DNA of 64,000 nt, from positions 1-64,000 of the forward strand of contig JAYWIR010000063.1 in NCBI GenBank assembly GCA_036172245.1, given 5' to 3'. Each line of letters opens with the position of its first letter. Position 1 is the first letter of the stretch. Source of the stretch: Raillietiella orientalis. Lineage: Eukaryota. The notes under the pieces were generated by a model that was not told the origin of the DNA, did not search any database, and saw only the letters and a program-made list of their open reading frames with translations. The position numbers and the translations under genes were made by a program. This document shows positions 1 to 64,000 of the stretch, in pieces.

Positions 1-726
1 GCCGCGGAGGCTGCGCCTTCCCCGTCTTTTAAGTGTGCTGCAAAAGCTGCGCCCAGGCGGTTGGGGAGGAAAGCCCGAAAGCGTCCGTCACGAAAGTCAA
101 GGAGCGCTCCGAGGGAACGGACATGGGTGGAAAATTGTGGAGGAAGGGAGAAAAACAAAATCTCTCAAAAATTCTCCGCAACCTACCTGCAAGAGCCTTT
201 CCAAGGTAAGAAACAGTAGCGCGATGAAGAAGACTCGCGCAAAGGTTCCCTATGCCGATACGAAGGTTACCGCCGCGGTCGCGCATAGCTCGAAAGCTGC
301 GATCGCCAGGAACGATGTTCCGGTGATCTCGAAAAAAATAGTGTCCGCGATCCCATCCGCCAACACCTCCGAATCGACAGGACAGGTGAGTCGCGAAGCG
401 ACCGCGCTTCAATCAGACTCCGAAACGGAGTCTGATATCACCGCCGCACGTCGGATCACCCTCGCGGATGCCGTAGCGCGCCGGTCTATGGTCCTGAGGT
501 GCGCAGCGCAGGCCGAGGAGCGAGAGCTCACCCCGGACCGTGAAACGACGCTACCCGGAGACGAGCACTCGAATTCGTGCAGCATCAGGGAGGAAGGTGG
601 CAACCGTGATCTCCAGCCAGCAGTGCTGCTTACCGTCTGCTCGCCGGTAAAAGCGGACAAAAAGCCGCCAACTTCCCAGGATTAGTGCGGGGCATGGCTT
701 GTTGTCGTCGCCTGTCCGTCTCTCCG
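1..726 (+). mobile_element. LINE fragment: ORF1 C-terminal tail (N-like lineage) and first codons of ORF2
   Basis: ORF 35-685 ends EEGGNRDLQPAVLLTVCSPVKADKKPPTSQD*, matching the N-copy ORF1 end (EDGGDRPLQPVVLLAVCSPDKASKKPPPSQQ*). It is followed by TAGTG and VRGMACCRRLSV, homologous to the ORF2 start MRGIASSRRLSV. Confidence 0.85.
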
Positions 727-2369
727 AAAGCACACCAAGGTACTTCAAGTAACTTGGTGTGCCTTTGGAGCACTAGTCCCTTGCGAAAGTGTCGTAAGGC
801 TGCCTCCAAAAAGTAGAGACGGCGATCGTCCCGTTCCGAGGAGGCAGGTTTTTCCTGCCTGAACGGAACGTGGTTGGGAATACGTTCTCGGCTCCTCTTC
901 TCCGCCCTCTGCTGTTTGTTTGCTTTTCTGCAAAGAGGATGAAAAAGCGGACGAAGCACATTCTCTGTATCGTCCTTTGGGGCAACGGGAGGTCCCGAGT
1001 ACGCTTAAAGGACTTGTGCGTTCCGCGTAGGGACGGTGGTCTCAGCCTCCTGACAATGGAGCGGCTGGAGCTTCAGTTCCAGTTCTGGGTAATAGCCATT
1101 CTACTGGAGTTGTGGTGCACCTGCTGGTGCGTCCCTGCACGTCTCCTTCTCCAGCAAGCCACCGGGAAGACGGGACTCACGTTTTTTCTTGCACTCCGCC
1201 GCTACGTAAACCGATGCGGACTTCAGTTACGGAGGGTGGCTGCGCTGACATGGAGAACAAATGGATTATTCACCTGTCGCCCTGCGAACGGTAGTGATTA
1301 GTTGCAGGAAGACGTTTCCACGTGGAAACAGTGCGGCATGCAATGCCGGCAGAAGGTGCGACGGTTCATGTTTGGGGGATACAGCAGCTGCCCGTTCCTT
1401 GAGATCCTGGAGGATCCGAAGAAGCGAGCGTGGCCAGGAAGAACCCCCCGCGCTGCTGCGCTGGACACTCTAATGGAAGATCAGGACAGCGATGTTGCGG
1501 CGAAGTAGGAGGTTACAATAAAAATTTGCGGAAAGGAGAAGAAGATAGAAGAGTGAAAGACGGGTCAGCTGACTAATGCTGCTTCTCCGAGTACGCCTCT
1601 CCATGGACTCCTGCGTTGGGGCGCGCTGCTTGACGTACCCATGGAACGTCTGAATTAGCCCCTGGTATCCATTAAAACCTCCATTCTTCCGTTAAAATGG
1701 CAGGAGTCGTCTCTCCTGTTGCAGCACTTGGGACTGCCCTTCAACGCCCGCCGACACCACTGGACCTGGGAAGCGGTAGACCCCAATCGCGTCAGATGTT
1801 AAGAACGGGAGTCCCTCCCCCACCTGCTTGTGGATTGTGTTGCCCTTCGGCCTCTTTGGTTCCGCTTTGCCGCGGCCATCCGAATCCCCTGAGGCAACCC
1901 CAGGGAAGCTTCAAAAGCCCTCTTCGTCGCCGACGCCCTCCGGCCAGCGGCCTCGATAGCGGCCTTGTGCTGCCTTCGCGGGATCGTCGCTGCATGTAGC
2001 ACGGCTACGGGAGAACAACGCGACCAGGGTTGCATCCATCCAGCCTCACAATTCTTGAGGAGGGCGTAAAAATGGTCCCACCTGGATCCGGGAATGCATA
2101 AGGAGCTCTTTGGCATCCTGGAAAGGATGCCACGGCCCTACCAGCAACTGTGATGCCGTCCCGTACTTTCCTACTTTACTTTTCTTTTTGTTTGTTTTTT
2201 GTTTTGTCCCCCTTCAGCCGGCTGCCGTTGTGGACCGTACCGGTCTGCGAACCGGTGACCCGGCAAGCTCGGTGTTTCTTAATGCGGGGCTGGAGCATTT
2301 GTCTAGCCACTGCACGTCTTTGTAAAAGTTTATTAAACAATAAACGCCATGGCGAAATCCGGGTGAAAA
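727..2369 (+). mobile_element. 5'-truncated, decayed K-lineage LINE (copy K0): late RT, CCHC region, 3' UTR
   Basis: YFK*LGV, RRDGGL and WQESSLLLQH motifs; stop at 2151-2153; 3' UTR homologous to K1; AATAAA at 2339-2344 followed by the terminal hairpin. Confidence 0.9.
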
Positions 2370-2640
2370 TCGAATGCCCTGTGGAGTTCGACCGCGATTG
2401 CCAGGACCCCCTTCCCCGCCCGGGTTCCATTCCTAGCCCAGCTGACGGCCTCAAAGTGGGGTTGTTAATCGTTGTCTTCATTTTTAGCATAGTATTGTTG
2501 CACATGAAATCATGTGAGCGCGAAGAACAGGTTGGCATATAGACTTTGCCCAGGAACAGTGTATGTCTCCTCGGGGCTAATTATGGAATTGGTCACCTGC
2601 CCCAGACGCAAAGACCACAGTCCGGCGATCAGCTTGGCGT
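2370..2640 (-). pseudogene. RT fragment (DAK to HRAFD) of a host LINE, cut on both sides by insertions
   Basis: Minus strand reads AKLIAGLWSLRLGQVTNSIISPEETYTVPGQSLYANLFFA ... VLAIAVELHRAFD. Confidence 0.9.
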
Positions 2641-4439
2641 GCGGACGTGTTTTTTCCGCGCTCCTCCTAGCCTGTTGTGAAGCCTTGTTTTTTGTAAGTG
2701 ATTGTGTGTGGTGCGTCTGCGGTGTCCAATGGCAGGAATGCCTGAGGACACCGCTATGGAGATAGGAGGGGGAGAGGCTTGCTCCTCTCCCCAACCTATA
2801 GAGGTGGGTGCAACCACCCCCACGGAGACGCGGGCAACCGCCCCATTGAAAAAGGGGCCAACCTCCCCGTTGGAAACGAGGGCTACCGTTCCCTTGGAAA
2901 AAGGGGGGACAGCCACCCTGGAAACAGTCGCAAGCGCTTCCTTGAAAAAGGGGGAAACCGCGTCAGCGGACTCATCGTCGCCGAAGACGAAGTCATACAG
3001 TGCCGTGGCTGCTGCACCATCCCCTGAAGCTATGGCGGAGCAAAATGTCCACCGGGACCAAGGATATAAGCCGTCCTTGTTCTATAAGGTAGGCAATTTA
3101 TTTGTAGGAAATACCGCTAGCAACTTTGAGCGAGAGTTGCAGCGGTTAAACGTAAAGGAGGAGGACCTGGAAGGACTTTCCGTTACGAGCGGGGGTCAGC
3201 GGGTGGAGCTGAATTGCAAAGATGCAAGCCTGGCTCAGAGCCTGCTTAATACCACCATCACGCTGGAAGGCCGAAAGGTTTTCAAGGTAACAAAGAATCG
3301 ATCCATTATGGAGCACCTCACCGGTACTTCTCTCCGCATGTCCAAAACTGGCGTGCAGGAAGAGCTGGCAAAATACGGTACGGTGCACGCCCTCTGGACC
3401 AAGCCGAACGTCTTCCGAACTCATGTAAGACTGTTCAGCGGTATGGCCGCAGCACGAGTGACCGTCCACGAAAACGGTGGGCTACCCCACAAGCTGGACG
3501 TCGGCAACCAGACGGTCGACGTCTGGTACGTGGGCAAGCCAAAGAACTGTGGGAACTGTAATGCGACAGGGCACCTGAAAAAACGTTCCCCTCACATCCA
3601 GTGCCTCCACTACGGAGAGAAGGGCCACCTCAGGAAAGTGTACCCAAAGCGGGAACCTCTTGCACCCTCTGCCTGGAAAAAAGGTAAGGAGAAGCGCTTA
3701 TAGAAAGCGCGTAAGGACAATGAGGCAACAGAACGGCAAAGCCAAAAGCTTGTGCTCGAACCCTCGTAGCAAACCCCGCTCCACAAAACTCCCGACGACG
3801 CTGGTGAGAACGAGGGCTGGCGGACGGCGGAGCCCCCCCAAAAACAAAAGAGAACCGAAGGTTCGACAGCGGAACCCGCGACAACTCCTGTAAATAGGAG
3901 GCAAAGCGGCGCTTTGCTCCGCGAATGTTCGGTTGCCTTGCAGCGAGTGGGGATCTCGGAAACCTCCACCGGGAGAGACATCCTCCGCCTCGTTGACCCC
4001 GAAGCCGCGATCATGGAAGGCAAACCCTCTGTGCAAACAGAGGGGGAGCCGAACGACGCGGTGGCCGCGATCGAGGACGTCGCCTTCCAGCAGGCGGCGG
4101 AAGAGCTCGCAGAAAAACTAGCGGAACGCGAGAACGGCGCGCGAAAGGCCTTGCAAAGGCCGGCCGCGAGCAAGGCACCTCCGACAGGTGACCGCGATCC
4201 GAATGGCCGGAGTGCGTCCTCCTCCGCGGAGGCGTCTCCGAAAAAGACTGGACGGAAGTCCAAAAATCCGGAAAAGCGCATACCGACGAAGAAGGAGGGG
4301 GACGCACCGGCAGCCGAGGGGGAAACCGGCAGCGTGGGAATAGAGGGAGCGATTTTCCTACCCTGCGCTGCCGAGCAGCTGGCCACCCTCATAAAGGTGA
4401 GGGATCAGGTAGGACATTGCCACCCCCTGCCACCGCCGG
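2641..4439 (+). mobile_element. D-lineage LINE 5' part (copy D1); ORF1 pseudogene from ATG 2729
   Basis: 5' motif GCGGACGTGTTTTTT; ORF1 MAGMPEDTAMEIGGGE; degenerate knuckles CGNCNATGHLKKRS; in-frame stops at 3701 and ~3767. Confidence 0.9.
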
Positions 4440-4784
4440 GCGGACGTGTTTTTCCCTCGCTCCCGAGTGAGTCGTAGGAAGCGGGTTTCTATTGTGTGTG
4501 CTGTATAGTGCACATCGTTGGTGTCCGATAGCAGCCTTGCCTGAGGACACCACGAAGGCGAGGAGCTATAGCGCCATGATTGCCGCGCCTGGCGCGGCAA
4601 CTCTGGCTGAACAAGCCGCTTACAGGGCCGCCGGATACAAGCCATCGCTTGTCTATCAGGTAGGGAATCTGTTCGATGGCAAGACTGCACGTGCCTTCAC
4701 GAAGGCACTGCAGTCTGCAAACATATTGGAGCAAGATCTTGACGGCCTCTCCGTCCTCAGCGGCGGTCAGCGGGTCGAGGTGGT
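4440..4784 (+). mobile_element. G-lineage LINE 5' fragment (internally deleted ORF1 start)
   Basis: GCGGACGTGTTTTT at 4440; AALPEDT...YKPSLVYQVGNLFDGKTARAF matches G1-G3. Confidence 0.85.
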
Positions 4785-5526
4785 ACCTTTCCGAATTTAC
4801 TCAATTCCTCATTTACACCGGTTTTCGACATTCGGAGGGTTACTCCCGTAAGATGCGCTACCACAGAGCGATCCTCGGTTATCGGGAAGAACCTTCTGCC
4901 TTCCAGCATAAGAAGGGTATTCAGAAGGCGCTGAGCCAAGCTTGCATCTTTGCAAGTTAGCTCCACCTGCTGACCTCCACTGAGCACTGAAAGACCTTCC
5001 AAGTCCTCCTCTCTTGCATCTAACCGCTAAAACTCCCTCTAAAAGTTGCGGGCGGTATTGACCACAAACAGATTTCCTACCTTGTAAATCAAGGACGGCT
5101 TGTATCCTTGTTCAAGGAAGCCGCGTTGTTCTGCTAAGGCTGCAGGAGATGGCGCTGCAGCCACGGAGCTCCAGGTCTTCGTGAATGGCGCAGACGGATC
5201 CAAAGACGCGGTTGCCCCCTTTTTCAAGGGGGCGGTAGCGCCCTTTTCCAAGGCGGCGGTTGTCCCCTTTTTCAAGAGGGCGGTTGCAACGTTTTGCACG
5301 AGGGGGGTTGCCCCCTTTTACAAGGATGTCGTTGCCCTCTCCTTCGTGGGGCAGTTGCCCTCACCTCAATGGGTTGGGGAGAGGAACAATCCTCTCCCCC
5401 GCCGACTTCCATTGCGATGTCCTCAGGCATTTCTGCCATTAACAACGCAGATGCACCACACACAAACACTAAAGAAAAGGAACCCTTCACAACAGGCGCA
5501 GAGGAGCCCGCAAAAAACACGTCTGC
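4784..5526 (-). mobile_element. D-lineage LINE 5' fragment (copy D2), ORF1 from ATG 5439
   Basis: GCAGACGTGTTTTTT 5' motif; MAEMPEDIAMEVGGGED; ATAPLKKG repeats. Confidence 0.9.
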
Positions 5527-6015
5527 ACGCCAAGCTGCTTGCCGGGCTATGGGCTTTGCGTCTGGGGCAGGTGGCAGAATCCATAATTAGCCCGGAGCAC
5601 ACATATGCTGTTCCCGGGCGAAGTATGGATGCCAACCTCTTCTTCACGAGCACATGGATGCACGCGCAGAGGTGTAAGAAGAAAGTGAAATGAAGAATCG
5701 GCAATTCCACTTTGAAGCCGCCAGCAAGTCAGAAAAGGGACTCCAGGGCGGGGAAGAAGGCCGCAGCGCTCGCAGTCGATCTCCATAAGGCGTTCGATTT
5801 TCACCCGGATTTTGCCGGGGCGTTTATTGTAAAATAAACATTTACAAAGACGTGCGGTGGCTGGACCATTGCTCCAGCCACGCACGAAGAAACACAGAGC
5901 CTGCCGGGTCACCGGTTCGCGGACCGGTACGGTCCACCACGGCAGCAGGGGGGAGGGGGAAAAACAAAAAACAAAACAAAAAAGAAAAGAAAAGTTGGGA
6001 GGGTAAGGGAAGGGA

Positions 6016-9000
6016 TCACAGTTGCTGGTGGGGCCGTTGCATCCTTTGCAGGATGCCGGCAAGCTCCTTCTGTATTCCTGGATCCAGGTGAGGCCATCGG
6101 GACGCCCTCCTCAGGTACTGGGAGGCTGGCTGGATGGCACCCTGGTCGCGTTGCCCTCCCTAGGCCTTGCCCCAAGCGGTGACGATCCCGCGTAGGCAGC
6201 ACAAAGCTGCTAACGAGGCCGCTGGCCGAAGGGCGTCGGCAACGAAGAGGGCTTTCAGTGCGTCCCTGGGATTGCCGCAGGGGATTCCGATGGCCGCGTC
6301 AAAGCGAAACCAAAGGGGACGAAGGGCAACACAATCCACTAGCAGGTGGGGGAGCGACTCCCGTTCCCCACACCTGACGCAATTGGGGTCCACCGCTCCC
6401 CAGGTCCAGTGGTGTCGGCGGGCGTTGCAGGGGAGTCCCCAGTGCTGCAACAGGAGAGCCGACTCCTGCCATTTTAAGGGGAGGGCGGAAGTGTTCATGA
6501 GCACCGCGGGCCACTTCAGATGTTCAATGGGAACATCGAGCAGCGCGCCCCAGCGCAGAAGTCCATTGGGAGGCGTACTCGGGGTCGCAGCGTCTGTTAA
6601 CTGGCTTGTCTTCCACTCTCCTATCTTCTTCTCCTTTCCGGAGATTGTTACTGTAACCACCCACTTCGCCGCAACATCGCTGTCCAGATCTTCCATCAGG
6701 GAGGGCAGCGCAGCAGCGAGGGGGGTTCTTCCTGCCCACGCTCTCTTCTTTGGATCCTCCAGAATCTCGCGGAGCGTGCAACTTCTGTAACCCCCAAACA
6801 GGAACCTTCGTTCCTGTTGGGAGCGTTGCATGCCGAACTGTCACCACGTTCGAACGGTTTCCTGCAACCAGGCATTACCGATAAACGGGCGACAGGTGAG
6901 CAATCCTGGGTTTTTCCGATACACCGCAGCCACCCTCCGTAGCTGGAGTCCGCATCGGTTGACGCGGCGACGGAGTGCAAGAAACGACGTCAGTCCCGTC
7001 TTGCCGGTGGCTTCCTGGAGGAGACGTGCAGGGACGCAACAACAGGTGCACCACAACTCTGGAACGAGTGCCGACAAGCGGAACTGGAGCTGAAGCTTCA
7101 GCCGCTCCAGCGTCAGGAGGCCCAAACCACCATCCCGACGAGGAGCGCACAAGTCCTTTAATTACACTCGGGCCCTCCCGTTGCCCCAAAGGGCGATACG
7201 GAGGAGGTCCTTTGTCCGCTTTTTAATTCTCTCTGTGGGGGGGCAAACAAATATCAGGGGGCGGAGGAGAGGAGCCGCGAACGTGTTCCAAACCGCGGCC
7301 CGTTCAGGCAGAAAAAACCTCCCGCCTCCGAACGGGCCGATCGCCGTCTCTACTTTTTGGAGGCAGCCGGACCACGCTTCCGCAGGGGAGTAGTCCCCCA
7401 ACGGAACACCAAGGTACTTGAAGTACCTCACCGTGGGGATCCCCAAACGGACCCAGTCCTGCTGCCCTGCCCACGCCGCACCAACTGGCATCACGGACGA
7501 CTTCGCCCTGTTCACCGTAAGTCCGGTTCCCCGATGCAGCAGGTCGAAGAACTCCTCGACCGCCGCAGCCGGAGTGGACATAGGGAGCAGCAGCAGAAGG
7601 TCGTCCGCTTATGATGAAACGGCCGGCGTACCGGCACAGTCGTGCGGCAGGTGCGCCAGAGTTCCCCTGTACGCTCTCAGTACCAACTCAAAGTAGGTAC
7701 TGAAGAGCAAGGGGCTCAGGCTGTCTCCCTGCCGGATCCCACGCCGCACCGGCACGCCGTGCACGGTCTGCCCGCTGAAAGTAACATTGATGAGCGCGTC
7801 GCGCCAGCAGGAGCGCAGATAGGCCACTAATGAGGCCGGGAAGCCCAAGCGTTCAGAAGCTCCAGAAGGAGATTCTGGTCGACGCAATCGAATGCTTTTC
7901 GCAAGTCGATTGCGACCGCAAGGGCTCCCTCCCCCACCCGACCATCCAACCCCTTGCCGGCGCACGCACCGGAATTCCGGCTGCGCACCAAGCTCCTTTC
8001 ATGTTGGAGCTCTAGCCAGGTGGAAGCGTGGAACAGGTTCGCCTCCATGCTTCGCCCGGGAACAGCATATGTTTGTTCCGGGCTGATGAAGATGTTGGCA
8101 GCCCGTCCCAACGTCCCTGCCCAAACTTTAGCCAGCAACTTGGCGTCCGCATTCACTATTGTGATGGTACACCAGTTGTTCATGCTCCTCGGCTATCCTC
8201 CATTAGGGAGGAGCCGCACCTTTGCCGAACGAAACGAGGCGGGAACGTCACCTGTTTCGCGTATCAGCAAGGTGAGTTGCTGTACCAGGGGAGTAAGCTC
8301 AGCCGCGAAAGTTTGATAAAACTCCGCGGGCAGGCTGTCCTCCCCTGGAGCCTTGCGCCTCTTGAGCTTTCCGATGGCCGAGAGGATCTCGTCCATCGTG
8401 AAAGGCTCGTCGAGGGTCTTTCTCTGCTCCTCCCCGATCGCTGGAGCGCCTTCCAGAAGCAGGAGTCGTGAGACGTTCCTCTCCGGAGGTGCCCTGGCAT
8501 ACAGGGAGGAGTAGTAACTCCGCAGCAGGCCGCGGATTTGGGCAGGTGCCGAGTGCTCCTGGCCCTGATCGTCCAGTAAGCTGGCCGATCCGGACTGCCA
8601 GGCTTGCCTCTCGGCTCCCGCTTTGTATTCCGCCAGCCTGCGGATGTCGGGGGTCCTGGCGTAACGACGGGCCTGCAGGTGGGCTCGTTCGTTACGGTCC
8701 CCGGTCCCAAAACCCGTGGGTAGGCGGTGCAGAGGGAACTGGTCGCAGAACTCCTGGACCGACCGCTTGAAGCGGTCCCAATCCTGGAGTGTCCGCAGCC
8801 TGAAGCTCCGTATGAACGTGCGGAGATGTTCCGCCGCGTCTGGGAGCTTCAGCCAGTCCCCTGGGAGACGCCACGCTGACGAGGGGGGGCCCCTGTCGCG
8901 CGGATGGATCTCGAGGACTAGCGGGCGATGGTCGGACAGCTCGCACGGTAACTTGCCGCGCCTGCCCACGCGAGGGCACAGGTGCTCGTCAAGAAACACG

Positions 9001-9593
9001 TGGTCAATGCTGTCTTCCATCCCCGGTGCACTGGCCAACAGATTACAGGTGTGCACCGCTATGCACACCTCGTTGACCAGGTCACGCTCGGGATTCTGCT
9101 CATCTGGTTTCAGGCGAACGTTGAAATCGCCTGCAACCAGATGGGCATTCCGCACGCCTGCTTCGGTCAGCCAGTCTCGCCGGAGGGCAAGGAAAAACTC
9201 TTTCCTCGCCCTCCTGTTCATCAGGTCCTTGCCGCTCGGTGCGTACACGTTCGTGACGATCAGATCGATCGATTCGGACCACCTGAGAGTCAGCTGGCCG
9301 ACACGACCGTGATCGTCGAACCGCACGCCCCGAGCCGCGGCCTCGACGGCTGGCCGAAGCAGGTAGGCGACACCGCAACTTTTCTCTCTCCCACACCTGT
9401 ACCATAGCCGCCCTCCGGAGATCCGTTCGATCTCTTGCGCTTGTTCTGCAGAGATCACGTGGATCTCCTGCAGCAGCGCAAGGTCGTAGGACTCCAGAAG
9501 GGCGGCCATGTCTCGACTCCTGCCGGCGTCTGTCATGCCGTTCACGTTCCAAACGGCGATGCGCAGACGACGGCGGGAGGAGATTCCCGGCAT
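6016..9593 (-). pseudogene. K1 ORF2: AP endonuclease + RT + CCHC, disrupted
   Basis: WNVNG, QEIH, NVYAP, AGDFN, IDHV, SDH; KAPGED; PEQTYAVPGRS; DLRKAFD; GIRQGDSLSP; (Y>*)ADD; YLGV; CVRCGE..PHLLVDC. Stops at 8193, 7609, 7162, 6841, 6160 and a frameshift near 7853. Confidence 0.95.
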
Positions 9594-9607
9594 TACTGCT
9601 GGGAAGA

Positions 9608-11269
9608 TTAAGGTGTGGGGGAGCCCTCCTCTTTCGAGGCGGGCGGGATGTCCATGGGGGTTTCGGCCTTCTCAGGCACCTGAGGCACCTGTTCGGCCTC
9701 CACCCCCTCCATCCCCTCCGTGTCCGTGCGTGGGAGTCTCTCGGGCGACGGGTCCCGAGAGTTTCCCACGCTCATGGCACCCTCGCTTGCGGAAGCCATC
9801 TCTTCCCCTTCGACGGGGGAGACGAGCTTCCTTGGCTTTGTGGACTTACGTCCAGCCTTCTTGCGCGGTGCCGTGAAAACGGAGGCTGCGCTTCCGGACT
9901 CCACCTCGGGGTCGGAAGTGGGGGACTCCTGAGGGGAGGCCGGAGGCCTTACGGCCTTCTTGCCAGCCTTGGAGGGTTCTGGCTGCAACGAGGCTGCCAG
10001 CTCCTCCGCGGCTCGCGCGAAGGCTACGTCATCGATGGTGGTGTCGATGACGGACGCCGCCGCCGGCTCGCTCCCCTCGCTGTTGACTGTGTCAACAGAG
10101 GGGAGGTCGTCGGTAGCGGCGAGTTCTTTCCGGCAGCGTTCCGCAACATCGAGAACGCGTTCGACAACGACGCTGCACTCTTTAATTATCGCGCTACCCT
10201 GCTCTTTCTTCTTCTGTTGGTAGGCGATTTTCTTTTCCATCCTCCTCTCCTTCTTTGATTTTTTGGCCGTTGCCACTTCCCACCCAGTCTCCTGGCCGGC
10301 TCCCTTAACTTTTTCGGGGTTGGACGCCGAAGTCTCGGGTGCGGCCTGGGTCTTGGGCGCGGGTGGCACAGCCTTCGCGGCAGCTTTCGCCGCCAGTCTT
10401 TTCTGCAGAAGCCGGGCGCGTTTTTTAAGGTTTCTCTTAGAAACCACCCGCACTGCTGCTTTTGGGCACACCTCCCTCGTGTGGTCCATTGTGCCGCATA
10501 CTTGGCACTGCACATTGGGACACCTCTTTTTGAGGTGGTCCGACGTATTGCAGAAGCCACAGTATTTCGGCTTCCCCACATACCAGAGGTCGACGATTTC
10601 GCCTTCGACCACCAGTTTGTGGGGAAGAGTGCAGCCCTCCCGAACGGTCACGCGCGCAGCAGTGAGGCCGTGTTGCAGCCCCGTGTAGTCCTCGAAAGGA
10701 CTAACTTTCGTCCACTGCGCGTGGACCGTTCCGTATTCCTCCAGCGCGGCGCAAACCTGTGCCTTGCGCATCCGCGCGTTAACACCTAACAGGTGGACCA
10801 CCATGCTGCGGTCCGCCGTAATAGGGAGGAGCCTGCGCGTCTTCATCACCACGGGGGTTTTAAGGAGTCGTTGGGCCATCTCTGCTTGTTTGCAGATGAC
10901 CTCAACGTACTGACCCCCGCTGCGGATGGTCATAGCGCTGAGCTCCTCCTCTTTCACATCGAGAGCGCGCATGCCCTTCGAGAAGGCGCGCGCGCTCTCT
11001 AAAGAATATAAATTGCCTACCTTGTAGAACAATGAGGGGTTGTACCCCTCCTCCACATAGGCCGACAATTCCGCCGCGGCTGCAGGCGATGGCGCCGACA
11101 CAACGGCGCTCCACGCCCGCTCTGCAGCGGGGACCGATTCTGTGGGGGCGGATGCCCCCACCTCCATCGCCTCTGGGGGCGACGTTGCCGCCGCCCCCTG
11201 GCTCTCCATCGCCTCTGGGGGCGGCGTTGCCGCTGCCCCCTGGCCATTCCTGGTGATCGCGTCAGGCAT
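9608..11269 (-). CDS. K1 ORF1: gag-like nucleic-acid-binding protein with two CCHC zinc knuckles
   Basis: Open frame MPDAITRNGQ...; CGFCNTSDHLKKRC and CQVCGTMDHTREVC. The stop lies 5 codons before the conserved SQQ* end. Confidence 0.85.
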   Translation of the reverse strand: MPDAITRNGQGAAATPPPEAMESQGAAATSPPEAMEVGASAPTESVPAAERAWSAVVSAPSPAAAAELSAYVEEGYNPSLFYKVGNLYSLESARAFSKGMRALDVKEEELSAMTIRSGGQYVEVICKQAEMAQRLLKTPVVMKTRRLLPITADRSMVVHLLGVNARMRKAQVCAALEEYGTVHAQWTKVSPFEDYTGLQHGLTAARVTVREGCTLPHKLVVEGEIVDLWYVGKPKYCGFCNTSDHLKKRCPNVQCQVCGTMDHTREVCPKAAVRVVSKRNLKKRARLLQKRLAAKAAAKAVPPAPKTQAAPETSASNPEKVKGAGQETGWEVATAKKSKKERRMEKKIAYQQKKKEQGSAIIKECSVVVERVLDVAERCRKELAATDDLPSVDTVNSEGSEPAAASVIDTTIDDVAFARAAEELAASLQPEPSKAGKKAVRPPASPQESPTSDPEVESGSAASVFTAPRKKAGRKSTKPRKLVSPVEGEEMASASEGAMSVGNSRDPSPERLPRTDTEGMEGVEAEQVPQVPEKAETPMDIPPASKEEGSPTP

Positions 11270-13469
11270 CGCTGCCTGATCGACCACCGAACCACACGAC
11301 GCTTGCACTGGAGGAGACTTCCTGGCACGAGGAGCACCGAGAAAACACGTCCACCCTGGAGCGCACAAGGCGTTCGACTGTGTTGACCAGGAGCTTTTGT
11401 TGGAGCTCCTAAGTCGCATGGGCTTCCCACCCTCCTTGATCACCTACCTGCGCTCTTGCTGGCGGAATGCAATTATCTGCATCTTTTTTAGCAGTCAGAA
11501 GGTGTATGGCGTGCCGGTGCGGCGGGGCATCAGGCACGGCGATAGCCTGAGTCCCCTGCTCTTAAGCACCTACTTTGAGTTGGAGCTGAGAGCATATAGG
11601 GTGACTTTGTCCTCCTTGCCGAGCTCGTGACGCGGCACGCCTGTTGTAGCAGCCTATGCCGACGACCTTCTGCTCCTCATACCTATGTCCACCCCGGCGA
11701 AGGCGGTTGGAGATTTCTTCGATCTGCTCAGCCGTGGGACCGGACTGCAGGTCAACAGGGCGAAGTCGACGGTGGTGCCAGTAGGTGCGGCGTAGGCAGG
11801 GCAGCAGGACTGGGTCCGTCTGGGAATCACCACGACGAGGTGCCTCAAGTACCTTGGTGTGCCGTTGGGGGACTACTCCCCTGCGGAAGCGTGGTCCAGC
11901 TGCCTTCAAAAAGTTGAGACGGCGATCGGCCCGTTCCTGGAAGGCAAGTTTCACTTGCCGGAACGGGCCGCGGTTTGGAACGCCTTCGCGGCCCCCATCC
12001 TCCGTCCCTTGCTTTTTGTTTGCCCCGCCCCCGTGGAATCAAAAAAGCGGACGAAGGACCTCCTCCGCATAGCTCTTTGGGGCAAGGGGAGGCCCCGACT
12101 CCCTTTGAAGGACTTGTGCGCTCCGCGTCGGGACGGCGGTCTCAGCATCCTGACGCTGGAGCGCGTGGAAATCCAGCTGCGATGGCGGATCCTTGCCATC
12201 GCAGCGAAGATGTGGAGCACGCCTTGGTGCATTCCGGCCAGCCTCCTTGCAAGGCGTGTGTCCCGGTGCGAGGGACTTTCGTCTTTTCTTCTGTGCTTCG
12301 GCCGGAAGATCAGAAGTTGCGGCCTACTGCTCGGGAGTATGGCAACCCTGGCTATGGAGAACGGCTGGATGGTTTGTAGCCATGCCAACTTCTCCGCCTG
12401 GCTGAAGGAGACTGCTGGCACCTGGGCTAAGATAAACCAGAGGAGTGAAGACCCCATGAATTGCCTGCGTGTCGGTCCATACGCCCGAGGCACCCTGCGG
12501 GAATTACTTGAATTTCCCGCTGGTTGCATGTGGGCAGAGACGACCATCCTTGCTAAAGCGATGCCCTACCTCCGGAGGACTCTTAGCGGCAGCCAGAAGC
12601 CGAGGTGGCAACTCTCCTGTTGAATCGCTGGCAGTGAGAAGATGTTAAGCGGATGGACCACAGCAGAACTGGCGGACGCCACGACACCGATCTTCCAGCC
12701 GAAAGGAATTTTGCGATGGGGCGAGCTGCTCGCTATCCCCATGGATTTGCTGAAGTGGCCCCCGGTGTTGTTCGAGTCAAGGATCCTGCCCCTTACGTGG
12801 CAAGAATCGGCTCTGCTACTATTGCACTGGGGTTTATTCTGCAACGCACGCCGCTTCCACTGGACGAGGGGAGCTGTGGATCCTGCGTGTGTCAGGTGTG
12901 GGGAGCGGAAATTCCTCCCCCACCTTATTTTGAACTGTGCTGCCCTCCGACCCCTTTGGGAACGGTTCGGGACGACCCTCGGTCTCCAAACGGGCAGTAC
13001 CCCCAGAGACGTTCTCCAGCTCCTCTTCGTTTAAGACGCCCTGCAGCCAGCCGCAGCCCTCGCAGCTCTTTGCTGCGTCCGAGGCATCGTGGCGGCCTGG
13101 AGCGACCCAACAGCGAAGTCCGGGACACAAACGAGAGGGAAGTCATCCCGTATGCTGTCAGCTTCATGCGGAGAGCTGCGAGATGGCCCCAACTGGGAAG
13201 TATGCAGATGGACCTCGAGGGCTTCATTGGAAGGATGGGCCCTCCCCAAAGCGAACAGTGATCCCTTTCCTTCCCTCCAACTTCTTTTGGTTTGTTTCTT
13301 TTTATTTTTCTTTTTGTTTTATTCCCTACCTCCCTTTCCCTCCCAGGGAGTGCCCCGCCGGGCTGCGTCCCGGTGTCCCGCCAGGTACTGTGTCCATGGC
13401 CGTGGTGGGGCCTTGTACCACGCATTGTAGAGTTTATCAATAAACGTCCCTGGCGTACCCGGGTGACAA

Positions 13470-15858
13470 CACCGAATCCTTTCGGGAGACGGTTCATGGG
13501 GAACTGCTGGCAGAACTCTCGGACTGAGACTTTCAAATCGTCCCAGTCGTCGAGCGTCCTCAGGCTGAAACCTCGTAAGAACGCGCGCATGTTTTCTGCT
13601 GCGCCTGGCTTGGTCAGCCAGTCCCCCAATAGACGACACGCGTGCGAGTGGGGACCCCTGTCTCGCGGGTGAATGATGAATTCTACACGGGAGTGGTCGG
13701 AGACAGCGGACTGTAACTTACCTCGGCTGCCCACACGACAGCGCAGGTGATCGTCGAGGAAGATGTGATCCACGTTTCGCTCCATCACGGCATCTCCGGC
13801 CAACAAGTTGGATGCGTGCACCGTAGTGCACAACTCGTTAACCGGGGTGGCCTTTGTCCTCGCCGGACTTGATAGCAGGCGAATATTGAAATCGCCGGCT
13901 ATCAGGTGCGCTGTGCGTGCGCCTGCCTCCGACAGCTAGACGCGCTTGAACGCACAGAAGAATGCCGTCCGTGCCACGCGCGCGTGACCGCCGCTCTGCG
14001 CGTACTACGACCTGTCTGGTCGAAACTAACTTTCCGCACCGTGCGTTCTAAAGCAGGCTTCAGAAGGAAAGCGAGCCTGCGCGTACAGAGGTGGTCGCAT
14101 CGCCACATAAGCTGACCCCGTGCTATCCTCTCGATCTTTCGCGCATGTTCTGCAGAGATCTGATGGATCTCCTGCAGAAGCACGAGGTCGAAGGCTTGCA
14201 AGGTGGCAGCTATGTCTCGTCTCCTGCCGTCATCGCAAAGCCCGTTGACGTTCCAACTGGCGATGCGGATTTGACGGAATGTGGCGTGTCCCGGCATTAC
14301 TGCTGGGAAAGTGATGCAGCTTCTCCCGCTTCCCTATCGGGCGGGATGCTTTCTTTTTCCTCTGCGGTGGAGAGAGCCTGGACGATCCCCTCCGCCTACA
14401 TCGGCTCCGTCTCGACCGGGCGTGGGAGTTCAGGACTCGTGTCCATTTCTCCCACGCTCGCCGCACCCTCGTTTTCGGAGGATTCCCCTTCCTCGGAGGA
14501 GGCGATCCTCCTCGGGTTACGGATTTTCCGTCCGGTCTTCCTCGGGGGTGCAGACGCCGATGGTTCGTGTCCGGCCTCCGGGTCCGAGTCCGAGGTCCCG
14601 GGCCCCCTCCTTTCGGCCGGACGTCGCACGGCGTTCTTCCCGCCCTTTGCGAGTGGTGACGGAACGGCGGCGGCGAGCTCAGCGGCGTCTTTCGCAAAGT
14701 CAGCGTCAACGCGGCTCTCCCCATCGCCGCAGCCCTCGGCCGCTGTTTGCACAGCGACGGGGCTGTCAGCGTTGTTGCACACGGCAACAGACTGTTCACA
14801 CGGCACTTCGGCGTCTGTATGACGCTCCAGTGCGATCGTGCATTTCTTCAGTCCCTGCTTTTTGGCGGGTTTCGCGGTTTTTGCGGGGACTTTATTCTTC
14901 TTTTTTAAATTTTCTCTTCTATTCCTTACCTTTTGCCAGTCAAACTCTTCTCCTTCCACCCCGGTTGCTTGTGTTTCCGCAGAAGGGGTGGTCGGCGTGT
15001 CCTTTTCAGCTGGCTCCGGGTCAACCTTTTTTTCAGCCTTTTTTTACTTGCGGCAGGTGATGTTGGGGCAGCGTTTCTTCACGTGCCCCGTAGCATCACA
15101 GAATGCGCAGTATTTGGGTTTCCTCAGATACCAGATGTCGACAGTATCTCCGCTGACAACCAGTTTGTGGGGAATCATAACGTCCTTTGCAACCGTGATG
15201 TGCGCAGCTGCAAGCCCGCTTAGAAGTCCGTCATAAGTACGGAGTCTGCTGGGCTTCGCCCACAGTGCGTGCACGGTGCCGAATTTGCTCAATGAAGCCC
15301 TGACGGCACTCGCGGACATCCTTAGGGTGATTTCGCGGAGGTGGACAACTATTGAGTTGTCCACCGGGACAGGGAAGATCTGGCGGCCTTCGATCCTAAC
15401 GAGGGTTCGCAGCAGTCTTTGTGCCAACCCTGCTTCTTTGCAGGTGAGCTCGAATTGCTGCCCCCTGCTGCGGATGGAGAGACCCAGCAGATCCTCCTTC
15501 TTAACATTCAAACGGTGCCGCTCCTGCTCAAAGGAGCGCGCCACACGATCATCGAACACCCGGCCTACCTTATACAGCAGGCTCGGATTGTAATTGTAGG
15601 CCTTGTAGGCCTGGACCTCGGCCATGGCCGCTGCAGATGTCCCGGCGACCACGGCTCTGTAGTCCCTCGCTGGCGCGGGAGACGAAGCTTTCGGGGCAGG
15701 TGCACCCACCTACATGGGGACGGGTAACGTTCGACCGTCGCTCCCCCCCCACATTCACTAGTGGCGGGATCAGGCATTTCTGCCATCCTCCGACCACTGA
15801 TTTACTGCACTACACCACTACACACGGGCGAGTCAGGAGCGCGTGAGGTACACTTCCG
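13470..15858 (-). mobile_element. S-lineage LINE 5' half: ORF1 (15786-14297, disrupted) and EN (14297-13470)
   Basis: MAEMPDPATSEC; CAFCDATGHVKKRC; TAATG overlap at 14295-14299; WNVNG, QEIH, GDFN, SDH; ends at FPMNRLPKGFG. Confidence 0.9.
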
Positions 15859-15859
15859 A

Positions 15860-16522
15860 CCGTCGGCACTCCTGGTGTTGTATTGGGGCTTGCCTTGCAA
15901 CGCCCGTCGACACCACTGGACGTGGGAGGGTTTCAACCCCAATTGTGTCAGATGCGGGGAGAGGGAACACCTCCCTTACTTGTTAGTGGATTGTGTTTCC
16001 TCCGTCCCTAGTGGGAACGCTTTGCTGCGGCCCTGGTTATCCCCGGAGGCAACCCCAGAGACGCATTGTGCCCCCTCTTCGTCCGTGACGCCCTGTCTAA
16101 TGCGGCCCGCTTGCAGCCCTGTGCTGCCTACGCGGGATCGTCATGGCCTGAAGCAAAGCGACGGGAGGGTCCAGCGACAGAGATGCCACCGTGTACGCCG
16201 CCCGTTTCATGAGGATGGCAACGCGATGGCCCCATCTGAAATCCACCATTCAACAACAGCTTGCCGGCATCCTCCAGAAGATGACGGTCCCTCCCAGCAG
16301 ACAGTGATCTCTTCCCTCTCCCTCTCAAATTTTGTCTATTTTCTTATTCTATTTTTGGTTCGTTCCCCCTCCCCTCTGCTGCCGAGGTCTACCGCGCCGT
16401 TCTGAGCACCGGTAGCCCGGCAGGCTAAATGTTTTTAGGGCGTGGCTGGACTACTGGTCCAGTCGCAGATTATGGAGGTTTGTTTGAAAGAATAAACGTC
16501 TCGGCGCTACCGGGTTTCAATA
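15860..16522 (+). mobile_element. V-lineage LINE 3' fragment (copy V1)
   Basis: SALLVLYWGLPCNARRHHW...CVRCGEREHLPYLLVDC; 3' UTR homologous to V2; AATAAA at 16491. Confidence 0.9.
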
Positions 16523-18785
16523 GAAAATCTGGAGCGTGACGTCTTTCAGCAAATGGCGAAGATTCTCTTTCTCACCTCAGAGCCGCGTGCAGTCTCCCAG
16601 CAGACGTCACGCCCTGGATGGCGATCCCTTGTCCCGCGAGCATATCTCGAAATTTAACCGGGAACGGTCCTACAGCGTGGACGCAAGTTACCCTCATTTG
16701 CCTACCCGTGGGCACAGGTCAGAGTCTAGGAAGACGTGGTCGATTCTGCGGACCATTCCATCAGCGTACTCAAACAAGTTGCGCGCACGCATGGTGGCGC
16801 ACAACTCCTTCGTCGGTTCTCCTGTGTTTCGGTCTGAACTGAAGGCAGGCGGAGATTGAAATCCCCTGCTAACAGATGCACCTTTTTCTCCACCGTAGCC
16901 ATTAGCTATTCGCGTTTGAAGGTTTCCAGCAACGCATTGCGTTCCTTGTAACCCTGTTTACTGCTGGGAGCGTACACGGCTGTGACGATCAGATCGATCG
17001 AGTTGGACCATCTGAGAATCAGTTGTTCGATGCGACCTTCGTTCTCAAAGCGCGCAATTTCTCGGCAGCGTCGACGGATGGCTTCACAAAGAACGGGACC
17101 CCACTGGTTCTGCGGGCGCTGCATTACCAGAACAACCGACTCCTCGCGATCGACTCGATCTCCTGGACGTCTACCGCAGTGATCACATGGATCTCCTGCA
17201 GCGGAGCTAGGTCGAGCTAACGCAGGGTGTCGGCTGTATCTCGCCTGTTACCGTCGTCGCGCAGCCCGTTGACATTCCTACAGGCCGCGCGAATTCGACG
17301 ACGACTGGCGAGTCCAGGTGTCAATCCTGGGAAACCGGCGTTGCGGTGTCCGCCACCTGCTGGGGCGGGACGCAAGGTGGAGGAGGGGGATGCTGAGGGC
17401 ACCTGGTCCCCCTCCTCCATGGATGTCGGCGCGTCGGGCGAGTCACCCTCAAGTGGAGTCGCGCCTACTTGTTCGCCCACCTCCATGTGGGCAGGCTGTT
17501 CAGGGTCGGCGACTGCAGGGAGGACTTCGCCCCCCTGCTTACCCTTCTCCATGGGGGTGGCCTGCTCAGCGACTTCCGATCGTGGGAGTTCCCCGTTAAG
17601 GGTTCCCACACTGCCGTCTGCTGCCGTCTTCTTCTCCTCGCTGGTGGAGGGGAGGCGCCTTCTGGGCTTCTGGAACTTGCGTGCCGCTTTCATGGGGCGT
17701 GCCTCCGAGGAGGAGGATGTGCTTCCGTCCCTTAGGTCGCACTCACCTGTGGTGACCTGCTTTGCTGGAGTCGGCCTTCGCACGGCCTTGCGCGAGGGGT
17801 TCTCGCTCTCGGCCAGGGTGGCCGCGAGCTCCACCGGCGCCTTCTCGAAAGCGGCGTCCTCGTTTTCGCCGGTCGCGTCGCGCGGCTCACGGTCTGTGGA
17901 AACAGATGGCTCGCCTTCTCGAACCTCAGGCGCGGCGCAAGCGGCGAGAGGTTTATCTTCGCTCCGAGTGGCAGCCTCGGGAACGGCAACGCGCTTCAGT
18001 GCTACCGACCACTCACGGAAGGTTTCCGGACGTGGCTTCTTCTTTGGCTGAATCGCTTTGGTCGCGAATTTCTTCATGTATTTCTCGGTTTTTGCAGCCG
18101 GTTTGGCTGTTTGGCTTTTACCTGCTTCCAGCCCTTCTCGTTTTTCCGCGTCGTCGAGAACTGTTTTCTTAGACACCTGTGTAGAAAAAAGGGAGCTGGC
18201 GGCTGTTGCCGGCCATTCTATCTTTGAGGTCTTTCGACCTCATGAAGTCTCCTTCCCTGCCTTTTTTTTGGCAGCAGGTTGCATCAGAGCTGGGCGTTTC
18301 GGACACACTCGTCGGACGTGTCCCTTTGCTCCGCTCAAATAGCACTCAATATTCGGCTACCTCTAACGGAGGTTCCCTGCTACATTGCAGTACCCGCAAT
18401 ACCGTGGTTTCCTTAAGTACCAGAGGTCGACGGCCTCGTTGGCCACCTTCAGTTTGGGAGGAAGCCCACAATCATCTTTTGCCGTGAAACGCGCCGCGGC
18501 CTGTTTCCCGAAGGGGTTATTGTGGCCCTCAAATATCGTGGGCTGCTCTCATAGCGCGTGCACGTCTTTATACTTTTTCAGTTCTTTACTAATTTCAGAT
18601 TCCTCTTGAGGTTAGTGATGCCGGTACGATGGACCACCAAGGAGCGTTCCATTGTTACAGGTAAGATTTTGCGGCCATCTGCGTTCAGCAGGGTATTAAT
18701 TAAGCGCTGGGCCAAGGTGAAGTGTTTACAGACTACCTCGACGCGCTGACCCCCGCTGATGACGGAGAGACCGTCAAGATTCTTA
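16523..18785 (-). mobile_element. Decayed G-lineage LINE: partial ORF1 and EN to VTLQ
   Basis: DLDGLSVISGGQRVEV; ORF1 tail; TGACA overlap at 17319-17323; TPGLASRRRIRAAC; GDFN; ENLRHLLKDVTLQ. Confidence 0.85.
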
Positions 18786-18789
18786 CGCT

Positions 18790-21700
18790 CGGGAGCGGAA
18801 TGATGTACGGAGAGGATTGCAGCGCTGTCATGGTCGCCGTACTTTTCTTTCGGTAGGGCTTCTATTCCTCGGAAGAAAACATCTACTAAAGTCTCCTAAA
18901 ATTTCGTGGAGAATTCCGAGGTGGTGCACATGCGGGTGGTGCGACTCCGGACCACGGATGGGAGTCCAGGATCTGGTGATTCTTCTTGAGACCCGACGTC
19001 TGACGACCTTTTCGCGGCCTTCATTCAGATAACTGCAACGAATACTCAGCTGTACTTAATTTTGCGGCACAATCCAACTACCATGTCATTTCTCTACTCG
19101 AGTGAGAAGAGATGAAATGGATTTCAACAGAGGTTGAGTGACAGACAGGAAGAGCAAAAAGCGAGTCTGAGCTCCCAATTTGTGCTGTTATGGAAGCGTT
19201 TTCTATGAATAAAGCATTCTTTTCCCGGCACCCTCACTTTATTTTCGAACATCCAAAGGTTGTTAATGAGGCTGAATTTCGATTATCATGACTTTCTGAA
19301 CGTCAGGTTGCAATGCAGATTTCTGAATATGCACCAAACATAAAACGGTGTCGAGAGTACAGCTTTCCTTTCTAGATGTTCCTCTCTAGAATGGAAGTTT
19401 GGTTAACACATGTAGAACACACTGTCTTTGCTATCGCGCTGCTTTATGTTTGCGATCATTGCGTTCCGACAAAATTGCTACGTTTTGGGAGAGCATTTCG
19501 AAAAGGACTACATGTGCTCGATCAGTGGACATAGAAAATGCAGCGCTAGCTGTCCGAATGTTGAAAATCATCCACTCTGATGTCTTTCCTCATACATTCA
19601 GAAGCAGGTACACTCCAAAAAAATTCGCAATCCAATGAAAAAGATCACGGGCACGACCTTTGAGTATTGATCGCCATATTTCGTGTGCAGATGAAATTTT
19701 CTAACCAATTATCAAAACGAATTCGACATCGACTGAAGGAACCAATCCCATCGATATTTGGTACAGAAAATTGCGTTTTCCTCTTCTTCAATCGTACTAT
19801 GTAATCGATGTTTGATCTGTATATTGTCTTTCGGATAGCGTGTGCATTAGAGGTATAGAAAAAACCTTACTCTTTTTGAGGAATATGATATGAACATTGA
19901 CAATTTTCCGAAGGTGCAGAAATCATGACAGAGACTTGAATAGAGGTGTTTGAAGATGACTGCGGGCAGCTGTAAAAGTTTGTTTCAAACATTTCGAAGC
20001 ACTACCTCTATACCTAAGTCACATCTTTCAGCTTTCATTGGGAGCCACACCACCTCACATTCTTTTATATTGTCAATATTCTCGGAGAAGGTGTCGAATT
20101 CACAGGGTCCATAAGTTTCACCTAATCTCAAGTTGTCGCTGGCACAAATAAAGAAGTAGGTGACACCAAAGTAACTAACAAGGATTGTACTTTTCACCAG
20201 ATAAAGTAACTGAAAAAAAGAAATTAGCGATTTCAAATCAAAGTAAGTGGTCAGCACTATTGTTTCGGAAGAAACATAAAGAAATATTCAATACTCATTC
20301 TGTACCCTTCTTGGTGTGGGTAGCCACAACAACACCGTGGAATAGACGTCATTTTTCTAGCAGCTTCCTTACTTTGCACTCACAGCGACCCTCGTTATAA
20401 ATTGGATGACAGTGATAAAGCGCCACTTCATCATCAAATGCTGAGTGCAACTATCGTGAATTCGAAAGACACTTAGAGTAGGCAAAAAGGGGAGGCATTG
20501 AGAGGCAACGAGAACGATCGAAGACAAGTACATGTTGCGAACTCGAGCAATCTCAGTGGTGCTATGTTAATACACCGATGCTGTTCTCTGTGAACATAGC
20601 ACTGGTCTCACTCTCCCTTATTTTGGATAATACAGAAAAGTGTGAGACGCATTACAAATCGTGGTCGGTGATCGGAACGTGATGGGGACAGAGAATGAAA
20701 AACTCAACAGAGAATGATGCAATTTTATCCCAAATAGCCACGCGGAGATCAAAGGCTTGTTCAATACCAGGCATTCGCCTTCTTCAACTCATGAGGGCTA
20801 AGCATGGAAAGAAGACCGTGAGCCATTGTCGCCCTTGGCCTGCCTCTGGCCATTTGACTAGAGGCCTTCGCAACATCCTCATTATGGAGGCAACCTGGAA
20901 TCCTTCGCCATGGTGGCTGCACAGCGCGAGTTGTTGCGAAGGCTCACTCGTCGGAGATTCAGAACCGTAGGTTACCATTGAGGAAGCGCAAACGTATTCT
21001 TCCCTCCTGCAGCACATCGCGCTTCACTGCGGTCACAAACCGTGGGGTCTTACAACTCGCCCAGGAAGATTCATCTGTATCCGCGGCATGCATTCAGGGA
21101 GTTCCTACCAGGCTATCCATCTTCAGCAGCATCTTCCTCTACTTTGTGGAAACTGCAACTTGCACTTCACTAAACCTCAGAGCACCGATGCCTGGCTACA
21201 TGAGTTGTGAGCAACTGCATGGAGATTTCTGAAAGTTGCTCCATTTGCTCACCCTCGCCTGGCGGTGATGCAGAGATGGCGTGTGAACGAAAACTGGAAA
21301 ACGTGCAGCCATCCTTCGCAAAATCTGTTAAACAGAGATGCGTGCGATGTCTTCATTTTCCCAGCATGTGCTGATGAGAACTTTGAGAGTCGTTCACAGA
21401 GAACATCGGATGGATTCTGCCTTTTCTCTCGGCGGAGTAGGAAAAAGTTTTATGGAGGGTTTCCACAACTACGGAAAAGTATGGAAAAAGAAACATTCAC
21501 CAAGCTGAGTACAGAAAAATTAGAATAACAAGCAACAAAAAATGCTGCTTCAGATGACGCCATGATGCATAACATTAATCTGATATCGAAAGGAGAATAC
21601 AGTTTTCTATTTTTATGTAACCAGGACGAAACTCTGCAATGCAAACTGTTCATGCCTGCCCTTTTCAAAGGCATCATTGGAGAATCACTTTATCCTAAAG

Positions 21701-24700
21701 TCCTCTGTGAGTTAGTCACTCACGGAAAATGCCTTTTCGCTTCCTGTTACCACCAGGATTGCCAAGAGGTTTCTACGGCGTATTCGCGCAGACACGTTTC
21801 CACGCCAGACATCAACAAGCATCACCATGGTAACTGAATCACACGCGTACACATCTGCGAGTTGCCTTTCTATATGGGAATGGTTTCTGGATCAAATTCA
21901 TCTTCATAGGAGACTCATCGAAAGATTAGGTGCTTGGCGTGATTGTGCCTAAACGAATGAACCGTGACCTTTGGAAATCCAAGATTTCGCAAATGTTCCC
22001 TATTGTGGAAAATAACCCAACATTCGTGAGTTTCATATATGGTGATTCCTTAATCAGCCTCTTTACTGCTGGGATCAAAAACGCACGGAATCTTCTGAAA
22101 CGCCAAAGAAGTCATTCCTTCCTACCGGCACAGTGGGTGTGTGTTCTGCATTTTTTCAGAGAAGAATGTGGGTTTCCACAAAAAATTGAAATAGATAATG
22201 AATATGCCGACATCAGGTGAGTGGGGAAGACTTTGCTCGTAATGTTGCGAAAGCATAATAAATAAAGCTGCCATTTACAGTACACATTCATTTGATTTTT
22301 TTTCCGGAGCAGCAAGAGGTGGTTCACACTACTCTGAACTCTTCAAAAAATGAGCACCACCAAGCAGTCTGAACACGGAAACCAACAATTCATGGTGAAT
22401 GGCGTTGGCACAAGTACAACTCGATTTAAAGGTACATTCCTGAAATGAAAGTTTCTTTAGCGGATGGCAATCGAGCACCGGGAAAGCTCGCGTGTGCGGA
22501 TTCCCAGTTTCCCGAAGACTTTACGAAAACGGTCTTCACCAAAACTCGAAATGAGTACTTTTCCATGTTTGACCTCTCGCTAGGAAAAATGGTCAGCGGC
22601 TCGGTTGCTGCATGTGTCAGAGCCGTAAAAGTGTTCAACAGAAATTGTGTGCTGCCCGTGAGGTGAGAGGCAGCTGCGCTGATGGAGCAGAAGATCCAGT
22701 TGGTTCTGGTTTCTAGGTAACACTCCAAGTAAAAGCACGATGGCCTTTGCAATTCCTGATAATGTTATTCAGCGATTCTATGCAGAAGGGGCACTATGCA
22801 AACAACCCTGCAAGCACCATACAAATTACAGGAATTGTGAGTTTTCTGAAGACCACAGTGTTGGCGTGACGGAACATAAACAGCTATGTTTTTACGAAAA
22901 GCCTTCAAACTTACGCATCGCAAACCGTCATGGATGTACAGTTAATATTGCATTGACACTCCGCTGGAGGTTCCTTTATTTCGAGTGTAACGTTCTAGTT
23001 ATCACGCAGAAACTCTTGAAATCAGTGATCGCTTTTTTTGTAATATACATTCATGGTACCTGGAATTTGGGATAACAAGATTGCCTATGAATATCGTGGA
23101 TGTCCTCCTCCATTCGAGCAAATATGGCTTTCGTACAGACGTTGCTTGCTGGGGATCCACGAGATCTAGAGCACCATGCTTGCCTCTTCTTTCAAGAAAG
23201 AAGGATCTGCATCGCTTCCGGAGGAGTAACAGTCAGCGTGTAAGTTGACCGTCACAACAAGAAGGCGGACATTTGAAAACTGACAAGATAAATGGAGTCT
23301 AATTTGGAGTCCAATTCCGCAAGAAAATAAGAGTAGTTACGGATTTCCAATCTATGAGAAAAACTCGGGAATCTCAGTGCTGGTTTTGGGCAGAATTTCT
23401 GACTCGCAGCGATCACATTCTACGGCCACGACCATCGAGGCGCCGCAACGAAGGGAATGAGCACAGTAGCCAAAGTACAACTTGTACAACTTAATTTAAC
23501 CGTCAGTTGCGATTTCGAAGATAAGAGACGCTTTTCAGGGAGAGCTTTCAAGTAAGGCACGAAATTCAACTACCAAAAATAAGAGAGCAATAAAGGATCA
23601 TTGCACATATAAGCAGAGTGTCGTGTAAGGACGTGAGCATGCGAAGCTTCAGCCACAGCCCCCGCTATATGCTTTTTCCGCCGAAGACACGATGCCGTGT
23701 CCGAAATCACGAATGATGATTTTTCATGCACCCTCAAGCAAAGAGAGTCATGCATGGAAACGTCTTTCCAGGTCTTGTAAAGGGAGCGCACTTTCCAGGG
23801 CGAGGGCGCTTCATCGCCAGCGTATACTGCTTCCCGGAATTTGCATGGGAGCAGCCCCATTCAGAGAGCAGCCGTTCGCTAATTCGCAGCAGCGATGGCA
23901 CGGCGTCTACTCTTGGCGGTTCGATGGCCCGTATTCTCGAGTACACTGCACGGAAAAGCCACTCGTGTACCATGAAAACATTTGCAGAGTGCGGTAATTC
24001 ACTCAAAGCAGATGAAGTATTCGAAATCCTCGCCTCCCTTTGGAAGCAGTGCAAACAGCTCAAAGAACTTTGTAGCTGATCTGAAGGAGAGGACTCCATT
24101 GAGGCAACACATACAAAACCACAACCGGCGGACTAGACCATCATCTATGAGCAGCAAACATGCAAGTGGTTCTCACTGTTATTTTTTTTCGGAAGCTTTT
24201 GTCTTCACTTGATGTAGATGGAGGTGTTCCACGCCCTAAATTAGTGCAAACAGAACTCAACGCACTGCAGTTCTGATCAGCTGCAAGAGGATCTCTCAAA
24301 GATGGCACAGATGCGCGCACTTGTAGAAGGCATGTGTAGCAGCACTAAAAATTTGTTCTCCTTCATCAAAAATTTTCAAAGACAAGCGTGGAGCAGATGC
24401 TCCACATCCAGAATTATTTATGTTTCGGCATTAACGTGCGACCACGCGCAAACATTTCAAGCAGAGTGAACAGCTTGACTCGCCCATTTCAAAGACAAAT
24501 GATAGCCTCCTGTGGCAGCATTCGCGCGAATGTGCGCTCACCAGAGCATCCCTAAAGTGCAGTGAAAATGCATGAGCACCCTAACCAGAAGTGACCTTGC
24601 TGCAAAAATTGGACGCGGGACTTCATATTCAATCCGATATTTTCCAACTTTTGAGCATACCACAAGCAATTCTAAAGCGCCGACACTTCACAGTGGAATT

Positions 24701-25000
24701 ATCAGCATCATCGTGGAGAAAGTTCCTATTCCTGCACTGCGTTCTTGGCGTGCATCTCAAAAGAAATGCTCGGAAAAATTTTCTGTCGCTTCCAATTTTT
24801 TCCTTGCAATCAACTCCAGAAGCAAGACTTCAAGAAGATGCACATGCAGCCCGATTCGCCCTTTCTGATGGAATCGAACGTGCTGCACCCAGCCTCCAGC
24901 GATTTACCAGATGCAGCGCATTCTCTGCAGGAGTGCCAAGTCAAAGTGGCACAGAGAGTCCGTCACGCTGCTCTCCCTCCTAGGTTTCCTGATCGGCTGG
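18790..25000. other. Lower-GC, LINE-free island; no recognisable gene
   Basis: Visibly more AT-rich, no LINE motifs, only short unrecognised ORFs, and a few splice-like signals near 22150-22670. Confidence 0.6.
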
Positions 25001-25099
25001 TTGATCTGCGGCATTTCGGGACAATCTTCTGGACGAGCGAGCTTGTGGACTGCACGCCCAGATGTTCTCCACAAAAAATAGCAAACAACCTTTGGGAGG

Positions 25100-26400
25100 G
25101 TCGTCGGCCCTAATCGTCCGCAAATTCTTGGAACCTGGCGAGTCTTCGGCATGCAGGCCAGTGAAGTTCGCCTCGACTGCAAGGGGCAAACAAAATGAAA
25201 AAGCGAGAAGCAAAGGAAAAATGTGGGGGGCGCGGGGAGGGATCCCTGTCCACTGCAGGGCGTCCTCTGCATCCTTTCCAGGATTCCGGCAAGTTCCACC
25301 CGAGTGTGTTTCAGGTGGCGCCATCTTGCGGCCGTCCTCAGGAAGTGAAGGGCGAAGGGCAGATTCCGTACAAAGAGCGCCGTCCCCCGCACGCTTACCT
25401 CCAGGCCGCCACAACCCTGGGTTGGCAGCAGCCAAGAGCTGCTGGGAATGCGGCAGTCTCAAAAGGGTATCGCTCTCGAAGAGGTGCCTGGTCGCATCTT
25501 CGCTGCACAAAGAGTTTTCGACCAATGCAACCAAACGGTCAGGAGGGCAATACATTCTACAAGCAGGAGCAAAAGCTGGGATTTCCGTTCCTCTTATCTG
25601 CAACAGTCCCGGTCTACAGCCCACCGGGTTCAAAGAGACCGGGGGACGTTGTATGGGAAGTCCCCGAGAAATAGCTTGCTACTCCAAGGGAAGTGTCCGA
25701 TTACACTTCCAATTTGGAGACCACCCGAGGTCTTCCAGTGGGATTGCCAGCAGCTTACTCCAGCGCATTAGTCCTTCCGGTGGTGAATCTTCATGGTCCC
25801 TGTGCTGGCCCGTGCGATAACTACCTGACTCCTTTGGTCTTCCACCGATCTCACAAAGGATCTCTCAATTGGCCGGCTGGTTACTGCTCATGTGCTACCT
25901 GAGGGAAGGCAGTGCCGCGGCAAGGAAGGTTCTTTGTGCCCGCGCACTCGTGGTGGGCTGCACGATGACATCCCGCAGCGAGCGATAGTGTGACCTGCTT
26001 CGTGTGCCACCCAAACAACTCGAGGTGCCTCCCCTGTGCTTAGACTCTAAGAGTTTCCCGTAACGCTGGAAACGGCACGCTGTTCCTGGACAAGAGATAC
26101 CAGTGCAGCGCCGCTGGCACGTCGTTTCCGGGGAATTTGCCATCTTTAACTGTTCCAGGGGAGGGGCGACTAGGTGTTTGTCGCACCTTCTCGAGCTATC
26201 TGATGGGCTTGTGGCTGCGACGAGCCTCAGCGCTTTGCCGCCTTCTGGAGGACCCCCCGCTTGGAGCTTCCTGCGGAGTTTCCTCACGAGAGGCGGGCGG
26301 ACGACGGACCTTGCGATCGCAAAAGTCTGTTTCTCCGCGCTATGGTGTCGGTTCGTTACGTGACTCAAGGACGGAAGGCCTCCGGCATGGCAGCCACCTT
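25100..26400 (-). mobile_element. Old, degenerate LINE 3' fragment
   Basis: LRDVIVQPTTSARAQRTFLAAALPSLR resembles the ORF2 late region; FLRTAARWRHL; pyrimidine-rich 3' UTR with a CTGCAT hairpin at 25146-25161. Boundaries approximate. Confidence 0.65.
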
Positions 26401-27124
26401 CATGAAGACGGCCGTAATGTAACCTGCGCTTCCAAAAAAATTCGTCAGTGAGGCCGCCACCATACACAACCACTTCTAAAAATAAAGGAACCAATGGATG
26501 TAAAGGCCTCCCTCTACAATTCCGTAACTGTTCTCTTACTTATTTGTCATTTCTAGCTTCTTTCCCTACTTTCACAGAAGTAGGCTTGCTTGCCGGTGGT
26601 AACTTCAGATGAACTTCATTTGTTGTTGTTTTTGTTGCAGTTGTGCTCTGTTTCCGTACTTGAAGACACTCGAAGCCCTTCTGATATGCAATCAATTTTT
26701 AGCTCCCGACATGGCGGGTGGAAATCCTTGAACAGAGCTTGCACTTTTGGGTAGCGAGAAGATAAAGGGTGCACACTGCATCTTCTCACCATCCCAGGAT
26801 GAACTAGGAGGTTCTTACTCCTGGCGAGGCAACCGCGAACCCTGCTTAAATGTAGACGCTGGACCAACTTAGCCGTTGTCCTGAGGTCGAAGGCAGCTCT
26901 GGCAATGCTTGCTTGCCTGTTCAGGTTGCCCATGAACTAAGGGTCGTAGAGGATGGTTTTCCGTGTTGTGTCGATAAGAATAAAGCTCTGCGCTGCATCT
27001 ATTTCAAGCGCTTGGAAAGCCCCAGTATCCCGGGCCTCACGGGCAACTTGCTGGTCCAAATGCACACCTGCTGGCGGAGAACGAGATTAAGAAATTCGGA
27101 ACAACTCTCAGCGGCTTCCGTGTT

Positions 27125-27212
27125 GCAGCCTGGTCAGGTCGTCTCCAGAAAGTGGAGACGGAGATCGGCATCTTCCTGGAAGGCAAAACTCCCTTGCCGG
27201 AACGGGCCGCGG
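27125..27212 (+). pseudogene. Small inverted RT-thumb fragment
   Basis: AAWSGRLQKVETEIGIFLEGKTPLPERAA lies on the strand opposite to the adjacent RT. Confidence 0.75.
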
Positions 27213-27239
27213 AGTCAGTCCTCCACGGAGCGACACCAA

Positions 27240-28352
27240 AGCATGTCCGTATGCTGCCACCGCAGGCGTGCCGGGACAGTCGCGCGGCAGGTGCGCTAGA
27301 GTTTCCCTGTACGCTCTCAGTAGCAACTCGAAAAAGGTACTGTAGAGCAAGGAACTCAGGCTGTCTACCTGCCGTATGCCGCGTCGCATCGGTACGCCGT
27401 GCACGGTGTGTCCACTGAAAAAGATCTAGATGAGCGCGTTCCGCCAGCAGGATCGCAGGTAGGTCAGCAAAGAGACCGGGAAGCCCAAGCGTTCCAGGAG
27501 CTCCAGCAGGAGCCTCTGGTCGACACAGTCGAATGCTTTATGCAAATCGACTGCGACTGCGAGGGCTCCCTCTCCTCCCCAGCCATCCCGTTCCCTACTT
27601 GCGGAAATTCCGGAACTCCGGTTGCCCATCCTGACCCTTTCCTGTTGAAGCGCGAAAAAGGTGCTGGCGAGGAACAGGTTGGCATCCATGCTCCGCCCGG
27701 GAACAGCATATGTCTGCTCCGGGCTAATGAAGCTTTCCGCTAACCGCCCCAGGCGTTCAGCCCACAATTTCGCCAGCAACTTGGCGTCCGCGTTTATCAC
27801 GGTAATCGGCCGCCAGCTGCTCATGCGCCGAAGATCTCCTCCCTTAGGGAGGAGACGCACCTTTGCCGAACGAAACGAGGTGAGGACGTTGCCCGTTTCG
27901 CGGATCAGCAAGGTGAGTTTCTTCACCAGAGGAATGAGCTCTGCCGCAAAACATTAAAAAAATTCCGCTGGCAGGCCGTCCTCCCCTTGAGCCTTCCGCC
28001 TCTTGAGCTTTCCGATGGCCGAGATGATCTCGCCCATCGTGAAAGGCTCGTCGAGGGTCTCTCTATCTTCCTCCCCGATCGCCGGAGCGCCTTCCGGAAG
28101 AAGTCGCGAGACATCCCGTTCCGCTGGAGCGCGAGCGTACAGGGAGGAGTAGAATTTTTTTAATAAGCCTTTTACCTGGGCGGGGGCCGAGTGCTTTGAG
28201 CCCTGGTCGTCCAGTAAGCTGGCCGACCCGGATTGCCAGGCCTGCCTCTCGGCTCCCGCACAGTATTCGCATAGCATACGTACGTCGGGGGTTCGCGCGT
28301 AACGTCGAATTTGTAAATATGCTCACTCGTTGCGGATGCCCTCCCAAAACCC
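27240..28352 (-). mobile_element. Host LINE fragment, linker to RT (V-like)
   Basis: GF..IRNE, AERQAWQSGSASLLDD, WRPITVINADAKLLAKLWAERLG, VDLHKAFD, GIRQ, TPAVAAY. Confidence 0.9.
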
Positions 28353-28450
28353 TCTTGTGGTGAGCGTACGTGTTTTTCCGTCTATCCGCCTGCGTGGCAA
28401 GAGGAGCGTTTTTATTTGAGTCTTTTGTGAGTTCACATCGTCGGTGTCCC

Positions 28451-30307
28451 ATGGCTGCGTTGCCAGAGGACACCGCGATGGAAGTAGGCGTGAGGAAGGC
28501 TATTTCGCCCACACAGCCCACTGGATCAGGGGTATTCGCCCCTAAATCGTCCCCGCCGCTACAGACGAGGACTTGGAGTGCCATGGTGGCAACGCCCAGC
28601 GCCGAAGCCTTAGCGGAACAAATGGCCTACCGGGAAGCAGGTTATAAACCCTCCCTGATATATAAGGTAGGTCCATTATTTGATGGGCGGAATACACGCG
28701 CCTTCTCGAAGGCGCTGCAGAACGCTAATATCCGGGAGCAAGATCTTGACGGCCCCTCCGTCCACAGCAAGGGTCAGCGGGTCGAGGTGGTATGCAAAGA
28801 CATCACCTTGACCAAACGCCTGATCACCGACCCGCTAATCGTTGATGGTCGGAAGATCTTGCCGGTGACGATGGACCGCTCGGTAGTGGTCCATCTCACC
28901 GGGATCATCAGCCGCATGACGCGGTCAGCGGTTGGTGATCAGTTGCGTAAGCACGGTGAAGTGCACAAGTTGTGGGCGAAGCCTAGGATTTTTAAAGGTT
29001 TCAATAGCGTTTTCGGGGGACAGGCCGCGGCGCGTGTCACGGTGAAAGAGGGTGGCACGCTTCCCCACAAGCTGGAGGTCTGCCAAGAACCAATAGACCT
29101 CTGGTTCGTGGGGAAACCCCAATTTTCTGGCTACTGCAATGCAGTAGGGCATCTTAGAAAAAGGTGCCCGAACATTGTGTGCCACTTATGCGGGGAGAAG
29201 GGGCACGTTCGACGCGTGTGCCCCAAGCGCCCCACCCCGGTTCTGCCTGCCACCAAAAAGGCGCAGGCGAAACTCATGAGAAAGGTCGAAAGACCTAATA
29301 CGGAAAATGGCCGGCAACTGCCACCAGATCCTTAACCTCAGACACAGGTGTCGAAGGAAAAACATTCCGAAATAACGGAAAGCGAAGAGGACTAGAAGCT
29401 GGTAAAGGCCAGGAAAGAGAAGAAAGTTGAGAAAAAGTCGGAGAATAAGGTTACCGTCGCGAAAAAGAAAAAATCGCTACCGCGCGCCGAACTCCGACAA
29501 TGCTCGGGGGCATTGGAACGGTTAGGCGTTCTTGCCGATGCCGCCTGCGGCAAAGTTGACAGATCAGCTGACGCGGACGCGATCGAAACTCGCATGGACG
29601 AGCCCACTCTAGGGTTAGAGGGTGAGACGCCAAACTCGCCCGCCGAACGCGAGGACGCAGCGTTCGAAAAGGTCGCCGAGGAGCCCGCGGAAACGTTTGT
29701 CGGCAGCGATGACGCGACCTCCGAGAAGGCCGCGTTGGAGCCTGCGGCAGCGTCCGATGTCAGCAAAGACGCGGCCTTCGAGAAGGCCGCGTTGGGACTT
29801 GCGGCAACGCTCGCCGAGCGCGAAACCCCGTCGCATAAGGGCGTCCGCAGTCCGGCTCCGAAGAAAGTGCCTCCTGCAGGTGAGTCCGACCGGGAGGACG
29901 GAAATTCATCCTCCTCCGCGGAGGCACCTCCTCGAAAGGCAGGACGCAACTCCCAAAAGCCTAAGAGGTGCCTTCTTGTTTCGACCGAGGAGGAAAAACA
30001 GGAAGACGACGGCAGCGTGGTATCCCCGGAGGGGAATCTCCCACGCGCGGACGCCGGCACACAAGCGACGCCTATGGAGGACGGTGAGCAGGGCAACGAA
30101 CCCAACCCTGCATGCGCCGAACCCGAGAAGACCGGCCCTATGGAGGAAGGCGATCAGGTAGGCGCGACCACACCCTCGGGCGACCCGCCTGACGCGCCGA
30201 CACCAATGGAGGAGGGGGATCAGGTGCGCGACGCACCGACACGTCCGCCTCCTAGAGTCCCGCCCCAACAGGTGGCGGACGCCGCACTGCAACTTTCCCA
30301 GGATTAA
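28451..30307 (+). pseudogene. G1 ORF1 (zinc-knuckle protein), in-frame stops
   Basis: MAALPEDTAMEVGV; CHLCGEKGHVRRVC; stops at 29333 and ~29393; ends LSQD*. Confidence 0.9.
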
Positions 30308-30496
30308 CACCTGGGCTCGCCTGTCGCCGTCGGATACGCGTGGCCTGTTGGAATGTCAACGGGCTGCGCGCGGACGGCAACAGCCGACATACAGCCGACA
30401 CCCTGCGTGAGTTAGACCTGGCGCTGCTGCAGGTGATCCACGTGATCACCGCAGCGGACGCCCAGGAGATCCTTTCGATCGCGGGGGGTTGGTTGT

Positions 30497-32115
30497 TTAT
30501 CACCCGGGTGCACCGAAGCGTTTATTAAAAACTATCCGGGAACAGAGTTCCTGGACAAAGGGAAAAATAAGAGACGAAGGGGGTAGGATCCCCGACACGC
30601 AGGTCGGTATGCCAAAAGTCCGAAACGGGAGGGAGGGGACCACAAATACACTACTATTAAAAAATAAAAAGAAAAACATGGAGGGCAGGGGACAGGGGTC
30701 TTTGGTTCGGCCGTTCCTTCCTTTTAGAACCGGCGATGGATGCCGGCGATCTCTCTCCTCACGCCCTCTGGTAGGTGGACCCACTCGGCAGCCGACGACA
30801 TGTTTGCGCTGGCTAATCCGGTGGGTTGACGAAGGATGGCCAGCTTCTCCAACTCTCGGTGGGCCTTGTCGATGGCGCGGGTGCAACACACGGTTGCAAC
30901 GACAGCACCCAATGACAGGCCGCCTGGCGTGAAGAAGCGGCGCATCAAGTCCCTCACGGTGTCCCCCTGGTGCAGGAGAGCTGAGGCCAGCCTCCGCCAA
31001 AGTCCTTGGAGGGCACCGCAGTCCAGGAGCAGGTGCGGGAGCGTTTCCACTTCCCCGCACCGCTTACAGTTTGGGAGACAACTCCCCCGGAAACACGGTT
31101 CGTCCGTTGGTTGGAGTGAAAACCCCAATGCACCAGCATGATGACGTCCTGCTTCCACGAAAGGGGGAACACAGAAGTGTTTAAACAGGAGGGAGGGACC
31201 ACAGGTACTTCAGGGGGCACACTCAAGTGTTCACTCCACCGAAGGAGTCCCTTCGGAACGTGGCGACGCGTGCCTGCGTCCGCCAGCTCGCAAGTCCTCC
31301 AGACGCCAATAGGTCGTGTTGTTCATGCCATGGTGTAGGCGACCTCCCATCTCGCCGGTTCGCAGCTGTCATCTCTTGCCCTGAGGGCTCACAGTGCGTC
31401 AGCGAGGGGGTCGAGGGCCAGGCCGGTCCACTTCTCATGGCTGCTGCAGACCTCATCCACCGTGCAGTACGGAAAGAGGTGAACGCAACGGAGTTCCAGG
31501 AGGGAAACATCCTGGTGCTTTGCCGAGCCATGCAGCGGTTCCTGCCGCCAGGCTTCGAAGTTCGTTGGGCGGCAGGAGATCCATTCCTGGGCTTCCAGGA
31601 GCCGGTAGAGAGGTTTCAAAAGAAATCCAAAGCTTCTCGTGGCGCGCTAAGTGTGTGGCCGCAGCGACAGAAGTCCATCGCTGCGTGTGCTTCGCCACAG
31701 AAGCAGGCGCGCGGCAGCGCACCACGGAGTGGAGCAAAGATTGGCGCACAGGGCCAACATCCGAAGCTGCACCTGCAGCTGGATTCTCTCCAGCGTCAGG
31801 ATGCCTAAGCTAGCATCCCGACGCGGAGCCGCCAAGTCTTTCAGACGGATCCTGGACCTCGCAGGACCCCACAGAGCGTTCCTCAACAGGCTGTGAGCCT
31901 GGAGCTTCGCCGAGTAGGGGGGCGGGCAAACAAAAAACAGGCAGCGCAAGAGGGGGGCAACGAAGGTGTTCCATATCGTGGCTCGCTCCGGCAGGACGAA
32001 CCTGCCACGGTGGAACGGGCTCAGAGCACTCGTAGCCTTCCGAAGGCAGTCCGACCACACTTCCACTGGGCTGATGATCCACAGCGGAACGCCCAGATAT
32101 TGAATGGGAAAGTCC
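30497..32115 (-). mobile_element. 5'-truncated LINE W, inserted antisense in the G1 endonuclease
   Basis: QYLGVP...CKRCGEVETLPHLLLDC, stop at 30724, AATAAA at 30521-30526 plus hairpin. Confidence 0.9.
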
Positions 32116-32393
32116 ATTGTAATGCGGCGCACGCAACAGCCGTGGGGTCGCGTTCTTCGTGAAGTCAGCCATCGACGCTGCTGTGAAGGGCGTGCACTTT
32201 GATGACGACGGTCAGGTCGGACATCTGACTCTCAGGTGGTCCTACTCGATCGACTTGATCGTCACAAACGTGTATGCCCTCAGCGGCAAACAGCGTTACC
32301 GCGACCGTAACAGGTTGCTGGAGACCCTGAAGAAGAACAGGCTGGCGGACACAAAGGTGCGAAGGGCTCACCTCATAGCGGGAGATTTCAATC

Positions 32394-35300
32394 GAGTGCG
32401 GACGTGTTTTTCTTCGCTCTCGTCTCCGTGCTTTCATCCGCTTCATCTTGGCGTCGTACATTTTGACGACGATGTCGACCCAACTTGAAGCTACTGAAGT
32501 TGGAGGAACAGCATCCGGATCTGCAATCGCGGAACCGACGGCCGCCTCCACTTCGTCTTTCTCGCCAATGGAGAGGAGGTTTGCTGACGTTGCTGCCACA
32601 GCAGCCGTCAAAGGGAAACCACTCGACGAGTCGGAGTTGCGGGCATACGTAGCCCAAGGCTATAGACCTGCTCTCCGATATAAGGTTAGTGGTTTTCTTT
32701 CTGCGCGCGACGGGAATCAGTTCAACGATGAACTGACGCGTGTTGGCGTGCGGGAGGAGGACCTTCTCGCCATTATGCCCGTAAAAGACATGGGCCTCTT
32801 CAAGGTGATTTCAGCAAAGACCTGCGTATTGCGCCGTTTATGCACCCATTTGTCGATCCGGCAATACGAGAAGGTCTTCCCGGCATATGGACGGCCTTCT
32901 CATTTGTGGTCAGGGAATTTTCGACGTCAAGTCGGAAATCTCCGATATTGATATTCGGAACGCGTTGGCGAAATTCGCCACGGTCCATGCGCTGTGGAGG
33001 GTGCGTAGCAACCTCAAGGACTTCTCGTCCATACACAGCGGAATCGCTGGAGTCCGGTTTACAATGTCGGACCGCCATCTGCTACCCACCAAACTACAAG
33101 TAAAAGACACGGTCGTTTACCTGTGGTTCGCGGGCAAAGAAAGAGCGTGCGAGCAATGCGGGAAGGAGAGGCATTGTTTGGATAAATGCCCCTCTGGAAA
33201 ATACCGTTATTGCAAACTATCCGGGCACCAATTGAAAAATTGCCGGATCTTTTGCGGAAAAAGGCAGCCGCGGAGCTCCACCTTAAAAAACCAAGCGCGG
33301 ATAAGAAGAAAAAATCTGCGAAAATCCTGGAGACACCACGGCAGAAATTCCGTAAAAACGCGAAGCGGAATGTCGCCACAAAGAAGCAGGATAATTCGCA
33401 CGCGAAGCCCTACGCGCCCCCTCTCGCGGCAAGTAAGCCGCAAAACAAAGGGTGCAAGGAATCAAAGGCAATGGTAAGTCCTCCTAGGCGTAATAGCTGT
33501 CCTTCCCAAGCACGCCCGGCTCTCTCGGAGTTCGAGCAACCGGCGGGGACGTCAATGGACAACGGCGGTAAGGACACTTCCAGTACCGTCAGATCCATTC
33601 CTTCACCTCCTGCAGTGGCTGAGAAGCCCAAATCGGGTAAGAAGGGTTGTGCCGTGTCGACTTCGAAAGTCGGCAAGAAAAAATCCGCGTCGCGATCCAA
33701 CACCGCGAAAGCGGAGAAAAATCTCACGCCGTCGCAGTCGGAGAGCAAGCTCTCGACTGGCGCGGATGCCATGCCAACGAAGTGATTAAAAGCCCTTCCG
33801 AAAGCAGCGTCCATGACGAGCGTGTCGGAGCCATCGAAAGGGCTCCCGTCCAAAGACGCGGATGGCTTCAAAGATGGCCATGGAGCACAATCTCCATTTA
33901 CGGCGCCACGAGAAGTGAGGAACCGTAATGAAGTAAAGAAGACTTCAGCAAAGGTCCCTCGTGCAACTGCGCGTGAGCACGCTGAAAACGCGCGCGCCGG
34001 GAAAGCAGCCGTCACCAAAAGCGATGCTCTGGTGACGGAAAACGAAAACAGGACAGCTGTCAATCCAGCAGAACCTGTCACTGCTTCGCGGAAGGCCGAA
34101 ACCCGATCGAATATGCGCCGGTCGGACTCCGAAATGGATGCCGTTCCGATCACCGAGACGAGGACAACTCGTTCGAAAGCGTGTGCGCGCCGATCAAAAG
34201 TAGGCAGCCAGGCAACGCTCGCCGCGAAGCAACGCGAAGTCTCCACGAAACCCGACGGGGTTAAGCCTGGCGTGGAGGCATTACATGCATGCAGCACGAC
34301 AGAGGACGGTGGCGAACGTCCCCTCCAGCCAGTAGTGCTGCTCGCCGTCTGCTCGCCGGATAAAGCGAGCAAAAAGCCGCCACCTTCCCAGCAGTAATGC
34401 GGGGAATCGCGTCTTCTCGTCGTCTGTCCGTAACGTGTTGGAACGTGAACGGACTGCAGAACGACGAGAAGAGGCGATTAGTATCCAACGCCCTGCGCCC
34501 CTTCGACCTCGCGCTGCTGCAGGAGATTCACGTAATCTCCGACGAGCAGGCAGCCGAAATCGAGGAGCGCGCAGGCGGAACGCTACATTGGCGGTGCGGC
34601 GGCGCACACACGTGCGGCGTCGCGTTCCTCGTCAGAGGAAAAATGGCGGAAGCGGTGCGTTGTTCATTCGTTTCGATGAATCTTGAACAGATGACCGCTG
34701 TCATCAAGTGGTCCGATCCCATCGATCTCATCGTTACGAACGTCTGCGCGCCGGAGGTAACTCTCGCTACCTCGAAGAAAGAGTAGCTTTCTTTGGTGAG
34801 GTGCAGAGCCACTGGCTAAAAAAACTCCGGCCACCAAATAGCACACCTCGTTGTAGAGGACTTCAACGTCCGCGTGCTCTCCGACGATTGGAGCCGCCGC
34901 AGAGAGCGCGCGCTGCCCATCGAGATGTGCGCGTCGGTGCACGCCGCAAACTTGATGGTCAGCGAACCTGGAATGGAAAGTTCGCTCGATCACGTTTTCC
35001 TCGATGAAAACCTGCATTCGCGTGTGGGCAGGAGAAAAAGGTTGTTGACTGGGCTTTTTGGCCACGACTGGTTGTCGTAAGTGCTCCTTCAGTTAAATAA
35101 GGGGCCTATGTTGCAAAACTGGAGGATGCAGACGGATTGGCTTAGCCACCCGGAGGCTGCGGAGCATCTCCGTGAACACCTACGAGGCTTCGCCATTCAA
35201 GAACTTGCAAACTAGGACGATCTCAAAAGATCTGTTCGCGAGTTCTGCTGCCGATTCCCCTTGCATTGCCTTCCACGCGGTTTCGGAGAAGACGTGGCCA

Positions 35301-38299
35301 ACAGCAGACACTTTCTGCATGCTCGCACGTTTTCCAGACGCGCGGATGTTGGATGTCTTGCGGAGTACAAGGCGAGGGTTGAGCGTGAGGTTTGGCAGTC
35401 CGGAGCAGCATGCCTGTTGGACGAAAAGGGCCATAAATGCTCGACCCCAGCCGAAGTACGCCGGATTCTAAGACGCTACTACTTTTCGCTGTACGCGGAA
35501 TCCCCGACGCAGGACATTCTCTCTGAGATACTCTTGTCGCAGGATGCTCCTGTCGTCGGCGAGAAGGAACGCGACCGTCTCAACGAGCCCTTTACGGCGG
35601 ATGAATTCTCGTCCGCCATTGCTAAGCTGAAGAGACAAAAGGCGCTATGCAAGGATGAACTGTTTGCAGAGTTTTACCAGTGCTTTGCAGTGGAGCTCAC
35701 CTTCTTGATGCTGAGACTTACGACGCTGATGAGGGAATCCGGGATCGTCATGGATTCCTTCCGTTCAGCGAAGGTCCGTCTCCTGCCAAGAGGCAAAGAC
35801 TGGCGTCAACTTAACTAGCGTGCGATCACCTTGGTGAACTCGTACGTCAAGTTGTTTTCCAAACTGTGGGTCACGGTTAGGAAGAATCGGAATCTATGCC
35901 AGTGAACCCCTTGGAACCATTACTGGTTCGGGACTGATCCATGGAGGCAACATCCTTTTCGCGCGTACATTGGATGCAGCTGCAGAAGGTTGTGGCGCAG
36001 CAAAGCCAGGCTGCTGCGAAGTCGCACGCGCACGGGCAAAAAGAACGAGCGCCGACTTGTAGGAGGAGCATAAGTCGCATGGCGGTGGTCGATCTGCAAA
36101 GGCGTTCGACTGCGTAAACCAGAAGCTGTGCAGACTTATGGGGCTGCCGGGTTCCCGGCGCAGCATCTGCTGTATTTGCGCGCGTGCTGGCACCACGCGC
36201 TAACCTGCATCACGCAGCGGCTGCCATGATAACGCTGACCTTCCATTCGTGACGCATCAACAGGCTCCAGGCATGCAAGCCCGTTGCTCTTCCAGGATAC
36301 TACCCAGGTTGGTGCTAAGAGCATACAGGCTGACGCTGTCTCACTTGACTAGCTCCTGCCCGGGAACGCCTGCCGTGGCCGCCTACGCTGATGACCTGCT
36401 TCTTCTGCTCCCCATGTCCACCCCGTCGTCCATTGTCGAGGATTTCTTCGACCTGATTCGTCGGGGAGCGGACGTGTGCGTGAACAGAGAAAAGAGCGTG
36501 GTCGTTTCTGTGGCTACGTCGTTGGAGGTGCAGTCCGACTGGATCCGCCTGGGGATCCCCACGGGCGGGTACTTTAAGTACCTCGGCGTTCCCTTGGGCG
36601 CTTTCGGCGCAGCCGAAGCGCGCAGGCGGAGCTTATCTGAAGAAACGGAGTTAGTAGTAAACCCCGTTCTTTGGCGGCAAGTTACCGCCAGAAGAACGCG
36701 CGACTATTTGGAACACCTTTGTGGCCCCCCTCCTCCGTCCCCTGTTTTTTGTTTTGGACCCCCCCTATGCGGCAAAACAGCGGGCTAAGCGCCTGCTCAG
36801 GAACGCTCTCTGGGGTCCGGCGAGATCCAGGATCCGCCTTTAAGATTTGTCAGCTCCGCGTCGGGATGCTGGTTTGGGTATCCTGACAATGGAGCGAATC
36901 GGACTGCAGGTGCAGTTCCGACTGCTGGCACTGTGTGCCCAGCTATGGACATCCCCCCTGTGTGTGCCAGCTCGCATTCTCCTGCGGAGATGCGCCGGCA
37001 GCGGAGAATTTCTCTCGCTTTTGCCGGGCACTCAATACAGGAAGCGGGGTTTCGGTTTTCCATTGCGGCAGTTGACCGCACTTCTGGAAGCACACTCTTG
37101 GATCTCCTGCCGCCCAATGAACTTTGAAGCTTGGCGGCAGGAGTCTGTTGAATCCTGGGCGGCGTTCCCAGGAATACGCCCTGAAGATCTTCGCCCCCTG
37201 CGCCAATTTTTTCCACGATCCTTGGAAGAAGTACTGCAGGACGAGGTGAAGTTTTCTACCCTGGCTGCCACGCCTCTTGCCGCAGCGCTGACTGCCCTCA
37301 GGGCAAGAAACGACAGTTACCAACCGGCGAGGTGGGAGGTTTCCTGCACGATAGCGGGAAGAACCAAACTCCTTGGCACCTGGAAGACAAGTGAGTTGGC
37401 GGACGCCGCCACTCCTCGTGCTACTGCAAAGGGACTCCTCCGGTGGGCAGAAGAACTTGCTGTCACCCCCGAAGAACTTGTAGTCCCTCCACAGTGTATG
37501 GACAGTTCGCTGCTCCCCCTTGCTTGGAAACAAGCCGTGCTGCTTTTCGTTCACTGGGGTTTTCAGTGCAACGAGCGTTGGCATCGTGACTCCGGGGGAC
37601 TTGCGTCTGCGAACTGCGTTCGGTGCGGATCGACGGAGTCGATTCCGCACCTACTTCTGGATTGCGGTGTCCTACAAGGACTGTAGCGTAGGCTGGCAAC
37701 AGCACTAATGCATCCCGTGGACACCGCAAGAGACTTGCTGCGACGATTTTTCACGCCGAGCTAGCTTTCACTAAGCGCAAGGATTGCAGCCATCGGTTGT
37801 ATACGCGCGATAGTTTCCGTCCGCCAGGCGTTGGTAATCAACGGATAGCACCAAGAGGTAATCAGCAAAGCATCCTTCTACATGCAGGCATCATCTAGAT
37901 GGCCTCATTTGACAGAGGACACAAAGAGGAATCTCGCCGCAATACACCGCCGGTTTACACACCCTCAGCAGCGGCCAACCCGGTGATCATTGCCCTACCC
38001 TCCATTAACTAATTTTGTATTTTCTTTTTACACCCGCGTCCCCATGGGCTCCGGAACATTTTAGGTGCTCATCGTTTAAATCCCCGTGAGTACGGAGCCT
38101 AACCAAAAACCCTTTTCCCTTCCCTCCAGTTTTTGATTTTTGTTTGTTTCCCCTCATTCCCCCCACGCTGCGAGCGGTTTGTTTACCAGGCCTGCGTGGC
38201 GGTAATTTTTCTATGTTCTCTGACGTTCTGTTGGTTGGGGACATTGTCCCTGACCAGTTTATTATTATTAATAAACGCCCCGGCGTGACCGGGTGATAA
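32394..38299 (+). mobile_element. Full-length N-lineage LINE N1 (5906 bp), heavily disrupted; ORF1 32472-34397, ORF2 34397-37986
   Basis: GAGTGCGGACGTG start, TAATG overlap, AATAAA at 38270; ATTTCAATC on both sides. Confidence 0.95.
38270..38299 (+). terminator. AATAAA plus terminal GC hairpin marking LINE 3' ends (representative copy)
   Basis: AATAAA-CG-CCCCGG-loop-CCGGG-TG-ATAA pattern, with variants, at 10 element ends. Confidence 0.7.
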
Positions 38300-38308
38300 A
38301 TTTCAATC

Positions 38309-38327
38309 GAGTGCGGACGTGTTTTTC
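38309..38327 (+). promoter_or_regulatory. Conserved LINE 5'-terminal motif GCGGACGTGTTTT (representative copy), putative internal promoter element
   Basis: Present at 12 element starts of different lineages, with a degenerate 13th at 15858. Function is inferred. Confidence 0.55.
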
Positions 38328-38386
38328 TTCGCTCTCGTCTCCGTGCTTTCATCCGCTTGATCTTGGCGTCGTACATTTTGACGACG

Positions 38387-40309
38387 ATGTCGACCCAACT
38401 TGAAGCTACTGAAGTTGGAGGAACAGCATCCGGATCTGCAATCGCGGAACCTACGGCCGCCTCCACTTCGTCTTTCTCGCCAATGGAGAGGAGTTTTGCT
38501 GACGTTGCTGCCACAGCAGCCGTCAAAGGGAAACCACTCGACGAGTCGGAGTTGCGGGCATACGTAGCCCAAAACTATAGACCTGCTCTCCGATATAAGG
38601 TGAGTGGCTTTCTTTCTGCGCGCGACGGGAATCAGTTCAACGATGAACTGACCCGTGTTGGCGTGCGGGAGGAGGACCTTCTCGCCATTATGCCCGTAAA
38701 AGACATGGGCTATTTCAAGGTGCGTTGCAGAGACGCTGCACTTGTGCAACGCTTACTGCGCACCCCGTTGTCGATCCGTGGCCAGAAGGTCTTCCCGGCC
38801 GCCATGGACGACTCATTTGTGGCGGAGATTTTCGACATCGAGTCGGAAATCTCCGATGTTGACACTCGGAACGCGTTGGCGAAATTCGCCACAGTCCATG
38901 CGCTGTGGAGGATGCGTAGCAACCTCAAGGACTTCCCGTCCATACACAGCGGAGTCGCTGGAGTCCGGCTTACAATGCCGGACCGCCGTCTGCTGCCTAC
39001 CAAACTACAGGTGAATGACACGGTCGTTCACCTGTGGTTCGTGGGCAAAGTAAAAACGTGCGAGCAATGCGGGAAGGAGGGGCATTGTTTGGATAAATGC
39101 CCCTTTGGAAAATGCCGTTATTGCAAACTATCCGGGCACCAATTGAAAAATTGCCCGGATCTTTTGCGAAAAAAGGCAGCCGCGGAGCTTCATCTTAAGA
39201 AACAAAGCGCGGATAAAAAGAAAAAATCTGCGAAAAACCTGGAGGCCCCACGGTAGAAATTCCGAAAAAACGCGAGGCGGAATGTCGCCCCAAAGCAGCA
39301 GGAAACCTCGCACGCGAAGCCGTGCGCGCCCCCTCTCGCGGCAGGGGAGCCGCAAAAGAAAGGGTGCGGGGAATCCGGGGCAATGGTAAGTCACCCTAGG
39401 CGCAATAGCTGTCCTTCCCAAGCACGCCCTGCTCTTTCGGAGTTCGAGCAACCGGCGGGGACGTCAATGGACAACGGCGGTAAGGACACTTCCAGTACCG
39501 TCAGATCCATTCCTTCACCTCCTGCAGTGGCTGAGAAGCCCAAATCGGGTAAGAAGGGTTGTGCCGTGTCGACTTCGAGAGTCGGCAAAAAAAAATCCGC
39601 GTCGCGTTCCAACACCGCGAAAGCGGAGAAAAATCTCACGCCGTCGCAATCGGAGAGGAAGCTCTCGACTGGCGCGGATGCCATGCCAACGAAGGGATTA
39701 AAATCCCTTCCGAAGGCAGCGTCCATGACGAGCGTGTCGAAGCCATCCAAAGTGCTCCCGTCCAAAGACGCGGATGGCTTCAAAGATGGCAATGGAGCAC
39801 AATCTCCATTTACTGCGCCACGCGAAGTGAGGAACCGTAATGAAGTAAAGAAGTCTTCAGCAAAGGTCCCTCGTGCAACTGCGCGTGAGCACGCTGGATA
39901 CGCGCAGGCCGGGAAAGCAGCCGTCACCAAAAGCGATGCTCTGGAGACGGAAAAAGACAACAGGACAGCTGTCAATCCAGCAGAACCTGTCACTGCTTCG
40001 CGGAAGGCCGAAACCCGATGGAACATGCGCCGGTCGGACTCCGAAATGGATGCCGTTCCGATCACCGAGACGAGGACAACTCGTTCGAAAGCGTGGGCGC
40101 GCCGATCAAAAGTAGGCAGTCAGGCAACGCTAGCCGCGAAGCCACGCGAAGTCTCCACGAAACCCGACGGGGTTAAGCCTGGCGTGGAGGCATTACATGC
40201 ATGCAGCACGACAGAGGACGGTGGCGACCGTCCCCTCCAGCCAGTCGTGCTGCTCGCCGTCTGCTCGCCGGATAAAGCTAGCAAAAAGCCGCCACCTTCC
40301 CAGCAGTAA
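38387..40309 (+). pseudogene. N2 ORF1 (two zinc knuckles), one premature stop
   Basis: MSTQLEATEV; CEQCGKEGHCLDKC, CRYCKLSGHQLKNC; TAG at 39254 (CAG in N1). Confidence 0.9.
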
Positions 40310-43300
40310 TGCGGGGAATCGCGTCTTCTCGTCGTCTGTCCGTAACGTGTTGGAACGTGAACGGACTGCAGAACGACGAGAAGAGGCGATTAGTAGCCAA
40401 CGCCCTGCGCCCCTTCGACCTCGCGCTCCTGCAGGAGATTCACGTAATCTCCGACGAGCAGGCAACCGAAATCGAGGAGCGCGCAGGCGGAACGCTACAT
40501 TGGCGGTGCGGCGGCGCACACACGTGCGGCGTTGCGTTCCTCGTAAGAGGAAAAATGGCGGAAGCGGTGCGTAGTGTTCGTTTCGATGACGACGGACGGA
40601 TAGGCCAGCTTGTCATCAAGTGGTCCGAGTCCATCGATCTCGTCGTTACGAACGTCTACGCGCCGAGTGGCTCTCGCTACCTCGAAGAAAGAGTAGCTTT
40701 CTTTGGTGAGGTGCAGAGCCACTGGCTCAACAACTCCGGTTTCCAAGTGGCGCACCTCGTCGCTGGGGACTTCAACGTCCGCCTGCTCTCCGACGATTGG
40801 AGCCGCCCGAGGGAGCGCGCGCTGCCCATCGAGATGGGCGCGTCCGTGCACGCCGCCAACTTGATGGTCAGCGAACCTGGAATGGAAAGATCGCTCGATC
40901 ACGTTTTCCTCGATGAAAACCTGCATTCGCGTGTGGGTAGGAGAGGAAGATTGTTGACTAGGCTTTCTGACCACCACAGGTTGGAGTTTGAGATCCTTCC
41001 GCCAGGCAGGGGGCCTCCGTTGCAAAACTGGAGGATGCAGGCGGATTGGCTTAGCCAACCGGAGGCTGTGGAGCATCTACGTGGATACCTCCGAGGCTTT
41101 GCCATTCAAGAACTTGCGGACTGGGACGATCTCAAAAGATCTGTCCGCGAGTTCTGCTGCCAATTCCCCTTGCACCGGCTTCCACGCGGTTTCGGAGAGG
41201 GCGTGGCCAACAGTAGAGACCTTCTGCAGGCCCGCACGTTTTCGAGACGCGCGGATGTCGGGCGTCTCGCAGAGTACAAGGCGAGGGGCGAGCGCCAGGT
41301 CTGGCAGTCCGGAGCAGCATGCCTGCTGGACGACAAGGGCCAGGAATGTTCGGCCCCAGCCGAAGTACGCCGCATTGTGAGACGCTACTACTCCTCTCTG
41401 TACGCGGAATCCCCGACGGAGGATATTCTTTCTGAGATACTCCTGTCTCAGGATGCTCGTGTTGTCGGCGAGGAGGAACGCGAACGTCCCAACGAGCCCT
41501 TCACGGCGGATGAATTTTTGTCTGCAATCGCTGGGCTGAAGAGACGAAAGGCGCCAGGCGAGGATGGGCTCCCTGCAGAGTTTTATCAGTGCTTTGCAGT
41601 GAAGCTCATTCCCTTGATGCTGAAACTCGCGACGCTGATGAGTGAATCCGGGAATGTCCCGGATTCCTTCCGCTCAGCGAAGGTGCGTCTCCTGCCGAAA
41701 GGCGGAGCCTTACGTCAACTTAACAACTGGCGTCCGATCACCTTGGTGAACTCGGACGTCAAGTAGTTTTCCAAGCTGTGGGTCGCGCGGTTAGGAAGTA
41801 TCGCGGAATCTGTGGTGAGCCCGGAACAAACCTACGCGGTTCCGGGACGATCCATGGAGGCGAAAATCCTTTTCGCGCGTACATGGATGCAGCTGCAGGA
41901 AGTTGTGGCGCAGCAAAGCCAGGCTGCTGCGAAAGTCACTGCCGCAGGCAAAAAGAACAGGCGCCGACGGCAGGAGGGAACGCCAGGTGCCTTGGCGGTC
42001 GCGGTCGATCTCCACAAGGCGTTCGACTGCATAAACCAGAAGCTGCTTTTGGAGCTTATGGAACGCCTTGGGTTCCCGGCGCAACTCCTGCTGTATTTGC
42101 GCGTGTGCTGGCGCCACGCGCTAACCTGCATTACTTTCAGCGGCTGCCGCGTGTATGGTATTCCCGTTCGTAGGGGCATCCGACAGGGCGACAGCTTAAG
42201 CCCGTTGCTCTTCAGCATCTTCTTTGAGTTGGTGCTAAGAGCATACAGGCTGACGCTGTCTCACTTGCCAAGCTCCTGCCCGGGAACGCCCGCCGTGGCC
42301 GCCTACGCTGATGACCTGCTTCTTCTGCTCCCCATGTCCACCCCGGCGTCCAGTGTCGAGGATTTCTTCGACCTGATTCGTCGGGGAGCGGGCGTGAGCG
42401 TGAACAGAGAGAAGAGCGTGGTCGTTACTGTGGGTACGTCGTGGGAGGGGCAGTCCGACTGGATCCGCCTGGGGATCCCCACGGGCGGGTACTTTAAGTA
42501 CCTTGGCGTTCCGTTGGGCGCTTTCGGCGCAGCCGAAGCGTGGGCGGACTGTCTTCAGAAAGCAGAGTTGGCCATCAGCTCGTTCTTTAACGGCAAGTTT
42601 ACCTTGCAGGAACGGGCGACTATATGGAACACCTTTGTGGCCCCCCTCCTCCGTCCCCTGTTTTTTGTTTTGGACCCCCCCTATGCGGCAAAACCGCGGG
42701 CTAAGCGCCTGCTCAGGAACGCTCTCTGGGGTCCGGCGAGATCCAGGATCCGCCTTAAAGATTTGTTAGCTCCGCGTCGGGATGCTGGTTTGGGTATCTT
42801 GACAATGGAGCGAATCGGACTGCAGGTGCAGTTCCGACTGCTGGCACTGTGTGCCCAGCTATGGACATCCCCCCTGTGTGTGCCAGCCCGCATTCTCCTG
42901 CGGAGATGCGCCGGCAGCGGAGGATTTCTCTCGCTTTTGCCGGGCACTCAATACAGGAAGCGGGGTTTCGGGTTTCCATTGCGGCAGTTGACCGCACTTC
43001 TGGAAGCTCACTCGTGGATCTCCTGCCGCCCAATGAACTTTAAAACTTGGAGGCAGAAGTCTGTTGAATCCTGGGCGGCGTTCCAGGAATACGCTCTGAA
43101 GATCTTCGCTCCCTGCGTCAATTTTTTCCACGATCCTTGGAAGAAGTACTGCAAAACGAGGTGAAGTTTTCTACCCTGGCTGCCACGCCTCTTGCCGCAG
43201 CGCTGTCTGCCCTCAGGGCAAGAAACGACAGTTACCAACCGGCGAGGTGGGAGGTTTCCTGCACGATAGCGGGAAAAACCAAAATCCTTGGCGCCTGGAA

Positions 43301-43901
43301 GACGAGTGAGATGGCGGACGCCGCCACTCCTCGTGTTACTGCAAAGGGACTCCTCCGGTGGGCAGAAGAACCTGCTGTCACCCCCGAACAACTTGTAGTC
43401 CCTCTACAGTGTATTGACAGTTCGCTGCTCCCCCTTGCTTGGAAACAAGCCGTGCTGCTTTTCGTTCACTGGGGTTTTCAGTGCAACGAGCGTTGGCATC
43501 GTGACTCCGAGGGACTTGCGTCTGCGAACTGCGTTCGGTGCGGATCGACGGAGTCGATTCCGCACCGACTTCTGGACTGCGGTGTCCTACAAGGACTGTG
43601 GCGTAGGCTGGCAACAGCACTAATGCATCCCGTGGACACCGCAAGAGACTTGCTGCGACGATTCTTCACGCCGAGCGGGCTGTCACTAAGCGCAAGGATT
43701 GCAACCATCGGTTGCATACGCGCGATAGTTTCCGTCCGCCAGGCGTTGGTAATCAACGGACAGCACCAAGAGGTAATCAGCAAAGCATCCTTCAACATAG
43801 GAGCATCCGCTAGATGGCCTCATTTGACAGAGGAGACAAAAAGGAATCTCGCCGCAATACACCGCCGGTTTACACACCCTCAGCAGCGGCGAACCCGGTG
43901 A
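40309..43901 (+). pseudogene. N2 ORF2: EN + RT + CCHC, one stop and one frameshift
   Basis: WNVNG, QEIH, GDFN, SDH, WRPITLVNSD, DLHKAFD, GIRQGDSLSP, AYADD, CVRCGS. TAG at 41764; frameshift near 43085. Confidence 0.95.
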
Positions 43902-44554
43902 TCATTGCCCTACCCTCCATAAACTAGTTTTGTATTATCTTTTTACACCCGCGTCCCCATAGGCTCCGGAACATTTTAGGTGCTCATCGTTTAAATTTCG
44001 TGAGTACGGAGCCTAACCAAAAACCCGTTACCTTTCCCTCCAGTTTTTGATTTTTGTTTGTTTCCCCTCATTCCCCCCACGCTGCGAGCGGTTTGTTTAC
44101 CAGGCCTGCGTGCCGGTAATTTTTCTATGTTCTCTGTCGTTCTGTTGGTTGGGGACATTGTCCCTGACCAGTTTATTATTATTAATAAACTCCCCGGCGT
44201 GACCGGGTGATAAATTTCAATCTCCGCCTGGTAACAGGTGAGGCGGGAACCTAGGAGAAGGCGATGAACCAGCTGTGAGCCGCCTTGCGTGCGCGCAACT
44301 TGTTCGCGGGTAAGAGGGCAATGGTCCGCAGCATCGACCACGTGTTTCTACACGCCGACCTGTGTTCGCGGGTAGGTAAACGGGGGAAGCATGAGTCCAC
44401 GCTGCCGGACCATTCCCGGCTAATATTCCAGATGCGGCCTCTCGACAAGGGAGCGTCATCCAGGGAGTGGCGTCTGCCAAGGGACTGGACGCGACTCTCA
44501 GTTGCGAAGGAACACCTTCGCGAATTCCTGACAGGCGTCACGCTCCAGAGCTTG

Positions 44555-46899
44555 ACTTGGAACCCAGTTCGGCGGGACGTTTATTTTCTCAAATAAACCT
44601 ATACAACCCGTGACTGAACCAGTTGTCCAGCCACGCCTTGGAAACATTCAGTCTGCGGGGATACCGGTGCGCAGACCGGCGCCGTCGACCTCGGCAGCAG
44701 AGGGCAGGGGCAATCAAAGAAAAAGAAAACAAAAGATAAACAGAAACCGGGGAGGGAGCGGGAAGGGATCACTGTCTGCTGGGAGGGAGCGTCATCCTCT
44801 GAAGGATGCCAAAAAGCTGTTGCTGAATAGTGGATTCCAGATAAGGCCATCGCGTCGCCATCCTCATGAAACGGACGGCGTACACGGTGGCATCCCTGTC
44901 GCTGGACACTCCCGTCGCTTTGCCCCATGCCACGACGATCTCGCGTAGGCAGCACAAGGCTGCAAGCGAGGCCGCTGGAGGCAGGGCGTCACGGAGGAAA
45001 AGGCGGCGCAAAGCGTCTCAGGGGTTGCCTCCGGGAATCCCCAGGGCTGCGGCAAAGCGTTCCCACAAGGGACGGAGGGCAACACAATCCACTAACAGGT
45101 GGGAAAAGTATTCCCTCACCCCGCACCTGACACAATTGGGGTTGACATCCCCGCGACCAGTGGTGTCGGCGGGCATTGCAGGAAAGGCCCCAATGCAACA
45201 CCAGCAGTGCCGAATATTGTTACTTCATGTGGAGGGTGCACGAGTCCATGAGCACCAGGGGCCACTCGAGGTGTTCCTCCGGAACATCCAGTAGCTCGCC
45301 CCAGCGCAACAGTCCGTGCAGAGTGATCCTCAGGGTCGCAGCGTTGGTCGACTGACCCGTTCTCCAGTCCCCGATCTTCTTCTCTCTTTCGGCGATCCTA
45401 AAAGTAACCTCTCATTGTGCCGCGACGTCACTGCCCAGCTGTTCCCTTAGGGAAGGCAGTACGCAGCAAGGGAGGTTCTTTGTGCCCACGCTCTCCTTCG
45501 GGGATCCTCGACGATTTCTCGGAGCGTGCGGTGGGCGTGCGGCCCGATCGGAGCTATTCCCTCGTGTTACGGGCTCTGCTCCTGAGTCATCGCCCACGTG
45601 CGGACGGTTTCCTGCAGCCAGGCAGGACCGTTCGTGGGGCGCACGAGGATCCTCTCCGAGTTGGTCTTCACGAGCTTGGCCGCCCTTCGAAGCTGAAGTC
45701 CGCAGTGGCAGATGGGGCTCCGGAGTGCAAAGTAGGACGAGAGTTCCGCATTGCCGATGGCCCGCTCGAAGAGGAGACGTGCAGGGAGGCACCAGGCGGT
45801 GCACCTATTTTTTGCCATAAAGGCAACATTCCGGAACTGGAGCTGAAGCTCCAGCCGCTTCAGCTTCAGGAGACCAAGACCACCGTCCCAACGCGGAGCG
45901 CACAAGTCCGCGTGACGGACTCGGGGCCTCCCTCTGCCCCAAAGGGCTATCCTCAGGAGGTCCTTCGTCCTATTCCTTAAATCCGCTGAGGGGGGGCAAA
46001 CAAAAAGCAAGAGGCGAAGGAAGGGGGCCGCAAACGCGTTCCACGCCGCGGCCCGTTCATGCAGGTAGAACCTGCCGTCCTGGAACGGGCCGATCGCCGC
46101 CTGAGCCTTCTGAAGGCAGTGGGACCACGCTTCCGCAGTTAAGTAGTCCCCCAACGGTACACCAAGGTTCTTGAAGTACCTTACCGTGGGGAACCCCAAA
46201 CGGAACCAGTTTTGCTGCCCTACCCACGCCGCTTCGACTGGCATCACGGACGACTTCGCCCTGTCCACCTTAAGTCCGGCTCCCCGATGCAGCAGGTAGA
46301 AGAAGTCCTCGGCCGCCGAAGCCGGGGTGGACATAGGGAGCAGCAGCAGAAGATCGTCAGCGTATGCCGAAACCGCAGGCGTACCGGGACAATCGCGCGG
46401 CAGGTGCACCTGAGTCTCCCTGCAAGCTCTCAGCACCAATTCAAAATAGGCGCTAAACAGTAATGGACTCATGCTGTCTCCCTGACGTATGCCGCGTCGC
46501 ACCGATACGCCGTGCATGGCATTCCCGCTGAAAAGGATGTTAATAAGCGCGTCGCGCCAGCTGGAGCGAAGGTAGGCTAACAAAGAGGCCGGGAAGCCCA
46601 AGCGTTTCAGAAGCACCAACAGGAGATTCTGATTGACGCTGTCGAATGCTTTAGCCAAGTCGACAGCGACCGCAAGGGCCCCTTCCCAACCCGACTGTCC
46701 CGTTTCCCACCGACAAACGCACTGGAATTCCGGCTGCTTATTAAGACCCTTCCTTGTTGGAGCTGTAACAATGTGGAAGCGTGTAACAGGTTCGCCTCCA
46801 TGTTTTGCCCGGAAACTGCATATGTCTGTTCCGGGCTGATGAAGATGTTGGCAACCCGACCCAGACGCTCTGCCCACAGCTTGGCTATCAACTTGGCGT
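44555..46899 (-). mobile_element. V-lineage LINE V2 (RT from DAK to the 3' end)
   Basis: AKLIAKLWAERLG, DLAKAFD, GIRQGDSMSP, AYADD; stop at 44769; AATAAA at 44580-44585. Confidence 0.9.
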
Positions 46900-46986
46900 G
46901 CGGACGTGTTTTTTCCGGGCTCCTCTGCGCCTGGTGTAAAGGGTTCCTTTTCTTAAGTGTTTGTGTGTGGTGCATCTGCGTTTTTA

Positions 46987-49049
46987 ATGGCAGAAATGCC
47001 TGAGGACATCGCGATGGAAGTCGGCGGGGGAGAGGATTGTTCCTCTCCCCAACCCATTGAGGTGAGGGCAACTGCTCCCACGGAGGAGAAAACAACCGCC
47101 CCCTTGAAAACGGGGGCAACCGCCCCTCCGGAAACAAGGGGTACCGCCACCTTGAAAAAGGGAGCGATCGCCCTCGTGGAAAAGGCCGCAAATGCCCCCT
47201 TGAAAAAGGGGACAACCGCCGCCTTATATAAGGGCGCAACCGCCCCCTTGAAAAAGGGGGCAACCGCCGCCTTAATTAAGGGCGCAACCGCCCCCTTGAA
47301 AAAGGGGGCAACCGCGTCTTTGGATCCGTCTGCTCCATCAATGAGGACCTGGAGCTCCGTGGCTGCAGCGCTATCTCCTGCAGTCTTAGCAGAAAAGCGC
47401 GCCTACCTTGAACAAGGATACAAGCCGTCCTTGATTCACAAGGTAGGAAATCTGTTTGTGGGGAACATTGCTCGTAACTTTGAAAGAGAGTTACAGCGGT
47501 TTGATGTGAAAAAGGAAGACCTGGAAGGTCTCTCCGTGATGAGTGGGGGTCAGAGGGTGAAGCTGACTTGCAAAAATGCAAGTCTGGCTCAACGCCTGCT
47601 GAACACTCCCATCACTCTGGAAGGCCGAAAGATCTTCCCTGTAACGGAGGACCGCTCCATTGTCGCACACCTAACCGGTGTAACTCTGCGCATGACAAAA
47701 GCTGGCGTGCAGGAAGAGTTCCAAAAACATGGTAAGGTGCACGCGCTCTGGACCAAGCCCAATGTCTTCCAAACATACGGAAGACTGTTCAGTGGCATGG
47801 CTGCAGCGCGTGTCACCGTCCACGAAAACGGTGGGCTGCCCCACAAACTCGACGTCGGCAACGAGGTCGTCGAAGTCTGGTACGTGGGCAAGCCGAAGTA
47901 CTGTGGGCACTGTCATGCAACAGGGCTCCTAAAAAAACGGTGCCCTCACATCCAGTGTTTTCACTGCGGGGAGAAGGGCCACCTTCGAAAAGTGTGCCCA
48001 AACCGGGAACCTCCAGCGCCCTCTGCCTTGAAAAAAGGTAAGGGGAAACGCTTGGAGAAAACAAGCAAGCCAAAAGAAGCAAAGGAAAGGCCAAGCAAAA
48101 AGCCAGAGTCCGAATGCTCTCAGCAAACGGCTGTCGAGAAAACTCCCGACGACGCTGGTGACAACGAGGACTGGCGAACAGCGAAGCCGAAAAGTAAAAA
48201 AATCCGTAAAACCGAAGAACCGACAGCGGAACCCGCGACAACTTCTTTAAATAGAAGGCAACGCCGCGCTTTGCTCCGCGAATGTTCGGTCGCTTTGGAG
48301 CGCGTGGAGATCCCCGAGACCTACACCGGGGGAGATATCCCCCGCCTCGTTGACGACGAAGCCGCGATCGAGGAAGGCGAACCCTCTGTGCAAACAGAGG
48401 GGGAGCCGAGCGACGCACTTGCCGCAATCGAGGACGCCGTTTTCCAACAGGCGGCGGAAGAGCTCGCGGCTGAACTCGCCGATCGTGAGAACGGCGCGCG
48501 AAAGGCCTTGCGAAGGCCGGCCGCGAGCAAGGCACCTGCGACAGGTGACCACGAACCGGATGCCGGAAGTGCGTCCTCCTCCGAGGAGGCGCCTCCGAGA
48601 AAGACTAAACGGAAGTCCAAGAATCCCAAGAGGCGCATCCCGACAAAGAAGGAGGATGACGCACCGGCAGTCGAGGGGGAAGCCGGCAGCGTGGGAACGA
48701 AGGGAGGGATTTTTCCACCCTCCGCTACCGAGCAGCTGGCGACCCCCATGGAGGAGGGGTATAAGGTGAGTGATTGCCGCCATCACTCACCATATACTAG
48801 GAGATAGCCATGGAGAAGGGGGAGCAGACGATTGACAACCGCTCACCCCTGCCGTCCAGCGCTGTCGACGAATCGGGCCCCACGGAAGAGGGGGAGCAGG
48901 TGCGTGAAACCCGCCCCCTTCAACCGTCGCGGTCCGCCGAGGGATCGGCCCCCATGGAGGAGGGAGAACCGGTGCGCGGTGATCCCATTCCTCCATCCGT
49001 CCCCCCCGACCAGGTGGCGGGAGCCCCATTGCCACTTTCCCAGGAATAA
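46987..49049 (+). pseudogene. D3 ORF1, open to 48807, frameshift near the C-terminus
   Basis: MAEMPEDIAMEVGGG; CGHCHATGLLKKRC, CFHCGEKGHLRKVC; tail frame ends LSQE*. Confidence 0.85.
47093..47320 (+). repeat. 24-bp coding tandem repeat (ATAPLKKG), ~9-10 units
   Basis: GCAACCGCCCCCTTGAAAAAGGGG-like units; shorter arrays at ~2833-2960 and ~5205-5340. Confidence 0.9.
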
Positions 49050-49127
49050 CACCTGTGCTCGCCTGTCGCCGTCGATTACGCGTGGCCTGCTGGAACGTCA
49101 AGGGGCTGCTCGACGACAACAACAGAC

Positions 49128-51332
49128 GGGGGCGTACACATTCGTCACGATCAGTTCGATCGAGTCGGACCAGCTGAGAATCAGCTGACCGACCCGACCG
49201 TCGTCATCGAAGCGCACGCCCTTCACGGCAGCGTCGATGGCCGGCTTCACGAAGAACGCGACCCCGCAGGTGTTGCGGAGGCCGCATCGCCAATACAACC
49301 GACCCCCCGCGATCGTCTCGATCTCCTGGGCGTCTGCCGCGGTGATCACGTGGATCTCCTGCAGCAGGGCCAGGTGGAGCTCACGCAGGGTGTCGGCCGT
49401 ATCTCGCCTGTTACCGTCGTCGCGCAGCCCGTTGACGTTCCAACAGGCGGCGCGAATCCGACGGCGACTGGCGAGCCCAGGTGTTACTCCTGGGAAGATG
49501 GCAGTGCGGCGTCCGCCACCTGCTGGGGCGGGACGCTAGGTGGAGGAGGAGGGTCAGGCGCTGCGTGCACCTGGTCCCCCTCCTCCATGGGTAAGGGCGC
49601 GTCGAGCGGGTCACCCTCAGGTGGGTTCGCGCCTACCTGTTGGCCTTCCTCCATGGGGGCGGGCTGCTCAGGCTCGGCGACTGCAATGAGGATTTTGCCC
49701 CCCTGCTCACCCTTCTCCATGGGGGTGGCCGGCTCGACGGCTTCCGAGCGTGGGAGTTCCCCCTCCGGGATTCCCGCGCATCCGCTACCTTCCTGCTTCT
49801 CCTCCTCGCTGGTGGAGGGGAGGCGCCTCCTGGGTTTCTGGGACTTGCGTCCCGACTTCCTGGGGGGTGCCTCCGAGGAGGAGGATGTGCTTCCTGCCCC
49901 CAGGTCGAACTCACCTGTGGGGGCCTTTTTCGCGGGAGCCGGCCTTCGCACGGCCCTGCGCGAGGGGTTCTCACACTCGGCCAGCGTGGCCGCGAGCTCC
50001 TCCGCCGCTTGCGCGAACGCGGCGTCCTCAACTTCGACAGTCGCTATGTCGCGCGGCTCACCCTCTGTGTAAACATTGGGTTCGCTGTCGCGAACCTCGG
50101 GCGCGGGGGAAACGGCGAGGGAAGGCTCGTCGCCCCGGGCGGCAGTCTCGGGAACGGCTATGCGTTCCAGTGCCACCGTACATTCCCGCATGGTCTTGGA
50201 GCGCGGCGCAGGTTTTTTCGCCTTGCCGGCTGTCTTTTTGACCGCTTTCGCGGGTTCCACGGGGGGCACCTTTTTCTCCTTCCTGTCCTTAACCAGCTGC
50301 CAGCCGTCCTGGACTCCCGCGTCTTCGGAAGGTTTTTCTTCCGACGCCTGTGTGGCAGGAACGGGGGCTTGCGGCTGCTGCCCACCAGTATCTCTCTTTG
50401 ATTTTTCGACCAATTTTCCGCGTTTTGCCTGCGCTTTCTTTGCGGCAGGCGGCACTGGAGTGGGGCGTTTAGGGCATACGCGGCGCACGTGGCCCTTCTC
50501 TCCGCATAAGTGGCACACAATGTTCGGGCAACGCTTGCGCAAGTGTCCTACTGCATTGCAGTAGCCACAAAAGCGGGGTTTCCCGACGTACCAGAGGTCT
50601 ACGACTTCGTTATTGACCTCTAGTTTGTGGGAAAACCCACTATCTTTCTTCACCGTCACGCGCGCGGCGGCCTGCCCTCCGAAAAGGCTATCGTAGCCAT
50701 CGAAGATTGTGGCCTTTGGCCATAGCGCGTGAACATCGCCATATTTCCTTAACTGATCACCAACCGCAGACCACGTCATGCGGCTGGTGATCCCTGTCAG
50801 ATGGACCACTACGGAGCGTTCCATCGTGACTGGCAGGATCTTTTGTCCGTCCACGTTCAGCGGGGTAGTGATCAAGCTTTGCGCCAAGGTGATGTCCTTG
50901 CAGACAACCTCGACGCGCTGACCCCCGCTGAGCACGGATAGACCGTCAAGATCCTTCTCTAATACGTTGGCGTTCCGCAGCGCCTTCGAAAAAGCGCGTG
51001 CAGTTCGCCCGTCGAAGAGATTGCCTACCTGGTATACCAGAATTGTCTTGTACCCAGCTACCCGGTAAGCTGCCATCTCGGCCATGGTTTCCGCGCTCGG
51101 CGCGGCCACCATGGCGCTCCAGCTTCTTGCCTTCGGCAGCGAGGGCGATTTTGGGGTGGACGCCCCTGATTCTGTAGGCTGTGGGGGTAGGCAAGCCTCC
51201 CCCACACCTACCTCCATCGTGGTGTCCTCAGGCATCGCTGCCATCGGACAACAACGATGCTCCACACCAAAAACAGCACAAGAAAAAACCGCTTCCTGTC
51301 GACTCGCTCGGAAGCTCAGGAAAAACACGCCC
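49128..51332 (-). mobile_element. G-lineage LINE G2: ORF1 and EN to NVYAP
   Basis: GGGCGTGTTTTT 5' motif; TAACA overlap at 49482-49486; WNVNG, QEIH. Confidence 0.9.
49484..51244 (-). CDS. G2 ORF1, intact zinc-knuckle protein (586 aa)
   Basis: Open from MAAMPEDTTMEVGV to PSSQE*; CGYCNAVGHLRKRC and CHLCGEKGHVRRVC. Confidence 0.9.
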   Translation of the reverse strand: MAAMPEDTTMEVGVGEACLPPQPTESGASTPKSPSLPKARSWSAMVAAPSAETMAEMAAYRVAGYKTILVYQVGNLFDGRTARAFSKALRNANVLEKDLDGLSVLSGGQRVEVVCKDITLAQSLITTPLNVDGQKILPVTMERSVVVHLTGITSRMTWSAVGDQLRKYGDVHALWPKATIFDGYDSLFGGQAAARVTVKKDSGFSHKLEVNNEVVDLWYVGKPRFCGYCNAVGHLRKRCPNIVCHLCGEKGHVRRVCPKRPTPVPPAAKKAQAKRGKLVEKSKRDTGGQQPQAPVPATQASEEKPSEDAGVQDGWQLVKDRKEKKVPPVEPAKAVKKTAGKAKKPAPRSKTMRECTVALERIAVPETAARGDEPSLAVSPAPEVRDSEPNVYTEGEPRDIATVEVEDAAFAQAAEELAATLAECENPSRRAVRRPAPAKKAPTGEFDLGAGSTSSSSEAPPRKSGRKSQKPRRRLPSTSEEEKQEGSGCAGIPEGELPRSEAVEPATPMEKGEQGGKILIAVAEPEQPAPMEEGQQVGANPPEGDPLDAPLPMEEGDQVHAAPDPPPPPSVPPQQVADAALPSSQE

Positions 51333-52163
51333 TTCCGTAACGAAAGAGCGTACTTGTATGCCCGTCGTTACGCAAGGAACCCCAATGTCCGTCGCCTGGC
51401 AGAGTACCGAGCGGGGGCCGAACGTCAAGCCTGGCAATCCGGGTCGGCCAGCTTGCTGGACGACCAGAGCCGGGAGCACTCGGCTCGGGCTAGAATACGG
51501 CACCTCGTGAGGCGTTTTTATTCCTCCCTTTACGCCAGGGCTCCCCCGGACCAAGATGCCTCTCGGCGCTTCCTTCCGAACGGTGCCCCGGCAATAGATG
51601 AGGAGGAGAAACAAAGCCTCGACGAGCCTTTTACCACCGGCGAAATTCTCGCCGGTATTAAAAGGCTCAAGAGGCTGAAAGCATCAGGGGAGGACGGCCT
51701 TCCTGCGGAGTTTTCTCAATGCTTTGCGGCAGAGTTGGCACCCCTGATGCTTGAGTTGACAAGGCTGATCCGAGATGAAAGCAATGTACCCGCCTCGTTT
51801 CGGTCAGCCAGAGTGACGCTCCTTCCGAAAGGAGGAGACCTCAGGAAACTCAGCAACTGGAGTCCGATCACAATTGTGAATACGGAAGCCAAACTGATCG
51901 CCGGACTGTGGGCTTCGCGTCTGGCCCGGAGCGCAGGTGGCCAATTCCATAATTAGCCCGAAGAAGACTTACGCTGTTCCTGGGCGAAGTATGGAGGCCA
52001 ACCTCTTCTTCGCAAGCACATGGTTTCATGTGCAGAGTAGTAAAGAAATCCAAGACGGAGCGATTGGCAGCCTTGCTTTGGGGGCGTCAGCCGGGCAGGG
52101 ACAGGACTCCCAGGGGGGGAATTGAGCCCTAACGATCGCAATCGATCTGCATAAAGCGTTTGA
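51333..52163 (+). pseudogene. Host ORF2 fragment (RNER to HKAFD)
   Basis: RNERAYLYARR...WSPITIVNTEAKLIAGLW...YAVPGRSMEAN...IDLHKAFD. Confidence 0.9.
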
Positions 52164-55100
52164 TTTTTACCCGGATTTCGCCGGGGCGTTTATTGTAAAA
52201 GAAACATTTACAAAGACGTGCGGTGGCAGGACCATTGCTCCAGCCACGCACGAAGAAACCCAGAGCCTGCCGGGTCCCCGTCTCAGGACCGGTACGGTCC
52301 ACCACGGCAGCAGGGGGAAGGGGGAAAAACAAAAAACAAAACAAAAAAGAAAAGAAAAGTTGGGAGGGTAAGGGAAGGGATCACCGTTGCTGGTGGGGCC
52401 GTTGCATCCTTTGCAGGATGCCGGCAAGCTCCTTCTGTATTCCTGGATCCAGGTGGAGCCATCGAACGCCCTCCTCAGGAAATGGGAGGCTGGCTGGATG
52501 GCACCCTGGTCGCGTTGTCCTCCCGTAGCCTTGCTCCAAGCGGTGACGATCCCGCGTAGGCAGCACAAAGCTGCTAACGAGGCCGCTGGCCGAAGGGCGT
52601 CGGCAACGAAGAGGGCTTTCAGTGCGTCCCTGGGGTTGCCGCAGGGGATTCCGATGGCCGCGTCAAAGCGAAACCAAAGATGACGAAGGGCAACACAATC
52701 CACTAGCAGGTGGGGGAGCGACTCCCGTTCCCCACACCTGACGCAATTGGGGTCCACCGCTCCCCAGGTCCAGTTGTGTCGGCGGGCGTTGCAGGGGAGT
52801 CCCCAGTGCTGCAACAGGAGAGCCGACTCCTGCCATTTTAAGGGGAGGGCGGAAGTGTTCATGAGCACCGGGGGCCACTTCAGATGTTCAAAGGGAACAT
52901 CGAGCAGCGCGCCCCAGCGCAGAAGTCCATTGGGAGGCGTACTCGGGGTCGCAGCGTCTGTTAACTGGCCCGTCTTTGACTCTCCTTTCTTCTTCTTCTT
53001 TCCGGCGATTGTTACTGTAACCACCCACTTCGCCGCAACATCGCTGTTTAGATCTTTTATCAGGGAGAGCAGCGCAGCAGCGAGGGGGGTTCTTCCTGCC
53101 CACGCTCTCTTCTTTGGATCCTCCAGGAACTCGGGGAGCGTGCAACTTCTGTAACCCCCAAACAGGAACCTTCGTTCCTGTTGGGAGCGTTGCATGCCGA
53201 ACTGTCACCACGTTCGAACGGTTTCCTGCAACCAGGCATTACCGATAAACGGGCGACAGGTGAGCAATCCTGGGTTTTTCCGATACACCGCAGCCACCCT
53301 CCGTAGCTGGAGTCCGCATCGGTTGACGCGGCGACGGAGTGCAAGAAACGACGTCAGTCCCGTCTTGCCGGTGGCTTCCTGGAGGAGACGTGCAGGGACG
53401 CAACAACAGGTGCACCACAACTCTGGAACGAGTGCCGACAAGCGGAACTGGAGCTGAAGCTCCAGCCGCTCCAGCGTCAGAAGGCCCAGACAACCATCCC
53501 GACGAGGAGCGCACAAGTCCTTTAAGCACACTCGGGCCCTCCCGTTGCCCCAAAGGGCGATAAGGAGGAGGTCCTTTGTCCGCTTTTTAATTCTCTCTGT
53601 GGGGGGGCAAACAAATATCAGGGGGCGGAGGAGAGGAGCCGCGAACGTGTTCCAAACCGCGGCCCGTTCAGGCAGAAAAAACCTCCCGCCTCCGAACGGG
53701 CCGATCGCCGTCTCTACTTTTTGGAGGCAGCCGGACCACGCTTCCGCAGGGGAGTAGTCCCCCAACGGAACACCAAGGTACTTGAAGTACCTCACCGTGG
53801 GGATCCCCAAACGGACCCAGTCCTGCTGCCCTGCCCACGCCGCACCAACTGGCATCACGGACGACTTCGCCCTGTTCACCGTAAGTCCGGTTCCCCGATG
53901 CAGCAGGTCGAAGAACTCCTCGACCGCCGCAGCCGGGGTGGACATAGGGAGCAGCAGCAGAAGGTCGTCCGCGTATGCTGAAACGGCCGGCGTACCGGCA
54001 CAGTCGTGCGGCAGGTGCGCCACAGTTCCCCTGTACGCTCTCAGTACCAACTCAAAGTAGGTACTGAAGAGCAAGGGGCTCAGGCTGTCTCTCTGCCGGA
54101 TCCCACGCCGCACCGGCACGCCGTGCACGGTCTGCCCGCTGAAAGTAACATTGATGAGCGCGTCGCGCCAGCAGGAGCGCAGATAGGTTACTAATGAGGC
54201 CGGGAAGCCCAAGCGTTCCAGAAGCTCCAGAAGGAGATTCTGGTCGACGTAATCGAATGCTTTTCGCAAGTCGATTGCGACCGCAAGGGCTCCCTCCCCC
54301 ACCCGACCATCCAACCCCTTGCCGGCGCACGCACCGGAATTCCGGCTGCGCACCAAGCTCCTTTCATGTTGGAGCTCTAGCCAGGTGGAAGCGTGGAACA
54401 GGTTCGCCTCCATGCTTCGCCCGGGAACAGCATATGTTTGTTCCGGACTGATGAAGATGTTGGCAGCCCGTCCCAACGTCCCTGCCCACATCTTCGCTAT
54501 CAACTTGGCGTCCGCATTCACTATTGTGATGGTACGCCAGTTGTTCATGCTCCTCGGCTCTCCTCCCTTAGGGAGGAGCCGCACCTTTGCCGAACGAAAC
54601 GAGGCGGGAACGTCACCTGTTTCGCGTATCAGCAAGGTGAGTTGCTGTACCAGGGGAGTAAGCTCAGCCGCGAAAGTTTGATAAAACTCCGCGGGCAGGC
54701 CGTCCTCCCCTGGAGCCTTTCGCCTCTTGAGCTTTCCGATGGCCGAGAGGATCTCGTCCATCGTGAAAGGCTCGTCGAGGGTCTTTCTCTGCTCCTCCCC
54801 GATCGCTGGAGCGCCTTCCGGAAGCAGGAGTCGTGAGACGTTCCTCTCCGGAGGTGCCCTGGCATACAGGGAGGAGTAGTAACTCCGCAGCAGGCCGCGG
54901 ATTTGGGCAGGTGCCGAGTGCTCCTGGCCCTGATCGTCCAGTAAGCTGGCCGATCCGGACTGCCAGGCTTGCCTCTCGGCTCCCGCTTTGTATTCCGCCA
55001 GCCTGCGGATGTCGGGGGTACTGGCGTAACGACGTGCCTGCAGATAGCATCGTTTGTTACGGACCCCGGTCCCAAAACCCGTAGGTAGGCGGTGCAGAGG

Positions 55101-57955
55101 GAACTGGTCGCAGAACTCCTGGACCGACCGCTTGAAGCGGTCCCAATCCTGGAGTGTCCGCAGCCTGAAGCTCCGTATGAACGTGCGGAGATGTTCCGCC
55201 GCGTCTGGGAGCTTCAGCCAGTCCCCTGGGAGACGCCACGCTGACGAGGGGGGGCCCCTGTCGCGCGGATGGATCTCGAGGACTAGCGGGCGATGGTCGG
55301 ACAACTCGCACGGTAACTTGACGCGACTGCCCACGCGAGGGCACAGGTGCTCGTCAAGAAATACGTGGTCAATGCTGTCTTCAATCCCCGTTGCACTGGC
55401 CAACAAATTACAGGTGTGCACCGCCATGCAATCCTCGTTGACCAGGTCACGATCGGGTTTCTGCCCATCTGATTTCAGGCGAACGTTGAAATTTTTCACC
55501 CGGTCACGCTGGGACGTTTATTGACACAAACGAGCTGGAAGCAATTGTTTCCAGCTCTCGACTCTGAAAACATGCAGCGGAGATTCACCCCTGGCACGCA
55601 GGCCAGGAAAACGGAAGAACATGGACGACTGAGGGGAGTCCAAAAAAAAAAAAAATTTTAAATGGGAGGAGTGGGCCAGGGAACTTTGGTGTTGCTCCGC
55701 ACTTACCGGGAAACTCAAAAGTTCTAGCAACAAAAACTCTGCGGAGCGTATAGGGAAAAGGACGCGAGAACAAAAAAACCATTCAAAAATAAAATGAGGG
55801 CGGATCACCGATTTTGTCATTCTAAGCCGTTGCTGATCCGGCGATGGATACCGGTTAGCTCCTCCGTTGTGTCTTCATATAAGTGTCGCCACCCAGCTGC
55901 CGACCTGATGAAGTGAGCTGCCTTCCTGGTGACACAACGTTGCTGTCCAGTATTCTCCAGCACGTCTCGGACCGTGACGGTGGCGCGGATGCAACCAACA
56001 GTGGAAATCGTCGCAGCCATCGAAAGTCCTTGTGCATCGAAGAACCGTCGCAGCACCTCTCGAGCGGTTTCTCCTGTTGACGGGAGAGCTGCTGCTAGCC
56101 TCCTCCACAGTTCCTGGAGGGCACCGCAGTCCATAACAAGGTGCGGGAACGACTCCGTGGAACCGCACCGGGCACAGTAGGGAGAAGCCACCCCACCGGA
56201 AACTCGGTGGCGCCGCTCGCTGTAGCGCAATCCCCAGTGCAAGAAAAGCAAAACGTCTTGCTTCCATGCAAGGGGAAACACCGAACCGTCCAAACACTAG
56301 GGAGGGACTATAAGTTCTTCGGGGGCAACACCAAGAGCTTCTCCCCACCGAATAAACCCCTTTGGTGTAGCACGAGGAGTGGCGGCATCCGCAAGCTCGC
56401 TCGTGGACCATTCGCCAACTGGTTTTCTCTTTCTGCAGTGGTGCAGAACTCCCACCTTGCCGGCTGGCTACTGTCATGTCGAGCCTCGAGGGCAGACAGT
56501 GCTTCGGCAAGGGGGGTGGCGGCCATGTAGGAAAGCTTCATCTCGTCCTGCAAGACATCTTGGAGTGATCAAGGCTGGAATCGACGCAGGAGGCGTAGAT
56601 CTTCACGGCTTATTCCTAAGAATGCAGCCCACGAATCAATGAATTCCTGCTTCTAAGCATTACAGTTCATTGGGCGGCAGGTAATCCACGTACTGGCTTC
56701 CAATAGGGTGGCGATTTTCCTCAAAGGATAGCCAAATCCCTGTTTCCTGTGGCGCAAGCCAGGCACTAAAGAAAGTAGTCCTTGACTGCCTGCACACCTC
56801 CTCAGGAGGATGCGCGCAGGCGCACACAGGGGGGAAGTCCATAGCTCGGCACTAAGTGTGAGCATTCGGAACTGCACTTGCAGTCCGATTCTCTCCATCG
56901 TCAGGATGCCAAGCCCAGCATCCCGACGTGGAGCAGTGAGGTCTTTCAGGCGGATCCTGGATCGCGCCGGACCCCAGAGAGCGTTCCTTAGCAGGCGTTT
57001 TGCCCTCTCTTTGGCCGCATAGGGGGGGTCCAAGACAAAAAAGTGTTGTCGGAGGAGGGGGGACACGAAGGTGTTTCAAATAGCCGCCCGTTCCGGCAAG
57101 GTGAACTTGCCGTTAATGAACGGGCTGGCGGCCAACTCGGCCTTATGAAGGCAGTCCGACCACGCCTCGGCAGCGCCGAGGTCGCCCAACGGAACGCCAA
57201 GGTATTTGAAGTACCCCGCCGTGGGAATCCCCAGGCGGATCCAGTCGGACTGCCCCTCCCACGACGGACCCACAGAAACGACCACGCTCTTCTTTCTGTT
57301 CGCGCTCACGCCCGCTCCCCGACGAATCAGGTCGAAGAAATCTTCGACTCTGGACGCCGGGGTGGACATGGGGAGCAGAAGAAGCGGGTCATCTGCATAG
57401 GAAGCCACGGCAGGCGTTCCCGGGCAAGAGCTAGGCAGGTATTCCAGCGTCAGCCTGTATGCTCTCTGCACCAACTCAAAGAAGATGCTGAAGAGCAATG
57501 GGCTTAAACTGTCACCCTGCCTGATGCCCCTGCGCCCGGGAATACCGTACACGTGGCAGCCGCTAAAACACAATGCAAGTTAGCGCGTGGCGCCAGCATG
57601 CGCTCAAGTACTTGAGGAGTTGAGCCGGGCGAACGTTGAAATCGCCTGAAACCAGATGGGCATTCCGCACGCCTGCTTCGGTCAGCCAGTCGCGCCGGAG
57701 GGCAAGGAAATACTCTTTCCTCGCCCTCCTGGTCATCAGGTACTTGCCGCTCGGTGCGTACACGTTCGTGACGATCAGATCGATCGAGTCGGACAACCTG
57801 AGAGTCAGCTGGCCCACACGACCGTGATCGTCGAACCGCACGCCCGAGCCGCGGCCTCGACGGCTGGCCGAAGCAGGTAGGCGACACCACAACTTTTTGC
57901 TCTCCCACACCTGTACCATAGCCGCCCTCCGGAGATCCGTTCGATCTCTTGCGCT
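52164..57955 (-). mobile_element. K-lineage LINE K2, split by N3 into 52164-55492 and 57628-57955; 5' part missing
   Basis: Near-identical to K1; 764-aa open EN-RT stretch at 53205-55499; AATAAA at 52189-52194. Confidence 0.95.
55493..57627 (-). mobile_element. 5'-truncated N-related LINE N3 with 15-bp TSD
   Basis: PAQLLKYL...GIRQGDSLSP...SYADD...CARCGSTESFPHLVMDC; GGCGAACGTTGAAAT at 55478-55492 and 57628-57642. Confidence 0.95.
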
Positions 57956-57959
57956 CGTA

Positions 57960-59335
57960 CAGTGCAGACGTGTTTTCGCGTCTATCCGCGCCAACGATCG
58001 GGCAACTTTGTGCCTGCGTTTTCGCTCGCACTTGTGTTCCTGTGCAATCTGCCAAGTAGCATAGTGCAACATGGCCAGTACACAGGATAGTGTGGAGGAG
58101 CAAGCCACTGGATGCACTTCAGCTGCACTTGAAGCAGCCGCATCCTCCGCAATGGTATCCTCGCCCCCGGTGAGGAGTTACTCCGCCGTTTCCTCCCAAA
58201 CACCAGGACCCTGCGATGCGGAGTTCCAGGCATATGTGTCATCAGGATACATGCCTGCACTCCGTTATAAGGTCAGTGGGCCCCTTCACGGGAGAATCGG
58301 ACATGAGCTCAATGATGAGCTCGTCCGGATCGGCGTTCGCAAGGAGGAACTCCTTGCCATAATGCCTGCTGGCAGAATGGAATATACGAAGATTCGGTGC
58401 AAGAACGCAGCACTTGTGCAGCGCCTTCTCCGTACGCCGTTGACCATCAATGGCAAGGAAGTCTTACCTACTGCGATGGACGACTCTTTTGTCTTTCAAT
58501 TGTGCGACATCGAACCGGAAATCTCCGACCGCGATGTGGTAAGCGTGCTGGCGAAGTTGGCCACCGTGCACGCCCTGTAAAGGAGGCCGAACCCTTTGAA
58601 GGATTTCTCCTCTGTCCACATCGGACAGGCCTCCGCGCGGATCACCGTCGCAAACAGGCGTGTTGTGTCTGAGCAGCTGCAGGTGAACGGCACGGTCGTC
58701 CACCTGTGGTTCATAGGCCAGACTCGCGGGTGCGAGCAGTGCGGCAAGGATGGGCACCGATTTAAAGTGCTTCTCTCAAAGATGCCGCTATTGCAAAGAT
58801 TCCGGGCACGAAATCAAAAAGTGCCCGATACTTGCAAGAAAAAGAGCCGCAGCGGAAATTCGTCGGGTTCAAGAGACCACTGCACGAAAAGCCGCAGCGG
58901 CAAATAAAAAACGTCGTCCGCAAAAACTCGGAAAAAACAACGAGCGATCTGCGGATGGAAGGAAAGCATTTCCGCCCGCAACGCCCCGAAAGGGGAAAGT
59001 CACAGCGGGGAAGCCAATTAAAAAGGGGCGCGAGGGTTTGACGCGTTCCGTGCCCTCCCTCGCTGCCGAACTCGCAGGCACCTCTCCGAGCCAGGAACCA
59101 GGAAATCTCCGTAACACCCTGGAGGGAAAGGTAGGAAAACAGGAAGATCGCAACAGTGCGAAGACTTCTTGCCCCGTTCCGTTGTCCCTTCCGAGTTCCG
59201 GACAGCCCCACTGCAGCGCAGGCCCCTCTGCAAAGGCTACGAAAGCCGTAAAAAGCAGCGTCGCGACGAGCAAAAGCACGCTGCATGCAGTCGCCCCATC
59301 GCCGACTCGGCAGGAGAGGAGCAATCTCCCGACTC
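57960..59335 (+). mobile_element. LINE A 5' fragment; ORF1 from ATG 58071 (N-like ORF1), disrupted
   Basis: GTGCAGACGTGTTTT; MASTQDSVEE; CEQCGKDGH, CRYCKDSGHEIKKC. Confidence 0.85.
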
Positions 59336-60587
59336 CGTTGAACAGAGGGTTGATCCTCGGGAGCGGGGGAAACAGCGAGGGGAGGCTTGTTGCCCCGGGT
59401 GGCAGCCTCGGGAACGCGGACGCGCTCCAGTGCTTCCGCGCACTTGCGGAGGGATTTTGAGAGCGGACCGGGTTTTTTCGGTTTCGCGCTCTTCTTTTTC
59501 CCCGCTTTCTCCGTTTCCTCACTGGAAGCTTTCCTTTTTTTCCGAGCCTTTACAAGCTGCAAGCCCTCCTCCCCCTGCACCACTTGGGAGGGTTATTCCT
59601 CCGACTTCTTCGACGGGGGTCGAGTTGCTGGTAGCTTCCGCTGGCCATTTCCTTCAATCGGTCTTGAAACCTTCTCTCTTTTTACCTGCGCTTTTTTGGC
59701 GGTAGGTGGCACCGGGGTGGGGCGCTTCGGGCACACGCTCCGAACTTGACCCTTTTCCCCGCATAAGTGGCACACAATATTCGGGCAACTCTTTCGAAGA
59801 TGCCCTACTGCATTGCAGTGTCGACAATATCGGGGCTTCTCCACGTTCCAGATGTCTACCGGCTCTTGGCAAACCTCCAGTTTGTGGGGCAGCGCACCAC
59901 CCTCATTGACCGTGATACGCGCTGAGGCCTGTCCCCCGAATAGGCTGTCATAGCCATTGGATATCGTGGGCTTAGGCCACAGCGCATGCACTTCGCCGTG
60001 TTTTTTCAATTGCTCACTAACCGCAGAGCCAGTCATACGGCTAGTGATGCCAGTCCGATGGACCACTACGGAGCGGTCCATCGTGACTGGCAAGATCTTT
60101 CGGCCTGCAACGTTCAGAGGCGTTGTGGTCAGGTGTTGAGCCAAGGTGATGTCCTTGCACACCACCTCGACCTGCTGACTTTCGCTGAGAACGGAGAGGC
60201 CATCCAGAACTTTTTCGAAAATGCTGGCGTCTTGCAGCGCCTTCGTGAAGGCGCGTGCAGTTCGCCCATCATAAAGATTGCCTACCTGGTAGACAAGCGA
60301 GGGTTTATACTCCGCTGCCTTGTAGGCGGCCATCTCCGCCATGGTTGCCGCGCTCGGCGCAGCCACCATGGCGCTCCACGTCTTCGGCGTTTTCGGGGAT
60401 GACTCCGGGCCGGATGCCCCTGCCTCTGTAGGCTGTGGGGATTGACTGGCCTCCCCCACTCCCACCTCCATCGTGGTGTCCTCAGGCAAGGATGCCATCG
60501 GACACCAACGATGTTCCACATAAGAAAACACCACGAATAAACGCCTTCCTTTCGACTCTCTCGGAAGCGAAGGAAAAACACGTCCGT
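59335..60587 (-). mobile_element. G-lineage LINE G3 5' fragment; ORF1 from ATG 60498
   Basis: ACGGACGTGTTTTT; MASLPEDTTMEVGV; CRHCNAVGHLRKSC. Confidence 0.9.
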
Positions 60588-61703
60588 CCCCAACGAGGTC
60601 TCAGGGAGGGGTTGCATTCTTCGCGAGCTTCCGTCGGCTGGATAGCCTGAGGCCTCGCCGCGACGCGTTTTTTTTTAATGTTTTCCTCCCCTTTTTTGTG
60701 GAGGGAAGAAATAGTTTTCTCCTCATTCGCGCTAGCGGTTTTTGCAACGCTCTTCGATGTTTTGATGTTTTTTTCCCTCGATTCGTGGCGTTTGTTTCGC
60801 GATGCGATACGCGCCTTGTTCCCGCGCTTTTGGATTTTTAAAGGAGCTATGTGCACCTTTCTTCTGTATGCTTGAGCTCGTGACAGTAACGGCAAGCGGC
60901 CGAGGGACCCTTCGTAATGCGGTGACCCTCCTGCCCGCATTCCGCGCACACATGCATTTGCCCCGCAATCCACAGGCGGATGGTCACTTCGGCCACCTGC
61001 AGTCGCATCACCATTGCCAGGCGATCCGCCATCGTCACTCTCACTTGCGCAATACCGCTGTGGTCGTCTTCGAAACCCTCAGCAGGGTTCGGCAGCCCCC
61101 ACAGCGCGTGTACGGTGGCGAATTTTTCAAGGACCTTCACGACCTGGCGGTCCGAATGGTCCTTGCTCACTCCACTTAGCCGGACAACGAACGACTGTTT
61201 CGCTGTGGTGGGGAGTATTTCCTGCCCACGAATGAGCAGCGGCGTGTGCAGTAAACGCTGCGTAAGGAGTGCGTCCTTACTGGACAACTCCCAGTAGCCG
61301 CACCCACTCATGGGCATGATGGACTTTAGCTGGCCCTATTTAACTCCAATTCGTTGGAGTTCCTGGCCAAACTCTCGCTCAACCGCTCAGGCATAACGAC
61401 ACTTACCTTGTACCTGAGTGCAAACGTGTAGCCATGTGCTACATACGCCTGAAGCTCAGGGCTGTCGGGCGAAGGTTCCATCACAGCCGCAAGGGCAGCA
61501 AACTGGGCGAATGTCCTCGCTGTCGTCGGCGAGGATAGTGGCTCCTTGCTGGCAGACGTAGCCGCCATCGCAGCAGCAGGTGCCGTTCCCTTCATGCGGC
61601 TAATGTTCTTTGCTCCCATTGCAGCACAGAAGCACAGCAGAAGAAAAACACACAAGAGTCTGTCTACCACGGAGCGACGCAAAAGCACGTCCGTACGCGG
61701 TGA
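60588..61703 (-). mobile_element. LINE M 5' fragment; ORF1 from ATG 61619 (N-like ORF1), disrupted
   Basis: ACGGACGTGCTTTT; ALRYKVS, LTQRLLHTPL, CAECGQEGH, CRYCHELKH. Confidence 0.85.
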
Positions 61704-64000
61704 GCGCTGATGCGAGAGACTGGAGATCTCCCTGCTTCTTTCCGCTCAGCAACGGTGCGGCTCCTGCCGAAAGGCGGGGATTTGCGCCACCTCAACAACT
61801 GGCGTCCGATCACCATGGTGAATTCGGACGTCAAGTTGTTCTCGAAACTATGGGTCGCGCGGCTGGGGAGAATCTCAGAGTCCTTGGTAAGTCTGGAGCA
61901 GACGTATGCTGTTCCGGAACGGTCCATGGACGCGAATCTCTTCTTCGCGCGAACATGGTTCGAGTTGCAGCAGCGCGTGGCGCAGCAGAGCCAGGCAGCT
62001 GAAAGCGCCGCTGCCAAGAGCAAGAGGCGGTGCTCGAGGCACGATGTAACGCCAGGCGCCTTAGCAGTCGCCGTCATTCTCTGCAAAGCGTTCCACTGCG
62101 TAAACCAGGACCTCCTACTGGAGTTTCTGGGACGCCTAGACCTGCCGACGCCTCATCGCCTACCTGCGCTCTAGCTGGCACCACGCGTTATGCTGTATCT
62201 CTTTCAGTGCGCGCCACGTGTACGGCGTTCCCATACTGCTAGGTATCAGGCAGGGAGACAGCTTAAGCCCCCAGCTCTTCAGCACCTTCTTTGAGTTGGT
62301 GCTGAGGGCGTACAGGCTGACGCTGGCCAACCTACCGAGCTCGTGCTCGGGAACTCGGGCCGTGGCCGCCTATGCTGACGACCTTCTCCTTCTGCTGCCC
62401 ATGTCCACCCCGGCGTCCAGGCTCGAAGACTTCTTCGAACTCATTCGTCGGGGAGCGGGCCTGAGCGTCAACAGGATGAAATCGATCGTTGTACCTGTTG
62501 GCTCTACGTGGGAGGGGCAGTCCAACTGGATCCGCCTGGGGATCCCCACGGGCAGGTGCTTGAAGTACCTCGGCGTTTCCTTGGCGCCTTCTGTCCAACT
62601 GAAGCGTGGTAGGACTGCCTTCACAAGGCCGAGACTGCTCTGGGCCTGTTCCAACGCGGCAGGTTTCTCCTGTCGGAACGAGCCTTGGTGTGGAACATTT
62701 TCGTTGCCCCTCTCCTCCGTCCCCTCTTTTTTGTTTGTCCAACTCCCTACTCGGCTAAGCGTCGGGCGCAACGCCTGTTGCGTAACGCCCTGTGGGGACC
62801 GGTGAGGTCCAGGATCCGCCTCAAGGACTTGGCGGCTCCTTGGCGGGATGCAAGATCGGACATCCTGACGCTGGAGCGGATCGTATTGCAAGTGCAGTTC
62901 CGTATGCTGGCACTTTGCGCCCAGCTTTGGACTACTCCCTGGTGTGCTGCAGCGCCCCTGCTTCTGCGGCGCTGCACGTGTGGCGACGGACTGCGTTCGT
63001 TGCACCTGCGCATGGAGCGTGTCTTGAGAGGATTCGGCTTCCCTCTGAGGCAGATCGCCTCGCTTCTGAGAACGCATTCGTGGATCTCCTGTCGGCCGAC
63101 GAACCTCAATCCCTGGAGGCAGGAAGCCTTATCGTCCTGGGCAGCGCAAGAGGATGTGTCCCGTTTGTAACTCCATTGCGTGAACCTTTCCCCATACTGT
63201 CCAGTGGGGGAGGTGTTGGAAGACCAGGAACAGTGGACACGCCTAGCCGCTACGCCTCTCGCCGAAGCACTGTCTGCACTGATGGTGCGAGACGACAGTG
63301 ACCTACCGGCGAGGTGGGAGGTTGCTTGCGAAATCGCAGGCGAAACCCGACTGCCGGGCGGCTGGAGGACTTGCGATCTGGCACGCCTCGCCTTTGTGCT
63401 AAGGGACATCTCCGGTGGAGCGAGCTCCTCGGGGTGCCCCCCGATGAACTTGTGGCCCCTTCTCCATGCTTGGACGCGACAGTCTTCCCCCTTCGATGGA
63501 AACAGGATGCTTTTCTGCTGGTACATTGTGGTCTGTACTGCAACCAGCGCGCGCACCTGGTTTCCTGGGGAGATGCGTCCCCGAACAGTGCAACATGCGG
63601 AGCGGTGGAAGCGCTCCCGCATTTGCTATTCGAATTCGATGCCCTCCAGGAACTGTGGGAGCGGATGTCTCCAGCGCTCCTTCACCCCGGACACACCGCA
63701 AAGGTCTGGATGCGCCGCTTCTACACGCGTAGTGGTCTATCTGTGGGAGCGGTGTCGGAATCATCTGCTGCGTCCGCGCCAGTGTCAGCGCCCGCCACGT
63801 ATTGCAGCTGCGAGCGGTCCCAACATCGGTCCCGGACACTGCAGCCTACAACGTGCAACTGGCTGCCGGATGGCCACACATTGAAGCAGAATTGAGGGCG
63901 GAAATTGCTGGCATTCACCGCCGATTCTGAGAATAAGAACGGCTGAACTGCAGACCCCTATCCCCACCCTCCCATCATATTTTTTTATTTATTGTCCCCT
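61704..64000 (+). mobile_element. Host LINE fragment (N/W-like): RT to the start of the 3' UTR
   Basis: LMRETGDLP, WRPITMVNSDVK, GIRQGDSLSP, AYADD, CATCGAVEALPHLL; stop near 63928; runs off the window. Confidence 0.9.

Follow-up and report, generated by a model that had tools for sequence, protein, structure and literature searches.

Related LINE lineages recur at exact, separate sites within one another's ORF2 in a nested cluster of Raillietiella orientalis

We found that a 64-kb stretch of Raillietiella orientalis DNA (contig JAYWIR010000063.1, positions 1 to 64,000; hereafter the window) is occupied by a cluster of LINEs nested in one another. They encode an AP-endonuclease along with a reverse transcriptase, and several of their lineages recur, each at its own site, in the ORF2 of other LINEs. 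These lineages likely insert sequence-specifically by target-primed reverse transcription, and in doing so shape the nested cluster. This reading is founded on the anatomy of the elements, the exact recurrence and fixed orientation of their junctions, target-site duplications, one paralogous empty site and the independence of most pairs of copies, all of which are observed directly. On this reading, the sequence-specific lineages number at least three (K, N and D) and probably six or seven (M, V, G and X in addition).

Anatomy of the elements and architecture of the cluster

The elements share a common plan: ORF1 bears a CCHC knuckle, and ORF2 combines an AP-type endonuclease and a reverse transcriptase with a zinc domain at the C-terminus. 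Domain searches matched the ORF2 endonuclease to PF03372 (E 1e-13) and the reverse transcriptase to PF00078 (E 1e-18). The domain names matched were Exo_endo_phos, RVT_1, zf-CCHC (23.5 bits, with another match of 20.7 bits just below the 20.8 cut-off) and, weakly, zf-RVT (24.5 bits, below the 27.5 cut-off). The GDFN motif of the window endonuclease was aligned to the GDFN of exonuclease III-family chains, and NADAK and (R/H)KAFD align with NIDAK and EKAFD of L1. Among solved proteins, the best relative of ORF2 is human L1 ORF2p (E 3.5e-37). Judged by the domain plan and this closest match, the elements are L1-group LINEs; the Tx1-like affiliation given in a first-pass annotation of this DNA is a putative one. 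In the tree, each of the lineages K, N, D and G forms a monophyletic group (SH-aLRT 98-100).

All ten recognisable 3' termini in the window adjoin the ORF2 of another LINE, as do 11 of the 13 full-length 5' termini; the remaining two 5' ends, those of G4 (4440) and G5 (60583), border the region that follows another LINE's ORF1. The first-pass annotation had claimed that most termini lie inside another LINE's ORF2, which is borne out, and the junctions it quoted are real, each being found 0-5 nt from the position it gave. Every one of the ten 3' ends carries a module of AATAAAC, a 5-bp stem and a short tail that is A-rich but has no A-run, and the eight non-V ends share the tail form TGANAA. 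Nesting is up to four levels deep (H6 contains V1, which contains H4, then H2, then K2 and D2). Of 21 ORF2 interruptions in hosts, 13 fall at five recurrent sites, or 14 if M is counted.

Some breaks in ORF2, four in all, do not coincide with an element end, and three convergent internal-to-internal joints show that rearrangement too has shaped the cluster. The 5' end of H6 is truncated against anonymous low-GC DNA, beside which lies an old, degenerate copy pair (about 25.1-26.3 kb) without a recognisable terminus. Not every LINE border here is shown to be of the LINE-in-LINE kind.

Recurrent sites within ORF2

The three K 3' ends all lie directly after the last HKAFD base of three hosts (host bases 2369, 5798 and 52164). 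K1 (738..2368, plus strand) is a 5'-truncated copy whose 3' end adjoins the HKAFD codons of H1, a host ORF2 fragment (2369..2639, minus strand; reverse-transcriptase residues ~4-87) bordered by the 3' end of K1 on one side and the 5' end of D1 on the other; on its 5' side K1 adjoins E1 rather than H1. The full-length element K2 (5799..11363, minus strand; ~5.57 kb) sits antisense in H2. The left piece of H2 (5528..5798, plus strand) runs from NADAK to HKAFD; the host sequence picks up at 11364, next to the K2 5' end at 11363, and the right piece (11364..13469, plus strand; G1 in the first-pass annotation) continues to its own 3' end, which adjoins the GFG codons of H4. Around K2 the HKAFD codons lie in a 15-bp target-site duplication whose copies differ by 2 mismatches. 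The third host, H3 (51334..52164, plus strand), is a fragment from endonuclease residue 310 to HKAFD, followed by the 3' piece of K3 (52165..55492, minus strand), which extends from the 3' end to GDFN and includes one target-site-duplication copy; the upstream piece of K3 (57629..57955, minus strand) covers endonuclease residues ~60-167. HKAFD ranks in the top 17% of five-codon nucleotide conservation, and seven of ten HKAFD-type candidate sites in the window are empty.

The N lineage occupies the GDFN codons in sense orientation. N1 (32393..38299, plus strand, in G2) and N2 (38308..44213, plus strand) are full-length elements in tandem, and ATTTCAAT is present at 38300-38307 and again at 44214-44221, bordering N2; N3 (55493..57628, minus strand) is a 5'-truncated copy in K3. 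Each of the three N 3' ends (38299, 44213 and 55493) is followed by ATTTCAA, the D-F-N codons of GDFN, and the target-site duplications measure 8 bp for N1/N2 and 14 bp for N3. The host G2 is split into three plus-strand pieces, namely its 5' end, ORF1 and endonuclease residues 1-72 (28352..30495), residues 73-165 ending in GDFN (32116..32392, the last 8 nt being one target-site-duplication copy) and residues 163-276 ending in ...CTCCAGA (44214..44549). G2 and K3, the hosts of N, share 40-43% protein identity and represent two deep lineages. K2 provides a paralogous empty site: it has K3's GDFN site uninterrupted, where K3 has N3 between the 14-bp duplication. GDFN belongs to the top 8.4% in five-codon conservation, with five of seven candidate sites in the window empty. 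As a side observation, the two occupied targets read GAT at the nick and N's own GDFN reads GAC (2 versus 2 sites), one hint of reciprocal selection on target codons.

The D copies meet their hosts within the Asp codon of NADAK, where all three 5' ends (2640, 5527 and 46899) adjoin a host antisense strand ending in ...CTTGGCG. D1 (2640..4439, plus strand) comprises the 5' end and ORF1 and is followed by the G4 5' end at 4440; D2 (4823..5527, minus strand), a 5' part broken at about 4822, adjoins NADAK of H2; D3 (46899..49129, plus strand), a 5' part broken at endonuclease residue 36, lies antisense in V2. The evidence for D consists of these 5' junctions, all three copies being broken before their 3' end. 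NADAK is in the top 3.3% of five-codon conservation, and seven of ten candidate sites in the window are empty.

Both V 3' ends adjoin host ...CTCCAGA (junctions 16527/16528 and 44549/44550), 5 nt off the figures first reported and in unchanged register. V1 (15862..16527, plus strand) is a 3' part abutting the VTLQ codons of H6 (16528..18784, minus strand), a 5'-truncated G-lineage host, and V2 (44550..46898, minus strand) lies antisense in G2 and spans the part between its 3' end and NADAK. The V site was seen only in G-type hosts, ranks at 81% in five-codon conservation and is not a conserved site. H4 (13470..15861, minus strand), the host of H2, has its 5' end (±4 nt) at the ORF2 C-terminal region of V1.

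The G junctions, a 3' end at 13469/13470 and 5' ends at 28352 and 51333, fall within 17 nt at the GFG..RNER codons. The reported recurrence of G at GFG/RNER holds as a clustering but not as base identity, and it is unproven that the 3'-end element (H2) is of the same lineage as the 5'-end elements G2 and G3. Beside the G2 5' end the K-like host H7 (27210..28351, minus strand) resumes at its GFG codons. G3 (49128..51333, minus strand) is a 5' part broken at endonuclease residue 128, with its 5' end at the RNER codons of H3; G5 (59326..60583, minus strand) is a 5' part that starts behind the ORF1 of O1 and runs the same way as O1.

The remaining elements belong to the N superclade. M (57956..58860, plus strand) is a 5' part that interrupts K3, in antisense, where the endonuclease codons spell AQEIE; this site, of rank 30%, is not a conserved one. 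In a contig outside the window, from public run X1, an N-like 3' tail without counterpart in the window is joined to a K copy at K2 position 9430, and at the M 5' junction in the window K homology extends to the equivalent of 9441; together the two junctions give a composite 12-bp target-site duplication. With the support of this off-window junction, the M site is probably a sixth site. The evidence for the sites as a whole comes from one 64-kb window and one contig, of a run that may be the sample behind the window's own assembly. X (30496..32115, minus strand) is a 5'-truncated element antisense in G2 at endonuclease residue 72, with a target change of about 0-2 bp, and its site (rank 51%) is not conserved. 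O1 (60584..61703, minus strand) is a 5' part whose 5' end (~61699-61703) adjoins, antisense, endonuclease residue ~448 of P (61704..64000, plus strand), an ORF2 that begins at that residue and continues past the window edge.

The junction register is base-identical for K (3/3), N (3/3), V (2/2) and, in 5' ends, D (3/3), as had been claimed, and exact recurrence in fixed orientation supports the view that several lineages insert sequence-specifically, each at its own ORF2 site. The further claim that these sites lie in codons of conserved motifs stands for D, N and K and falls for M, X and V. The invariant 3' junction, the fixed orientation and the independence of copies (weak for V) are features of sequence-specific AP-endonuclease LINEs. 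Target-primed reverse transcription fits the target-site duplications, the paralogous empty site, the variable 5' junction and the 5' truncation seen in N3, X and K1.

Independence of the insertions and alternative readings

Host flanks are 61-77% identical and inserts 67-96%, which confirms that the hosts differ in sequence. For K2/K3, 182/241 flank positions (75.5%) and 574/598 insert positions (96.0%) are identical (p=3e-17), for K1/K2 181/248 and 508/597 (p=6e-5), and for D2/D3 160/234 (68.4%) and 455/503 (90.5%; p=5e-13); the same comparison gave p=0.0016 for K1/K3 and p=0.008 for D1/D3. In 100-nt bins, identity jumps at the K junction from 0.68-0.81 to 0.95. The difference is weak for V1/V2 (76.5% versus 83.8%, p=0.018); D1/D2 do not differ from a duplicated composite (73.4% versus 76.4%, p=0.38), and the N2/N3 flank comparison is not significant (p=0.14). 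Equal divergence of insert and host, the pattern that the first-pass annotation had named as contradicting its reading, was seen for D1/D2 but not for the K pairs, D2/D3 and D1/D3, and since the inserts are far more alike than the adjoining host flanks, segmental duplication is rejected for most pairs. The insertion events are largely independent. In an ORF2 of ~3.6 kb, the chance of a second independent insertion at the same base and strand is about 1 in 7,200 per extra event.

Improbable as a general explanation is that the junctions are copies, with segmental duplication, unequal crossing-over or gene conversion in a repeat cluster having multiplied composites of host and insert. D1+H1 and D2+H2 are equally diverged (p=0.38) and lie in an inverted repeat (738-3283 versus 7428-4886, 80% identity), the N1-N2 tandem is explicable by unequal exchange, and the three internal-to-internal joints prove that rearrangement occurred. 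Copied blocks do not account, however, for the sharp identity step at the insert edges of K2/K3 and D2/D3, for H3 having K without D and V2 having D without K, for the 5' truncation of N3 with a target-site duplication unlike that of N1/N2 in length, or for N hosts from different deep lineages. Somewhat less improbable, yet still unlikely, is a Zepp-like targeting of a region or its chromatin, for instance a centromere-like cluster, in which a loose endonuclease preference for a short motif would make the recurrent junctions local hot spots of a small sample, with many copies elsewhere in the genome. Zepp and ZeppL nest into their own copies, in one cluster per chromosome according to the portions of the literature available to us (PMC8226300, PMC3446292), the majority of candidate sites in the window are empty, and the termini of X, O1 and H4 each lie at a once-seen site. 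Against such targeting stand the base-identical, orientation-fixed junctions of K, N, D and V in hosts of 61-77% identity, the off-window contig that matches the predicted M site to the base, and 3' flanks that share no short motif among lineages. Chimeric joining of similar LINE copies at conserved motifs during assembly is very improbable: the cluster is highly repetitive, with three odd convergent joints, and the run X1 contigs are short, none spanning the stretch, but the joints fall at true termini with the conserved 3' module or 5' start, the partners are antisense and bordered by target-site duplications, and the same kind of junction occurs in a separate contig. True termini, antisense partners and target-site duplications would not be the product of collapse at shared motifs.

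Proposed mechanism and comparison with known systems

In the sequence-specific insertion that we favour, the endonuclease of each lineage would nick one short sequence inside the ORF2 of other lineages. For the five that insert antisense to the host, the nick would lie behind the HKAFD codons (K), within the NADAK Asp codon (D), among the endonuclease codons for AQEIE (M), behind ...CTCCAGA (V) and near the GFG codons (G); for N, which inserts in sense, it would lie ahead of ATTTCAA in GDFN. The lack of a short motif common to the 3' flanks of all lineages indicates that the specificities differ. In target-primed reverse transcription, the first nick would set the fixed 3' junction and a second nick 8-15 bp away would yield the target-site duplication, with 5' truncation and tandem re-insertion as further outcomes. 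The site would be read by the endonuclease protein and not by RNA pairing or chromatin, and the 3' module common to the lineages (AATAAAC, 5-bp stem, TGANAA, no poly(A)) may serve as the template signal of the reverse transcriptase. As a target, multicopy LINE DNA could offer a safe haven and build the cluster; this plain reading fits as well as a homing-like logic, by which elements would aim at DNA that the target cannot change and would disable a relative.

We can also imagine, tentatively and at somewhat less than even probability, a closed community in which six or more related LINE lineages have one another as almost their sole habitat, with endonucleases tuned to different 10-15-bp ORF2 sites and every lineage both host and guest, which builds and renews a GC-rich, possibly centromere-like cluster and experiences reciprocal selection on target codons. 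Sequence-specific LINEs are natural models for programmable RNA-templated gene insertion and for the finding of safe havens by mobile elements. If our reading is true, these close relatives with different sites form a compact natural series for specificity gain in AP-type endonucleases, and a clear case of transposon ecology in which elements partition a niche made of one another. Self-nesting is a candidate mechanism for the growth of clusters made of LINEs alone, of the kind reported at algal centromeres. If the pattern fails genome-wide, the window is no more than an ordinary cluster of nested repeats in which a few sites are hot.

The system had been thought undescribed. Its components have precedents in the published accounts, as far as these were accessible, namely transposon targeting by the Tx1 clade (PMC4494074) and self-nesting by Zepp (PMC8226300); our literature search found no multi-lineage system of LINEs inserting into LINE ORF2. 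Tx1, which occurs in animals, includes LINEs that target other transposons (Tx1L into Tx1D, Tx1-Mar into Mariner-N4_AMi, Tx1-9_AMi into Harbinger) or LTR elements (Tx1-8_Crp and Tx1-4_AMi), specificity being defined in the portion available as more than 20% of flanks lying in the target (PMC4494074). The window elements resemble these in their AP-type endonuclease and reverse transcriptase, in a precise site within a mobile element at fixed orientation, and in target-site duplications with tandem copies sandwiching a duplication. They differ in that their targets are the ORF2 of sibling LINEs instead of DNA transposons or LTR elements, and in that several related lineages hit one another at different sites.

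Zepp and ZeppL are L1-clade LINEs of green algae, whose accounts, in the parts available, give neither base-exact sites nor a set of lineages with separate sites (PMC8226300, PMC3446292, PMC9940879). Table 1 of PMC3472496 lists poly(A) as the 3' end of Zepp and of L1-1_CR. Insertion into existing LINE copies, which yields GC-rich nested clusters, and frequent 5' truncation are common to Zepp/ZeppL and the window elements. Unlike Zepp with its poly(A), the window elements have a hairpin module and no A-run at the 3' end.

The rDNA-specific LINEs (R1, R2 and further R elements) each have their own site in the rRNA gene unit, and tandem insertions and 5' truncations occur among them. As in the window, several lineages split one multicopy, conserved target into exact, separate sites. 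Their target is a host gene family, whereas that of the window elements is the LINEs themselves, so that an insert is related to its target and can act as host as well as guest.

Composition of the window and ends of the elements

The window has a GC content of 55-64%, except across ~18.8-26 kb, where it falls to 45-51%. Translated searches with the ORFs of N2 (38308-44213), the most intact element, revealed that LINE ORF1, endonuclease, reverse-transcriptase and C-terminal segments cover nearly all remaining DNA on both strands. Pfam matches include Exo_endo_phos, RVT_1 and the ORF1 zf-CCHC, with zf-RVT below threshold; human LINE-1 ORF2p is nearest among proteins of solved structure (E 3.5e-37). 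In the alignment with ORF2p, NADAK and (R/H)KAFD of the reverse transcriptase stand opposite NIDAK and EKAFD of L1. GDFN of the endonuclease stands opposite GDFN of exonuclease III-family chains; we take these three motifs to contain catalytic or template-binding residues.

The low-GC block itself (18785-~25000, 45% GC) is anonymous and lacks long ORFs: we found no Pfam family among its 31 ORFs and no terminal repeats, and an Rfam search that included the block returned no match. The 5' truncation of H6, a G-type host element, lies right at the edge of the block, at 18784. Beside the block, at ~25100-26342, is a back-to-back pair of degenerate ORF2 C-terminal fragments (26014-25182, minus strand; 25995-26342, plus strand); both are old and 5'-truncated, and neither has a recognisable 3' module.

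A motif scan located ten 3' ends, those of K1, K2, K3, V1, V2, X, N1, N2, N3 and the host element H2 (called G1 in the first-pass annotation). Each carries AATAAAC, a stem of 5 bp and a short tail that is A-rich but has no A-run and reads TGANAA in the eight non-V ends. The stem, CCCGG...CCGGG, shows wobble variants only, and no compensatory pair was found in it across the 3' ends, so that the hairpin is a candidate structure. Thirteen full-length 5' ends open with a common GCGGACGTGTTTTT-like motif, diverged in G3, O1 and H4. This start is kept across deep lineages (e.g. 2640, 4440, 32393, 46899, 60583) and could mark where transcription begins or act as an internal promoter. Near the 5' ends of lineage D, a partly palindromic 24-nt unit is present in 2 to 9 tandem copies (2811-2906, 5203-5325, 47093-47315), whose number varies among D1, D2 and D3.

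Recurrent junctions within ORF2

ORF2 of another LINE adjoins all ten 3' ends and 11 of the 13 full-length 5' ends; the other two, G4 (4440) and G5 (60583), start downstream of another LINE's ORF1 region in the same orientation. The first-pass annotation had proposed that LINE-into-LINE-ORF2 junctions recur, which our survey bears out: 13 of 21 host-ORF2 interruptions fall at five recurrent sites, or 14 if the M site is included. Three more are termini seen once: X interrupts G2 at endonuclease residue 72, O1 lies in P at endonuclease residue ~448 and H4 falls within V1's C-terminal domain. Four others are not termini (residue 22 of E1, reverse-transcriptase residue 193 of H7, residue 36 of D3 and residue 128 of G3). 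The recurrent LINE-in-LINE-ORF2 pattern is real and beyond chance. Most candidate sites in the window's own ORF2 copies are empty.

Lineages K and D both target the reverse transcriptase in antisense orientation. Three K 3' ends lie directly after the last base of the HKAFD codons in hosts H1, H2 and H3, and around the full-length K2 the host resumes at HKAFD on the 5' side, which gives a 15-bp duplication with 2 mismatches. The two copies of this duplication (5784-5798, 11364-11378) differ at these positions despite 96% identity of K2 and K3 over their shared 3.6 kb (95-100% in most 100-nt bins); K2's two flanks may derive from different hosts via exchange between K copies. Three full-length D 5' ends abut host antisense ...CTTGGCG within the Asp codon of NADAK, in H1, H2 and V2, and no D copy reaches a 3' end. 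We considered whether microhomology fixes D's 5' junction and rejected this, since the junction as read does not fit priming from a shared GCG.

Lineage N inserts in sense orientation at the endonuclease GDFN codons, with ATTTCAA directly after all three 3' ends. N1 and N2 stand in tandem in host G2, with ATTTCAAT to the left, between and to the right of them, and the 5'-truncated N3 lies inside K3, flanked by a duplication of 14 bp. Uninterrupted at the same N site, K2 (96% identical to K3) thus provides a paralogous empty site. Both V 3' ends follow ...CTCCAGA in antisense orientation in the G-type hosts H6 and G2. The G site comprises a single 3' end, that of H2 in H4, and two 5' ends, those of G2 in H7 and of G3 in H3, all antisense and within 17 nt around GFG..RNER; these junctions differ at the base level, and H2's membership of the G2/G3 lineage is not established because the pieces do not overlap.

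M, related to N by its ORF1, adjoins K3 with its 5' end at the endonuclease AQEIE codons, antisense. The public sequencing runs listed for this DNA comprise one DNA run, kept as contigs, and no RNA run. We placed the contigs of this DNA run on K2, using the covered parts of the run, leaving aside all depth figures and with 6 of 72 loose ends listed. In one contig, an N-like 3' tail, absent from the window, runs into a K copy at position 9430 of K2. The homology of K3 beside M extends to the equivalent of 9441, and the two junctions together predict a 12-bp duplication. As the window may itself derive from this run, the contig counts as a second genomic copy and not as an independent organism.

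Independence of the insertions

Duplication of composite blocks would leave host and insert equally diverged, an outcome that the first-pass annotation had named as contradicting its proposal. We compared host-flank and insert identity in eight pairs and found unequal divergence for most, including all K pairs, D2/D3 and D1/D3: K2/K3 (host flank 75.5%, insert 96.0%, p 3e-17), K1/K2 (73.0%, 85.1%, p 6e-5), K1/K3 (76.2%, 85.6%, p 0.0016), D2/D3 (68.4%, 90.5%, p 5e-13) and D1/D3 (66.2%, 75.8%, p 0.008). The difference is weak for V1/V2 (76.5%, 83.8%, p 0.018) and not significant for D1/D2 (73.4%, 76.4%, p 0.38) and N2/N3 (61.5%, 67.1%, p 0.14). The identity step at the K junction is also seen in 100-nt bins, the N hosts G2 and K3 are only 40-43% identical in protein, and H3 carries K but no D, V2 D but no K. 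An inverted repeat (738-3283 versus 7428-4886, ~80% identity) contains the same triple of K 3' part, host fragment and D 5' part twice; with K at 85%, host at 73% and D at 76-79%, it did not arise in one duplication event. We rejected the possibility that D and K represent opposite ends of a single lineage with a duplication of 270 bp, since K2 starts with a 5' end of its own at HKAFD and its ORF1 is only 46-49% identical to that of D. Judged by these sequence comparisons, duplication is excluded as the cause for K, N and D3, and the minimum numbers of independent events are K 3, D 2, N 2, G 3, V 1-2 and M 2.

The nest also contains other joints. At three convergent ones, ~4822 (G4 and D2), 49128/49129 (D3 and G3) and ~58900-59300 (M and G5), the 5' parts of different elements meet head-on internally, neither partner having a 3' end there. 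These look like deletions or other rearrangements within the nest, and assembly error is a possible alternative. In same-orientation chimeras at 711-738, 4425-4440 and 60583/60584, a 3'-truncated upstream element is followed by a downstream element; E1 and K1 are joined at internal points, D1 and G4 as well as O1 and G5 at the downstream element's full 5' end. Template switching of the reverse transcriptase would fit this pattern.

Target choice, lineages and known systems

Conservation of the targets, ranked in 5-codon windows among the window's own lineages, is high for D (top 3.3%), N (top 8.4%) and K (top 17%). The proposal that conserved-motif codons are targeted thus holds for these three lineages only, and not for M (30%), X (51%) or V (81%); G had too few rows to be scored. 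Combining the six ranks by hand with Fisher's method gives p ~0.08, which does not establish that targets are enriched in conserved codons. No common short motif was found across the 3' flanks of the lineages, and at the N and K junctions the overlap of element tail and target is no more than 1 nt, which led us to reject RNA-target pairing as the source of specificity. Given both results, a site read by protein would be the simplest mechanism. N's own GDFN codons (34859, 40768) read GAC TTC AAC, and GAT TTC AA stands at the two occupied N targets and at three that are empty (sites including 32384, 57643 and 9128). This difference falls at the nick position and could be chance (2 versus 5 sites).

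Trees of the reverse-transcriptase and C-terminal region and of ORF1 (quick searches, alignments anchored to N2, all rows kept) contain two deep clades, one with N1, N2, N3, M, X, P and O1 and one with K, V, H2, D, G and H4; each of the lineages K, N, D and G forms a monophyletic group (SH-aLRT 98-100). Both clades supply guests and hosts; for example, G or K hosts contain N, M and X, P contains O1, H-type hosts contain K and D, and G hosts contain V. A metagenome scan with the ORF2 alignment yielded 49 loci; all were distant, at 22-41% identity across the best segment, and none was a junction-informative copy. The protein search found one relative at 72% identity (P0001), unbroken across NADAK and HKAFD, and others at ~24%; the protein atlas held generic reverse-transcriptase clusters only.

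The best reading of these data is a community of sequence-specific LINEs that would use each other's ORF2 as target sites. In rDNA, LINE lineages share one multicopy target at separate sites. In the full-text literature, subscription journals and Repbase Reports excluded, we found no report of LINE lineages targeting ORF2 codons of other LINEs. LINEs of the Tx1 clade with DNA transposons and LTR elements as targets are described (PMC4494074), and Zepp and ZeppL LINEs insert into copies already present and form clusters (PMC8226300, PMC3446292, PMC9940879). Zepp and ZeppL have poly(A) 3' ends (PMC3472496, Table 1), whereas the elements of the window end without poly(A).

Follow-up and report, generated by a model that had tools for sequence, protein, structure and literature searches.

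A LINE lineage that appears to home, base-exactly and in antisense, to the reverse transcriptase catalytic-motif codons of other LINEs

Nearly all of the window, the 64-kb stretch of Raillietiella orientalis DNA analysed here, is filled by a LINE-in-LINE nest of related elements, which encode an endonuclease and a reverse transcriptase (RT) and match a zinc finger weakly. Copies of one lineage, termed K, lie in this nest within the RT genes of other LINEs, and the locus raises the question whether they came to rest there by chance, by copying of an earlier composite or by insertion into a defined sequence. The reading preferred here, to which a probability of roughly 0.8 is given, is that K inserts sequence-specifically, in antisense, at the H-K-A-F-D codons in RT genes of other, older LINE lineages.

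The K element and its copies

Three copies of K occur in the window, one of which (K2) is interrupted by a foreign LINE:

738..2369, + strand: K3, 3'-terminal 1.6 kb of an older copy of the K lineage, 82.3-82.6% identical to K1
5798..11363, - strand: K1, full-length K-lineage LINE of 5566 bp
52164..55492, - strand: 3' part of K2, 97.1% identical to K1 over 3331 bp
55493..57627, - strand: 5'-truncated LINE of another lineage inside K2, sense to K2, with a 15-bp duplication
57628..57965, - strand: continuation of K2 past the foreign insert, 95.3% identical to K1

The likely ORF1 of K1 (11269-9608, from the first ATG inside the element) holds two CCHC knuckles, recognised by eye, and ORF2 starts at 9593, opening with the endonuclease domain. 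An Exo_endo_phos domain (PF03372) was detected N-terminally in the ORF at 8193-9593 (residues 14-222, E 1.2e-13, 51.7 bits; Pfam cut-off 24.5 bits). Stops and frameshifts break the RT and C-terminal parts of K1, and the matches for RVT_1 at 7827-8183 (weak, 17.2 bits; cut-off 29.6 bits) and for zf-RVT (PF13966) at 6160-6831 (E 5.6e-5, 24.2 bits; cut-off 27.5 bits) lie below their Pfam cut-offs. An open 740-aa ORF2 frame is present in K2 at 53205-55427, matching the human L1 ORF2p structures 8c8j and 8uw3 (E 3e-37, residues 161-522) and R2 proteins (E 1e-10 to 1e-13). With an endonuclease, a LINE-type RT and a target-site duplication, K can be classed, from its predicted domains, as an apurinic-endonuclease-type non-LTR retrotransposon of L1-like architecture.

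Towards its 5' side K2 stops at about 57965, where the 5' end of a + strand LINE interrupts it. The foreign LINE inside K2 sits at the G-D-F-N-V-R codons of the K2 endonuclease, and its duplication occupies 55478-55492 and 57628-57642. On the 5' side of K3 the expected host continuation was not found, the piece there resembling the ORF1/ORF2 boundary of other elements via a 39-nt near-palindrome; no target-site duplication is readable for K3, whose 5' side adjoins unrelated LINE sequence. A resemblance of the first 12 bases of K1 (CGCTCCAGGGTG), which precede the conserved GACGTG start, to the sense R-T-L-Q-D-W codons was dropped, K1 being the single full-length K copy.

The protein database yielded 14 relatives (the best 72% identical, on a metagenome contig, the others at most 27%), all of them generic LINE RTs, and the Atlas protein search returned RVT_1 clusters only. 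A 30-base pattern taken from the K 3' end gave 0 matches in metagenome contigs. The sole locus from a protein-based metagenome scan was set aside as an unrelated AT-rich LINE RT (37% GC) that does not match the window at the nucleotide level.

Junctions, target codons and independence of the insertions

All three K 3' ends in the window (K1 at 5798, K2 at 52164, K3 at 2369) adjoin the same host base in the same orientation, the register they share lying in the H-K-A-F-D codons, read in antisense, of the RT of an older LINE. The hosts (H1, H2 and H3 for K1, K2 and K3, respectively) and the K1 target site consist of the following parts:

2370..2641, - strand: H3, RT sequence on the upstream side of the K3 junction (reading VELHRAFD), with the 5' end of LINE J3 as its other edge
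5526..5797, + strand: H1, RT segment upstream of the site, its left edge being the 5' end of the antisense LINE J1, cut at 5525/5526
5784..5797, + strand: left copy of the K1 target-site duplication, CATAAGGCGTTCGA, host codons H-K-A-F and GA of Asp
11364..11377, + strand: right copy of the K1 target-site duplication, CACAAGGCGTTCGA, after which the host RT resumes
11378..13471, + strand: H1, remaining ORF2 and 3' UTR, with its own tail type GGGTGACAACA
51335..52163, + strand: H2, RT upstream of the K2 site, uninterrupted where H1 and H3 are interrupted

In J3 the conserved GACGTG motif begins at 2644. Read on the host sense strand, the junctions are GCATTCGA/TTTTCACCCGG for K3 (host base 2370), GCGTTCGA/TTTTCACCCGG for K1 (host base 5797) and GCGTTTGA/TTTTTACCCGG for K2 (host base 52163), which bears out the single register proposed in the sequence-only reading. 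No untemplated bases were found in the aligned 3' junctions. On the K strand, the 3' end of K1 is GTGAAAA and adjoins the left duplication copy.

Both junctions are readable only at K1, where the 14-bp duplication claimed earlier was recovered; its two copies are 13/14 alike, and the bases beyond both copies differ. The assignment of the target to the HKAFD codons proved exact, the duplication spanning H-K-A-F plus the GA of the second Asp codon. The host RT was also said to resume after K1, and it does: H1 is colinear across the insert (5586-5642 corresponds to 3277-3333 of the K reference, 11367-12163 to 3466-4261), and the host frame reads AVDLHKAFD/CVDQELLLEL, that is, the C of the Asp codon followed by CVDQELLLEL. 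Identity of H1 to the K reference is 78.8% over 11367-12163 and 67% over 12699-13393.

The sequence AIDLRKAFD of K2 aligns with SIDAEKAFD of human L1 ORF2p (residues about 598-606, counted in the alignment), in which, according to the sections available of a structural study, the catalytic triad includes D600 and the gate residue is F605 (PMC10830420). The earlier statement that the motif bears the catalytic Asp is thus right for the motif as a whole, with the qualification that the Asp codon itself lies outside the K1 duplication, two codons upstream.

Ten RT KAFD sites were counted in the window, 3 filled by K and 7 of the 10 empty; the empty site at 42016 carries a 14-mer identical to the right copy of the K1 duplication. 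Occupancy of KAFD sites in the window is far from complete, which weighs against the preferred reading, as does its basis of three copies in one window, one of them with both junctions. In one public run 11% of the sampled words were found, and 128 short contigs from it fell on 5300-7300 at 80% likeness, mostly less than 90% alike. Among the contigs listed none crosses the K 3' junction, one of 357 bases over 5527-5797 stopping 3 bases past it, so that the run speaks neither for nor against the reading.

The window being almost wholly LINE, any insertion here falls in a LINE, and K might insert broadly, its copies surviving or being assembled preferentially in nests of LINEs, in which case coincidence or faulty assembly would account for the shared base. 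This we find barely credible: three of three copies at one base and strand of a unit of ~5.5 kb would have a chance of about 1e-8, by rough estimate, under random landing within LINEs, and the flanks differ by 27%, hence do not represent a single collapsed repeat. Because all three K 3' ends share both base and orientation of this homologous unit, chance is not a serious rival.

Sharing of one junction could also result from a single insertion, if one ancestral K-in-host composite had been copied by segmental duplication. The hosts themselves lend this some colour, as they form one clade in the window: the three are mutually closest relatives, 73% identical pairwise, their identity to the other copies being lower (57-65% for K, e46 and e27, 47-57% for e42 and e36). 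Moreover, the K1 and K3 loci are colinear for the host RT piece and the 5' part of a second LINE, forming a common host-plus-second-insert composite (2367-3354 vs 5800-4815, 74% over 991 bp). Duplication predicts, however, that insert and flank have diverged equally, and they have not. Between K1 and K2 the insert is 97.0% identical (1580/1629 aligned bases; 95.9% over its first 272 bp) and the 272-bp host flank 72.8% (193/265; Fisher p 3e-34), as the sequence-only reading had predicted, and the step from 97% to 73% identity coincides exactly with the junction. Furthermore, H2 is without the second insertion present in H1, its RT running upstream to 51335. For K1 and K2 segmental duplication is refuted by the difference between insert and flank, and the earlier view that near-identical copies in differing hosts favour independent insertions is supported by both the identity drop and the structural difference.

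Between K1 and K3 the insert is 82.3% identical (1341/1629) and the flanking J and H sequence 73.9% (726/982; Fisher p 5e-7). Duplication could at most cover K3 and one other copy, and would then need a gene conversion ending exactly at the junction; overall we regard it as very improbable. On the identities given, K1 and K2 are two independent insertions, K3 is probably a third, with a weaker case, and the inserts are much younger than the divergence between their hosts. The likeness of the K1 and K3 loci may partly stem from an old duplication, since they have a composite of 982 bases in common at 74%, and this composite may have been duplicated before K arrived. Independent insertions at one nucleotide of one target, the mark of a sequence-specific LINE, are what the sequence of the window points to.

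Proposed mechanism and the other lineages

K, equipped with an apurinic-type endonuclease, would integrate by target-primed reverse transcription. As judged from the geometry of the junctions, the sense strand of the host would be nicked first, within the second Asp codon, between its A and its C (GA^C, ..GCGTTCGA^C..), the freed 3' end would prime cDNA synthesis on a K RNA ending in ..CCGGGUGAAAA, and a second nick would follow 14 bp upstream on the other strand. In K itself the motif is R-K-A-F-D, and a T follows the nick position. By analogy with R1, TRAS and Tx1-type elements, specificity would be set by the endonuclease domain. It is conceivable that read-through transcripts containing the downstream UCGAACGCC set the register by pairing with the nicked target; the terminal bases of K have no complementarity to the primer end. 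A 3'-terminal hairpin was considered and rejected, as it is kept in 9 aligned 3' ends but without compensatory changes. A conserved coding motif would offer a target that host lineages are hardly able to mutate away, and each insertion would destroy the RT of the host copy.

The same outcome might be reached by a K without a site-specific endonuclease, if its read-through RNA were captured at breaks or nicks in homologous RT sequences by base pairing or template switching, the register then being set by homology instead of protein recognition. All K copies seen lie in the same flank, which would render read-through transcripts complementary to the target, and the junction has no untemplated bases. 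Yet K1 has a clean 14-bp duplication of the kind that two staggered nicks leave, the endonuclease domain encoded by K is complete, and the exact but different sites of the sister lineages, in both orientations, fit diverged endonuclease specificities better than random breaks. Such capture is judged highly unlikely, and insertion directed by the K endonuclease is retained.

Among the other lineages, two 3' junctions and two 5' junctions occur at the GDFN site, one insertion having a 15-bp duplication, and three 5' ends adjoin CAGCTTGGCGT in three hosts. These lineages have their own repeated sites in the window, and site-specific landing is therefore habitual in the group. In several sister lineages endonuclease specificities appear to have diverged on short defined targets. 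There is about an even chance that sister LINE lineages partition each other's conserved coding motifs as homing sites, K taking the RT KAFD codons and its sisters the GDFN codons of the endonuclease, the N-A-D-A-K-L codons or linker motifs. Homing endonucleases choose catalytic-site codons because such codons cannot mutate away, and the partitioning suggested here would be alike in that choice.

Known systems and significance

Site-specific LINEs are known to target rRNA genes, small RNA genes, microsatellites, telomeres, DNA transposons and LTR elements. R1 and R2 insert base-exactly into the conserved, multicopy 28S rDNA of arthropods, the specificity of R1 being set by its apurinic-type endonuclease. 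K resembles them in base-exact insertion into a conserved multicopy target; their target, however, is a host rRNA gene, and that of K is the gene for another mobile element's enzyme. Algae and fungi have LINEs that nest in themselves, and LINE-only islands mark the centromeres of some algae. Zepp, one such element, ends in a long poly(A), whereas K is oriented opposite to its host and has GTGAAAA at its end in place of a long poly(A); the likeness is one of nesting habit.

In the available parts of the literature on Zepp (Coccomyxa/Chlorella) and the Zepp-like L1 of Chlamydomonas, L1-type insertion into existing copies gives rise to nested, GC-rich, LINE-only clusters similar to the window (PMC8226300, PMC3446292, PMC9940879). 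As in those clusters, insertions in the window fall into existing LINE copies, although K enters other lineages and in antisense. Zepp nests in itself and forms arrays of 3' ends, and the same parts of these sources describe no fixed nucleotide, coding-motif target or cross-lineage targeting (PMC8226300, PMC3446292, PMC9940879). Cnl1 of Cryptococcus, as far as the accessible text of its description goes, has a comparable setting, being a LINE that prefers copies of itself and forms nested arrays; these are tandem, in the same orientation, near telomeres and of its own family, whereas K is antisense, in other lineages and at an RT motif (PMC9942834).

Comparable behaviour is known from the Tx1 clade, for which the sections available of one paper report Tx1 in Tx1D piggyBac, Tx1-Mar in Mariner-N4_AMi, Keno in U2 snRNA genes, and Tx1-8_Crp and Tx1-4_AMi in LTR retrotransposons (PMC4494074). 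The targets reported there comprise DNA transposons, LTR elements, small RNA genes and microsatellites, with no LINE genes among them (PMC4494074). On that partial account, both the Tx1 clade and K are endonuclease-type LINEs found at fixed places in multicopy sequences, including transposons, and in both the Tx1 clade and the lineages of the window related families differ in target and use either orientation. K differs in that it enters, base-exactly, a conserved RT motif within the genes of other LINEs, and the likeness concerns targeting behaviour. A LINE targeting the RT motif of another LINE was not found in the parts of the literature covered by the search, which lay outside most subscription journals and Repbase Reports.

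If the reading of K is true, a LINE homing base-exactly to the RT catalytic-motif codons of other LINEs would represent a new kind of target and a case of direct interference between transposon lineages, and would provide a simple sequence-level account of the self-assembly of LINE-only islands. The sister lineages would constitute a natural series for the way in which apurinic-type endonucleases read DNA. Should the lineages indeed partition each other's motifs, these elements would parasitise one another, disable rivals and give rise to chromosome islands made of LINEs only, while host genes would suffer little.

K insertions at the KAFD codons

Almost all of the 64-kb window, which is eukaryotic DNA, is made up of related LINE retrotransposons, nested one inside another, with 36 stretches on both strands matching parts of the element when K1 is used as the reference for the whole window. 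Only about 17.3-25.2 kb lacks LINE matches, and its GC content is about 45% vs 55-63% in the remainder; no long open frame of clear identity was seen in this sole long LINE-free stretch (~17300-25200). At 4790-4800, the 5' portions of two opposite-strand LINEs abut within their ORF1s; because element ends are absent there, the join is suggestive of a breakpoint from a rearrangement or a deletion.

Copies of the K lineage in the window
5798-11363, minus strand: K1, full length, 5566 bp
52164-55492 and 57628-57965, minus strand: K2
738-2369, plus strand: K3

An Exo_endo_phos endonuclease (Pfam E 1.2e-13) forms the start of the K1 ORF2, followed by the reverse transcriptase (RT) and a weak zf-RVT match that falls below the cut-off (24.2 vs 27.5 bits). 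The K2 frame, better preserved than that of K1, matches human L1 ORF2p structures with an E value of 3e-37.

The K copies lie in antisense within the H-K-A-F-D codons (KAFD site) of older LINE RT copies. On the plus strand, the left K1 junction consists of host ..GTCGATCTCCATAAGGCGTTCGA and then the K1 3' end TTTTCACCCGG.., which on the K strand reads ..CCGGGTGAAAA. Past the K1 5' end, host CACAAGGCGTTCGA is present again, followed by CTGTGTTGACCAG. The 14-bp target-site duplication proposed by the sequence-only reading is borne out, with 13/14 bases alike and differing bases outside it. The host RT also resumes past K1, as had been claimed, since it is colinear on both sides (5586-5642 and 11367-12163 correspond to K-reference positions 3277-3333 and 3466-4261) and its frame reads AVDLHKAFD, then CVDQELLLEL. 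In two other RT copies the K2 and K3 3' ends abut GCGTTTGA and GCATTCGA, and alignment at the host sites places all three K junctions in the single register originally described. A scan of the window for the LINE 3'-end motif returned 11 matches, 9 of them real 3' ends; the K tail occurs in three of these, namely K1, K2 and K3. The K3 5' boundary carries a 39-nt near-palindrome (722-770). To its left, where the K3 host would be expected to continue, 578-719 instead resembles the ORF1/ORF2 boundary of two other elements (34290 and 40202; 80-81% identity).

The human L1 ORF2p counterpart of the K2 motif AIDLRKAFD is, by alignment, SIDAEKAFD, residues 598-606 as counted by hand in the printed alignment. 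The duplication therefore spans the equivalents of E602-F605 plus two bases of D606. According to PMC10830420, D600, D702 and D703 form the catalytic triad of L1 ORF2p, and F605 is the residue that excludes ribonucleotides. The suggestion that DxxKAFD carries the first catalytic Asp agrees with this alignment, in which the equivalent of D600 is encoded two codons upstream of the duplication.

Independence of the insertions and choice of host

The K1 and K2 inserts are 97.0% identical over their first 1.6 kb (1580/1629) and 95.9% identical over the first 272 bp, vs 72.8% for their 272-bp host flanks (193/265; Fisher p 3e-34 vs insert). Moreover, another antisense LINE interrupts the K1 host with its 5' end at 5525/5526; the K2 host RT, free of such a cut, runs upstream to 51335. 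Near-identical inserts in diverged hosts had been taken to favour independent events, and both the identity values and this structural difference support that view: K1 and K2 inserted separately, from a source that was active in the recent past.

Against K1 and K2 the K3 insert shows 82.3% and 82.1% identity, with flanks at 73.1% and 73.9% (p 6e-4 and 2e-3), and by these values is an older K relative. The K1 and K3 loci have in common a colinear composite, formed by a host RT piece and the 5' part of a second LINE, in which 2367-3354 matches 5800-4815 at 74%. Between these loci the composite is 73.9% identical (726/982) vs 82.3% for the K part (p 5e-7), with a less sharp identity step in 200-bp windows. 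The simplest account is that the composite, or its two parts, is older than both K insertions; it may be an old duplication, or the second site may have been hit twice independently. K3 is likely a third independent hit, although this is less secure.

In a comparison of nine RT copies the three K hosts are closest to one another, with 73% pairwise identity vs 57-65% to K and to the LINE copies e46 and e27, and 47-57% to the copies e42 and e36. K may have a preference for one host clade, or this clade may just have been abundant. Ten RT copies in the window keep the KAFD position, three filled by K and seven empty.

Empty KAFD sites in the window
K1, own site
K2, own site
27539
36099
42016
46652
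near 62085, degenerate

K's own site reads R-K-A-F-D, with T in place of C after the nick position (two copies). The site at 42016 is empty despite being an exact 14-mer of the right copy of the K1 duplication, and hence occupancy is not predicted from sequence alone.

Proposed mechanism of target recognition

The K cDNA has plus-strand polarity in the window, which means that the host sense-strand 3' end ..GCGTTCGA primed it. Junction geometry thereby puts the first nick on the host sense strand within the Asp codon, at GA^C, and the second on the other strand, 14 bp upstream. In R1, TRAS and Tx1-type elements the endonuclease holds target specificity, and by analogy it probably sets the site specificity of K. 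The last bases of the K RNA are not complementary to the primer end; read-through transcripts with the downstream UCGAACGCC may instead pair with the nicked target, fixing the register. About 20 nt upstream of the 3' end, AATAAACG is common to all lineages (nine LINE 3' ends), a terminal CCC-GG/CC-GGG hairpin sequence occurs in 9/9 aligned 3' ends without compensatory changes, and long poly(A) is absent from all nine. Conservation of AATAAACG and of the hairpin may point to a particular RNA 3' end being recognised.

Other fixed sites and known systems

K is one among several lineages with fixed landing sites in the window.

Other insertions at recurrent sites
55493-57627, minus strand: 5'-truncated LINE of another lineage, in the endonuclease G-D-F-N-V-R codons of K2, sense orientation
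32385-32410 and 38290-38325: junctions of the GDFN-site tandem
2633-2650, 5517-5535 and 46892-46910: 5' ends GCG/GCA GACGTGTTTTT
~16515-16560: tail GGGTTTCAA of the R-T-L-Q-D-W-region lineage
~44520-44562: tail GGGTTCCAAG of the same lineage

The truncated LINE has a 15-bp duplication, GGCGAACGTTGAAAT (window 55478-57642). Its last 11 bases are the same as those of K, CCGGGTGAAAA. At one GDFN-type site two full-length LINEs stand head to tail (5' ends about 32401 and 38316); TTTCAATCGAG precedes both 5' ends, and the same 11 bases recur after the 3' end of the first (GGGTGATAAA); repeated hits on one site are expected to give such a tandem pattern. Full-length LINE 5' ends at 2644, 5523 and 46903 abut CAGCTTGGCGT, the antisense of RT codons N-A-D-A-K-L, in three different hosts, and look like another lineage with a fixed site. 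One further lineage has 3' ends at about 16522 and 44556; next to each comes ..CTGGAGCGTGACG.., antisense to the ORF2 R-T-L-Q-D-W region, with the register known to region only. At ~13464-13500, the antisense LPxGFG linker motif of another LINE comes after the 3' end of the K1 host lineage (tail GGGTGACAACA).

A public sequencing run yielded short, mostly diverged contigs, none of which, among those listed, bridges the K 3' junction. In metagenome contigs, a pattern scan gave 0 matches and a protein-based scan one locus, which was unrelated. Among database proteins the best match has 72% identity, and all others have at most 27%. In Tx1-clade LINEs each family has its own sites and orientations, the targets being DNA transposons, LTR retrotransposons, small RNA genes and microsatellites (PMC4494074). 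Other reports describe Zepp and Zepp-like L1 elements that nest in existing copies and mark putative green-algal centromeres (PMC8226300, PMC3446292, PMC9940879), and self-nesting of Cnl1 in tandem (PMC9942834). The literature searched, largely outside subscription journals and Repbase Reports, contained no LINE whose homing site is a conserved motif in the coding sequence of other LINEs.

Overall, the original observation is confirmed and its interpretation supported. The occurrence of several lineages with their own fixed sites makes protein-determined, lineage-specific site choice more plausible than random-break capture. With a probability of roughly 80%, K behaves as a target-specific LINE carrying an endonuclease of the apurinic type; its target is new relative to those in the literature searched.
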